DNA of 64,000 nt, from contig JAPDFW010000074.1 of NCBI GenBank assembly GCA_028826165.1, forward strand, positions 310,001 to 374,000, written 5' to 3'. This document shows positions 1-64,000 of the stretch, one piece after another. The translations under genes and the position numbers were made by a program. The stretch comes from Anaeramoeba ignava BMAN (taxonomy: Eukaryota; Protista; Anaeramoebae). Position 1 is the first letter of the stretch. Every line of letters starts with the position of its first letter. The notes under the pieces are model-generated. The model made no database searches. It was not told where the DNA came from and saw nothing but the letters and a program-made list of their open reading frames with translations.

Positions 1-1768
1 CACCAAATAATAATGAAATTGATGATTCAACAATTTCTCCTTTATCATCTCCTTCACATTCTTGTGTTCTACATCCACAAATTGAAATATTATAATCATT
101 TTCAGATTCTAAATTATTCAAAAAATAATCAAGTGAAGAATTATCAACTGAAATGAAAGATATTAAATCAGGTTGAGATTGAATGAAATAAGAAAGATTA
201 TAATGATTAAGATGAGCAATTCCTTCATTGATTTGAACATTTGGATAATCCCAAGTAACATTAATTGAATTATTTGAAGGATTTGATAATTGAAAATCTT
301 TTACAGAATCAATTTTTGTTGTTAAATTAATGAAAGAAGAAGATTCACCACATTTCATTGTTACATTATCACAAGCTTTGATTTGAATTGAATAATATTC
401 ATTTCCAGTAATATTATCATAAATTGAAGAATTAAATTGTTGATAATAAACATTTCCATCTTCAAGAATTGGAGAATCAATATCAATCCAATCATATCCA
501 TAATTAATTTGATATTTCAGAGTTGAAGGAAATTCAATTTTATCCCAATAACAATCAAATAATGAAAACAAAGATGAACAATTAAGAATATTAACTTGGG
601 GAATGAAACTACCTTCATAAACAAATACTTTATTTGAACCATAAGTTCCAATAACAGTAAAATTTCCATAAATTGAAACAGAATTCCCAAAATTTGTAGC
701 TGATTCACTCAAAAATTTTTCTTGATTCCAAATTGATTCATTATATCTGTAAATATATGCTTTATTTGCATAACGAGCTCCAATAACAATAACATCTTCA
801 TAAATTGAAACAGAATATCCAAAATATGTAGCCGATTGATTCAAAATTTGTTCTTCATTCCAAATTGATTCATTATATCTGTAAATAAATACTTTTTTTG
901 CAGCATAATCTCCAATAACAATAACATCTTTATAAATTGAAACACTCCATCCAAAATATGAAGCTGAAGGTTCATCCAAAACTTGTTCTTCATTCCAAAT
1001 TGATTCATTATATCTGTAAATAAATGCTTTTCTTGCATAATAAGTTCCAATAACAATAACATCTTTATAAATTGAAACAGAATCCCCAAAATATGGAATT
1101 GAAGGTTCACTCAAAACTTGTTCTTCATTCCAAATTGTTCCATTATATCTGTAAATAAATGCTTTTCTTGCATCAGAATAAGTTCCAATAACAATAACAT
1201 CTTTATAAATTGAAACAGAATTCCCAAAAAATGTAATTGAAGGTTCATCCAAAACTTGTTCTTGATTCCAAATTGATCCATTATATCTGTAAATATATGC
1301 TTTACTTGCATAACGAGCTCCAATAACAATAATATCTTCATAAATTGAAACAGACTTCCCAAAATATGAAATTGAAGGTTCATCCAAAATTTGTTCTTGA
1401 TTCCAAATTGATCCATTATATCTGTAAATATATGCTTGATTTGCACCAAAAGCACCAATAACAAGAACATCTTTATAAATTGAAACAGAATCTCCAAAAT
1501 ATCCTGAACCTGAAAATTGATCTAATAAATTCCAAATCCAAGCTTCATCTGGAGTAGAATAATATCTTGTTGTTTCTGTTAATAATCTTGTTGTTTCTAA
1601 TTCTTGAATTATTGTTGAAATTGAATTTTGTTGATCTTGATTTTGATTTTGATTTTGATCTTGATTTTGATTTTGATTTTGATCTTGATTTTGATTTTGA
1701 TTTGATTGAATTAAGAAAATATTAATAATTAAGAAAAAGAAAAAAGAAAAGAAAAGAATTAATTTCAT
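1..1768 (-). CDS. Secreted/surface protein with signal peptide, NQ tract, seven FG-GAP (integrin-alpha-like) propeller repeats and fibronectin type III domains; 3' end beyond window
   Basis: ATG at 1768 (MKLILFFSFFFFLIINIFLIQSNQNQ), same frame at position 1. Seven FGxSVSIY...IVIGA repeats at ~135-nt period (~680-1500). Then FN3-like segments (SINVTWDYP, YSIQIKACD, YNISICGC). Missing from the ORF track because it runs off the edge. Confidence 0.8.
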   Translation of the reverse strand, partial: MKLILFFSFFFFLIINIFLIQSNQNQNQDQNQNQNQDQNQNQNQDQQNSISTIIQELETTRLLTETTRYYSTPDEAWIWNLLDQFSGSGYFGDSVSIYKDVLVIGAFGANQAYIYRYNGSIWNQEQILDEPSISYFGKSVSIYEDIIVIGARYASKAYIYRYNGSIWNQEQVLDEPSITFFGNSVSIYKDVIVIGTYSDARKAFIYRYNGTIWNEEQVLSEPSIPYFGDSVSIYKDVIVIGTYYARKAFIYRYNESIWNEEQVLDEPSASYFGWSVSIYKDVIVIGDYAAKKVFIYRYNESIWNEEQILNQSATYFGYSVSIYEDVIVIGARYANKAYIYRYNESIWNQEKFLSESATNFGNSVSIYGNFTVIGTYGSNKVFVYEGSFIPQVNILNCSSLFSLFDCYWDKIEFPSTLKYQINYGYDWIDIDSPILEDGNVYYQQFNSSIYDNITGNEYYSIQIKACDNVTMKCGESSSFINLTTKIDSVKDFQLSNPSNNSINVTWDYPNVQINEGIAHLNHYNLSYFIQSQPDLISFISVDNSSLDYFLNNLESENDYNISICGCRTQECEGDDKGEIVESSISLLFG

Positions 1769-2290
1769 TTTTGTTTTGTTTTGTTTTGCTATTTTTTATT
1801 TAAATTAAAAATAAATAGAAAATTAATAAAATAAGTTTATTTTTGTGTTTATTTGTGTTTATTTATTAAAAAATATTTTTTTTCTTACTTTTTTGTTTTT
1901 GTTTTTGTTTTTGTTTGAAAGAAAAAAAGAATGAAAGAAGAAGAAAAAAATGATTAATTTTTTATTTAATTAAAAAATTGAGAAAAAAAAATGATTATTT
2001 TTTTAATTAAAAAATTGAATAAATGAATTTAAAATTAAAATTAAAATATAATTTAGGAATAATTTTTTATTATTAATTAATGATAATTTCTATTTAAATT
2101 AATGAAATAAATTTTAATTTAAATTTTTCAAAAAAAAAGAAAAAGAAATTTAATAATAATTTAATAATAATTTAATAATAAAAAGAAAGAGAATTTATTT
2201 CTAATTTAAATCTTAATTAAATCTAAATTAAATCTAAATTAAATCTAAATTAAAAATTTGATTCAAATTTATATCTTTTTCTTTTTGTAA

Positions 2291-3117
2291 ATATAAAAAT
2301 AAGAATAGATTTAATTTAATATTCAATTTATAAATTAATTTAAAAATATAATTTAATATTTAATTTTATGTTTAAAATAATAATTTAATGTTTTAGATTT
2401 AAATATTTTATTATTTAAATATTTAACATAAAAATATAAAAATTAGAATAGATTTAATTTAATATTTAATTTATAAATTAATTTAAAAATATAATTTATT
2501 ATTTAATTTTATGTTTAAAATAATAATTTAATGTTTTAGATTTAAATATTTTATTATTTAAATATTTAACATAAAAATATAAAAATGAAAATAGATTTAA
2601 TTTATATTTAATTTATAAATTAATTTAAAAATATAATTTAATATTTAATTTTATGTTTAAAAATAATTTAATGTTTTAGATTTAAATATTTTATTATTTA
2701 AATATTTAACATAAAAATATAAAAATAAGAATAGATTTAATTTAATATTTAATTTATAAATTAATTTGGAAATATAATTTAATATTTAATTTTATTATTA
2801 AAATATTAATTTATTGTTTTAGATTTAAATATTTTATTATTTAAATATTTAACATAAAAATATAAAAAATGAAAATAAGTTTAATTTAATATTTAATTTA
2901 TAAATTAATTTAAAAATATAATTTAATATTTAATTTTATGTTTAAAATATTAATTTAATGTTTTGAATTTAAATATTTTATTATCTAAATATTTAACATA
3001 AAAATATGAAAAATAAGAATAAGTTTAATTTAATATTTAATTTATAAATTAATTTAAAAATATAATTTAATATTTAATTTTATGTTTAAAATATTAATTT
3101 ATTGTTTTAAATTTAAA
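2291..3117. repeat. Intergenic satellite, ~143-bp unit, ~5.8 copies
   Basis: Unit starting ATATAAAAATAAGAATAGATTTAATTTAATATT recurs at 2291, 2434, 2577, 2717, 2860 and 3004. Confidence 0.9.
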
Positions 3118-3120
3118 TTT

Positions 3121-3156
3121 TTTTTTTCATTTTTTTTCATTTTTTTTCATTTTTTT
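3121..3156 (+). promoter_or_regulatory. Tandem (T)nCAT(T)n initiator-like core promoter motif, 3 copies
   Basis: TTTTTTTCAT x3 just before ATG 3167. The same gene-oriented motif precedes most genes in the window. Confidence 0.6.
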
Positions 3157-3166
3157 CTTTTTCAAA

Positions 3167-4576
3167 ATGGAAACTTATTCAAATTTAGAAAAACTTTCAA
3201 ATGATTTAAAAAATTTATTTCAAAACCAAAATAAAAAAGAGAATGAAGAAGAAAGTTATTTTGATTTTGAAATAATTTGCGAACAAAACCAAACTTCATT
3301 TAAAACTCATAAATCAATTCTTTCTTCAAGAAGTGAATATTTTAAATCTCTTTTCGATTCCAAAATGAAAGAATATCAAGAAAATAAATTAATTCTAAAA
3401 GATATTTCAAGTCCAGTTCTATTTTCAATTTTGAATTATTTTTATTCAGGAAAAATTGAAATTAATTTAGAAAATGCAATTGAAATTTTGTTCTTTTCGT
3501 CAAAATATCTAGTTGGTGAATTAATTGAAATTTCTTCAAATTTCGTTCAAAAGAACTTACGAATTGAAACTATTGTTGATGTTCTTAAATTATCTGAAGC
3601 AATGCACTTCAATCAATTATTGGATTTTTGCTATCAATTTATTTTGAAACACTTCCAAAAAATTCTCACAACACCATTTTTTCTTGAACTTGAAGAAAAT
3701 CATTTAAATTCAATATTATCCAATGATAATATTTCAGTAAATGAGTTTGAACTTTTTCAATCAATAGTGAAATGGGGAAAACATAAATCAGACATCTATC
3801 AAGAAAAAGAACAACTAAAAAACCAAATTTCGAAAGTAATTGATAACATCAGATTTATCAATTTTTCAGGCAATGATATTGAAAACATATTGAAGGAGGA
3901 TTTAATTCCAAATCAAATTTCAGAAAAATTAATTCAATTCCAAAAACTGCAGAATCAAGGAAATCAACAATCATTAAATGAATTCATTCAAAAAGAAAAG
4001 TCGTTAATTTTCAAGTCAAGAATCAGATTTAACTCACTTATTAAAGATCAAGAATATCTTAAGAAATTAAGAGAATGGATAAATGATGATGATTTTTTCT
4101 TCAATATGAAATTGGGATTTTCCGCGCAAATAGATGGATTTGATTGTAGGAGATGGCATGATGTAGTTGATAATAAAGGAAAAACATTAGTTATTATCAA
4201 AACAAAAGATAATTTTATTTTTGGAGGATTTACTCAAGTTGGATGGAGTTCGGGAAAGAAGAGATACATTCCTGACTTAAGCGCGTTTATTTTTTCATTA
4301 AGAAATGATAAAAACAACAGAAACCCTGAGAAATTTCCTGTTCAAAAAGGACTTGAAGAATACGCCATTGCTTATGACTATTCGACAAAAGGCCCAACTT
4401 TTGGAGCAGGAACTGATTTTGGTCTCATTTCAGATTTAAGAACAGGTTATTCCGATTTTGGTTATACTTACAAATTACCTATTGGAATTAAAGAATGGGG
4501 GACAAATGAATCCAAAAGTTATTTAGGAGGTTCTGAGAAATGGATTGTTGATGAAGTTGAGAGTTATTTTATTTAA
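3167..4576 (+). CDS. BTB/POZ-BACK-TLDc domain protein, paralog 1, intronless
   Basis: BTB (DFEIICE...FKTHKSILSSRSEYFKSLF...YFYSGKIEI), BACK (NEFELFQSIVKWG), TLDc (DGFDCRRWHDVVDNKGKTLVIIKTKDNFIFGGFT...GPTFGAG...VDEVESYFI). Confidence 0.9.
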   Translation: METYSNLEKLSNDLKNLFQNQNKKENEEESYFDFEIICEQNQTSFKTHKSILSSRSEYFKSLFDSKMKEYQENKLILKDISSPVLFSILNYFYSGKIEINLENAIEILFFSSKYLVGELIEISSNFVQKNLRIETIVDVLKLSEAMHFNQLLDFCYQFILKHFQKILTTPFFLELEENHLNSILSNDNISVNEFELFQSIVKWGKHKSDIYQEKEQLKNQISKVIDNIRFINFSGNDIENILKEDLIPNQISEKLIQFQKLQNQGNQQSLNEFIQKEKSLIFKSRIRFNSLIKDQEYLKKLREWINDDDFFFNMKLGFSAQIDGFDCRRWHDVVDNKGKTLVIIKTKDNFIFGGFTQVGWSSGKKRYIPDLSAFIFSLRNDKNNRNPEKFPVQKGLEEYAIAYDYSTKGPTFGAGTDFGLISDLRTGYSDFGYTYKLPIGIKEWGTNESKSYLGGSEKWIVDEVESYFI

Positions 4577-4616
4577 ATTTTTTATTTTCATTTTTTTCAT
4601 TTTTTTCTTTTTCAAA

Positions 4617-6035
4617 ATGGAAACTTATTCAAATTTAGAAAAACTTTCAAATGATTTAAAAAATTTATTTCAAAACCAAAATAAAAAAGAGAAAGAAGAA
4701 GAAAGTTATTTTGATTTTGAAATAATTTGCGAACAAAACCAAACTTCATTTAAAACTCATAAATCAATTCTTTCTTCAAGAAGTGAGTATTTTAAATCTC
4801 TTTTCGATTCCAAAATGAAAGAATATCAAGAAAATAAATTAATTCTAAAAGATGTTTCAAGTCCAATTCTATTTTCAATTTTGAATTATTTTTATTCAGG
4901 AAAAATTGAAATTAATTTAGAAAATGCAGTTGAAATTTTAATTTTTTCATCAAAATATTTAATCGATGAATTAATTGAAATTTGTTCAAATTTTGTCAAA
5001 AAGAATTTCCAATTTGAAACTATTGTTGATATTCTTAAATTGTCTGAATCAAGAAACTTAAATCAATTAATAGATCCTTGTTATCAATTTATTTTTGAAA
5101 ATTTGAAAGAATTTATCAAAACTTCATTTTTTCTTGAACTTGAAGAAAATCATTTAAATTCAATTCTATCCAATAATAAAATTCCAATAAATGAATTTGA
5201 ACTTTTTCAATCAATAGTGAAATGGGGAAAGCATAAATCAAATATCAATCAAATTCCAAATATTATTGATAAAATTAGATTTATTGATTTTAAAAAAGAA
5301 GAACTTGAAGAGACTTTGAAAGAAGATTTAATTCCAAATCAAATTTCAGAGAAATTAATTCAATTCCAAAAACTTCAAAATGGAAATGATGAAAAAGAAT
5401 TAGATCAATTTGTTGAAAAAGAAAATTCCTTAATTTTCAAACCAAGAATTCGATTTAAATCAGAAATACTGGAAGAAATTGAGCATCTCCGTAAATTAAA
5501 AGAATGGATAAATGATGATGAATTCTTTTCCAAAATGAAATTAGGATATTCAGGAAAAAGAGATGGATTTAATTGTCAAAATTGGCATTATACTTGTGAT
5601 AATCACGAAAAAACCTTAATTATTATCAAAACAAAAGATAATTTTATTTTTGGAGGATTTACTGAAGTTGGATTTACAAATAGCTCATTTCAATCAATAG
5701 AGAATTGGGGAAATGTGAGTCCTGGATGGATTTGGGATTTATATGCATTTATTTTTTCATTAAGAAACGATAAAAACGATAGAAAACCAGAAAAATTTCC
5801 AATTAAAAAAGAACATTCAGAATATGCACTTTATTATGATTTTTACAGCAAAGGTCCAAATTTTGGAGGTTTTGATTTGACTTTAGAATCTAATTTAAAA
5901 ACTGGTTTTTCCAATTTAGGATACAATTACCAATTACCAAATGGAATTGAATATCATTCAGATGAAGCTCAACATTATTTAGCTGGTTCTTATGATAAAT
6001 GGGAAGTTGATGAACTTGAAACATTTTTCATTTAA
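4617..6035 (+). CDS. BTB/POZ-BACK-TLDc domain protein, paralog 2, tandem duplicate
   Basis: Likely start ATG 4617 (METYSNLEK, same as paralog 1), only 40 nt after the paralog 1 stop. Same domain order. Confidence 0.9.
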   Translation: METYSNLEKLSNDLKNLFQNQNKKEKEEESYFDFEIICEQNQTSFKTHKSILSSRSEYFKSLFDSKMKEYQENKLILKDVSSPILFSILNYFYSGKIEINLENAVEILIFSSKYLIDELIEICSNFVKKNFQFETIVDILKLSESRNLNQLIDPCYQFIFENLKEFIKTSFFLELEENHLNSILSNNKIPINEFELFQSIVKWGKHKSNINQIPNIIDKIRFIDFKKEELEETLKEDLIPNQISEKLIQFQKLQNGNDEKELDQFVEKENSLIFKPRIRFKSEILEEIEHLRKLKEWINDDEFFSKMKLGYSGKRDGFNCQNWHYTCDNHEKTLIIIKTKDNFIFGGFTEVGFTNSSFQSIENWGNVSPGWIWDLYAFIFSLRNDKNDRKPEKFPIKKEHSEYALYYDFYSKGPNFGGFDLTLESNLKTGFSNLGYNYQLPNGIEYHSDEAQHYLAGSYDKWEVDELETFFI

Positions 6036-6133
6036 TTTCTTATTTTTTTCTTTTTCTTTTTATTTTAATTTTAATTTTAATTTTAAGGGAAATAAAAAAA
6101 ATTTGATTGAGAAAAAAAAAATTTGAAATGAGT

Positions 6134-6971
6134 TCATTTCTGATCAATCTCCATTTCGTCTTTCTCTTGGAAATTCTTCTCTAAAAAGGTTTCAAAACCT
6201 TTCAATTTATGAATATCAGTTTGAATTGATTCAAGTCTTTTGAGATCATATTTCAAAGTATCAAATCTTCTTCTTAAATCATCATTTTTCAAATTCAAAC
6301 ATTTAAATCCATTATAAATTACGTTTAGAAAGTTTTGAATTTCTTGAACAAGTTGATATTTTCCATGACTTGCAAAAGTACCAGCAAATCTTGACTAAAA
6401 ATATAAAGAAATCAAAATAAAAAAAAAATTCGTTTTAAAATTTCCTTTTCAAATTTACCAATTCATTTGATAATTGAATTAAACCAAATAAATAATTTTC
6501 AAGATCAATTCCAATTTGAGAAATATCTTCTTTGTTTGAAGGATGAAATAAATTTTTAACTGTTTCTTGTGTGATTAAAGTTTTGTTTTCAAACCAATGA
6601 ATTATTGCAATAAGAAAAACACTTTGTGAACCAGTAGCTTTCCATAAATAATAATATTTATAATATTTTCCTTTTGGAATTAAATCAAATAAAGAGGAAT
6701 ATTTTTGTTGAAGAGTTTCTTGGAATTCTTTTGTTTGATTAAGAATTTCATTCACTTTTTTTTTTTTTTTTATTTTAATTTTTTAATTTTTTGAAATGGA
6801 TTTTTTTTTAATTCATTTTTTACTTTCATTTGGTTTTGAATGAATTTTTTCAAGAAGAAAATCAATTTGAGCATTAATAACTTTAATTTCTTTAACTGAA
6901 TTTATAATTTGTTCATGAGTAGAGTTTTCTTCTTCAAAATTTTCAGTTAATTTTAATAAAACGTCTTCCAT
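6134..6971 (-). CDS. TSN: Translin, 3 exons (6971-6824, 6754-6459, 6394-6134), 234 aa
   Basis: Spliced product contains GIDLENYLFGLIQLSNELSRF and LNLKNDDLRRRFDTLKYDLKRLE, the translin signatures. GT-AG introns 6755-6823 and 6395-6458 keep the frame. Confidence 0.85.
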
Positions 6972-6981
6972 TATTATTATT

Positions 6982-7030
6982 AAAATGAAAAAAAATGAAA
7001 AAAATGAAAAAAAATTTTTTCATTTTTTTT
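6982..7030. promoter_or_regulatory. Bidirectional core promoter with opposed TCATTT-type motifs
   Basis: 93-nt gap between divergent ATGs (6971 and 7065). Three AAAATGAAAA copies face translin and one TTTTTTCATTTTTT faces TTC14. Confidence 0.6.
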
Positions 7031-7064
7031 CTTAAAATTAAAAAATTAAAAAATTTAAAAAAAA

Positions 7065-10000
7065 ATGAATCAAAATTCTAATTCAAATCATTTCAATTTT
7101 TCTTTATTTACTTTACCAGAAAGAAAAAAAGGAAATCAAAATCCTAAACAAGAAATGAAAACAAAGAGAAGAATCAAGAAAGAAACACCACAACCATTTA
7201 AAGGAATTGATATTAGAAATTTTATTCCAAATTTTGAAACAAAAAAAAAACAATTAGAATCACTTGATGATGTAATTTTTGAATTCAAAAATCTTCTTAA
7301 CGAGAAGACAGAAGAAGAAAAAGAGGAAGATAAACCGATCCAGGAGATTGATGACTCGATGTTTTTCTTGAGGCCATTTGAAGATTATTATGCTTTAAAT
7401 TTCGGAATTACTTTAAATCCTCAAATCAGGATTTTTTCAGTAAGTTTTTTTTTTCAACAAAACATGAAATGGAAAAAAAAAAACTGGATTAAACAATGTG
7501 ACGAAAATGATTATAAGCAAGATTTTGAAAAAAGGAATGATTGTTGGAGCTAAAATTATCGAAATTGCTCGTGATTATTTTATTGCAATTTTAAATTGTT
7601 TTTTTGGAAGAAAAAGTGATGAAATCATTCTTTGTGATTTGGAGGAACTGGGAATTAAAACTGTTTGTAAAGCTTGGGAAATCAACGATATTTTGTTTGA
7701 GCAATACCAAAAATTTGGTCAATTTAATCATACGTTTGAAAAGCATTCAAAAAAATATTTACAAGAATTTTTAATTAATGATTTTATTAAAGCAATTGTT
7801 ATTGAAGTTTCTGTTGAAGAAAAAAAGGTTTTATTAAGTTTAAGGAATCGGAATTTATTAGTTTCTTTCCAGAAAAATCATTATTTGGGAAGAATAAGTT
7901 CTCGACATGTTAAATTGTTGAAAAATTCTTCTAATGATTTTCTTAATCAAAATTTTCTTGTTCATTTAAATAATGAACCTGGTTTTAAAAATCCTTCTTT
8001 AAAAAGTTGTGATTCTTCTTTTATTCCAAAAATTAAAAATTTATTATTTATTGAAAATTTCGAAGCTGGAAGATATGAGAATTTAAGATTACAACAAAAT
8101 CGGATTTGGGCGACTGAGACGTATTAAATAATTAAATAATTAAAAAATTTATTAAATATTTAAAAAATTTATTAAATATTTAAAAAATTTATTAAATAAT
8201 TAAATAATTGATTAAATATTTAAATAATTTTATTAAATATTTAAATAATTTTATTAAATATTTGATTAAATAATTGATTAAATAATTGATTAAATATTTT
8301 ATTAAATAATTGATTAAATAATTTATTAAATAATTAAATATTTGATTAAATAATTTATTAAATATTTGATTAAATAATTGATTAAATAATTGATTAAATA
8401 ATTGATTAAAATAATTAAAAATAATTGATTAAATAATTAAATAAATTAAATATTTTGATTAAATAATTTGATTAAATAATTTGATTAAATAATTAAATAA
8501 TTGATTAAATAATTTTTAAATATTAAATATTTGATTAAATAATTAATTAAATAATTAAATTTTTTATTAAATAATTGATTAAATAATTGATTAAAATAAT
8601 TAAATAATTTTTGATAAATAATTAAATAATTTAATTAAATAATTTATTAAATAATTAAAAATAAAATTGATTAAAAATTAAATAATTTATTAAATAATTA
8701 AATTAAATAATTGATTAAATAATTTTATTAAATAATTGATTAAATATTGATTAAATAATTCCATTAAATAATTGATTAAATAATTTATTAAATAATTGAT
8801 TAAATATTTGATTAAATAATTTATTTAAATAATTAAATAAATTAAATAATAATTTAATTAAATAATTTTAATTAAAATAATTAATTAAATAATTGATTAA
8901 ATATTTGATTTATTAAATATTTGATTAAATAATTGATTAAATATTTGATTAAATAATTTGATTAAATAATTAAATAAAATTTGATTAAATAATTGATTAA
9001 ATAATTGATTAAATAATTGACAAAAATAAATTGATTAAATATTTGATTAAATAATTTGATTAAATATATTTGATTTAAATAATTGATTAAATATTTGATT
9101 AAATAATTGATTAAATAATTGATTAAATAATTGATTAAATATTTTATTAAATAATTGATTAAATAATTGATTAAATAATTTTATTAAATATTTGATTAAA
9201 TAATTGATTAAATAATTGATTAAATATTTTTATTTTTTCTTCAAATAATTTAAATTAAATAATTGATTAAAAATTTAAATAAATAATTTTGATTAAATAA
9301 TTTGATTGATTAAAAATAATTTGATTAAATAAATTTATTAAATAATTGATTAAAAATTGATTAAATAATTAATTAAATAATTGATTAAAAATAATTGATT
9401 AAATAATTGATTAAATAATTAAATAATTAATTAAATAATTTATTAAATAATTTATTAAATAATTTATTAAAATAAATTAATTAAATAATTGATTAAATAA
9501 TTGATTTAAATATTTGATTAAATAATTGATTAGATATTTGATTAAATAATTGATTAAATATTTGATTAAATAATTGATTAAATATTTGATTAAATAATTT
9601 ATTAAATATTTGATTAAATAATTTATTAAATATTTGATTAAATATTTTATTAAATAATTAAATAATTTATTAAATAATTTATTAAATAATTAATTAAATA
9701 ATTTATTAAATAATTAATTAAATAATTAATTAAATAATTGATTAAATAATTTATTAAATAATTGATTAAATATTTGATTAAATATTTTATTAAATAAATA
9801 ATTAAATAATTAATTAAAAATAATTTATTAAATAATTGAATAATTGATTAAATAATTGATTAAATATTTGATTAAATATTTGATTAAATAATTTATTAAA
9901 TAATTGATTAAATAATTAAATAATTGATTAAATAATTTATTAAATAATTGATTAAATAATTGATTAAATAATTGATTAAATAATTTATTAAATAATTGAT

Positions 10001-10616
10001 TAAATATTTGATTAAATAATTTATTAAATAATTGATTAAATATTTGATTAAATAATTGATTAAATATTTGATTAAATAATTGATTAAATATTTGATTAAA
10101 TAATTGATTAAATATTTGATTAAATAATTGATTAGATAATTTATTAAATATTTGATTAAATAATTAAATATTTTATTAAATAATTTTAAAAGTGTTTCAC
10201 AAGGAGTTGTTTTAGCAAAAAAAGGAGACATTCAATCTGCATTAAATATGTATCAAAAAGCACTTGATGTTGATCCAGAAAACAGTGATGCACTTGTTGC
10301 TCAAGGAGCAGCTTTTGCTAATCAAAATAAAATGCAAATTGCTATTAATTCTTTTAAAAAAGCACTTGAAATTGATCCAGAACATCAAAATGCAAAAAGA
10401 TATCTTGAAATTACTAGAAAAAGACTTGCTTTACAATTAAATTCTTTAATTCCTCAAAATTATTTTGAAAAAAATCATAAAAAAATTAAAAAAGAAAAAT
10501 CAAAAAAAAAATCAAAAAAAAGAAGAACAAATAAAGAAAAGAAAAAGAAAAAGAAAAAGAAAAAAAAATCTCATAAAAAAAATAAATCTAAAAAGAAATT
10601 AGAAGAACAAAAATGA
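7065..10616 (+). CDS. TTC14: TTC14-like S1-domain plus TPR protein, 3 exons (7065-7439, 7522-8120, 10193-10616)
   Basis: S1-like [15 protein letters not shown]...[20 protein letters not shown]. Spliced [44 protein letters not shown]...HQNAKRYL matches the TTC14 TPR region. K-rich tail. Phases consistent. Confidence 0.8.
8121..10192 (+). repeat. 2072-nt intron made of a ~12-mer array (ATTGATTAAATA and variants)
   Basis: GTATTA...TAAAAG boundaries join in-frame exons. The interior is tandem repeat throughout. Confidence 0.9.
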
Positions 10617-10840
10617 ATTTAAATCTAAAATTAAATTTTGAAAAGAAAATGAAAAGAAAATTAAAAAAGAAAAGGAGAAAGAAATTTAAAAAAGAAAAGG
10701 AGAAAGAAAATCAAAAGATCTTTTATTAAAATTAAAAGTCAAAATGTTGTGTTTTTTATTAAAAAATTAAAAATTAAAAATTAAAAATTAAATTTCATTT
10801 TTTTTATTTTTTTCTTTTTTATTTTTTTTACAAAACACGT

Positions 10841-13800
10841 ATGGATAAAATAACTTTTACAAATCAATTTCCAACATCAAAAAATCAAAAAAAAACAAAT
10901 GATTTAATATTTTTTAAACGACTTACACCATCTTGGGTTTATCCAATTCGGAATTTTTTAGAAAAGCGATATATTTTTTCTAAAAAACAAAACAAATTCC
11001 TTAATGTAAACAATTTATAATTAAAATTGAAATTAAAATCAAAATTAAAATTGAAATTAAAATCAAAATCAAAATCAAAATTAATATTAAAATCAAAATT
11101 AAAATTAAAATTAAAATTAAAATTAATATTAATAATTAAAATTAAAATTAAAATTAAAATTAAAATTAAAATTAAAATTAAAATTAAAATTAAAATTAAA
11201 ATTAAAATTAAAATTAAAATTAAAATTAAAATTAAAATTAAAATTAAAATTAAAATTAATATTAAAATTAAAATTAAAATTAAAATCAAAATTAAAATCA
11301 AAATTAAAATTATAATCAAAATAAAGATTATTTTTGAAATTCTTGAAAGAAATTTGACAGATTTTTATGATATAATTGAACCATCAATCCTTCGATTTGA
11401 TAATTTTTCTTGTAAACAATTAGACAGAATTGAAATTAGTTTAAAATCTACAAGAAATAAATTTGAATCTGCTATTGAAAATATGAAACATAGAGCTGAT
11501 GATGCTGTTAATTGGATTAAAGAATCAAAACCAAAACTTCAACCAACTTCAATTTCAGAAATGGTTCAAAAAGTTCTTAAACAAACAGAAGAATTTGCAG
11601 TTGAATTTGAAAAACAAACTGAATTTTTAGATGAAAATTTTCCAACAACAAGAACAACAGAAAATTCAAATGAAAATTTAAATCAAAATATAAATCAAAA
11701 TTCAAAAGATAATTCAAAAGATAATTCAAAAGAAAATATAAATCAAAATTTAAATGATAATTTAAATCAAAATACAAATGATAATTCAAATGATAATTCA
11801 AATGATAATTTAAATGAAAATTTAAATGATAATTTAAATCAAAATTCAAAAGATAATTCAAATGATAATTCAAATGATAATTTAAATCAAAATATAAATC
11901 AAAATTCAAATGAAAATTTAAATCAAAATTTAAATCAAAATTCAAATGATAATTTAAATCAAAATTCAAAAGAAAATATAAATCAAAATTTAAATGATAA
12001 TTTAAATCAAAATTCAAAAGATAATTTAAAAGATAATTCAAATGAAAATTCAAAAGATAATTCAAATCAAAATTCAAAAGATAATTCAAATCAAAATTCA
12101 AATCAAAATTCAAATGATAATTTAAATGATAATTTAAATCAAAATTCAAAAGATAATTTAAAAGATAATTTAAATCAAAATTCAAATGATAATTTAAATG
12201 ATAATTTAAATCAAAATTCAAAAGATAATTTAAAAGATAATTCAAATGAAAATTCAAATGATAATTCAAATGAAAATTCAAATGATAATTCAAATGAAAA
12301 TTCAAAAGATAATTCAAATCAAAATTCAAATCAAAATTTAAAAGATAATTTAAATCAAAATCAAAAATTCATTCAAAAAGATCCTTTTATTTATAATCCT
12401 AAACTTATAATTACTCAACACTTTGAAATTCCAGAAGATATTAAATCTTCAATTTTTCAAAATTTAAATCAAAATTTAAATCAAAACTCAAATCAAAATC
12501 AAAATCAAAAAGAAAAAGTTGTTCGCATTCACATTCACCCTCTCCAACAAACAAAAACTGAATCAGTATCAAAGTTTCCAAGTTTTAATTTCGAATCAAT
12601 GAAAGATGGATTAAATTTTGTTATTGATAAAGGATCATCAACAATTTTTGATATTTCACAAACAAAATTACTTCAATCAATGGCAAAAAGTATTGATTCA
12701 AGTATTATTTACTTAAAATCTTTTCTCACAAAAAATCCTGTAATTTTTATTTTTCAATATTTCTCAAAAATCTTATAAAAATGATTTTTTTTATTTAATT
12801 TAAAAATTAATTACTCAAGAAAGTAACACCTCCTAAACAAGTTCAAGTCAAAAAAAGATCAGAAATTCTTGAAATTGCAAATGATGTGAAAAGTGTTATT
12901 TTTGCATTTTTATTATTTCCATTTTATTTAATCAAATTAAAAATTCAAAAAGTGATTAAATTTCTTCTTCGAAAAAGCAAAAAAATGAGGAAGAAAATCA
13001 AGGCATATTTTATAAAACCAAAAGGAAAAACAGAAAAGGAAAAAGAAAAGGAAAAAGCTAAAATTGAAAATGTTCAAAATCAATATCTTCAAAAATTGAC
13101 AGAAATGAAAGAATCAGCATTGAATGAATTGAAAAAAACAGAAAAATTTATCATTTCATTACTTAATTCTTCTTTTTCTAATTTAAAATCTGTTATTCCA
13201 TCAATTTCTTTCAAGAATAATTCAACAAAAGAAGCACAATCAATAAAAAAAGAATTAGAAAAGGAAATTACAAGTGATGAGGAGACATCACGTCTTTCTC
13301 AAGCTATTGAACAACTTCCAAATCTTCAATTAATTGTCAATTCTTTTTCTTCTTATGCAATTGATATTGCTAATTATTTTAAAAATGATCTAACTGATTC
13401 AGGAAATAAGTTTTTTGAAAAATTATCTCATTCAGAATTTTTTGGTCCAAGAAATATTATTGAATCAATGAATAAAGAAGTTGTTGATTCTATTATTTCT
13501 CTTCAAGAAAATGCTATTTTGAGAATGAGTTCAATTGTTTCTTTTATAACTAATGTTGAAAACCCTACACATAATTTATCAAATTTAAATTTCAATCGAG
13601 ATTTTGATCATTTGGATGATAATTTACAATCAATTTTAAAAGAGAATTTAAATCAAAATTTAAATAAAAATTCAAATGAAAATTCAAATGAAAATTTAAA
13701 AGAAAATTTAAATGAAAATTTAAATCAAAATTCAAATGAAAATACAAATGAAAATTTAAATGAAAATACAAATGAAAATTTAAATGAAAATACAAATGAA

Positions 13801-14100
13801 AATTCAAATGAAAATTCAAATGAAAATTCAAATGAAAATTTAAATCAAAATTCAAATGAAAATACAAATGAAAATTCAAATGAAAATTCAAATGAAAATT
13901 TAAATCAAAATTCAAATGAAAATACAAATGAAAATTCAAATGAAAATTCAAATGAAAATTTAAATCAAAATTCAAATGAAAATATAAATCAAAATTCAAA
14001 TGAAAATTTAAATCAAAATTTAAATGAAAATACAAATGAAAATTCAAATCAAAATTCAAATGAAAATTTAAATCAAAATTCAAATGAAAATTTAAATTAA
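10841..14100 (+). CDS. Asn-rich helical protein with a perilipin PAT-like motif, 3 exons (10841-11005, 11327-12739, 12820-14100)
   Basis: Phase-0 GT-AG introns 11006-11326 and 12740-12819. EPSILRFDNFSCKQLDRIE resembles the PAT motif EPQIxxANxxACKGLDRIE. Two NxNS/NxNL tetrapeptide tracts and a hydrophobic stretch VIFAFLLFPFYLI. Confidence 0.55.
11006..11326 (+). repeat. 321-nt intron filled with (AAAATT)n
   Basis: GTAAAC...ATAAAG. The KIKIKI ORF segment is a by-product of this repeat. Confidence 0.85.
11663..12365 (+). repeat. Coding 12-mer array (NQNL/NDNS/KDNS)
   Basis: In-frame AAT-CAA-AAT-TTA-type units in exon 2. Confidence 0.9.
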
Positions 14101-15365
14101 AATATAAATCAAAATTCAAATGAAAACTTAAATGAAAATTTAAATCAAAATTTAAATCAAAATTTAAATGAAAATTCAAATCAAAATTCAAATCAAAATT
14201 CAAATCAAAATTCAAATCAAAATTCAAATCAAAATTCAAATCAAAATTTAAATCAAAATTCAAATGAAAATACAAATCAAAATTTAAATCAAAATTCAAA
14301 TGAAAATTTAAATCAAAATTCAAATCAAAATTTAAATCAAAATTTAAATGAAAATTCAAATGAAAATTTAAATCAAAATTCAAATGAAAATACAAATCAA
14401 AATTCAAATCAAAATTTAAATCAAAATTCAAATCAAAACTTAAATGAAAATTTAAATCAAAATTTAAATCAAAATTCAAATCAAAATTTCAAATCAAAAT
14501 TCAAATGAAAATTCAAATCAAAATTTAAATGAAAACTTAAATCAAAATTCAAATCAAAATTCAAATGAAAATTCAAATCAAAATTTAAATGAAAATTGAA
14601 ATGAAAATTCAAATCAAAATTTAAATGAAAATTTAAATCAAAATTCAAATCAAAATTCAAATCAAAATTTAAATCAAAATTCAAATGAAAATTCAAATGA
14701 AAATTCAAATCAAAATTTAAATGAAAATTTAAATCAAAATTTAAATCAAAATTTAAATCAAAATTTAAATCAAAATTTAAATCAAAATTCAAATTAAAAT
14801 TCAAATGAAAATCTAAATGAAAATATAAATTAAAATTCAAATCAGAATTGAAATGAAAATTTAAATTAAAATTTAAATCAAAATTCAAATTAAAATTCAA
14901 ATGAAAATCTAAATGAAAATCTAAATGAAAATATAAATTAAAATTCAAATCAGAATTGAAATGAAAATTCAAATCAAAATTTAAATCAAAATTTAAATCA
15001 AAATTTAAATCAAAATTCAAATGAAAATTTAAATCAAAATTCAAATGAAAATTTAAATTAAAATTTAAATCAAAATTTAAATCAAAATTTAAATTAAAAT
15101 TCAAATGAAAATCTAAATGAAAATCTAAATGAAAATATAAATTAAAATTCAAATCAGAATTGAAATGAAAATTCAAATCAAAATTTAAATCAAAATTTAA
15201 ATCAAAATTAAATGATAATTTAAATCAAAATTTAAATCAAAATTCAAATGAAAATTTAAATCAAAATTTAAATCAAAATCAAATCAAAATTTAAATCAAA
15301 ATTTAAATCAAAATTTAAATCAAAATTTAAATGAAAATTCAAATCAAAATTTAAATGAAAATTTA
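13645..15365 (+). repeat. 12-mer array (NENS/NQNL) that starts in the CDS and continues ~1.26 kb past the stop
   Basis: AAT(G/C)AAAATT(C/T)A units. TAA at 14098-14100 is a CAA/GAA>TAA variant of the unit. Confidence 0.9.
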
Positions 15366-15519
15366 ATTGGAAACTTTTTGAATTTTTATTGATTTATTTC
15401 CTTTTTGAAAGAATGGAAAAAGAATTGAAGAATTTTTTTTTTTGGAAGTGAATAAAAAAAAACCAAAAAAAACTTTTGAAAAATCGGAAAAAAAGAAAAT
15501 TTTAAATTTGATTTGAAAA

Positions 15520-17905
15520 TTAGTTAAAATTGGACATCATTTTCTTATAAAGTTCTCTTTTTTCTTGTTCATATTTTGAAACTTTTTGTTTTAAAATTGC
15601 ATATTGTTTTTGAAGATCTTTATTATTTGGTTCAATTTCAAAACCTTTTTTAAAAGTAGTAACTGCATTTTCAAATTCACCTAAATTCATTTCAGCAACT
15701 CCTAATCTATAAAGAGCTCTTAAAGTTTGAGGATTCTTTTCCAAAATCTAAAATGAAAAAATTTTAATTTTAATTTTAATTTTAATTTTAATTTTAATTT
15801 TAATTTTAATTTTAATTTTAATTTTAATTTTAATTTTAATTTTAATTTTGATTTTAATTTTAATTTTAATTTTAATTTTAATTTTAATTTTAATATTAAT
15901 TTAAATTTTGATTTTAATTTTAATTTTAATTTTAATTTTAATTTTAATTTTAATTTTAATTTTAATTTTAATTTTAATTTTAATTTTAATTTTAATTTTA
16001 ATTTTAATTTTAATTTTAATTTTAATTTTAATTTTAATTGAAAACCTTTCTGCATGTTTTCTTAACATCTGCATATTTTTCTAATTTAAGTTGATAAAGA
16101 GCAACATTTAAAGAAAGTTTTAAAATGATTTCTTGTTTTTTTTCTTCATCTTCAGGATCATCTTCAGTTTTCCATTCTTCAAAAAGTTGAAGTCCTTTTT
16201 GTGATTCTTCAATAGCTTCCTGTAATTTATTTTCTCTAAAAAGTGCAATTCCTGTTTCTTTAGCTTTTTCTGCTTTAGTAATTTTAACTTCTAAAGGTTC
16301 TTCTCCTCCAATAATATCTAATAATTCCATTTCAAAAGTAAGTGTTGAATTTGCAGGAATTTTATCAGAAACTGTTTGATTTCCCTTTAAATTTAAATTT
16401 TAATTTTAATTTTAATTTTAATTATAATATTAATTTTAATTTTAATTTTAATTTTAATTATAATATTAATTTTGATTTTGATTTAAATTTTAATTTTAAT
16501 TTTAATTTTAATTTTAATTATAATATTAATTTTAATATTAATTTTAATTTTAATTTTAATTTTAATTTTAATTTTATTTTAATTTTAATTTTTTTTGATA
16601 CAAACATATCCATATTCTGGTTTAATCACAACTTTGCTTTTTTCTCCTATTTTAAAAGTTGGAAGAGAAAGATCCCAACCTTTAATAACTTGTCCAGTTC
16701 CAACAGTTAATTTAAAAGGTTGTCCTCTATTTCTTGAACTATTTAATAGAATAAAAATTAATTTATATTTAAATTTAGATTTTAATTTTGAAATTGATTT
16801 ATATTTTAATTTAGATTTTGATTTTGATTTTAATTTAGATTTTGATTTTAATTTAGATTTTGATTTTGATTTTGATTTATTTTGATTTTGATTTTGATTT
16901 TGATTTTGATTTTGATTTTGATTTTGATTTTGATTTTGATTTTGATTTTGATTTTGATTTTGATTTTGATTTTGATTTTGATTTTGATTTTGATTTTGAT
17001 TTTAATTTAGATTTTAATTTTGATTTTGATTTTGATTTTGATTTTGATTTTGATTTTGATTTTGATTTTGATTTTAAATTTTGATTTTAATTTTGATTTT
17101 GATTTTGATTTTGATTTTGATTTTTTGGATTTGATTTTGATTTTGATTTTGATTTTGATTTTGATTTTGATTTTGATTTTGATTTAAATTTAAATTTTGA
17201 TTTTGATTTTGATTTTGATTTTAATTTTAATTTTAATTTTGAATTTGATTTTGATTTTGATTTTGATTTTGATTTTGATTTTAATTTTAATTTTAATTTT
17301 AATTTTAATTTTGATTTTAATTTTGATTTTGATTTTGAATTTGATTTTGATTTTGATTTTGATTTTGATTTTGATTTTGATTTTGATTTTGATTTTGATT
17401 TTAATTTTGATTTTGATTTTGATTTTGATTTTGATTTTAATTTTGATTTTGATTTTGATTTTGATTTTGATTTTAATTTAGAATTTGATTTTGATTTTGA
17501 TTTTGATTTTGATTTTGATTTTGATTTTGATTTTGATTTTGATTTTGATTTTGATTTTAATTTTAATTTTGATTTTGATTTTGATTTTGATTTTTTGATT
17601 TTGATTTAAATTTTGATTTTAATTTTGATTTTGATTTTGATTTTAATTTTGATTTTAATTTAGAATTTGATTTTGATTTTGATTTTGATTTTGATTTTGA
17701 TTTTGATTTTGATTTTGATTTTGATTTTGATTTAGAAATTGAAATTGATTTTAATGGAAAAATACCTGTCAAAAATTTCACCTTTTTCATTTGTTCCAAC
17801 ATAATGAACTGAAACTTCATCTCCCTTTTTAGGTTTATCACCAGAACCTTCAGTAATAATTGTTTTCACAACACCTCCATCTCCAGAAATATCAATTTCA
17901 CTCAT
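15520..17905 (-). CDS. FKBP-type peptidyl-prolyl isomerase with C-terminal TPR (Hsp90 co-chaperone type), 4 exons (17905-17766, 16738-16606, 16384-16046, 15747-15520), 279 aa
   Basis: DGGVVKTIITEGSGDKPKKGDEVSVHYVG...FDSSRNRGQPF...QVIKGWD...PEYGYG...IPANSTLTFEMELL, followed by TPR (RALYRLGVAEMNLGEFENA). All phases consistent. Confidence 0.92.
16739..17765 (-). repeat. 1027-nt intron of (AAAATC)n with (AAAATT) patches
   Basis: GTATTT...AAATAG. FKBP introns 16385-16605 and 15748-16045 are (AAAATT)n arrays as well. Confidence 0.9.
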
Positions 17906-18032
17906 TTTTTTTTTTGTAATTAAAATTTTTTTATTTAAAAAAAATGAAAAAAAAATGAAAAAAAATTTTTTTATTTTTTTTTTAATTTTTTTTTTGGATT
18001 CAAAATATTTCTTTTTTTCTTTATAAAAAAAT

Positions 18033-20760
18033 ATGACCCAACCAATTAGAAGAGTTAGTACATTTCAAGGAGAAGAAGATAACGTACTCAAATCAACAAC
18101 AACAGATGAAGAAAAATTTGAAATTCTTTCTGAAAAAGAAAATCAACAAAAAAATTCTTCAACAAAACCAGCAAAATATCAATTAAACATAACAAAGAAA
18201 CAATTACAAAATCATAAGGAGCAATCACTGCTCTTCAAAATACTGACTATCCCATATAAACATCCAGCTAGATTAATGGGATTTATTTGGATAATAAATA
18301 TATTCTATTTTGAAGTGATAATTTTTAATCAAAAAATAGACACTTGTAAGTGGCCTGAATTAACAGAAGAAACAGGAAAAAAAGGCAATGAGAAAGAAAA
18401 AAAGAAAATTAGCGAAAAGGATTTATTGAAAATGTTGGTTGTTTCTGATGTACAAGTTACTGATTCAACAAGTTATTATTTTGCAGAAAAACGAGGTTTT
18501 TTTTTATATTTTATTGAATTTTGGTCAGATATTTTTATGAGAAAAGTTTTTAAGAAAATTCAAAATATTCATCCAAATCCTGATATTTTAGTTACTTTGG
18601 GTGATTTATTAGATGGTGGAAGAAAATTGAATGATTTCAAGTATTAAAATCAAAAATCATTTATAAAATTAAAATTCATTTATAAAATTAAAATTCATTT
18701 ATAAAATTAAAATTAAAATTAAAATTAAAATTCATTTATAAAATTAAAATTAAAATTAAAATTAAAATTCATTTATAAAATTAAAATTAATTTATAAAAT
18801 TAATATTAATTTATAAAATTATAATTCATTTATAAAATTAAAATTATTTATAAAATTAAAATTAATTTATAAAATTAAAATTAATTTATAAAATTAAAAA
18901 TTAATTTATAAAATTAAAATTATTTATAAAATTAAAATTCATTTATAAAATTATAATTCATTTATAAAATTAAAATTAATTTATAAAATTAAAATTCATT
19001 TATAAAATTAAAATTCATTTATAAAATTAAAATTCATTTATAAAATTAAAATTCATTTATAAAATTAAAATTCATTTATAAATTATAATTCATTTATAAA
19101 TTATAATTAATTTATAAATTCAAAATCATTTATAAAATTAAAATTAATTTATAAAATTAAAATTCATTTATAAAATTATAATTCATTTATAAAATTAAAA
19201 TTAATTTATAAAATTAAAATTATTTATAAAATTATAATTAATTTATAAAATTATAATTCATTTATAAAATCAAAAATCATTTATAAAATTAAAAATTTAT
19301 AAAATTAAAAATCATTTATAAAATTATAATTATTTATAAAATTAAAATTAATTTATAAATTCAAAATCATTTATAAAATTAAAATTAATTTATAAAATTA
19401 AAATTCATTTATAAAATTATAATTCATTTATAAAATTAAAATTATTTATAAAATTAAAATTCATTTATAAAATTAAAATTATTTATAAAATTAAAATTCA
19501 TTTATAAAATTAAATTCATTTATAAAATTAAATTCATTTATAAAATTATAATTAAAAGTTTTGATTTGGAAATGAAAAGATATAATTGGATTTTTGAACT
19601 TCAAAAAGATATTCCTTTCTTAAATATTTCAGGAAATCATGATATTGGTTATGCAATGTAAAAATATTAAAAATATTAAAAATTAAAAATTAAAAAATTA
19701 AAAATTAAAAATTCAAAAATATTCAAAAATTAAAAATTTCTTTTTTTTAAAAAAAAGTGAAAATAATCCAGAAAATAAAGAAAGATATAAAAGAACATTT
19801 GGCCCACTTAATTTCCAAAAAGAATTAAAAAACTTCACATTTATTGGAATAGATTCATCAAATATTGAAACAGAAGTTGCAAATGAAGAATATCATTTAG
19901 AATTTAGTGAATTTTTGGAAAATATTTCAAAAGAAGTTATTGAAAACCCAAAACAACCAAGAGTATTATTCACTCATTTCCCATTATTTCGTTTCTCTTC
20001 AGATTGTGGAGAATTTGATTTCAAACCTTATCAAAATTTCCATAAATATCAAGGGAAATTAACATATCAACATTATGTTCTTGAAAAAAGTAGCGAAAAA
20101 ATTCTTGATCAAATTCAACCATCATTTATATTTTCAGGACATCTTCATATTCCATGTTATTACTCACATAGGAATAAACACCCAGAATTGATTGTGGGGA
20201 CTTTCTCGTGGTTACAAGGTTATCTACATCCAAGTTATACACTTGTCTCACTTTTTTATGATAAATCAAATATTGATTCACAACCTCAAATTAAATATTC
20301 AGTTTGTTTTCTCCCAAATCAACTTCATGTCTACTTTTGGTATATTGTTCTCTTTATTATTACTATGATTGTGTTCTTTGTTGTTCCCCCTTTTTTCGCT
20401 ATTTGTAATTTTGTTTTTCATTTTAATTCTTCTCAAAAAATTTCTGGTCAAATTTTTTCTTCAAAATATTTTCCTGATGATGAAATCAATCATTTTAGTC
20501 AAGATGATAACGAGAATTCAAATTCAAATTCAAATTCTAATTCAAATTCAAATTCAAATTCTAATTCAAATTCTAATTCTAATTCTAATTCTAATTCTAA
20601 TTCTAATTCTAATTCTAATGGAAATCGAATTTTTTCTTTTTGGAAAAGATTTTTTTCTATTCTTCTTTATGAATCAACAAAAAATATAAAACCATTTATC
20701 AAAATGTTAGCAACAGCAATTCCAGTTTATCTTTACATTTTATATTATGAATTAAGATGA
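18033..20760 (+). CDS. Cdc1/MPPE1 (PGAP5)-like membrane metallophosphoesterase, 3 exons (18033-18640, 19559-19657, 19758-20760)
   Basis: Motifs VSDVQ, LGDLLDGG, SGNHDIG (exon 2), FTHFPL and SGHLH. N- and C-terminal TM segments, CFLPNQ motif, NS tract. Confidence 0.85.
18641..19558 (+). repeat. 918-nt intron of a ~19-20-mer array (TTTATAAAATTAAAATTCA)
   Basis: GTATTA...TAAAAG, phase-2 join restores the frame into the GNHD exon. Confidence 0.9.
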
Positions 20761-20955
20761 TTATTTTTAGAGAATTAAAAACAAATTTTTTTTTTAAATC
20801 AATATTAAAAATATTAAAAATAATAAATAAATTTTTTTTAAAAAAAAAAGTTCAAATTCTTTTATAAAATTTGTTTTTGAATTGAAAATAAATTGAATTG
20901 AAAATATTTTGAAATGAAAATAAATTGGAATGAAAATAAATTGAGTTATTTGTTC

Positions 20956-23900
20956 TTAATTTGTTGATGATGAAGTATAAGGACAATTAAAATTAACATG
21001 AGGATTTGACCATTTATGAATAATTTCAATTCCACAAATTGCACGATGAAGTGACCAATGCTCAAGTTGACATTCTTTACTACAATAAGCAACAATTCTG
21101 TGAACATTTAAGCAACCTTTACAAAGTTGAAATTGATGAAGTTGTGTTTCTTTTTTGCCACAATATGCACAACTTCTTAATTCTCCAAGAATTCTAGTTT
21201 TAAAATCTATTTTAAATGGATTTTGATTTAAATTTTGATTTAAATTTTCATTTGTATTTTCATTTGAATTTTCATTTGAATTTTCATTTGTATTTTCATT
21301 TGAATTTTCATTTGAATTTTGATTTGAATTTTCATTTGAATTTTGATTTAAATTTTGATTTAAATTTTGATTTAAATTTTGATTTTCAAAATCTCGAGAC
21401 ATTATTGCTGGAAGATAAAGAGATTTTTTAAAAATTCTATTTTGTTGTTGAATTTGTATTTCTTTCAATTGTAATTCTTGTTCTTTTTCTCGAATTTCTC
21501 TTTCTTTTTGTGCTCTCATATTCAATAAATTTTGTTCTTTAACTAATTTTTGAATTGAATCAAATGGTAAATTTGAATTTTGTAAATTTGCTTGTAATTG
21601 TTTTGATTCTTTAATTTGAGAATTTTGTATTTTTTGTTGATTGCTTATATTTTTTATATTTTGATTTTCTTGTTGATTTTTTGTTGATTGTGGACAAACA
21701 TGAACAGAATCTGAATTTTTTGGTAATGGATATCCACAAAAATGACATTTCTTGACTATATTTTCATCAGGAGGAGGATTTAAATCAAATGTATCAATAA
21801 CATCATTCCAAGATCCTAATATTTATATAAATATTTATATAAATATTTAATTTTTAATATTTAATTTTAATTTAATTTAATTTAATTTAATTTAATTTAA
21901 TTTTAATTTAATTTTAATTTAATTTAGAAAACAAACCACAAATAGATTCATCAACACAATTTGATGTATAACAATTTCTAATTTTAAAAGTATATTCTTT
22001 TGCATTTAAATTTTTAAGACAACGAATAACAATAGAAACAACTTCAATAGATTCTGATTTTGGTTGATCAATTAAAGATCCTAAAACACTTTTAATTTTT
22101 TCTTTAGTATCAGAATTATTTGAATCTTTAGCAATTTCAGTAAGAATTTGAGCAACATATTTTCTTGCTCCTCTTTTTTTATTCTTTTTAAAAAAACAAT
22201 TTTTGTAAAAATAAAATGTAAACAAAAATTTTTTTTTAAAATTGAAAAATTACTTTTAAATATTGAATTAAATCATTGACTAAACTTGTACCACAACTAA
22301 TAAAAAGAAGAACTAATTGATCAACTAAACTTTCAGAACCAAAAGCAAGTAAACCAATTAAGGAAGATAAAGGTTCAAGAATAGTTAAAAAACCATCAGA
22401 ATTATAAGAGAAATTTTGAGATTTTTGATTTTGAAGAATTTCTTGAGAATCTAAATTTCTTATTTTTCTAACAATTTCATTCAGTAATTTTGTTGCAATA
22501 ATTAAAGTTACTGAATTATCCTCATTTAATTTTTTGTCTCTAATCAATAAACATAAACTTGGTATTGATTCATATCCAATTTGTAATTTTTGGATTAAAT
22601 TTGTTTCATGTGGATTTGTTATTGAAAATAAACTTCGTAATTTTTCTGAATACCGATTTGTTGTTTTGATAAATGGATCATCCCATATATGTTTTTCTGT
22701 TGTTTGAGTTGGCTTCTTTTTCTTTCTTCGTTGTTTTTTTTTTAATTTTCTTTTGTCTATTATTCAAATTAAAAAAATTTGTTATTAAAATTATTATTAA
22801 AATTATTTATAAAATTATTATTAAAATTATAAATAAATTTATTATTAAAATTATAAATAAAATTATTATTAAAATTATAAATAAAATTATTATTAAAATT
22901 ATAAATAAAATTATTATTAAAATTATAAATAAAATTATTATTAAAATTATAAATAAAATTATTATTAAATTTATTATTAAAATTATTATTAAATTTATTA
23001 TTATAATTATAAAAATTTAATATTAAAATTATTATTAAAATTATAAATAAAAATTATTATTAAAATTGTTATTAAAATTATTATTAAAATTATTATTAAA
23101 ATTGTTATTAAAATTATTTATTAAAATTATTATTAAAATTATTATTAAATTTATTATTAAATTTATTATTAAAATTGATTATTAAATTTTTATTATTAAA
23201 ATTGATTATTAAAATTTATTATTAAAATTGATTATTAAATTTATTATTTAAATTTATTATTAAAATTATTATTAAATTTATTATTAAAATTATTATTAAA
23301 ATTATTATTAAATTTATTATTAAATTTATTATTAAAATTATTATTAAAATTTATTATTATTAAATTTATTGTTAAATTTATTATTAAAATTATTATTAAA
23401 ATTATTTTATAAAATTATTATTATATTTATTATTAAAATTTGTTATTAAAATTATTATTAAATTTGTTATTAAAAATTATTATTAAAATTATTATTAAAA
23501 TTATTATTAAAATTATTATTAAAATTATTATTAAAATTATTAAAAAATTATTATTAAAATTTATTATTAAAAATTATTATTAAAATTTATTATTAAATTT
23601 ATTATTAAATTTATTATTAAAATTATTATTATTAAATTTATTATTAAATTTATTATTAAATTTATTATTAAAATTTATAAATAAATTTATTATTAAAATT
23701 ATTATTAAAATTATTATTAAAATTATTATTAAAATTATAAATTAAATTTATTATTAAAATTATTATTAAAATTATTATTAAAATTATTATTAAAATTATA
23801 ATTAAATTTATTATTAAAATTATTATTAAATTTATTATTAAAATTATTATTAAATTTATTATTAAAATTATAAATAAATTTATTATTAAATTTATTATTA

Positions 23901-23981
23901 AATTTATTATTAAAATTATTATTAAATTTATTATTAAAATTATTATTAAATTTATTATTAAATTTGTTATTTACAACTCAT
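20956..23981 (-). CDS. MYND zinc-finger protein with helical N-terminus, 4 exons (23981-23975, 22756-22254, 22183-21937, 21815-20956)
   Basis: MYND: CAYCGKK...LCKGC...YCSKECQLEHWSLHRAIC. A 7-nt first coding exon ATGAGTT joins in phase to give MSYKRKLKKKQRRKKKKP (NLS-like). Extra CHFC...HVC motif. Confidence 0.75.
22757..23974 (-). repeat. 1218-nt intron of a 12-mer array (AATAATAATTTT)
   Basis: GTAAAT...AATAG, phase 1 consistent. Confidence 0.8.
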
Positions 23982-23989
23982 TATTAAAA

Positions 23990-24072
23990 AGAATTTGTTT
24001 AAGAAAGTATTTAAGAATTTGTTTAAGAAAGTGTTTAAGAAAGTATTTAAGAAAGTGTTTAAGAAAGTGTTT
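23990..24072. repeat. ~7 x 12-mer AAGAAAGTGTTT in the presumed 5' UTR of the MYND gene
   Basis: Direct repeats between ATG 23981 and the TCATTT cluster at 24075-24128. Confidence 0.8.
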
Positions 24073-24570
24073 AAAAAAAATGAAAAGAAAAAAATGAAAA
24101 AAAATGAAAAAAAAAATGAAAAAAAAAATATTTCCAATTTGATTTAAAAAATGAAAATTTTTTATAATTTCATTCTTCTTGGATAAAGGAAATTACTTAA
24201 TTTAGGTTTTTAGAATTGTTTATACATTAATTTATCTGTAAAAAAAATTAATATTTTAAACAAAAAAAAACCAAAAAGAAAAAAATGAAAAAAAAAAATT
24301 TTTTTAAATTATTTTTTGAAAATATTTTTAATAAAAATGTCTCAATGACAATGAAGGAAATAAAGTTAAATATCTTTTAAAAAGAGCCTTCAATTCCCTG
24401 TCAGTCAAAGAATTTAATTTTGGTTTCAATATTTAATAAATTTAATAATAAAAAAAAAGGATATTTTAATAATTTTAAAAAAAAAATATAAAACACCTTT
24501 TTTTTTAATTGAAACCTTAATAAAAAATGGTTTTTAATGTGAAATTAAAAATGAAAAAAAATTTTTTTAA

Positions 24571-24600
24571 TTTTTTCATTTTTTCATTTTTTTCATTCTT
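24571..24600 (+). promoter_or_regulatory. Tandem TCATT initiator-like motif upstream of EMC1
   Basis: TTTTTTCATTTTTTCATTTTTTTCATTC about 30-60 nt before ATG 24629. Confidence 0.55.
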
Positions 24601-24628
24601 AATAAAAATAATAAAAAATTAATATAAA

Positions 24629-27592
24629 ATGTTTAACTTTAAATTCACACTTTTTTTTCTTTCTTTTCTTTTCTTTTCATTTTCTAACATAAAATGCACA
24701 CAAATTCAACCACAAAACAAAGAAAATTTAGAATTTTATCAAGGAATTGGCGAAATTGAAGAATTTATTCATTTAATTCCACAAAAAAACTCATTAATTG
24801 CCAAAACCAAAAATGGAATTGTTTCAATTAACTTGTCAAATGGAGAAATTAATTGGCGATTTATACTTCAAGAAACAGAAAAAATCAAATATTTTCTTGC
24901 AGATGAAAAATGGTTATTTTTGGTTTCAAATCAAAAAAATATCTTCATGTTAAATATTATGAATGGAAGAATTTTGTGGCAGGATTATATTGAGGAAATT
25001 GATTTGCAGAATAAAAAATACTCACATAATTTCGGCGGTTATTTTTCAAAAGAATCATTTTTATTTTATTCCAAAAATTATGTTGAACGTCGAGATCTTA
25101 AAAAAGGAACAATTGAATGGAAAAAACAGTTAAAATCATCACAAATTCAAATTCAAAATGTTTTTTGGAATGAGCAAGAAAATAAACTTTTTCTCATTGC
25201 AAATTCAATAAAGGATGCCAAGAGCAATTTGGTTATTCAAGTCTCAGATCTTTCAAACGATCAAATGGAGGACGTTCAACTTTCATTTCCTCTTTTTGCC
25301 AATAATAAGAATTCAAAAAATTTTATTCTTCTTGAAAACTCAGTTATTTTTTTGGATGAAAATTTGCAAAGAATAGGATTTATTAATCTTAAATCTCCAC
25401 TTGGTTCTCCCCAATATTATAGTCTTTCAAAATCAAAAATTGACCTATCAACTCTTGATTTTTCAGAATTAAAGAAAATCAAATCAAATCATTTTGCTCT
25501 TGTTTTCAATAGCATGCAAAATCAAGGAAAGCAATTGATGATGTTTTTCAGAATGAAAAATCTTCAAGATTCCTCCATTGAATTCATTAATTCTCTTGAT
25601 ATTGAACAAGATACTACAGTTGTGATTGCGCAAAACGATAATCAGGATAAATTCCCAAACGATTTATTTGTTTGTCAATTAAGTCAATACGAAAAACAAC
25701 TTGTTGTTGAAGTTAAAAAAATCGGAGATTCGATTGAAACTGCAGAAATTATGGAATACCACACTTTCACAAAATCACAAACAGGCAGAATCATCAATGC
25801 ATTTACTATTCCTCGCTCAGTCAAAAAAATGAAAAGTTCCCAAAAAAAAGTTCTTTGGAATACACTTGTTTTTTTTGAAGACCAGAAATTCGTTTCTTTA
25901 ATCGAAGGAAAATCGCTTTGGCAAAGAGAAGAAGCACTTTCCCAAATCATCAAGTATAAAATCATTGATAGTCCAATCGCAAAGCTTCCTCAAAAAGAAA
26001 CATTCTCTCAATCCATGAATATATTCTATTATAAAATCATGAATGATTTGAACAATTTTTTCAACGGAAAATTCGCTTTTCTTATGCCATCAAACAATTT
26101 TGATGCTTTAATTAATGAAAAGAAAAGACAGGAAGAATTTGGATTTCATAAAATTATGGTTTTGATTTCAAATTCAAGTCAAATATTTGGATTTGATACC
26201 CGAAGAGGAATTTATGATGGAATTATTTGGAAACATTCCTTATTAGAATATGATTTGATGGATATTTTCACAACAAATTCGAATTCGAATTCAAATTCAA
26301 ATTCAAACAATAAAATTTATTTAGTGGTTGCGAAATCCAAAAAAACAAGCACTTTGACAGGCTTTTTAATTAATCCTTTTAATGGTGAAATTATTCAGCA
26401 AATTCAACTCAATGGATTTTCTCCAAATTCACAATTTATTTCTCTTTCTCTTCCAACAAACAATTTGAAAAATTCCCAAAAATCCACAATTTCATCATCA
26501 ATTGAGCTTGTTTTTGTTGTGAATGAAGACCATTCTTCATGGAAAATTATTCCAGAAACAGAAGAAGCATTGAAAGCATTCCAATTAAACGCACACAAAC
26601 TAAAATTTTTCAGTATTGTTCCAGAAGAACACAAAGTGAAAGGATTTGGATTTGAGAAAAAAGACGATTCAGATCAATTTAATATTGTTTTGTTATGGAA
26701 TAAAATATTTTCATCTGATGAGGAGATATTAGGCTACTCAACAACATCAAGAGGGCAATTCCCCCAAACTTTGGCTGGAAATCAATACTTCAATCCCAAT
26801 TTGTTAGCAGTTTCAACTTACAATCACGAATCAGCATTCATTCATTTAATTGATCTTGAAAGTGATTCAATTCTTGGGATTTTTGAATATGAAAATGTCG
26901 AAAAGCCATTCCGAATCAAAATATCCCGAGAATGCATTCTGTCAACATATTGGAGCACCAAATACAAATCATATGTTGTTTCCACAATTCGTTTGGAAGC
27001 CTCAGATTTTTCTGCCAAGAATTATTTCAGAAACAAAGATGGATCAAAACAAAACTTATTATATTCAAAAGAAAAAGAAAGATCAATTGATTTCCAACAG
27101 GCTTCATTTTTACTCAAACCATCAACATCAACGGACATCAAAATCACAAAATCATACAAAGGAATCACATCAAAAGCAATACTATTTGGACTTTCAAGCG
27201 GGGATATTTTAATGCTACATGAAAAATTTCTCGATCCATCAAGACCAAGTTTAATCGAACTCAAAGAAATTGAAAAACAAATTCAATTTGAATTACCTCC
27301 TTATTTAACATTTCTTCCAGATCAAAGACCTTTATATATTACCAAAGGCAACCAGATTGAAATGCTCAGAGATATTGCTACAAAAGAAACCAAAATGGAA
27401 TCAGTTTCTTTTGTCTTTGCTTATGGTTTGGATCTTTTTTATACTTGGGTTTCTCCTTCAGGAAGTTTTGATATTTTACACAATGATTTCCATTTCTTCA
27501 TTTTGATTCTTTCCATTTTTGGATTAGTGATTACAATATGGATTTTGAGACATTTTATTAACAATAGAGAAATTAAATCTAATTGGCAATAA
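24629..27592 (+). CDS. EMC1: ER membrane protein complex subunit 1, intronless
   Basis: Signal peptide, PQQ-like propeller (GEINWRFIL, GRILWQ), WQREEALSQI, FGFHKIMVL, TKSYKGITSKAILFGL, MESVSFVFAYGLDLFYTWVSPSGSFDILHNDF, then C-terminal TM and terminal W. Confidence 0.92.
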   Translation: MFNFKFTLFFLSFLFFSFSNIKCTQIQPQNKENLEFYQGIGEIEEFIHLIPQKNSLIAKTKNGIVSINLSNGEINWRFILQETEKIKYFLADEKWLFLVSNQKNIFMLNIMNGRILWQDYIEEIDLQNKKYSHNFGGYFSKESFLFYSKNYVERRDLKKGTIEWKKQLKSSQIQIQNVFWNEQENKLFLIANSIKDAKSNLVIQVSDLSNDQMEDVQLSFPLFANNKNSKNFILLENSVIFLDENLQRIGFINLKSPLGSPQYYSLSKSKIDLSTLDFSELKKIKSNHFALVFNSMQNQGKQLMMFFRMKNLQDSSIEFINSLDIEQDTTVVIAQNDNQDKFPNDLFVCQLSQYEKQLVVEVKKIGDSIETAEIMEYHTFTKSQTGRIINAFTIPRSVKKMKSSQKKVLWNTLVFFEDQKFVSLIEGKSLWQREEALSQIIKYKIIDSPIAKLPQKETFSQSMNIFYYKIMNDLNNFFNGKFAFLMPSNNFDALINEKKRQEEFGFHKIMVLISNSSQIFGFDTRRGIYDGIIWKHSLLEYDLMDIFTTNSNSNSNSNSNNKIYLVVAKSKKTSTLTGFLINPFNGEIIQQIQLNGFSPNSQFISLSLPTNNLKNSQKSTISSSIELVFVVNEDHSSWKIIPETEEALKAFQLNAHKLKFFSIVPEEHKVKGFGFEKKDDSDQFNIVLLWNKIFSSDEEILGYSTTSRGQFPQTLAGNQYFNPNLLAVSTYNHESAFIHLIDLESDSILGIFEYENVEKPFRIKISRECILSTYWSTKYKSYVVSTIRLEASDFSAKNYFRNKDGSKQNLLYSKEKERSIDFQQASFLLKPSTSTDIKITKSYKGITSKAILFGLSSGDILMLHEKFLDPSRPSLIELKEIEKQIQFELPPYLTFLPDQRPLYITKGNQIEMLRDIATKETKMESVSFVFAYGLDLFYTWVSPSGSFDILHNDFHFFILILSIFGLVITIWILRHFINNREIKSNWQ

Positions 27593-27711
27593 TAACAAAC
27601 AAGAAAATCAAAATCATAAAATTTTATTTCAAATTTCCATAAAAAACAAAAAAAACAAAAACCAAAAACCAAAACAAAATTTCCATAAAAAACAAATAAA
27701 AAAAATTTTCA

Positions 27712-28331
27712 TCATTTTTCTTGTTTTAAGTTGTTTGTAAGAATTTGAATTTGCTTCTAAATTATTTTCAAAAAAAAAAGAAAAAAAAAATTTAAATTAG
27801 TAAATGTTTTGTTTTTTAAATTAAATCATTTCTTACTTTTAAATGAGAATTTTCAGTAACAAAAAATTCCAATTTTTCCCTAATTTCAAAATTTTCCAAT
27901 TTTAATCTTTTTGTTTCTTCTTCAAAATCAGTTAATCTTTTTCTAATTCTTTCTCTACTTTTTTTTGCACTTTTTCGGTTTTTTAACAATCTTCTCATTT
28001 TTTTTTGATCTGGACTTAATTTCTTAAGTTGTTCTCTTGACATTTTCCCAGCAAGATCAATTTGAGGTTTGGAATCTTTTTTTTGAAGAGGTTTTAAGAT
28101 TTTTTGATTTTTTCTTGGAGTGATTTCTTCCTTTTTGTTTTGATCCAAAAATTGGTTTTCTTCAAAAAAATTTAAATCATTTCCTTCAAAAATATCATCA
28201 ATATCATCAATATCATTTTCATTTTGATTTTGTTGGAAACTCAATAATTCTGTGTTAAAATCATTTGGATTATCTTCTTCAAATAGAGAATTAGGGAAAT
28301 TTAATTCAAATTCTGTTTGAGTTGATTTCAT
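27712..28331 (-). CDS. bZIP transcription factor, 2 exons (28331-27837, 27756-27712)
   Basis: KKMRRLLKNRKSAKKSRERIRKRLTDFEEETKRLKLEN leucine zipper. 80-nt GTAAGA...TTTAG intron with a TACTAAT branch-like site. Confidence 0.85.
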
Positions 28332-28544
28332 TTAAATAATAAAACAAAACTAAGTTAATTAAAATTAATAAAGAAAAAAAATAAATTAAAAAAAATAAAC
28401 AAAAATTTTTTTCTTTTAAAATAAAAATAAAAATAAAAAAATTAAAATAAAAAAAACAGAAGAAGTAAAAATCTTTTTCATGAGAAGCAAAGCTAAATCT
28501 TTTTTAATTTTTTTTTTTAAAAGAAAAAATTTTAAATTTTATTT

Positions 28545-29200
28545 AATTTAAAATAAATTTATTCAATTTCCTTAATTAATTTAATTTTAAAATTTATTTT
28601 AAAATTATTCCACTTTTTTTAATTAATTTAATTTCAAAATTTATTCCACTTTCTTTAATTAATTTATTTTTAAAATTTATTCAAAATTTATTCCACTTTC
28701 TTTAATTAATTTAATTTCAAAATTTATTCCACTTTTTTTAATTAATTTAATTTAAAATTTATTCCACTTTTTTTAATTAATTTAATTTCAAAATTTATTT
28801 TAAAATTTATTCCATTTTTTTTAATTAATTTAATTTTAAATTTTATTCCATTTTTAATTAATTTAATTTCAAAATTAATTTAATTTTCCTTAATTAATTT
28901 AATTTCAAAATTTATTTAAAATTTATTTCAATTTCTTTAATTAATTTAATTTCAAAATTTATTTTAAATTTATTTAATTAATTTAATTTCAAAATTTATT
29001 TTAAAATTTATTCCATTTTCTTTAATTAATTTAATTTTAAAATTAATTTAAAATTTATTCCACTTTTTTTAATTAATTTAATTTTAAAATTTATTTTAAA
29101 TTTATTTCAATTTTTTTAATTAATTTAATTTCAAAATTTAATTTTAAAATTTATTCACTTTTCTTTAATTAATTTAATTTCAAAATTAATTTTAAAATTT
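28545..29200. repeat. Intergenic degenerate minisatellite, ~35-50-bp unit TTAATTAATTTAATTTCAAAATTTATTCCACTTT
   Basis: Repeated TTAATTAATTTAATTT(C/T)AAAATTTATT and TTCCACTTT blocks. Confidence 0.85.
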
Positions 29201-29244
29201 AAATATTCTAAATAGTAATATTTTTTTATTCATAAAAGATTGTT

Positions 29245-31380
29245 TTAATAAATTTTTTTCGTAAGATAAATTTCAAGAATTGAAATTTCCCATGATTGTT
29301 TTTTAGCTAAAAAACCTTTCAACTTTTTCTTATTTTTAATTTCAGGAGGTGAATAAGCTGTTCCAAAATTTTTTGAATCACCAGACATCAATTCATCATC
29401 AATTTCCAAATCTCCAAAATTTGGACCACAACGAGAATCATAAATAATTTGATTTTGTTCTGGATTAGCAGGAAATTGTTCAATTGGATATTTTTTTGGA
29501 TTTTTGAAGGTAAATAAAAAAGCATCTTCATCTTTGATTTCTCCATAATTTGCTAATGAATGTTTATTCGTTTTATCCCATCTTTCGGGATCTGAAATCC
29601 ATCCAAGTTTTGTAAATCCTCCAAAAATATATCCATTCATTGTTTTAATTATAATTAGGCATGGACCTCTATCATCGCAAGTTGCATGAAAATTTAGACC
29701 TTCTATTTTGTCTTTCTTGTTTTTTCTTTCATAAGATAATGAAGGAATAAATGAATCAAATAAATCTTGGTTATCGATCCACATTTTTAATCTTGTTATC
29801 CAATCTTCAGACTCATTCTCTTTTAAAATTTTTGATTTTATGAAACATTCTGGAAATTTATATTTTTTATTATCTGAAGTTTGTTTCGAATGATCAACAA
29901 CACTTTTTTCATCATTTCTATTTTTTGGTGTTTCAAAGTTACTTTGAATCATTTGGTTTTTAGTTTTTGGCTTTTCAATTTCAATTTCATTTTTTGGTTT
30001 TTCAAATTCATTTTCATTTTTTGGTTTTTCAAATTTGTTTTCATTTTTTGGTTTTTCAAAGTTACTTTGAATCATTTGGTTTTCATTTTTTGGTTTTTCA
30101 AATTTGTTTTCATTTTTTGGCTTTTCAAAGTTACTTTGAATCATTTGGTTTTCATTTTTTGGTTTTTCAAATTTGTTTTCATTTTTTGGCTTTTCAAATT
30201 TGTTTTCATTTTTTGGTTTTTCAAATTCAATTTCATTTTTTGGTTTTTCAAATTCGTTTTGAATATTTTCATTTTTTGGTTTTTGAATTTTTTCATTTTT
30301 TAGTTTTTGAATTTTTTCATTTTTTGGCTTTTCAAATTCGTTTTGATTTTTTGGTTTTTCAAATTCGTTTTCATTTTTTGGTTTTTTAAATTTGTTTTCA
30401 TTTTTTGGTTTTTCAAATTTGTTTTGATTTTTTGGTTTTTCAAATTGATTTGGAATTGTTTTGTTGGAAATATTTTCTGGAATTATATTGATATTAAGCT
30501 CTTCTTGATATTGAATATTTATTTGTCTCTTTTTAGAAAATAAAAAATGAATATCTCGATCCTGAAAATTTAAATCTTTCTTCCAAAATGAATCTTTGTG
30601 AAATTCAGAAATAATTTCATCTGGGATTTTATCTGGAAATAAAAAATTCAGTATTTTGTTAACTAATTCGAAATATTTTTGCTTTCTTTTCCAATATTTG
30701 ATTATAGTTTTTTGTGAATTTGATAATTTGATCCAATTAATAATAAACTTGTAAAGGATTATCTCCTTTTTTTTATCTGAACTTCTTCTTAATTTTTTAA
30801 TAATATTAACAATTGCTTTTTCAGATAAGTTGACAATATCTGGATTGTCTATGATTTCTTCAACTGAATTATACATAAAACCAAGTGAATGATCAATAAC
30901 TTTTTCTGAATTGATTTCTTGAGCTTTTAAATAAATTTCGATGACTGTTTTTGATTCTATTAATTTTATAATTTTTCCATTCATTTTTTCAATTAACTTT
31001 TCAATTTCCAATTTATATGAAGTTATCCACAAATCAATAGTTTCATTTTTATCAACTTTAATTTTGGATGTTTCAAAAAATATTAAGATTTTTTGAAATA
31101 GTTGAAGTTTCAATTCTGGAAAATGATATTCTTGTATCCAATTTTGTTTTTTGAATAATCTGTAGAAAAAAATTGAGTTTTGATATAAAATTATTTTTGA
31201 ACAAATAACTTTTTCACTTCCTTGTCCAAGATAAATTGTGATTAGATTTGAAAGGTTTTCTGAAACATATAATTTTAAAATATTTAGATCATTTTCTTTT
31301 TTATGTTTTTTATGTTTTTTATGTTTTTTTTTAGAATCAGATTTTAAATCATTTTCTTTATTTTTTATCAAATTTGACAT
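29245..31380 (-). CDS. Divergent BTB-BACK-TLDc protein with internal FEKPKNENx repeat linker
   Basis: Degenerate BTB (VICSKIILYQNSIFFYRLF), BACK-like region, 9-aa repeats at ~29910-30445, TLDc (NFHATCDDRGPCLIIIKTMNGYIFGGFT...GPNFG...LEIY). Confidence 0.8.
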   Translation of the reverse strand: MSNLIKNKENDLKSDSKKKHKKHKKHKKENDLNILKLYVSENLSNLITIYLGQGSEKVICSKIILYQNSIFFYRLFKKQNWIQEYHFPELKLQLFQKILIFFETSKIKVDKNETIDLWITSYKLEIEKLIEKMNGKIIKLIESKTVIEIYLKAQEINSEKVIDHSLGFMYNSVEEIIDNPDIVNLSEKAIVNIIKKLRRSSDKKKEIILYKFIINWIKLSNSQKTIIKYWKRKQKYFELVNKILNFLFPDKIPDEIISEFHKDSFWKKDLNFQDRDIHFLFSKKRQINIQYQEELNINIIPENISNKTIPNQFEKPKNQNKFEKPKNENKFKKPKNENEFEKPKNQNEFEKPKNEKIQKLKNEKIQKPKNENIQNEFEKPKNEIEFEKPKNENKFEKPKNENKFEKPKNENQMIQSNFEKPKNENKFEKPKNENQMIQSNFEKPKNENKFEKPKNENEFEKPKNEIEIEKPKTKNQMIQSNFETPKNRNDEKSVVDHSKQTSDNKKYKFPECFIKSKILKENESEDWITRLKMWIDNQDLFDSFIPSLSYERKNKKDKIEGLNFHATCDDRGPCLIIIKTMNGYIFGGFTKLGWISDPERWDKTNKHSLANYGEIKDEDAFLFTFKNPKKYPIEQFPANPEQNQIIYDSRCGPNFGDLEIDDELMSGDSKNFGTAYSPPEIKNKKKLKGFLAKKQSWEISILEIYLTKKIY

Positions 31381-31404
31381 TTTTATTTTAATTATTATTA
31401 TTTT

Positions 31405-31447
31405 AAAAATGAAAAAATGAAAAAATGAAAAAATGAAAAATGAAAAA
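31405..31447 (-). promoter_or_regulatory. Five tandem TCATTTT motifs upstream of BTB-TLDc gene 3
   Basis: (AAAAATG)x5 on the plus strand, 25-65 nt upstream of minus-strand ATG 31380. Confidence 0.55.
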
Positions 31448-31534
31448 AGAAATCCAAAATTTTTTTTCCTGTTTTTTTTTTAATTAATAAAAAAATAGGA
31501 TTTCATTAAGGTTAATTAATAAAATTAATTCCAA

Positions 31535-32290
31535 AAATAGATTTAGATTAATTTATAAATAGATTTAGATTAATTTATAAATAGATTTTAATTAAATTAT
31601 TTATTTGGGCAAAAAATGGATATTTTATTTTAATTTTAGATTTAGATTAATTTATAAATAGATTTAGATTTATTTATAAATAGATTTTTAATTAAATTAT
31701 AAATAGATTTAGATTAATTTATAAATAAATTTAGATTAATTTATAAATAGATTTAGATTAATTTATAAATAAATAGATTTTAATTAAATTATAAATTTGG
31801 GCAAAAATGGATATTTTATTTTAATTTTAGATTTAGATTAATTTATAAATAGATTTAGATTAATTTATAAATAGATTTAGATTTATTTATAAATAGATTT
31901 AGATTAATTTATAAATAAATAGATTTAGATTAAATTATTTATTTGGGAAAAAAATGGATATTTTATTTTAATTTTAGATTTAGATTAATTTATAAATAGA
32001 TTTAGATTAATTTATAAATAGATTTAGATTAATTTATAAATAAATAGATTTTAATTAAATTATTTATTTGGGCAAAAATGGATATTTTATTTTAATTTTA
32101 GATTTAGATTAATTTATAAATAGATTTAGATTAAATTTAAATAGATTTAGATTAAATTATAAATAGATTTAGATTAATTTATAAATAAATAGATTTAAAT
32201 TAAATTATTTATTTGAGCAAAAAATGGATATTTTAAATTAATTTTAGATTTAGATTAATTTATAAATAGATTTATTTATAAATAGATTTT
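31535..32290. repeat. Intergenic compound satellite: 22-mer TAGATTTAGATTAATTTATAAA arrays punctuated by ATTTGGGCAAAAATGGATATTTT
   Basis: Punctuating motif at ~31603, 31795, 31941, 32067 and 32211, with variable numbers of 22-mers between. Confidence 0.85.
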
Positions 32291-32427
32291 AATTTTAAAA
32301 AGAAAGGAGAAAATTATCTTTTTTTTTTTTCCCATTTTTTCAAGATAACTAAATTTCTTTTTCAATTTAGGGAAAATTTTTTTTTTTTGATTTATTTTTT
32401 CTTTCTTTCTTTTTAATAAATTTATAA

Positions 32428-33807
32428 ATGAATAAAACAGCAATCACATTAACAATCTTTTGTATCTCAAGTTTAATAATCATTTTATTCATCTTATTAA
32501 AACCAACAATCAAGATAAAATTCAAGAAAAATGAGTTTTCTTTTAGTACTTATTTTATCGGGGCTGTTTTAGGAACAGTATCATTATTAGCATTTACATT
32601 GATTAACTTTGATGATGTTATTAACGGATTAAAAGGCAAAAACCAATTAAAGCCTTTAGGAATTCTGATATTATTTTTCTCAATGGTTTTTATTAGTATC
32701 TATCTTGACACAACTGGATTTTTCGAATTTTGTGCTCGATATGCTCTTCAAAAATCAGGAGGAAGTGGAACAAAGCTTTTTATTGTGATTTACATCACAG
32801 TTTCCATATTGACACTTTTTACTTCAAATGATATTGTCATACTAACTTTCACTCCCTTTATTTATTACTTCACAATAGAAGTGGATATTGATCCAATTCC
32901 CTATTTGATCTCTGAATTTTATGCAGCAAACACTTGGAGTATGTCTCTTTTAATCGGCAACCCAACAAATATCCTTCTTGGAACAGCCTTCAGCATCAGC
33001 TTCTTCCAATACTTCAAATGGATGATTTTCCCAACAATTTTTGCTGGAATAGCAAATTTTTTCTTGCTGTATTTTGTTTTCAAAAAGAAAATCTCCTTTT
33101 CCATTCTTAGACCTTCACAACAAGAAATCAAACCCTTAGAAGCAATCAAAACCAAAAAAGGTGCCATTTTGGGATTGCTTTTTCTCCTAATAACAGTTAT
33201 TCTACTCGCAATTTCTCCAACTTTCAAAGTAGAAATGTGGATTGTTTCTGCTGTTTTGGCAGGTTTTCTTCTTCTCATTTTAATCATCAAAGATCTTTAT
33301 CTAAAATTCGCCAGTTCAACTCCCAAAGAATCAAAAACCTTCTCTCTCCCTGAAATTGCAAGGAGACTTCCTTGGCTTGTAATACCCTTTGTGCTGTGCT
33401 TGTTCATAACAGTGGAAGGTCTTCGGAAATATGGAATTCCTTCAAGTATTGGTGGTTTTTTTTCTAGAATCGCAAACAATGATCCAAAACTCATTTTCCT
33501 TTATGGATACTCCTCTTCCATTTCAGCTAATATTCTTAATAACATCCCAATGTCAGTTGCCTTTTCAGGAATTTTGGAAGGTCATGATCAATTGTCTTCC
33601 GTTTTTTCAACTATTATAGGCTCAAATCTTGGAGCAAATTTATCACCAATTGGTGCTCTTGCTGGGATTATGTGGATGTCCATTTTAAGACAAAAAAATG
33701 TTCCACTTACTTTTTGGAAATTTACTCTTTATGGTTTATTAATGACTCCTGTTACAATTTTAATTTGTCTTTCAGTTCTTGCTATTGAATTTTTGATTAT
33801 AAATTGA
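32428..33807 (+). CDS. ArsB/NhaD (ion transporter superfamily) permease, intronless
   Basis: About 12 TM segments. LDTTGFFEFCA, LTLFTSNDIVILTFTP, ANTWSMSLLIGNPTNI, ANILNNIPMSV, IGSNLGANLSPIGALAGIMW. Confidence 0.85.
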   Translation: MNKTAITLTIFCISSLIIILFILLKPTIKIKFKKNEFSFSTYFIGAVLGTVSLLAFTLINFDDVINGLKGKNQLKPLGILILFFSMVFISIYLDTTGFFEFCARYALQKSGGSGTKLFIVIYITVSILTLFTSNDIVILTFTPFIYYFTIEVDIDPIPYLISEFYAANTWSMSLLIGNPTNILLGTAFSISFFQYFKWMIFPTIFAGIANFFLLYFVFKKKISFSILRPSQQEIKPLEAIKTKKGAILGLLFLLITVILLAISPTFKVEMWIVSAVLAGFLLLILIIKDLYLKFASSTPKESKTFSLPEIARRLPWLVIPFVLCLFITVEGLRKYGIPSSIGGFFSRIANNDPKLIFLYGYSSSISANILNNIPMSVAFSGILEGHDQLSSVFSTIIGSNLGANLSPIGALAGIMWMSILRQKNVPLTFWKFTLYGLLMTPVTILICLSVLAIEFLIIN

Positions 33808-34080
33808 AAAAAAGAAAAAATAATTTATTTTTTTTTTTCTAATTTGAATTTTCATTTTTTTATTGGTTTGAAAAGATTTTTCTTTTATGGTTTTTATTAG
33901 AAACAAAAATATAAAAGAAAAATCATAATTCTTTTTTTTTTTTTGAATTAAAAATCAAACCTAAAGGAAATCAGGTTTTATCAGAGAATGAAAAGCTTTT
34001 TTTTTCTTATTCACTTTCTTTCTTTTTTGACACTTGATACATTCATACAAATTATTTTAATTTGATAAAAGAAAAAAAGA

Positions 34081-36408
34081 TTAATTCAGATTTTTTTGTT
34101 TGTTTAAATCGTTTAAAAGTAAATCAATTATTGAATTTTGATTTAATTGATAATAATCTTTTAAATCTTCAAATTCTTCTGAAATTGTTTCTTCATTACT
34201 AAATTTATCATGATAAAGAAAATGAATTAATTGTTGAATTGTTTCAAATGATTTTTGTGAATAATCATGAACTTGATTAGAAGAATCGTTGACATTTAAA
34301 AACATTCCTTTGTATAAATCACTTCTTAAAATTAATATTAATTTATGAACTTTAATTTCTTTTTCTTCAACAATTATTGTGAAATCTTTAGTTTCATTTT
34401 GATAATATAATTCTGATAAATCTTTTATTATTCCTTTGATTCCTTTTTTAGATTCAATCCATTTTGAATCAAATCCAATTTCATTGAAAAATTCTTGCAT
34501 TTTGTTTTCTTTTTCTTTATATTTTTGCTTTTCAATTTGTATTTTTCTATAAATATCATTTTGATAACCATTTTCAAGTTTATTAACCAAATTAAAAAAT
34601 TGATCAAAATCAGCAAATCCTGAATAAAGGAAATTGAGAACATATTGAACTTCTTCTTTGGGTTTTTTTAAGCAATTATCAACAAATTTTTGTAAAATGG
34701 AATTATTATTATCAAATCTTGTTAAAAGAATCAATTTATGCACTTGAAATGAAAAATTATCATTTGATTGAATTTGGAAATCTGAAAAATTTTCATTTGA
34801 TTTCAATAAATTGTTTAAATCTTGATTGAGTGAAAAAATTTGGTTCATCAAATAAACAACTTCTTGTGGGAAACTATATTGGATAATATCGAAAGGATTC
34901 GAACCATTTCTGATTAATAAATTAATGACTTTTTCATTTTGTTTGGGAATTCTTATTGCATAATGTAAAGCTGATTCTTGGAATTGATTTTTAGCATTAA
35001 CATCAACCCCTTTTTCAATTAAGTATTTGATAATTTCGAATGGTTTCTTATTTAAAATAGCAAGATGCAAAATAGTTTGACGATCTGCACTTTGGCAAGT
35101 AAAATCTATTCCTTTTTCATTAAGAAATTGAATAACTGCCATTTGGTTTGGGTTTCTATTTTGTAAAACAAAATGTAAAAGTGTTTCTTCATATGCTGTT
35201 TTGGCATTGATGTCTCCTCCTTTTGAAATTAGAAACCGAATAATTTGAATTGCATTCGAATTTGGATTTTGACAAGCATAATGTAAAGGTGTGTCTAGTT
35301 TATTTGTTTTGGCATTGACATCTACTCCTCTCGAAAGGAGATATTCAGCAATTTTGATTGAGTTCTCAACTTGAAATGGGTTTTTGCAAATAAGATGCAA
35401 AGGTGTTTCTGATTTGTTATTGGTGGCGTTGGCATGCGCTCCTTTTGAAATAAGAAATTTGACAATTTCAAACGGATTCTGGTTTTGGTTTGGACTTTGA
35501 CAAATAAGATGCAAAGGTGTGTCAAAATGCGTGCTTGTGGCATTGACATTTGCTCCTTTTGAAACAAGAAATTTGACAACTTCAACAGATTTATTTTTTT
35601 GGCTTTTACAAACTAAATGCAAAGCTGTTTCTGAATTCTTATTTATGGCATTGATATCAGATATAATTGGGAGAAGAAGTTTGATCATTTCAAGTGAAAT
35701 GTAAGTGTTTTTACAAACCAAATGCAAAGACGTTTCTTCTTTATTTGCTTTGACATTGGCATCTGCTCCATGCAAAATTAAATATTTGGCAGTTTCAAAT
35801 GAATTTCTTTGACAAGCAATATGTAATGGTGTTTCTTTTTCGTTATTTTGAGAATTAATTGCAATTCCCGATTCAACAAGAAATTTGATTGTTTGATTGA
35901 AAATGGATTTTTCTTTTTCTTTTTCTTTTTCTTTTTCTTTTTCTTCTAATTTTCTACAAAGAATATGCAAAAGAGAGTTGCCAAATTCACTTTTGACATT
36001 GATATCTCCTCCTTTAGAAACAAGAAATTTAACAATTTCAAATAGATTTTTTTTTTGACTTTGACATGCATAAAATAATGGTGTTTCTTTGATATCATTT
36101 TTGGCATTAACATCAGCTCCTTTTCCAATTAATAATTTGATAACTTCAATTGCTTTATCATTTATATTTAAACAAGCAAAATGTAAAGGAGTTTCTTTAT
36201 TATATTTTGTTTTGACATTTAGATCTTCTCCATTTTCAATTAATTTTTTAATTTCTTCAATAGAATTTGAATCTAAATTTTGATTTTGACATGCAATATG
36301 CAAAGGTTTTTCTTCACTTTTTATTTTATAATTTTCATCTTTTCCATTTTGTTTTGAATTATTTTCTTGTTTTAAATCAATTTCTTTTTTTGAATTAACT
36401 GAACCCAT
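34081..36408 (-). CDS. Ankyrin-repeat protein with C-terminal tandem BTB-like domains; N-terminal MGS (possible myristoylation)
   Basis: About 12 TPLHxAC ankyrin repeats. BTB segments DFQIQSNDNFSFQVHKLILLTR and DFTIIVEEKEIKVHKLILILRS. Confidence 0.9.
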   Translation of the reverse strand: MGSVNSKKEIDLKQENNSKQNGKDENYKIKSEEKPLHIACQNQNLDSNSIEEIKKLIENGEDLNVKTKYNKETPLHFACLNINDKAIEVIKLLIGKGADVNAKNDIKETPLFYACQSQKKNLFEIVKFLVSKGGDINVKSEFGNSLLHILCRKLEEKEKEKEKEKEKSIFNQTIKFLVESGIAINSQNNEKETPLHIACQRNSFETAKYLILHGADANVKANKEETSLHLVCKNTYISLEMIKLLLPIISDINAINKNSETALHLVCKSQKNKSVEVVKFLVSKGANVNATSTHFDTPLHLICQSPNQNQNPFEIVKFLISKGAHANATNNKSETPLHLICKNPFQVENSIKIAEYLLSRGVDVNAKTNKLDTPLHYACQNPNSNAIQIIRFLISKGGDINAKTAYEETLLHFVLQNRNPNQMAVIQFLNEKGIDFTCQSADRQTILHLAILNKKPFEIIKYLIEKGVDVNAKNQFQESALHYAIRIPKQNEKVINLLIRNGSNPFDIIQYSFPQEVVYLMNQIFSLNQDLNNLLKSNENFSDFQIQSNDNFSFQVHKLILLTRFDNNNSILQKFVDNCLKKPKEEVQYVLNFLYSGFADFDQFFNLVNKLENGYQNDIYRKIQIEKQKYKEKENKMQEFFNEIGFDSKWIESKKGIKGIIKDLSELYYQNETKDFTIIVEEKEIKVHKLILILRSDLYKGMFLNVNDSSNQVHDYSQKSFETIQQLIHFLYHDKFSNEETISEEFEDLKDYYQLNQNSIIDLLLNDLNKQKNLN

Positions 36409-39400
36409 TTTAAATTAAAAAAAAAATTTAAAAAAAAAATGAAAAAAATTAAAAATCATTTTTTTTTAAAAAAAATCAAAAAGAAAATGTCTCAATTTGA
36501 ATTAAATCAAAAATTAATTGAAGTTTGTGAAAAAGGAAATGAAATTGAAGTTATTAAATACTTAATTGAAAAAGGAGCTGATATTAATTGCAAAACAAAT
36601 GAAAACAAAACACCTTTACATTTAGTTTGTGAAAAAGGAAATGAAATTGAAATTATTAAATACTTAATTGAAAAAGGAGCTGATATTAATTGTAAAACAA
36701 ATGAAAATAAAACACCTTTACATTTAATTTGTGAAAAAGGAAATGAAATTGAAGTTATTAAATACTTAATTGAAAAAGGAGCTGATGTTAATTGTAAAAC
36801 AAATGAAAATAAAACACCTTTACATTTAGTTTGTGAAAAAGGAAATGAAATTGAAATTATTAAATACTTAATTGAAAAAGGAGCTAATGTTAATTGTAAA
36901 ACAAATGAAAATAAAACACCTTTACATTTAATTTGTGAAAAAGGAAATGAAATTGAAATTATTAAATATTTAATTGAAAAAGGAGCTGATGTTAATTGTA
37001 AAACAAATGAAAACAAAACACCTTTACATTTAATTTGTGAAAAAGGAAATGAAATTGAAGTTATTAAATACTTAATTGAAAAAGGAGCTGATATTAATTG
37101 CAAAACAAATGAAAACAAAACACCTTTACATTTAGTTTGTGAAAAAGGAAATGAAATTGAAGTTATTAAATACTTAATTGAAAAAGGAGCTGATGTAAAC
37201 ACATTAACAGACTTTAATGAAACACCTTTACTTGCTTGCTGCAGAAAAAATTCATTTGAAGCAATTAAAATTCTTGTTGAAAAAGGAGCTGATATTAATA
37301 TTAAAGCACTTGATCAAAAAACACCTTTACATCTGGCTTGCCAATACAATTCACTTGAAACAGTTAAGTTCTTTGTTGAAAAAGGAATCAATATTAATTT
37401 AGTATCAGAAATCAAAGAAACTGCTCTTCACATTGCATGCCAAAAAAGAGATTCATTTGAAGTAATAAAATATCTAGTTGAAAAAGGAGCTAATGTGAAT
37501 TCAAGAAATATTGTGAATGAATCTCCTTTACATTTTGCTTGCCAATATCAAAATTCAGTTGAAGTTCTCAAGCTTCTATTCAGAAAAGATACAAATATAA
37601 ATTCACCAGGATGGTTCAAATTCACTCCATTGCATTTGGCTTGCAAACACCAAAGAAATGTTGAAATGATTAAATTCCTTGTTTCAATCGGTGCTGATGT
37701 TAATGCACAATCTTATATAAATGAAACTCCTCTTCATTTTGCTTGCCAAAATAGCAATCCTTCCTTGGAATTTATCAAGTTTCTTGTTGAATCAGGAGCT
37801 GATGTTAATTTGCAAGACAACGACTCTAAAAAACCTTTACATTTAGCTTGTTTAAATGGAAGTGAAAATATATTTGAAATTATTGAATATTTGATCGAAA
37901 ATGGGACTGATGTCAATTCAAAAATCGCTAATGGCGAAACTCCATTACATTATGCTTGCAAAAATGAAAAGAATAACGTAATTCAAATTATTAAATACTT
38001 AATTGAAAATGGAGCTGATATTAATTGCACAACAAATTACAGAGAAACAATCTTGCACTTTCTTTTTAGATACCAAAGAAATAACCCGAATTTATTCGAA
38101 ATACTCAAATTTGTTGTTGAAAAAGGAGTTGGTATTGGTTTGAGCAACTCTTACAATGATTCAGTTCTACATCATATTTGCCAATACCAAAATGAAAAAA
38201 CGCTGGAGATTGCCAAGTTTTTTGTTTCAAAAGGAGCAAGTATTAATACCAAAAATCAATCAAATCAATCAGCTTTGTATTATGCTTGTTATTATGAAGA
38301 TTATAAACAAGATATTTTCGAAATTATTAAATTTCTTGTTGAAAGTGGAGCTGATGTGAATCAAAAAACAGATTATCAAGAAGACACACCTTTGCACATT
38401 GTTTGCCAGCGGAGAAAAGAGAATCCAATGCAGATTATTGAATATCTACTTTCAAAAGGAGCTAATATAAACGCAAATAATAGATTCCAACAAACACCTT
38501 TACATTTTGCTTGCGAATATCAAAATTCATTTGAGTTGATTAAATATCTTGTTAGTAAAGGAGCTGTTGCTAATAGAAAAACATACAATAACGAAAATCC
38601 TCTGCATCTATCATGCAGACATCAAGACCAAAAAGAAATAGGCATTATTCAGCTTTTTATTGAGCAAGGAATTAATATTAATGAAAAAACAAAATATAAC
38701 GAAACAGCTTTAAGTCATGCTTGTAGATATCACAATTCAGTGGAAATTGTCAAGTATTTGATTCAAAAAGGTGCAAAACCAAATACAAAAAACGAATGGA
38801 ACCAATCACCTTTACATTTTTCTTTTTTCAATAACCCAAATTCACTTGAAATTGTGAAAATTCTTGTTCAAAACAAAGCACCTATAAATGCAAAAGGAGA
38901 TGATGAAAAAACACCTTTACATTACGCTTGTCAATTCCAAGATGTTAAAGATTTGCTTGAAATCATAAAATATTTCATCGAACAAAAAGCAAATGTGAAC
39001 ATCAAAACCATTTACGATGAAACACCTTTGCATTTTCTTTGTCGACGAAATTGTGTGGAGCCGATCAAATTCATCGTTTCAAAAGGTGCAGATGTAAATG
39101 CAAAATCAAAAACTAATCAAACCCCTTTATCTATTTCTTGCTACGGAAACTCACTTGAAATTGTGAAATTTCTCATTGAGCAAAAAGCAAATCCAAATAT
39201 AAAAGCAGATTCAAGTGGAACACCCTTACATATTGCTTGTCAAAGAGGAAATTTGGAATTTATCAAAATTCTTGTTGAAAACAAAGCAAATATTAATACA
39301 AAAGTTTATTCAAATACAACGCCTCTTCATATTGCTTGTGAAAGACCCATTTCAATAGAAATTATCAAATATTTAATTGAGAAAGGAGCGAAAATCAATG

Positions 39401-40843
39401 AAAGAAATGACCAACAAGAATCACCTTTACATATTGTTTGCCGCAACAAAAATTCATTTGAAGTAATCAAATATCTTATTGAAAACGGTGCTGATATTAA
39501 TGCAAAAACAAACAAACAAGAAACTGCTTTGCATTATATTGCTAAAATTCCCAATTCACTTGAATCAATTAAATTTCTTGTTGGAAAAGGAGCTGATTTA
39601 AATGCAAAAACAAATTCGAATGAAACATTGCTCCATATCATATGCGAATCCTCTTTATCATTCCCAGAAATTGAATATGTGGTTGCAAAAGGTGCTGATA
39701 TTAATGCAAAAACAAACGAAAAAGAAACTGCTTTGCATTTTGCTTGTAAAAACCAAAACCAAAATCACAATTCAATTCAAATTATCAAACTTCTTATTGA
39801 AAAAGGTGCTGATATTAATTCCAAAAACCACCATTTATTTACTCCTTTGCATTATTTTTGTAGTTCTGAAAATGATAAAATCAGATATCAAAATCCAAAT
39901 GCACATGAAATTCTCAAATATCTTATTCAATCTGGAGCTGATATTAATGCAAAGAGTTTTAGAAACGAAACTCCTTTATCCATCTCAATTCAAAATAATA
40001 ATCAGAAATCAATCAGATTTTTACTTGAAAATGATCCAAATATTCTTGATTTAGAAATTCAAGGATATTTCAGACTTACAAACGAATTTGCTAATTTAGT
40101 TTCTCAAATTTATTCATTTAATCAAGATTTAAACAATTTATTAAAATCAAATCAATTCTCAAATTATCAAATTCAATCATGTGATGGTTTCAAATTCAAT
40201 GCTCATAAATTGATTCTTTTAACAAGATTTGATAATAATAATTCCATTTTACAAAAATTTGTTGAAAATTGCTTAAAAAAACCCAAAGAAGAAGTTCAAT
40301 ATGTTCTCAATTTCCTTTATTCAGGATTTGTTGATTTTGATCAATTTTTTAATTTGGTTAATAAACTTGAAAATGGTTATCAAAACGAAATTCAAAAAGA
40401 AATACAAATTGAAAAGCAAAAATATAAAGAAAAAGAAAATAAAATGCAAGAATTTTTTAATGAAATTGGATTTGATTCAAAATGGATTGAATCTAAAAAA
40501 GGAATCAAAGGAATAATAAAAGATTTATCAAAATTATATTATCAAAATGAAACTAAAGATTTCACAATAATTGTTGAAGAAAAAGAAATTAAAGTTCATA
40601 AATTAATATTAATTTTAAGAAGTGATTTATACAAAGGAATGTTTGAATTAAATCTTAATGATTCTTCTAATCAAGTTCACGATTATTCACAAAAATCATT
40701 TGAAACAATTCAACAATTAATTCATTTTCTTTATCATGATAAATTTAGTAATGAAGAAACAATTTCAGAAGAATTTGAAGATTTAAAAGATTATTATCAA
40801 TTAAATCAAAATTCAATAATTGATTTACTTTTAAACGATTTAA
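34104..40843. repeat. Inverted repeat: ~635-bp arms (34104-34740 and 40204-40843) formed by the BTB-coding ends of the two ankyrin genes
   Basis: HKLILLTRFDNNNSILQKFV...YYQLNQNSIIDLLLNDL is near-identical at nucleotide level on opposite strands. Confidence 0.9.
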
Positions 40844-40902
40844 AAAAACTTAATCCAGAAAAAGAATTCTCAAAAAGAGCTCAGAAAAATTATTTTTTCT
40901 AA
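36487..40902 (+). CDS. Long ankyrin-repeat protein (~30+ repeats) with C-terminal tandem BTB-like domains
   Basis: Likely start ATG 36487 (MSQFELNQK). Seven near-identical 99-nt ankyrin units, then divergent units. BTB tail nearly identical to the opposite-strand paralog. Confidence 0.9.
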   Translation: MSQFELNQKLIEVCEKGNEIEVIKYLIEKGADINCKTNENKTPLHLVCEKGNEIEIIKYLIEKGADINCKTNENKTPLHLICEKGNEIEVIKYLIEKGADVNCKTNENKTPLHLVCEKGNEIEIIKYLIEKGANVNCKTNENKTPLHLICEKGNEIEIIKYLIEKGADVNCKTNENKTPLHLICEKGNEIEVIKYLIEKGADINCKTNENKTPLHLVCEKGNEIEVIKYLIEKGADVNTLTDFNETPLLACCRKNSFEAIKILVEKGADINIKALDQKTPLHLACQYNSLETVKFFVEKGININLVSEIKETALHIACQKRDSFEVIKYLVEKGANVNSRNIVNESPLHFACQYQNSVEVLKLLFRKDTNINSPGWFKFTPLHLACKHQRNVEMIKFLVSIGADVNAQSYINETPLHFACQNSNPSLEFIKFLVESGADVNLQDNDSKKPLHLACLNGSENIFEIIEYLIENGTDVNSKIANGETPLHYACKNEKNNVIQIIKYLIENGADINCTTNYRETILHFLFRYQRNNPNLFEILKFVVEKGVGIGLSNSYNDSVLHHICQYQNEKTLEIAKFFVSKGASINTKNQSNQSALYYACYYEDYKQDIFEIIKFLVESGADVNQKTDYQEDTPLHIVCQRRKENPMQIIEYLLSKGANINANNRFQQTPLHFACEYQNSFELIKYLVSKGAVANRKTYNNENPLHLSCRHQDQKEIGIIQLFIEQGININEKTKYNETALSHACRYHNSVEIVKYLIQKGAKPNTKNEWNQSPLHFSFFNNPNSLEIVKILVQNKAPINAKGDDEKTPLHYACQFQDVKDLLEIIKYFIEQKANVNIKTIYDETPLHFLCRRNCVEPIKFIVSKGADVNAKSKTNQTPLSISCYGNSLEIVKFLIEQKANPNIKADSSGTPLHIACQRGNLEFIKILVENKANINTKVYSNTTPLHIACERPISIEIIKYLIEKGAKINERNDQQESPLHIVCRNKNSFEVIKYLIENGADINAKTNKQETALHYIAKIPNSLESIKFLVGKGADLNAKTNSNETLLHIICESSLSFPEIEYVVAKGADINAKTNEKETALHFACKNQNQNHNSIQIIKLLIEKGADINSKNHHLFTPLHYFCSSENDKIRYQNPNAHEILKYLIQSGADINAKSFRNETPLSISIQNNNQKSIRFLLENDPNILDLEIQGYFRLTNEFANLVSQIYSFNQDLNNLLKSNQFSNYQIQSCDGFKFNAHKLILLTRFDNNNSILQKFVENCLKKPKEEVQYVLNFLYSGFVDFDQFFNLVNKLENGYQNEIQKEIQIEKQKYKEKENKMQEFFNEIGFDSKWIESKKGIKGIIKDLSKLYYQNETKDFTIIVEEKEIKVHKLILILRSDLYKGMFELNLNDSSNQVHDYSQKSFETIQQLIHFLYHDKFSNEETISEEFEDLKDYYQLNQNSIIDLLLNDLKKLNPEKEFSKRAQKNYFF
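36515..37200 (+). repeat. Seven near-identical 99-bp ankyrin coding repeats
   Basis: CEKGNEIE(V/I)IKYLIEKGAD(I/V)NCKTNENKTPLHL repeated with only a few nucleotide differences. Confidence 0.95.
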
Positions 40903-40965
40903 TTCGAATTTTTTTAATTTTAATTTTATTTAAAATTTTGAATTTTTTTGAAAAAGAAAAATAAA

Positions 40966-43900
40966 CTAAATCATTAAAGGAATCATAAACAATTTTCCGG
41001 TATTATCAGCAAGAAAAACTTTCAATTGACTAACAGAAACAAACATTGCAGTTACAGAAACTTTCAATTCAATTTCTGAAATCAAAAGAAGTTTTGGAAT
41101 TGAATAAATTTGAATTTTTCCAAAATTTGTAGCAATCAAAATCAAACTAAATTGAGAAATAACTTGCATTGAAACAATAAAATTAGAAATTGAAACTGAA
41201 TTAACATTTGTTCCATTTATCGAATAAATATCAATAAGACCCAAACTGTTTCCAGAAACTAAATAAATATACGCATCATCACCAACACTGACAAGTTGGA
41301 AAGGAGAAGATTTTTCAATCATTTGAGTGCATTGACCTGACATTAAAGAATAAATTAAACATTTTCCATTTTTTGAGCAACTGACAACAATATCGGAGTC
41401 ATAGCTCAAGGAAACACCAGTGATCTCATCGTCATGTCCATAAAGTACATAAAGAGGATTCTCGGAAATAATCAAGTTGGATTGGTTTGTTGGGGTTACT
41501 TTCCATATCATAATTGTTGTATCCCGAGATCCAGTGACTAAAATATTGCTATCAAACGCAAGACAAGTCACAACGTTCTTATGTTTCTCAACACTCTGGA
41601 CAGTTTGGAAGGACTCAAGACTTGTAACCTTGATCGACGCATCCCAGAACCCGCATCCAATCAGGAAACGTGTGTCTTCAGTGATACAGAAACAGTTGCT
41701 CAATGAGCGAATTTTATGATCGAGCGAAAATGCCAACGGAAATTTATTCTTCGTTGTTGAGTCATCTTCAACAAGAACAGCATTCGAGGACTTTTGAACC
41801 GGGATTGCGGTGTTGTGGAGAAAAGACTCCGCCGAGGAGCGGGATGTACTCGAGCTTCCTATCCAACGGTATATTTTGATTTGTCGCGATGAGGTGATCA
41901 CAACAAGTTTGTCAAATACGCCAAAAAGAGATGTTTTGACTTTCTTCATCTCGGCAAGTCGCAAGGAAAGAACTGGATACTTCGAAATCTTTGCCGAGAA
42001 TATACTCTGTGGGTCGAGGAGATTGGGGGTTGTAAAGCGGTTCCAATCTCGACAAATTAGGGAAAAATTTGAATCCGATTGGGATAAACGTTGTGGATGT
42101 GGACGATGAAAAAGTTGAAAGGGTGTCTGTCCAAAGTACTCGATTTGCTCGAGAACGGCCTCGATATGTGATTGGGGAATGCGCGAAAAATCAACATGAC
42201 TGCTGTATGAGAGAGAATTGAAAACGTTGAAGGATTTTTGAGCTTGAATTCCTTGTTGTTTATAACCGAAAATAAGATCGATCCACTCGTTAAGATGAGC
42301 AGAGACATAATCCGATTCAAGAGCGGCAGCATGAATTCGGATAAAATCGTGCGGAGTGTTTCCCCACGGAGGAAGTTGGACGTTATTGATTTTTCTACCG
42401 TCCTGAGTTGTACCGAATTGAAATTGTTCCGAATTCTCCAAAAATTCGGGAAAATAAAAAAATTCAGGAATCAATTCTTTGACATCCATTGCGTTATTTA
42501 AACAGTTATTCCATGTCTGTTCTATACTAAAGAACATGCGGTCGGGCTTATCAAACTTGCCTCCCTGGAGCTCAATAGCAAGGGAAGTGAACGGCTCAAC
42601 ACGAAGAAGAAACCAGAGAACAATAGCCACGTTTGAATAATGAGAGGCATAATGAAAAGGGATCATATCAGTCGCCTCTGCAAATTTGATTGCAAGTTGC
42701 TTTCGCCGCTCCTCGCCAAGGAGAGCACCAATAGGCATCGATAGATCGCGGAAATTTTTGGGATCGTTGAGATCAAGCACTAAAGAATCATAATCCGAAA
42801 TGATCCAAGGAAATACCGGATATTGTGATAAATCGTTGTAGCTTCTTCCTGCAATCGTGTTGAGCTCCATCAAATACTCGAAGTTGCTGATTTCTCTGTG
42901 CTGCCATCTTGCAGTCACATGTGTATGTTTCAAATAAGCACGCGGATTGCTTGCATAACTTCCTCTTTTGTCTCCACTTCCAACTTTGAATTTCTCGTGA
43001 TTCACAATCTTATTGAATGCCTGGTTCCGTTGCTTCTCGTTTGCGAACCGTAGAAACAGACTCTTGTGGTTCGCAAAGAAAATCTCCATTCCAGTCTCCT
43101 GGAGAAGATATCTTCTTTTCATGATCTTGATTATGCTTGTGATTTCCCAGAAACGATGTCTTGTTGTTTTCGGAAAATTGTTCCCTAAATTTGATGTATT
43201 AGGAACAATGCTATTTTGTAGATAATTGGGATTAGTTAAATTGTTTCCTTTTGAGGATATCAATGTTTGCAGATTCGGTGCGCTTTGGTTTTGTGGAATT
43301 CTTGTTGATTTTTTTATTTTATTTGAATAATTTTCTTCATTTAAATTTTCTTCATTTGAATTTGTTCTAAATTGATGATCCAAATAATTTGTCTCAGTTA
43401 AGTTTCTCGTCAATTGTTGTGGTTTTGTTAGATGTTTTTTCAAATTAGGATCTGTTTTGTTTTCCAGAATTTCATTTTGTAATTGAAATTGCGGCGGATT
43501 TCTTAATTTTTTGCTCTTTTCATTGAAAATTTCATCAGTATCAAAAATGGGATTATTTTCAAAAATCGATTCATTTGATATTTTTTGCTCGTCTTCGTAT
43601 TTCAAAATTTCCTTTGGATGATTCTTGGAATTTGGAACAAAATCAGAGTCCAAATTCAAAGAATGGAAAGTAATTTCGAATATTCCAGGAATTTTCCTCA
43701 AAGGTTTAATCCTCTCACAAATGCATCTAAAACGGACTTGTTTCGAGCTCTGATTTAAAGTAGTAAATTTAGAATAATTTGAGAGATATTGGGAATTTTG
43801 GGGATTGGGTTGCTTATCATTTTCATCGGAATTCAAACCAAAATTCTCAGAATCCTGGGGAGTAAGATTGATATCATCGCTATCAGAATAGACTTCATCC

Positions 43901-46900
43901 CCAGATTCAATATTTGTGTTATTTTTCTTTGAGTCAATCTGATCATCAACAAAAAGATGAGCGAAAAAATTGTTTTGTTTGTTGATATCAATCTCAGATT
44001 GCGATTCTGATTTGACAAACGGTTCCTCAGAAACAATAGAGGAAATAGCAGCATCGGCATGATCGGTGAAGTGGCGATTTGGTTTAAATCTTCGACGACG
44101 ACGCAGTGTGTCTTCGGTTGCATTTAGTTTCCAATGAAGAAATTTGGATTGAAAATTCAAAGAGCTCCAAAGACTTGGATTTTGCATGATTTCACGCAGA
44201 AACTCACGGCATCGATTGGAGATTAGCTTCGATCTTTGAAAACGTAAAAGGTCTCGATTCTGAACATCTTTGATTTCGGAATTGACTGAACTGACAACAA
44301 AATTTTGGATCAAAAACTTTGCTTTTTGTGAAAATTCATTTGAGATTCGGATTGATTTCTTCATCTCAGATCGCAGTGCTCCTTGCAACTGAGAATTCAG
44401 TTCATGCTCAGTGCTTTGAATCATCATGAGTTGCTGCGAGAGTTTTTTCCAGGCATCGTCAAAAAGACAAGTGAAAAATTGAGAAAATTGGTCTGATAAA
44501 TCTTGATTACTAAAAATTTGAAGAAGAAGCTCTGGATTTCCTGATCGTAAAAATTGGAACACATTTTGGTTCTCACTATCCTCGCTGTAAGGTGCGATGA
44601 TTTCCTCCATTGTTTTATTGGGGATCCTCGATATAATAGCGCATATATATATCATATAATCAAGTAAGTTAGCGTGCAGTTGTTTTTCATCCTTTAAATT
44701 TTCTTTTCGATTTTTGATGTATTTTTCCTTTTCAAGATTTTTTTTGGATCGTAAAATCTTCTCTATTCCTTCATTGATCTCTTGAGCCTTGATTTGTGAG
44801 ATTGCTCCTGGTGTTTTGGTGTGTTCTGTGAGTGCGAAATGCACCAAAAAGGGGAGAACAATCTCAGTCATTCTTAATGCGCGGTTGTTATTCTCGAGAG
44901 TAATAAATCCGGAAAGAAACTTTTCAAGAAGAGAAAGATAGAAGCTTCGACTGGATGATTCGGAGCGGAATATGCTATCAAAAAGAAAAACAAGCACAAC
45001 AAGCTCAATATCTGCTGTGAAAACACTTGTTTCAGTCTCGCGGGGTTTGAAGAACCCGATCAGCTTCAGAAGATTAAGGAATCGTGTTGTGAAAACAGGC
45101 ACACGCAAAGAAACCCGAATACGATCTGTTTGATGCGATCCCTCTTCAGCAAGTCCCCCTCTGTAGTGGCTGACAAACAAAATCAACTGGCAAATATTTT
45201 CCGAGATGAGATCCATGTTTTTTTGTTTTTGATCCAAAAGAAACTCCTCAGTCCGATCAAGAAGATCTTGGATCAACCGATGAATCAAATGATCTCGTGT
45301 TTGTGAAAACATTGGATTGGCAAACATCTCATTTATAAGTAGTATTGATCTACCAAATTCGGACCAACCTCTTCTTGAATTAACCAAAAAATGCATGTGA
45401 AAAATACTTAATATTTCAAATGCCAGATCGGTGATTTGTTTGCTCATTTCGCTGATTTTATCGGGAGAAATGAAAAGTGTAAGATCCACAATCCCAAGAA
45501 GCGATTGCTGAACTGTGTAATCTTGAAGTGCTGTAACAGTGGAAATTTTTGATTGGAAAACTTGGCGAGCTATTTCAAGAGCTTTCAATGAATCTTCGTT
45601 TTTGTTAGTGGCAATAAGTGAGAAGATGATTTTCAAAATGCCAAAGGGATCGAAAGAAAGAGAATGAGCCATTTCATTGACTTCCATTCTTGGCGGAGGC
45701 ACATTTGAAAGGGCAAAAAGTCTGTGATAAATGGAGAAATTAACGGAAGATCTTTTCAAAATTTGGGACAAAATGAGCGTTATTCCTCGATCAAGAAAAC
45801 ATAATTTTTGGAGATGTTTTGGGATTATTTTCATAGGCTGCTGTTTTGTGCGCACAGACACATCCTGTCGCGAAAGCGCATGGAAACCAAGAACACTTTC
45901 AAGAAGAGAGTAAATGATGTCAAGAGAAACATAAATCAAGTGTGGATTTTCTGCATGAGAGGACATAATTGTCAAAAATGGACCCAAAGTGAGTTGTTCC
46001 AAAAAAACGTTCCAATCAACAGGAAATATTCCCTTTTTCACAATTCTTTGAATCACTTCGAGAATTTTGACAATTCGGTTTTCTGGAACGAAAAAACAAT
46101 TTAAAACTAAGAAGCGTAAATGAGTTGCTAAATCGGTTGAGTTTTTGGAATTCAAAAAAAGTTCGCAAATATGAAGAAGATCAGATGCAAAACCTTCAAT
46201 TGAGCTCTCTTTGATTCTGTGCTTTTTCTTTGTTGATTTTCCGCGGAGATTCTTTTTGCCTCTTTCCTCTTCAGGCCAATAATAGAGACGGATTACATCG
46301 AGCAATATACGAGGAGAGAGAGTTGAGAAGGATTGAGAAGATATGTTTATGATTGCTGTTAAGATCTCCATTAATTGTTTCTGTGTTTTGTCGTTGCAAT
46401 AAATCCAGAGATCGAAATCCATCAGAAAATCAACAACAATAGATCTTTCTAAATTTGGTTCTTTTAGCTGGAAAAGCATTTTCATAAGCGACGGATTCAT
46501 GAGATCAAAAGAGATTGAATTTGGATCGGAGCGTTTTAAAAAATAGCTAATAATCGCAAATCCATATATCTTGACCATATTATCCCGAGCGCTTTTACTG
46601 CGCACAAGAACATCGCACAAGATGTTAAAAACCAATCGGCAATATTTACGGTTTTGCTTCCATAAATGGGGATCCACATCCACAAGCGAGAAGAGCGGCA
46701 AAACCATCTGTATTCCTCCTATGCAATCGATCATCTCGGGAATCTGGCTTGTAAAACAAGAGAACATATGGTGCAATGAAGAGGGTGTGTTGAGTCGATC
46801 GTTCGGACTCTGGTTATATAATAATCCCTTCTCTGAAGCCTTGCTGTTCAGACAAAACACAATCTTCGACATCAGTGTTCCGTCAAAAATCCCACTTGTT

Positions 46901-49900
46901 TCTTCAGGATATCGCGAATATTCATAGCGATCAAAACAAGAGTGATAATTTGATCCAAGCAAATATATCTTTTTCATCGTTTCCTGATTCAGGAAATCAT
47001 CAAAAATATAAATTGTTCCCATTTGTCCGCAAAAAGAATTTTTGACATTTTCAAGTGGATTTAAAAACACTGGAGTTGATGCTCCAATGTGATTTTTTGT
47101 GAGTGGAGCTTTTAGTTTTGGATATGCCACACTGGATTCTCCAACAACCTCTCCGTTGATGAATAATTTTGTATTCGGATATTTTTCACCTTTGATATTT
47201 TTATGCGTCAATCCAAGAAAAAACCATTTTTGCAAAGGAATCAATGTTTTGAATCGAAGTTCGAATTTGTTTTTACCTGTATAAACAGTCAAACAAATAC
47301 GAGAATTTATTGTGAGATTATTTGAATTTGTATTTGTATTTGTATTTGTATTTGTATTTGTATTTGGATTTGGATTTTGATTTGTATTTGAATTTGAATT
47401 TGAATCAACAGAGAAATAAAATTGAAATCCTTCGTTTGTTTGATTTGAAAAACTAAAAATAACTGGTTGTAATTGTTGAGTTTCAAATGTGAAAAATTGT
47501 TCAATTTGCATCCAAGTGCAAAAACTGTATCCTTTGTTTGAGGGCCATTTCTCAATTGGTGGAAGTTCAATCAAAGAGTCTTTCCCATGAAAATCAAAAA
47601 AAGTGTCTGGTCCTTCTTTTTCTGTATTCACAATCTTCTTGAAAACTGTTAAAAGTGGGAATAGAAAATCCATTCTTGAATTTGATCGACTCATTTGAAT
47701 CATTGTGAATATTTTTTTCAGTTCGGTCACTGTTATCAAATGTGTTCCTAATAATGAAATTAGCTCTAATGTTGTGAATAAAACTGTTGATTTGCATTTT
47801 GGAATAAGATCCAAGAGAAAAGTGAGTAATCCTTCATTACAACAAACTGAAATATTATGTGTTGATTTTTTGCAAATTGTAATGAAAATGGAAAGTAATT
47901 CGAGAAAGGAATCATTTTTGAGTTCATTTTTTTTGATATTTTTCAAATTATTTTTTTTGGGAGTTTGTTTGATATTTTTTGAAGAGAAACGATCTTCATC
48001 TTCTAAGTTAATATATTTATTGTTTTCATTATTTTCATTATTTTCATTATTTTGATTTTCATTTTCATTTTCAATTTGAATTTGATTTTCATTATCATTT
48101 TGATTTTCATCAAAATCACTATAATATTCCTCATCACTTTCTCCATTTTCTTCATAGAATTCATCATATTCATAAGTAATCGCCAACTTCTTTTTCAAAT
48201 CATCTAATTGTTCATCATAATCAAATTCATCTTCTTTTGTTTCATCCTCCCCATAAAAATGATAAAGTATTTCAAATGGAATCAAAACTATAGAAGGATT
48301 GCAAATAATAAAATTCACATCTTGATCAAAACTATCAGAGACTAAAATATCCAAAAATCCTGATAAAATTACATCACCTGATTTATCACAATTTTTCAAC
48401 AATTTTTCAAACATTTTCCATCCAGCTTGACTTTCAAAGGCTTGAAACATATTATAGTCATCAGAAAGAAAATATCTTAATAACATAAGACAATCTCGAA
48501 GCACAAGCTCTTGAATTTTTTCATTACTTAATAAATGCACAATAGTCAAAAATGAATTTGCTTTTATAAATTGGTTTCGAAGAGGAAAGGATTTCTGAGT
48601 AATTTCTTTCACAACTAATTGTATTAATTTTTGGATCAATTTCAAAAGAAAAGGATTGGATTTTTCGAAAGAATTGCTGTGTTTTTGTTCAATCAAAAGT
48701 TGATCAACATGCAAAATATGTTCAACATATTGCACAATTAGCTGATGTGCTGAAGAAAAATCTTGTTCAATGCATTGAAACAATTGAGATATTAATTCAA
48801 GAGAATATTTTAACGCGTTGGGTTCAAAAGTCAAATCAAGTAAAAGTTGTGTAAATTTGGATTGATTTAAAACTCTTAATTTGTTTTCTTTTGGAAATTG
48901 GAATAGTGCAAAAAAATCAAATAACAATTCCCGAACAGATAAAAATAGCCGAGGATCAAATTCTTGATTTTCAACATAAATCTTGCCTTGGAATTCATTT
49001 TCAAATCGAATGATATTATATTTTAGTTGCATTGAAGAATAGGATTGCATTAAATAAACCAAAAAATCAGATCCTAATTTAGTGTAAATTGCTTGAGGAA
49101 AAAATACCAAATCAACTCGGATAATTTTCAGCAAATAAACTAAAATTTCATGCATAAACATCAAATTAGAATAATTGAGTAACATTAAATTGACTAAAAA
49201 AATTAATTCGTCAACTTGTTTCCCTGTAATTATAAAGAATGTGATATAATCAAATAAGGTTGTTTTAATTTGATAGATTAAATTGGATTTCTCGTTTGAT
49301 TTTTGATTCTCGTTTTGAGCGAAATTCTTCATCAAAAAAAAAATATAAATAAATATTTAAGTTTGTTTTTGTTTTAAAGAAGAAATATACTTGAAAAATT
49401 GCTCCATGAAAAAAATCACAAAATAAAACATCCCAAAAATGTACTGATCTTAGAAAAGGAAGATCAGATATTTCAACAATTTGAATAAAAAAATCAAGAA
49501 TATAAATTTGTAAATCTGGTGGAATGGATTGATTTCGATCAAATTTCCCTCTGTATAAATCAATAAAAAGTCTAAATAAATGTTTTCTAAATGAAATTTC
49601 ATGAGTTTTTTGACAGAGTTGAATAAGAAGTGTAAAAACTTGATTCAATCTTGAGTTGGATTTTAAATTTAGATCAATCATTGGCTTTTCGGAAATTGAT
49701 TGAAACATTAATTTATATTCTTTCAAAGAGATTTTTTTGGGTAAATTTAAATCTAATTTGAAAATGTGAAGAAAATGAAATTATGAGGATTTTGTTTGTT
49801 GAAGAGATAAATAATTGAAATAAATCAAATATACAATTTGGTTGGTAATTTAAATGGTAATATTCCTTTCGTTGCCGATCTTTTTGAGCCCATTCTTTGG

Positions 49901-52900
49901 TTGTTTGCAACTTTGGAGTCAAATATAATTGGATTCTGGATTGATGAATAAAAGGGAATGAAATATCAACAGAAAAATAAGGTTTCCAAAAACAAATGGG
50001 TTGAATTGTTTCAAAATCGGCTTGTATTTCTAATTGCTTTTGAGGTGATTCTTTGCTTTCTATTTGAGTAATTGAGTTAATCATGTTCATATCCCACAAA
50101 ATAAATTCTGCAATCCCAACAAAATGTCTTTTTTGTATAATTTTGTTTTGAATCCATGGATTTTCTGTTAAAATTGTTGAGAGAAATATCAAACTTAACC
50201 TTCGGATTTGAGACCCAAATTTATATGCCTCTTGAATGGTATTTTGTTGATTAGAAATGACAAAAATATTTGTTGATAAATTCCCTCGATTTTCAAAATA
50301 AAAAAAATTAACTCCAAAAATATCATAATTTTGTTTGAATTGATCATGACTATCATTTTTTTGAAGAATTTGTTGAATTAATTCACTTTCAAATCCAAAT
50401 GGTTTAAAAGTGTCAAAATTTGTTGGAACATTGATTAGTTCAAGTAAAAAATATGCACAATTTTTAAGTTCGATTCGATGCATAACTCCAAATTTGGATA
50501 AAATTTCAAATAAATTTATACATAATATTTTCATTTCAAATTGTCTTTGTGAAGTAACATATTCTTTATCAAGTTGTGAATTAGAAGCAAAAATTTCTTT
50601 TATATTTTTTTTAAAAAAGATAAATTGTTAAGATAAATTGTTGATAAAATTTGAAATGGAAAATTTTTCCAAACCAATTAATTTTGTAGTTAATCTTATA
50701 TTTTTTAATTTTGTTAATTGTTGTTTTGCTTGTAAAAATTCTTTTGAATCTTTTTTTGCAGAAAGGACTTTTTGAGGGCAAAATGATTGAATAATTTCAC
50801 AAGTTCTAGAAAGAAGGAATTGAAGTAAAACAACATTTGCCATTATAAATTTATTTTCAAAACCAGAACGAAGCTAAAAAATTTTTAGAAATTAAAATTA
50901 TTTGAAATTAAATTATTTGGAAATTAAATTATTTTGGAATTAAATTATTTGAAATTAAATTATTTTGAAATTAAATTATTTGAAATTAAATTATTTTTAG
51001 AAATTAAATTATTTTGAAATTAAATTATTTGAAATTAAATTATTTGAAATTAAATTATTTGAAATTAAAATTATTTGAAATTAAATTATTTGAAATTAAA
51101 TTATTTTGAAATTAAATTATTTGAAATTAAATTATTTGAAATTAAATTATTTGGAAATTAAATTATTTGGAATTAAATTATTTGAAATTAAATTATTTAG
51201 AATTAAATTATTTGGAATTTAAATTATTTAAAATTAAATTATTTGGAATTAAATTATTTGTATTTAAATTATTTGTATTTAAATTATTTGTATTTAAATT
51301 ATTTGGGAATTAAATTATTTGAATTTAAATTATTTAAAATTAAATTATTTGGAATTAAATTATTTGAAATTAAATTATTTGAAATTTAAATTATTTGGAA
51401 TTAAATTATTTGAAATTAAATTATTTGGAAATTAAATTATTTGAAATTAAATTATTTGAAATTAAATTATTTGGAATTAAATTATTTGGAAATTAAATTA
51501 TTTGAAATTAAATTATTTGAAATTAAATTATTTGAAATTAAATTATTTGAAATTAAATTATTTGAAATTAAATTATTTGAAATTATTTTAAATTATTTGG
51601 AAATTAAATTATTTGGAAATTAAATTATTTGAAATTAAATTATTTGGAAATTAAATTATTTGAAATTAAATTATTTGAAATTAAATTATTTGAAATTAAA
51701 TTATTTGAAATTAAATTATTTGAAATTAAATTATTTGAAATTAAATTATTTGAAATTAATTTAAATTATTTTGGAAATTAAATTATTTGAAATTAAATTA
51801 TTTGAAATTAAATTATTTGAAATTAAATTATTTGGAAATTAAATTATTTGGAAATTAAATTATTTGAAATTAAATTATTTGAAATTAAATTATTTGAAAT
51901 TAAATTATTTGAAATTAAATTATTTGAAATTAAATTATTTGGAAATTAAATTATTTGAAATTAAATTATTTGAAATTAAATTATTTGAAATTAAATTATT
52001 TGAAATTAAATTTGAAATTAAATTATTTGAAATTAAATTATTTGAAATTAAATTATTTGTATTTAAATTATTTGAAATTAAATTATTTGAAATTAAATTA
52101 TTTGAAATTAAATTATTTGGAATTAAATTATTGAAATTTAAATTATTTTGAAATTAAATTATTTGAAATTAAATTATTTGTATTTAAATTATTTGAAATT
52201 AAATTATTTGGAAATTAAATTATTTGGAATTAAATTATTTGAAATTAAATTATTTGTATTTAAATTATTTGAAATTAAATTATTTGGAATTAAATTATTT
52301 GAAATTAAATTATTTGGAAATTAAATTATTTGGAAATTAAATTATTTGGAAATTAAATTATTTGAATTTAAATTTTTTGGAATTAAATTGTTTACTTGTG
52401 TTTTAATTAATTGAAGAAGTGATTTAATATCAGTTGTTAAATCTAATAATAAATCAAAAAGTCCAAAATTGAAAAGAGTTTGTCTATTAAATTTTGATTC
52501 AACAAGAATTCGAAAAATTTCAAAAGATGAAGCAATTTTAAATTTTGAACGAGAAGAAGATAAAAAATTTAAAATTGATTCATTTGAAGAACTTATAGAA
52601 ATATAATCTAAATAAAGGAATAAAAAAAGAATAAAAAAAAAGGAAAATTATTTTGAATAAAAAAAATTAGTTTTTGATTTCTTACTTTTAATTAAATTTT
52701 TAAATTCTAAAAATATATTAATTATCATAACAATAAATTCTTGAGAATGTCCACAATCATTTGCTACTGCTTCTTTAAGTTCTTTTTGTGAAAATTCAAA
52801 TAAAAATTTTCCTCTTTTTTGTTTTGCATTTTCACATTTAATTTTGACTTTTTCAGGATTCCAAGAACGATAACTTTGAAGAAATACTTCTGAAAAAGAA

Positions 52901-53098
52901 TTAAACCATAAAAGATGTTCTTCCTAATTTTATATTTTCAGATTGATGATTAATATTTGATTCATTTTGTGAATAAAAAGTTTAATTTCTTTTTAAATTT
53001 TGTTTGAAAATTTCTTTTTAAAAATATTTTTATACTTTGGATTTATTTGGTTGTCTTTGTTGCCAAAGTGTTAATAATTTTGAATTTTTTGAAAACAT
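40966..53098 (-). CDS. BEACH-domain protein (neurobeachin/LRBA/Lvs type: ConA-like, PH, BEACH, WD40), 7 exons (53098-53036, 52923-52686, 52607-52396, 50873-50675, 50596-49835, 49752-49391, 49326-40966), ~3398 aa
   Basis: WPSNKGYSFCTW (ConA), RRYLLQETGMEIF (PH), [34 protein letters not shown]...DVKELIPEFF...WIDLIFGYKQQG (BEACH), WD40 tail. All six intron phases consistent. Confidence 0.92.
50874..52395 (-). repeat. 1522-nt intron of a 15-mer array (TTTCAAATAATTTAA)
   Basis: GTAAAC...TTTTAG, phase 0 join TQ|LRSGFENK. Confidence 0.9.
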
Positions 53099-53113
53099 AA
53101 AAATAACACAATT

Positions 53114-53155
53114 AAAAAATGAAAAAAAAATGAAAAAAATGAAAAAAATGAAAAT
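53114..53155 (-). promoter_or_regulatory. Four tandem TCATTTT motifs upstream of the BEACH gene
   Basis: AAAAAATG repeats on the plus strand, 15-55 nt upstream of ATG 53098. Confidence 0.55.
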
Positions 53156-53298
53156 AAAAAATAAAAATAAAATTAATTTTAATTTAAAATTTTTTCATTT
53201 TTGTTCCACTTTTTTTTAATTAAATTTATCAATTCAAAAAAAAAAAAGCAAAAAAAAAAATTATTTTCTTTTCGGTTTTTTTTCTTTTTTTTTCAAAA

Positions 53299-56200
53299 TT
53301 ACACTTTATTAAAAACTGCTAAAGGAAAATATTTAGTTTGAGAATTCCATTGAGGTCTAATTGTTATTAAAGAAACTCCAGTCCAATCAATACTATCAAT
53401 ATTAACAACAAATCCTTTTTTATTATCAAGTGTTTTTGCTAATAATTTTGAAATTTGTAAAGCTCTTCTTTGATATTTTGTTTCTTTTTTACTTGATAAA
53501 TTTCTTTTTTTATCTGTATAAACTGTTAATAAAGAAAAACTTTCTCCTGAAATTGGTAATTCATTTTGATCTAATTTTAATGCAAGTGCAATAGTTCTTA
53601 AAGGAGTAGCAACAACAAATTCCAAAGTAACATGTTTTGTTATCTAAAATAAATTAAGAATAAATAAATAAAATAAATTTTGTTCCACTTTTTTTATTTT
53701 AATTTTAATTTTAATTTTACTTTTTATCTTTTCTTTCTTTTTGGATTCTTTTTCTTTTCATCTTTCTCTTTTATTTCTTTTTATCTTTTTGATGTCTAAC
53801 CCAATAATCAAGACTAACTCTAGGAGGTTCTGAAACATGTTCATTTTGTTTTTCAAAATCTTTTTGTTCACCAATTTTCATTGATTTAAGAAATGGAATT
53901 GTTTTTTGAATTATTAATGAATCAGAATCTTCTCCTTTTATTGTTAAAAATGCTTCATTAATATTTAATAATGTTGTATATTTTCCTCCATATATATATT
54001 TATCCATTGATGAAACAATAAATTCTATTTCTTGATTTGTAAATTTTTCTTGTTCATCAAATAAATTTTTCCAATTACTATGAATAAATAAAGTTCTATA
54101 TTGTGAATCTAATGATGCAATATGAAGTGCAATATCAATTTTCTTGCCTTTTTTAATTTTGATTTTATTAATAATTTTATTAATAATTTTATAAATAATT
54201 TTATAAATAATTTTATATTTAATTTTATTAATAATTTTATATTTAATTTTATAAATAATTTTATATATAATTTTATAAATAATTTTATAAATAATTTTAT
54301 AAATAATTTTATAAATAATTTCATAAATAATTTTATAAATAATTTTATAAATAATTTTATAAATAATTTTATAAATAATTTTATAAATAATTTTTATAAA
54401 TAATTTTATAAATAATTTTATAAATAATTTTATAAATAATTTTATAGTAAATTTATAAATATTTTTATATATAATTTTATAAATAATTTTATATATAATT
54501 TTATAAATAATTTTATATATAATTTTTATAATTAATTTTATAATTAATTTTATATTTAATTTTATATTTAATTTTATAAATAATTTTATATTTAATTTTA
54601 TATTTAATTTTATATTTAATTTTATAAATAATTTTTATATAATTTTATAAATAATTTTATATATAATTTTATAAATAATTTTATAAATAATTTTATATTT
54701 AATTTTATATTTAAGTTTATAAATAATTTTATAAATAATTTTATAAATAAATTTATAAATAATTTTATAAATAATTTAATAAATAATTTTTATAATTAAT
54801 TTTTAAGAAATAAATAATTTTATAATTAATTTTATAAATAATTTTATATATAATTTTATAATTAATTTTATAATTAATTTTATATATAATTTTATATATA
54901 ATTTTATAAATAATTTTATAAATAATTTTATATATAATTTAATAAATAATTTTATAAATAATTTTATAAATAATTTTATTGTTAATAATTTTTTCCATTT
55001 AATTTTGAATATTTAATTTTATATTTAATTTTATAAATAATTTAATATATAATTTTATAAATAATTTTATATATAATTTTATAAATAATTTTATATATAA
55101 TTTTATATTTAATTTTATAAATAATTTTATAAATAATTTTAAATCTACCTATTGGTAAAATATAAAATTTTATTAATTCAAGTGGTTTTTGAGTTTTTGA
55201 TAAAATATCAACATATGAACGTAAAATTTCTGTTATAAAAACATCAGATCCAAGAACAACAATTTTAAAAGGAGTTCTATTTGTTTTAATTTTTTGTTGA
55301 TATTTTACAACTGTTGAAAATGTTTGTTGAATATCTAAAAAATTTTGAATCCAAATTAATTTTCCTTGAAGAGATGATAAATTAATCCATGGTAATAATT
55401 TTTGAGTTCTTCTTTTTCCTGCTTTTAAAAGGAATATATTTTCCACTGTTTTTGATGAATTAAATAAATTTTGTAATGTTCTTGTTACACTTTCAAAAGA
55501 AACTAAAAAATTGATTATTAATTTATAAATAAAAAAAGAACCAACAAAATAATAAATTAATAAATCCAACTTGTTTTCAATTTCAAATTTAAATTCAATA
55601 AAATCAATTTACTTAAAGGATAAGAATTTGCTGAATTTGATTTTTTTAAACTAGATTTAAGTGATTTATTTTCTTCATTCATAAATTTTATAGGTGTTTC
55701 TGATTGTGATTCTTGTTCTATTTTTTCAGTTGATTCATTTCCTTGTTTTTCTTGTTCAAGATTTTTTGTCAAATTTATTATTTCTTTATCACTTGAATCT
55801 TCTTCTTTTATCATTTGATTTAAATCATTATTTGATTGATTTTGATTTTGATTTTGATTTTGAATTGAAATAATTTCATTTTCTTGTTTTCCTCCTTTCT
55901 TTTTAATTCCTTTTCTAAATCTTGCTCCAAATTTAAGTTTATTTCTTAATTTTCCAAATCTTTTCTTTTTTTGTTTTGGTTCAATTTGTGTTAATTCTGG
56001 ACCTTCAATAAGATATTGTAAATCATCTGAATCAGAAGAACTAAATAATAATTTATTAATTTAATAATTTATTAATTTAATAATATTTAAAATATTTAAA
56101 ATATTTTTTTTACTGTTTATCTTTTTCTTCAAAATCTTCTCCATCAATATCATTAACTTCTTCATTTTGAATATTTAATAATGCTCCAATTTTTAAAGGT

Positions 56201-58034
56201 ATTGTTACTACACGAATATTAATTTTAGCTCTTAAATTATTTGTATTTGGTTCTATTAATTTTAGTGATGAATCGAAAGTCATTTGTAACTAATTTTAAT
56301 AAATTTTTAAAAAATAAATTTAATCAATTTTTGTTTTTAAAATAAAATTTAATCAATTTCTGTTTTAAAATAAATTTAATCAATTTCTGTTTTTAAAATA
56401 AATTTAATAAATTTCTGTTTTTAAAATAATTTTAATAAATTTCTGTTTTAAAAATAATTTTGATAAATTTCTGTTTTTAAAATAAATTTGATAAATTTCT
56501 GTTTTTAAAATAATTTTGATAAGTTTCTGTTTTTAAAAATAATTTTGATAATTTTCTATTTTAAAATAATTTTGATAAATTTCTATTTTTAAAATAGTTT
56601 TGATAAATTTCTGTTTTAAAAATAATTTTGATAAATTTCTGGTTTTGAAATAATTTTGATAAATTTCTGTTTTTAAAATAATTTTAATAAATTTCTGTTT
56701 TTAAAATAATTTTGATAATTTTCTGTTTTTAAATAAATTTGATAAATTTCTGTTTTTAAAATAATTTTAATAAATTTCTGTTTTAAAAATAATTTTGATA
56801 AATTTCTGTTTTTAAAATAAATTTAATAAATTTCTGTTTTTAAAATAATTTTGATAAATTTCTGTTTTTAAAATAAATTTTGATAAATTTCTGGTTTTAA
56901 AATAAATTTGATAAGTTTCTGTTTTTAAAATAATTTTGATAAATTTCTGGTTTTAAAATAAATTTAATAATTTTCTGTTTTTAAAATAAATTTGATAAAT
57001 TTCTATTTTAAAATAAATTTGATAAATTTCTATTTTAAAATAAATTTGATAAATTTCTGGTTTTAAAATAATTTTGATAAATTTCTATTTTTGAAATAAA
57101 TTTAATCAAATTTCTGTTTTTAAAATAATTTTGATAATTTTTTGTTTTTAAAATAAATTTGATAAATTTCTGTTTTTAAAATAAATTTAATAAATTTCTG
57201 TTTTTAAATAAATTTGATAAGTTTTTGTTTTTAAAATAAATTTGATAAATTTCTGTTTTTAAAATAAATTTGATAAATTTCTATTTTAAAATAAATTTGA
57301 TAATTACAACATCTGCAAGATTTATTTTACCAATACCAATTGTTGATTTTTTCTTTCCTCTTTTTTTTGTTCTTTGAAGATGAATATTTAATATATTATC
57401 TGAATACTAAAAAATATTAAAAAATTAAATTAATTAATTAATAAATTAATAAATTAATTAATAAATAATTTTACTTTTAAATTGTGTAAATAACGAAAAG
57501 AAAAAACATAAGCAAGTTGATAAATAAGTTGAGAATCATTTTCTGTAAAAGGTAAAATTAAATTTGAAGATTCTAATTTATTAGAAATATTTTTCTTATC
57601 ATTTTTTGAAGGAGTTATAGTTATTGGAGTTGATTTTCTTTGTTGTTTCATTGTTTGAATTGTTGTTTTTGTATTTTTATTTTGTTTTTGATTTTTTGAT
57701 TCATTTTCTTCTTCTTGTTTAATTGGAATATGAATTGCTCCAGTTGAAAGTTTACTCTTTCCTGAATCAATACTTAATGATAATTCTAAAGGTGAAGGAA
57801 AATCAAATTCTTCATTTAAAAAAATTTCTATTTTTATTTTTATTTTTTTTAATTTAAAATTTTAATTTAAAATTTTTTTCTTATTTTTATTTATTATTAT
57901 TATTAACCAAGTAATGTTATTTTTGCAATACAAGTTCTTGGAACACAATGAGCTGGAATATCTTTAATATCTCCTTTTTTTATTCCTGAAAATAATTTTG
58001 TTTCAATTCCAACTTTTTGTTCTTCAGAATTCAT
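53299..58034 (-). CDS. PACS: Phosphofurin acidic cluster sorting protein (PACS), 8 exons (58034-57908, 57827-57475, 57406-57308, 56289-56114, 56040-55613, 55502-55149, 54147-53801, 53643-53299)
   Basis: CVPRTC, FSFRYLHNLK-YSDNILNIHLQR...GKINLADVLQ (FBR), KIVVLGSDVFITEILRSYV, SLDYW, and ISKLLAK...IDSIDWTGV...QWNSQTKYFPL match PACS-1. The last donor site is uncertain. Confidence 0.85.
54148..55148 (-). repeat. 1001-nt intron of a 12-mer array (ATAAAATTATTT)
   Basis: GTAGAT...AAAAAAG, phase 1 consistent. Confidence 0.9.
56290..57307 (-). repeat. 1018-nt intron of a ~29-mer array (TTATCAAAATTATTTTAAAAACAGAAAT)
   Basis: GTAATT...ATTAG, phase 0 join ADV|LQM matches PACS. Confidence 0.9.
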
Positions 58035-58036
58035 TT

Positions 58037-58068
58037 AAAAAAAAAATGAAAAAAATGAAAAAAATGAA
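58037..58068 (-). promoter_or_regulatory. Three tandem TCATTTT motifs upstream of PACS
   Basis: AAAAAATG x3 directly upstream of ATG 58034. Confidence 0.55.
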
Positions 58069-58242
58069 TTTAATTATTTAAAAATCAAGAAATTTTTCAA
58101 GTAATTCTTTTTGTTTTTTATGAAATTTTTATTTATTTTTATTTAAAAATCAAAATTTAAATCATTTTTTTTAATTGTTAACCATTTTTTTATTTTTGAT
58201 TTTATTTTGAATTTTTTTTGATTTTTTTCTTCAATTTTTGTT

Positions 58243-61200
58243 TTAATAATTTTGATTTTGATTTTGATTTTGATTTAATTTTGATTTTGATTTTTGATTT
58301 TGATTTGAACGTTTGAATTTAATTGATTTGATTTTGATTTTTGATTTAGGTTTTGATTTAATTGATTTAATTGATTTTGATTTAATTGATTTAATTGATT
58401 TAATTGATTTTGATTTAATTGATTTAATTGATTTTGATTTAATTGATTTAATTGATTTTGATTTAATTGATTTTTGATTTTGAAATTGATTTAATTGATT
58501 TAATTGATTTAATTCATTTTGATTTAATTGATTTTGATTTAATTGATTTTGATTTAATTGATTTTGATTTAATTGATTTTGATTTTGATTTAATTGATTT
58601 AATTGATTTTGATTTTCATTCCCAAAATTAATTAAAGAATTTAAATCAATTCCAAAAAAATTTAAATCAAAATTTCCTAAATCAAAATGTTTTTCCTTTT
58701 TCAAATTCAAAATTTCAACATTTTTACAAACATCACTTGCATAACAAATTCCTCCCATAGAAAAAATACAATGTTTAATAACAGAATTCCAAACAGAACT
58801 AGAATTTAAAACCTTTTGTCTTCCAACAATAATTAAATGATTTTTAGCTCTACTTAAAAGAACATTTAATCTATTTGGTGATTCAATAAAACCAAGATTT
58901 TCTGTTCTACAACAAGAAACAATACAAATTTCTTTTTCAGCTCCTTGAAAAGCATCAACTGTTGATATTTGAATTTGTTTCATTTCATTTTTTCCACTTT
59001 TTTTTATTATTATTATTTGTTTTTCTTTTTGTAAATGTATTTTTTAATCCTAATATTCCTGTTGATTTTTCTTTTTTATTTTTCTTCTTTTCTTTTTCTG
59101 ATTTTGATTTTGATTTCCCATTTTGAAATATTGTTAAAAGTTTATTGATTAATCTTGCTTGTTCTTTATATAAAGTGATTACACCAATTTTACTTGAACT
59201 AATATTTTCTTTCAAAAGCATTTCAATTAATCCAATAATAATTTTAGCTTCATAAAAATTTCTATAACTTCCTGTCCAAGTTTTCTCTTCTTTTCCATTT
59301 TCAGAATCTAAGAAAAAAAGTGGTGGAAAATTATTCACAATTGGTTTTCTTTGATTTGAGGAAATTCCATCTAATAAAGCTCCTTGATAAAATAAGTTAT
59401 TACATATTTGACTAATTAAAGGATGACATCTATATTGAGTTCTAAGCATAATTGGTTTATATTCATTTGCTGCTAATCTATCAAATAATGTTTTATATAA
59501 ATTATCAATTTGATTTGAATCTTGATTAATTGAATTTTGATTAATTGAGTTTTCTTTTAAATAATAATTTGTTTTATGATAATTTTCATTTCCTGCTAAA
59601 TTTGGTGGTAATTGTAATGGATCTCCAAATAAACATAATCTTTCACATGAAAATTTTAAAATTGGAAGCATTGAAATTGGTTCAATCATTTGACTCACTT
59701 CATCAAGAACTATAATTGGAAATTTCCATCCAGATAAAATAGGAAAATTTGTAGCAGCACATGTTGTTCCAACAACTCTTATTTTCTTCATTTTTTGATT
59801 GTATAAAATATGTGAATTATTCTTGATAAATTCATATTCATCTAATGTTTTTTTAATTGATTCTAATTCATTCTCATCTTGATAATCTTCTTCTGAAATC
59901 ATTTCTTTTAATTCTTTGATTGTTTCTTCAATATCTTTTTTTTTCTCTCCTGATATTGTATATGGTAATATTTTTTTAGAAATTTTCTTTAAACTTCCTA
60001 TTCTAATAAATTCTTCAAATCCAAGTTCAAGTAATCCTTCTAATACTCTATCAACTGCAATATTAGTAATTGCACTAATCATAATTTTAATATGTTCTGA
60101 TTCATTTAAGTTATCAAGAATTTCAATCATAAAAATTATTAATATTGTTAATAAAAAACTTTTTCCTGAGCCAAATACTCCATGAACTAATACTATTGAA
60201 TTTTCATAACTTTCTTTTTTAATAAACCATTTTGATATTTTTTCTAATATTTCAATTTGATCTTCATTTAAATTATATTTTTTAATTGTTTCTATTTTTG
60301 ATTCTTCAATTAAATCATTTGAAATTTGTTCAAAAGGAAATGAATAATTTTTTTGATTATTTGGAAATATTTTCCCTTCATATTGAATAGATTGAGTTTT
60401 AAAATTTGAAATTATTTTATGTGATTTTTTGTAAGCAATTTCTGATGGGAATTTAATTTTAGATTTCAAAGGTTTTTCATTTTCATTTTCTTCATTATTT
60501 TCATTTTCATTTTATTTTCATTTTCTATTTTCATTATTTTCATTTTCATTTTCATTTTCATTTTCATTTTCATTTTCATTTTCATTTTCATTTTCTTGAT
60601 TTTGATATTTCTTTAATATAAATTCAAGTAATGGAATATTTTCTTCTTTTATAATTTCTATATTATTAATTGCTGAAAATTCTGTTGATGCATTAAAACA
60701 TTTAATTGCAAAAATATCTTTATATTTCTTATTTGGTTCAATTTCAAATAAATTTGGAAAATCTCCTATTGGTTCAAGTGTTACTAAACCTGATGTTCCA
60801 ACTCCAAAAAATATACTTTTAGCAAAAAAAATAAAATCATCTTTTTGTTTAGGTTCAAAATTTTGAACATTAGAAATAACCCATAAATCATCTTTTGTAT
60901 ATTCAGCTCCATTAATTTGTTTTTTAACTTTTAAAAAAAATTGATTTCCTGTTGTTTGTTTAATAAAAGATGTATCTTTTTTTTCATCTTCACTTTCATC
61001 ACTTTCTTCATCTTCACTTTCATCACTTTCTTCACTTTCATTATTTTTACGTCTTTTTTGATTTCTTCTAAATTGTTTTTGTCTTTTTTTAAATGCTAAA
61101 TTTCTTTTTTTAATCATTTTTGTAAATAATTTTGATTTCTTTTCTTGTACATTTTCAATCTTTTTAAAAATTTCACAATTTGAATGAAATAAAATTTGAT

Positions 61201-62458
61201 TTGAAAAGAATAATTTTTCAAGTTCAGGAAGATGAAGATTAAAAATACTTGAATAATTTGATTTATCTAAATTTGGAATTTCTTTCCTTTTTTTGATTTT
61301 AATTCCTTTGTTTTTAGAAGTAATATCACGATCAGCCCAAGCAAAAGCATCACAACAATCTGGATCTTTATGAGGTAATCTACAAGAATAAAAAAATCTT
61401 CCTTGATTTTCTCCTTCTTTTTTTACAATTTTAATAACACAAGGTCCATGTTTACAACAAACAATATTTTCATCTTCTGAAACCCATTTAAGTTTACGAA
61501 TTAATGAATAAAAAGACATTCCAATTTCAAGTACTTTAATATTAATTTCCTCAATTAAAGAAGAAATGAAAATATTTTTATATTCTTCAAAATTTTCAAA
61601 TTCTTGTGGTATTTTAATTTTTCTTTCTATTTTAGAATTAACTGGTAAATGAAAGCATTGATAACTTGTTGGGAATAAAAATTTAGATAATGGTCTAAAA
61701 TAAATAAATATTTTTATATAAATTTAGTAAAGATTATTGAAATGAATTAAATAATTTTTTTTTACCTAAATCCTTCATATAATTCTTCAATATTATTTTT
61801 TAAAGGAGATTTTAATATAATTTCATTTTGATTTTGATTTTGATTTTGATTTTGATTTTGATTTTGATTTTGATTTTGATTTTGATTTTGATTTTGATTT
61901 TGATTTTGATTTTGATTTTCATTTTGATTTTTATTTTGATTTTCATTTTCATTTTGATTTTGATTGATTTTTTGATTTTTGATTTTCATTTTCATTTTCA
62001 TTTTCATTTTCATTTTGATTTTCATTTGGTTTCTTTTTAAAAGGAACTGTAAATTTTTTTCTTTTGTTTTTTTGTCTTTTTTTTTCTTGAGAAGGTAAAT
62101 TTAAAGAATTTAAAGAATTAAATATTTTTTGATTTGAATTATTTGAATTATTTTTTTTAGTAATAGAAGAAGTAGAAGTATTTTTAATAAGTTTTTCTTT
62201 AATTCCAGTTATAATAACAGAATAATGTAATAAATAAATATTCTTTCCAATTTCAAGATCATCAGTTTTTTTTAACCAAGAACGTTCTAATTCTTCATCT
62301 TCATCATTAAAAAGTGTTACCTATTAATTTTATAAGTAAATTTATTTGATTTAATTAAATTTATTAATTATTACTCTTCTATTATTAATTTTAAGTATTC
62401 CTGTATTCCAAGATTTATGTTTTTTTTTAACATCTTTTGTAAAATCAACTTCAAACAT
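58243..62458 (-). CDS. ZGRF1: ZGRF1-like protein (DUF2439, GRF zinc finger, Upf1/Dna2-like SF1 helicase); 2 introns and apparent frameshifts in low-complexity tracts
   Basis: MFEVDFTKDVKKKHKSWNTGILKI (DUF2439), CKHGPC...VKKEGENQGRFFYSC...CDAFAWAD (zf-GRF), HGVFGSGKS, TNIAVD, LDEVSQ, GDPLQL, QYRCHP, TVDAFQGAEKE, NRLNVLLSRAK. Introns 62321-62374 and 61695-61765. Confidence 0.85.
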
Positions 62459-62568
62459 TTTTTTAAATTTAAAAAAAAAGAAAAAAATAAAAATTTTAAA
62501 AATTCTTTTATATTGTTTGATTTTTTTTTTTTATTTAATTTTTTTTAATTTTCTAAATTAATTTTTTT

Positions 62569-64000
62569 CTATTTTAAATTTATTTTCTTTTTCTCTATAA
62601 ATTCTTGATATTTTTTTAATGCTTCATCTTTAGCAAAAGCATAATTAAAACTTTTTTTTGAAATTTCTTTTAATTCTTTTATTGAAAAATTTAAATAAAA
62701 ACTAACATTTGCAAATTCTTTAGATAAAGAAGTTAAAAAAACACCTAAAACATTAAAAATTAAAATTAAAATTAAAATTAAAATTAAAATAAACATTAAA
62801 ATCGGATAAAAATTATAATTAAAATTAAAATTAAAATTAAATTCGGATAAAAAATTAAAATTAAAATTAAATTTAAAAATTAAAATTAAAATTAAAATTA
62901 AAATTAAAATTAAAATTAAAATTAAAATTAAAATTAAAATTATTAAAATTAAAATTAAAATTAAAATTAAAATTAAAATTAAAATTAAAATTAAAATTAA
63001 AATTAAAATTAAAATTAAAATTAAAATTAAAATTAAAATTAAAATTAAAATTAAAATTAAAATTAAAATTAAAATTAAAATTAAAATTAAAATTAAAATT
63101 AAAATTAAAATTAAAAATCGGATAAAAAATTATAATTAAAAATTTGGATAAAAAATTTATAAACCTTGATCATCTGTACAAAATGAAATTGGATGATTTC
63201 TTTTATAAAATTCTTTTGCATGATGTTTTTCAAAACTTGGAACAGATTCAGTTTTTACATTTGAAGTTAAACAAATTTCAACAGGAATTTTTGAATCAAA
63301 TAATAAATTACGAATTTCATCATTTAAATAATTAGCATGACCTAATCTTTGAGGATTAAATTTTAACATTTGAATACTTTCTTCATAATCAATTTTTTCT
63401 GCAAAATGTAAAGTAATAAAAAGACCTAAATCTTTTGCTTTTTTTAAAACAGGAACAAAATCAATAAATTTATTTTTAAAAGGATTTCCAGCAAAATCAA
63501 TTCCAATAATAACATCTTTTTGATTAATTTGTGATATAATTTCAATAGTTTCATTTGCAATTTCTTTTGAATATGCTCTATTTATACTTAATATTAATTT
63601 AACAACAATTCCATTATTTAAATTTTTAGTTGTTTCTTTAATTGTTGATATAATTGTTTCAATATGTTCTTTTTTAGTTGCTTTTTCTTGATTTTCTGAT
63701 GATTTCTTTAAAAAACGTGGAGTTGTTCTAAGCTCAAGATAAATACAATTATCATAATAAAAATCTTCAATTACTTCTTTTGTAATTCTTTTTATTTTTT
63801 CTAAATCATCAATTAATAAATATATTAAATCAAATAATTTAAAACAATCACTAAGTGTTCTTTCACTTCCTTTTTCAAGAAGTTTTGTATCTTCTGGATT
63901 TATTTTGTTTTTTAAATTTGATTTTTCTATAAATTCTTTAATTGTTGATTCTCTAATTGATCCATTAAGATGTGCATGAAGTTCTGCTTTTGGAATTTTT
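62569..64000 (-). CDS. ADAL: Adenosine deaminase-like protein (ADAL/MAPDA, N6-methyl-AMP deaminase type); start beyond window, 2 exons (>64000-63165, 62744-62569)
   Basis: KIPKAELHAHLNGSIR, YLELRTTPR, GIDFAGNP, LHFAE, RLGHA, EICLTSN, CTDDQG|VFLTSLSKE. Confidence 0.9.
62745..63164 (-). repeat. 420-nt intron of (TTTTAA)n
   Basis: GTTTAT...TTTTAG, phase 1 join restores DDQG-VF. Confidence 0.9.

Follow-up and report, generated by a model that had tools for sequence, protein, structure and literature searches.

Long introns in a 64-kb region of Anaeramoeba ignava consist of AT-rich tandem arrays

Results

The window analyzed in this study is a stretch of 64,000 nt of Anaeramoeba ignava BMAN, contig JAPDFW010000074.1. 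Gene models for the window were built by us, and the spliced models were searched exon by exon. As listed in Table 1, 11 long introns were found, together with tandem arrays in spacers and in a coding tail. An EMC1 open reading frame is also present in the window.

Table 1. Long introns and other tandem arrays in the 64,000-nt window
Feature	Position	Strand	Contents and support
Array, 144-bp period	2289..3127	not assigned (.)	Divergent intergenic spacer
Intron, 2,072 nt, TPR gene	8121..10192	+	95% array of 12-mer ATTAAATAATTG; TPR repeats in downstream exon
Intron, 321 nt	11006..11326	+	AAAATT array; frame and junction search
12-mer array	13621..15366	+	In-frame N-rich coding tail, past stop at 14098, into spacer of convergent genes
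Intron, 298 nt, FKBP-TPR gene	15748..16045	-	AAAATT array (sense strand); TPR in flanking exons
Intron, 221 nt, FKBP-TPR gene	16385..16605	-	AAAATT array (sense strand); FKBP motif continues across splice
Intron, 1,027 nt, FKBP-TPR gene	16739..17765	-	CAAAAT array (sense strand); FKBP_C profile on both flanking exons
Intron, 918 nt	18641..19558	+	Array of 19-mer TAAAATTAAAATTCATTTA, dispersed satellite family; X3 spliced contig
Probable intron, 1,218 nt, near 5' end of gene	22757..23974	-	Array of 12-mer TTATTAAAATTA, also at many other loci
Array, 47-bp period	28537..29201	not assigned (.)	Spacer between two minus-strand genes
Array, nested periods of 22, 146 and 271 bp	31535..32303	not assigned (.)	Divergent intergenic spacer
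Intron, 1,522 nt, N-terminal part of BEACH-domain gene	50874..52395	-	15-mer array, unit unique genome-wide
Intron, 1,001 nt, PACS-1 homologue	54148..55148	-	Array of 12-mer ATTTTATAAATA; Pacs-1 profile; model P0121
Intron, 1,018 nt	56290..57307	-	28-mer array, unit only here and in duplicate on contig C103
Intron, 420 nt, adenosine-deaminase-like gene	62745..63164	-	AATTTT array (sense strand); model P0001

On the coding strand, each of the 11 long introns has GT at its start and AG at its end, and for each of them exactly one frame is open for at least 33 codons on either side of the splice. An independent junction search, in which the lowest-GC, frame-compatible GT..AG solution was taken between neighbouring coding segments, returned identical coordinates for 9 of the 11 and also gave 14 short introns of 54-157 nt. 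About one in three introns of the window is an array intron. The weakest of the 11 calls is 22757-23974, where the upstream sequence is of low complexity only. A GT..AG heuristic used at first was dropped, as it scored no better than decoy dinucleotides, and was replaced by flank-strand statistics and the frame-aware junction search.

Outside support was obtained for 5 of the 11 long introns, from the continuity of Pfam profiles (two), public gene models (two) and a spliced RNA-type contig (one). The FKBP_C profile is split at positions 4-26 and 28-71 over the two exons around 16739-17765, and the Pacs-1 profile at positions 9-117 and 122-216 over the exons around 54148-55148. Public models P0001 and P0121 are continuous across 62745-63164 and 54148-55148, respectively, and an A. 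flamelloides protein is colinear across 62745-63164; public model P0122 was not located on any contig. Splicing at the transcript level, which the preliminary description had proposed as a check, was seen at 18641-19558. A contig of run X3 ends its match at 18640 and its loose end corresponds to 19559-19588 of the window, so that exactly the array is removed, whereas contigs of the DNA runs X1 and X4 continue into the array. The read evidence on splicing covers a single array-free stretch and, among the 11 long introns, 18641-19558 only. Two further candidates were rejected. The X3 contig is colinear over a supposed short intron at 18282-18338, and the interval 52924-53316, a possible 393-nt intron without an array, is a spacer because the Pacs-1 profile comes to an end at the upstream gene's stop codon. 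These results confirm the 11 long gaps as GT-AG introns whose removal leaves a reading frame open, 22757-23974 being a probable intron.

The array content of these introns was determined with Tandem Repeats Finder (TRF). Arrays of at least 100 bp cover 97.2% of the 10,036 nt in the 11 long introns (86-100% of each) and 0% of the 14 short introns, which bears out the proposal that every long intron in the window is a tandem array; the units and periods proposed for them were recovered as well. The gap between splice site and array is 0-78 nt at one end and 0-48 nt at the other. The arrays are arranged head-to-tail with 24-167 copies and 80-91% matches, and they show structured internal variants and higher-order periods, with degenerate edges and homogeneous interiors. 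Most intergenic spacers are short, as had been described, and all four window spacers of 0.9-1.4 kb are 61-89% array. Non-coding DNA of equal composition, simulated with a second-order Markov model, contained no array above 205 bp.

We also examined a 264-kb sample (0.6% of the genome, from two contigs) composed of the window and of DNA of contig C1, taken as 20 pieces of 10 kb at even spacing. The sample contains 100 arrays of at least 200 bp, together 28.6% of its bases, and TRF covers 75.6% of its non-coding bases. Coding sequence flanked the arrays on the same strand in 57 cases and on opposite strands in 10, so that roughly 70% would be intronic, the strands being assigned by a coding-potential map of our own and not by annotation. 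Some arrays in promoter-side spacers have periods of 143-162 bp, close to the size of a nucleosome; their pairwise identity is just 70-74%, and we do not claim them as a family. The published annotation of A. ignava, which was built with RNA-seq mapping, reports 32,108 introns with a mean of 300 nt, a mode of 76 nt, a longest intron of 4,168 nt and 8.14% GC (PMC11550330, Supplementary Table S3A, Note 1). These figures fit a bimodal length distribution. No mention of array-filled introns was found in the A. ignava genome paper or its supplements (PMC11550330).

The preliminary description had held that no unit longer than 6 nt is shared between introns. In this study, we found that this is true of half of the longer units only. 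The 15-mer of 50874-52395, the 28-mer of 56290-57307 and the 12-mer ATTAAATAATTG (searched as four units with at most one mismatch) are confined genome-wide to their own arrays, apart from the C103 duplicate of the 28-mer. The other units recur elsewhere. The 12-mer TTATTAAAATTA of 22757-23974 has 2,036 matches genome-wide at dozens of loci, and the 12-mer ATTTTATAAATA of 54148-55148 recurs exactly on contig C1. The 19-mer TAAAATTAAAATTCATTTA has 1,115 two-unit matches and, allowing at most one mismatch, 88 four-unit matches on at least 35 contigs, with perfect 76-nt matches at unrelated loci. It consists of two AAAATT units plus CATTTAT and is embedded in AAAATT arrays at some loci. The flanks of the 19-mer loci are unrelated, the array lies in either orientation relative to the host gene, and a comparison of these loci with the arrays masked gave nothing shared except one duplicated pair. 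Among the 71 short-period arrays of the sample, 22 have AAAATT or AAAATC as their unit. A shared family for a 12-mer array was considered when BLAST of 601 bp gave more than 300 places at 75-82% identity; it was withdrawn because this identity is about the best-rotation level of any two AT-only 12-mer arrays and the unit was private in a strict pattern test. These results indicate that the units form a restricted AT-rich set in which periods of 6 and 12 predominate, some units being local inventions and others families at many loci, the 19-mer and the hexamers among them.

Base composition was then compared between strands. Among arrays with same-strand coding flanks, C exceeded G on the sense strand in 38 and the reverse held in 12 (p = 3e-4). 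The bias was also found when arrays of the same locus and unit were collapsed (31 versus 11) and when tight flanks only were used (17 versus 3). Short introns are without it (G 35, C 44). As C outnumbers G on the sense strand, the arrays hold almost no GT or AG: 48 such sense-strand dinucleotides were counted in about 23 kb of 33 arrays (the 11 window introns and 22 sample arrays). One array holds 32 of the 48, and 32 sense-strand AG dinucleotides occur in the array of 56290-57307. The TGA/TCA context was found at 71% in arrays versus 37% elsewhere. This bias is equal on both strands; selection on splicing is not by itself a sufficient explanation for it. The predominance of C over G on the sense strand of arrays with same-strand coding flanks is a new finding of this study.

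Near-identical copies of two loci were used to compare array lengths, all of which are assembled lengths. The copy of the deaminase locus on contig C103 has 0-3 mismatches in about 1.5 kb of exon flanks; the array of the 62745-63164 intron is 504 bp there and 361 bp in the window, and a second array at this locus is 249 bp and 207 bp, respectively. Between copies on contigs C64 and C79, with flanks 98.7-100% identical, a 19-mer array measures 554 versus 972 bp. The two copy pairs thus differ by 143 bp and 418 bp between flanks that are 97-100% identical, with copy numbers of 60.7 versus 82.7 and 29.4 versus 50.4, about 20-24 units apart. These copies need not be paralogues and may instead be alleles or duplicates created by the assembly. 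Since array length differs between copies with such similar flanks, these results indicate that arrays change length in place.

Two orthologous positions were tested in A. flamelloides, and no intron was present at either. TRF covers 4-5% of the A. flamelloides loci (35 kb in total), with no array longer than 110 bp, and the introns of 3.0 and 3.6 kb that these loci include are not arrays. The earlier proposal, in which part of a short ancestral intron is amplified in place, was upheld in part. Amplification in place agrees with the length changes and with the degenerate edges and homogeneous interiors of the arrays. It is not special to introns, as spacers and a coding tail are also array, and no short ancestral intron was found at the two positions tested in A. 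flamelloides.

Discussion

In this study, we found that the long introns of the A. ignava window are arrays nearly from end to end. The reading that we favor, with a probability of roughly 75%, is that these are ordinary spliceosomal introns in which AT-rich micro- and minisatellite arrays have replaced the intron body, and that the arrays turn over by a general process of non-coding DNA. In this reading, a non-coding interval of this DNA that exceeds about 200-400 bp is always an array. For the mechanism, we infer slippage and recombination together with selection against cryptic splice sites. Arrays would grow, shrink and homogenize in situ, probably by replication slippage and by unequal or out-of-register recombination, and the same processes would act on all non-coding DNA of the genome and on some coding tails rather than on introns specifically. 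An array in an intron would be tolerated because its transcribed strand is nearly devoid of GT and AG: G is rare there and, when it occurs, mostly has a TGA context. No usable splice sites would therefore remain besides the true ones at the two ends. The intron at 56290-57307, which is still an intron despite its 32 sense-strand AG, counts against this view of cryptic sites.

Perfect 76-nt matches of the 19-mer at unrelated loci are more than a purely local origin can account for; in addition, units must to some extent be transferred between loci, or new arrays be seeded from old ones. A possible but doubtful alternative is that such seeding is the main source, with arrays seeded or overwritten from other loci through the repair of a break in one AT-rich array from a non-allelic one, or through the reintegration of extrachromosomal satellite DNA. 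In that case units would disperse over the genome as families, with local slippage altering no more than array length, and this may operate alongside the favored explanation. The 19-mer speaks for it, with its many two- and four-unit matches between unrelated flanks in both orientations and its construction from AAAATT, within whose arrays it sits at some loci, and so does the share of AAAATT and AAAATC among the short-period arrays. However, 3 of the 6 longer units are restricted to one locus, and a pure A/T 12-mer can be expected to recur exactly by chance, since such 12-mers fall into no more than a few hundred classes of rotation and strand. More speculative still is a genome-wide satellite turnover, in which thousands of introns and spacers exchange arrays through repair templates from other loci and selection leaves genic units without sense-strand GT or AG. 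If that were true, some array introns could be born from an expanding genic array that becomes spliced out.

Other explanations fit the data less well than turnover by a general non-coding process. It is unlikely that the arrays are kept for a function, such as intron length, nucleosome exclusion or the tuning of expression, and are not tolerated by-products. Their strand-biased base content, the mere few bases between them and either splice site and the nucleosome-sized periods in promoter-side spacers would suit a function, but near-identical copies differ by 20-24 units, the units are not conserved and the 35 kb of loci from the sister species hold no such arrays. It is very unlikely that long-read assembly of low-complexity DNA has created the arrays or distorted their lengths. 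Near-identical copies do differ mainly by indels and array length, as noisy reads could give, yet short-read contigs of X1 and X4 enter arrays from unique flanks, the RNA-type contig skips one array exactly, and structured variants and higher-order periods are found inside the arrays. The introns of up to 4,168 nt and the mean at 4x the mode in the RNA-seq-based annotation also argue against it (PMC11550330). Least probable of all is that the arrays are mobile introns or transposon-borne insertions in genes, like introners or MITEs. Some units do lie at many loci, and neither of the two positions compared carries an intron in A. flamelloides. Against this, the longest string common to both exon flanks is 2-6 nt and terminal inverted matches are just AT palindromes of 5-9 nt, in agreement with the earlier statement that target duplications and terminal repeats are lacking. 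Array lengths and units vary continuously, and identical arrays occupy intergenic spacers and coding tails. With no target duplications, no terminal inverted repeats and no sequence in common outside the array at the 19-mer loci, the arrays bear none of the transposon marks that were tested and are very probably not transposons.

Known systems resemble these introns in part. Introner elements are mobile introns of Micromonas, some fungi and dinoflagellates that share their full-length sequence and leave target duplications. The array introns are like them in being lineage-specific introns in many genes, but they have at most a repeat unit in common and no target duplications. Extreme A+T content, abundant non-coding simple repeats and N-rich coding tracts are known from Dictyostelium discoideum and Plasmodium falciparum, where the reported share of repeats is close to one tenth of the genome and the introns remain short. 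Compared with those figures, arrays of at least 200 bp reach 28.6% of the A. ignava sample and arrays 75.6% of its non-coding DNA. In humans, repeat expansions occur in introns. Intronic minisatellites have been described in C. elegans (PMC4039745). The arrays of A. ignava are like animal intronic VNTRs and minisatellites in their variable length, their probable origin by slippage or unequal exchange and their lack of transposon marks; the animal arrays are a small part of a complex intron, whereas those of A. ignava are 86-100% of the intron. The Y-linked fertility genes kl-3 and kl-5 of Drosophila have gigantic introns filled with satellite DNA (PMC6508621). In both cases, spliceosomal introns that are mostly simple satellite (here 97.2% array) are transcribed and then removed, the removal being seen here at 18641-19558. 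However, the Drosophila introns are megabase-sized, lie in a few heterochromatic genes and need a special expression programme, whereas those of A. ignava measure 0.2-2 kb (221-2,072 nt in the window) and belong to ordinary housekeeping genes in a genome that is compact, at 43 Mb.

In the usual view, the introns of compact protist genomes are kept short and grow by insertion of complex or mobile DNA. From its published and well-assembled genome, A. ignava appears to have a second class of intron whose whole body is a fast-changing tandem array, and the same process appears to fill its spacers. Array introns would explain the published mean of 300 nt against a mode of 76 nt and the 8% G+C. In practice, repeat masking and short-read mapping will erase or mis-size a large share of A. 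ignava introns. These introns offer a natural system for how the spliceosome finds its sites across kilobases of near-pure A/T repeat, for whether avoidance of cryptic sites shapes the expansion of repeats in genes, and for how fast intron length drifts.

Results

Tandem arrays fill the long non-coding intervals

TRF agreed with the units and periods that the preliminary description had given for the long introns. Of the 10,036 long-intron bases, 97.2% lay in arrays of at least 100 bp; the short introns had no such coverage. Simulated non-coding DNA with matching second-order composition contained no array above 205 bp. Together with the boundary checks below, these results uphold the claim that every long intron is a tandem array.

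All 11 long intervals started with GT and ended with AG on the coding strand, and in each case a single long reading frame stayed open across the joined flanks. An independent search, in which frame-compatible GT..AG pairs between adjacent coding segments were ranked by lowest G+C, returned the previously described coordinates for 9 of the 11. It also recovered 14 short introns of 54-157 nt, the same size range as before. Outside evidence was found for five of the long introns. Pfam matches came from exons searched singly rather than from joined spliced proteins; FKBP_C positions 4-26 and 28-71 lay on opposite sides of 16739-17765, and Pacs-1 positions 9-117 and 122-216 on opposite sides of 54148-55148. 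The public gene model of the PACS-1 homologue, P0121, is continuous across 54148-55148, reading '...KFYILPIGKKIDIALH...'. The model of the deaminase locus, P0001, is continuous across 62745-63164, reading '...FCTDDQGVFLTSLSKEF...', and the A. flamelloides orthologue was colinear with it there. An 881-nt contig from an RNA-type run (X3) ended at 18640 with a loose end identical to 19559-19588 (one array-free stretch examined), indicating that the 918-nt intron 18641-19558 was removed exactly. Contigs from two DNA runs (X1 and X4) extended into this array, as genomic DNA does. The least secure call was 22757-23974, because its upstream exon is of low complexity. P0121 has 380 aa and starts near 55.6 kb; the PACS-1 orthologue of A. 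flamelloides is 1,036 residues long and has an extended N-terminal part. The public model P0121 could be truncated: the minus-strand exons upstream of it at 55617-58034, with the 56290-57307 intron, may be part of its gene.

The A. ignava assembly comprises 42.8 Mb in 147 contigs, with the window at C75:310001-374000. The window DNA has ~20% G+C, and the published BMAN genome is 80.65% A+T (PMC11550330). The window genes are ordinary eukaryotic ones, including a BEACH-domain protein, EMC1, ankyrin-BTB and BTB-BACK-TLDc proteins, an FKBP-TPR isomerase, the PACS-1 homologue and an adenosine-deaminase-like protein; a 278-residue exon was 100% identical to P0001 and also matched an A. ignava paralogue. 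Published A. ignava introns (n=32,108; mean 300 nt, mode 76 nt, longest 4,168 nt, 8.14% G+C; PMC11550330) fit two length classes. The words tandem, microsatellite and low complexity are never applied to introns in that paper or its supplements.

Prevalence was measured in the window and in 20 pieces of contig C1 (L009-L028), each of 10 kb and taken at even intervals. In this small 264-kb sample of two contigs, arrays ≥200 bp numbered 100 and occupied 28.6% of the sequence. Strands were taken from a coding-potential map, trained on long open reading frames, in place of annotation; by this map 35% of the sample was non-coding, and tandem repeats covered 75.6% of that part. For 57 arrays the nearest coding segments shared a strand, and for 10 they did not; with randomly oriented genes, this would make roughly 70% of the arrays intronic and 30% intergenic. 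Within the window, four spacers of 0.9-1.4 kb were 61-89% array, and among 11 short spacers 10 had no array and one had 29%. The 12-mer array at 13621-15366 (1.7 kb, 0% indels) begins as an in-frame N-rich (N-x)n coding tail, passes the stop at 14098 and goes on for 1.3 kb, with a frame shift near 14500. Thus the proposal that the arrays are special to introns is wrong, and the rule is broader: every long non-coding interval is an array.

Coding tandem repeats at 618-1502 (135-bp, 45-residue repeat, 86% identity) and 36522-37398 (102-bp ankyrin repeats, 96% identity) point to probable recent in-frame expansion in exons too. Most arrays of 143-162 bp period (about nucleosome size, 2-9% G+C) were located outside introns, in intergenic spacers that included divergent ones; with pairwise identity of only 70-74%, they could not be claimed as one family. 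Just downstream of a BTB-BACK-TLDc gene, a 47-bp-period array (28537-29201) has AG and GT overlapping on one G in its unit.

Repeat units and their genome-wide matches, arrays of nucleosome-like period, and inverted copies (window positions unless a contig or sampled piece is named)
Feature	Location	Search	Matches or partner
12-mer ATTAAATAATTG	8121-10192	4 units, ≤1 mismatch	own array only
19-mer	18641-19558	2 units, ≤2 mismatches	1,115 matches
19-mer	18641-19558	4 units, ≤1 mismatch	88 matches, at least 35 contigs
12-mer TTATTAAAATTA	22757-23974	4 units, ≤1 mismatch	2,036 matches, dozens of loci
15-mer	50874-52395	3 units, ≤2 mismatches	own array only
12-mer ATTTTATAAATA	54148-55148	exact unit, C1 sample	two further arrays
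28-mer	56290-57307	1.5 units, ≤2 mismatches	own array and its duplicate on C103
143-162 bp period	2289-3127		
143-162 bp period	31535-32303		
143-162 bp period	L011 3799-5482		
143-162 bp period	L013 3952-5414		
143-162 bp period	L018 8385-9445		
143-162 bp period	L026 854-1654		
143-162 bp period	L026 2132-3147		
Inverted copies	56300-64000		C103:5.4-14.5 kb
Inverted copies	C64:227-230 kb (L041)		C79:252-255 kb (L046)

Some units are private and others recur

Whole-genome pattern searches, and an exact match in the C1 sample for the 54148-55148 unit, split the claim of one private unit per intron in half. It stood for the 15-mer, the 28-mer and ATTAAATAATTG, and failed for the 19-mer, TTATTAAAATTA and ATTTTATAAATA. 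One-base variants of ATTAAATAATTG were present at other loci. The 19-mer consists of two AAAATT units plus CATTTAT and has 25-, 31- and 56-mer relatives; its host introns were in unrelated genes, in both orientations, with flanks lacking similarity. A pure A/T 12-mer can recur by convergence, since A/T sequence space is tiny. Convergence cannot account for the perfect 76-nt matches of the 19-mer, a unit that contains C; these require either some spread between loci or seeding, more than once, from the hexamer family. Among 71 low-GC short-period arrays in the 264-kb sample, periods 6 (n=21) and 12 (n=17) were commonest, with AAAATT at 12 loci and AAAATC at 10. Multiples of six accounted for 43 of the 71, above a uniform spread of periods, and many 12-mers may be diverged hexamer dimers.

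Arrays change length in place

The longest string shared between the exon flanks of long introns, where a target duplication was sought, was 2-6 nt, and a search for terminal inverted repeats at the intron ends found just AT palindromes of 5-9 nt. For nearly every long intron, likeness to the unit was lowest in the first and last tenth and highest inside; degenerate edges with a homogeneous interior are the usual mark of internally homogenising arrays. At the deaminase locus, the exon flanks in the window and on C103 had 0-3 mismatches in ~1.5 kb. The intron array was 361 bp in the window versus 504 bp on C103, and a second array 207 versus 249 bp. Between C64 and C79, the flanks were 98.7-100% identical and the 19-mer array measured 554 versus 972 bp. 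In both inverted pairs, unique sequence was 97-100% identical and arrays differed by 20-24 units. Recent segmental duplication, alleles left uncollapsed or duplication during assembly could each account for the pairs. Unless mis-sizing by the assembler explains the differences, array length in both pairs would change much more quickly than substitutions accumulate. The lack of target duplications and terminal inverted repeats, and the length differences between near-identical copies, support growth in place over mobile insertion. The C103 deaminase copy carries frame-breaking indels, and its public model (P0002) is truncated.

The A. flamelloides deaminase gene has no introns. The PACS-1 gene of this species has introns (~97 nt, 3.6 kb and 3.0 kb), but lacks one at the site that matches A. 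ignava 54148-55148. With no intron at the tested positions, these two genes yielded no short version that would support the proposed origin from a short ancestral intron. TRF coverage of the A. flamelloides loci (35 kb) was 4-5%, with no array above 110 bp. On this small sample, the habit of forming arrays seems confined to the lineage of A. ignava.

Sense-strand composition is biased

In arrays with same-strand coding flanks, C exceeded G on the sense strand in 38 and G exceeded C in 12 (p = 3e-4). The excess was 31 versus 11 after arrays of one locus and unit were collapsed, and 17 versus 3 with tight flanks only. Short introns did not show this bias. G or C stood in a TGA or TCA context in 71% of cases inside arrays versus 37% elsewhere. 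As a result of both biases, sense-strand AG or GT are few: 48 in ~23 kb of 33 arrays (11 window introns and 22 sample arrays), 32 of them in the 28-mer array. This array (56290-57307) stands apart from the others: almost all of its units carry CAG on the sense strand, and its 32 AG give ~32 potential cryptic acceptors.

Discussion

The preliminary description was correct in its sequence facts, which a 264-kb sample of two contigs allows to be extended to the genome. The description did not note a sense-strand constraint on the arrays. The simplest reading is that units making cryptic splice sites would not be permitted to expand within genes. Since the TGA/TCA context bias is strand-symmetric, it shows that another factor, mutational or structural, acts besides splice-site filtering. 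The closest known cases are intronic VNTRs and, on the Drosophila Y chromosome, giant introns filled with satellite DNA (PMC6508621). The A. ignava arrays differ from both in their scale and their pervasiveness in a compact protist genome.
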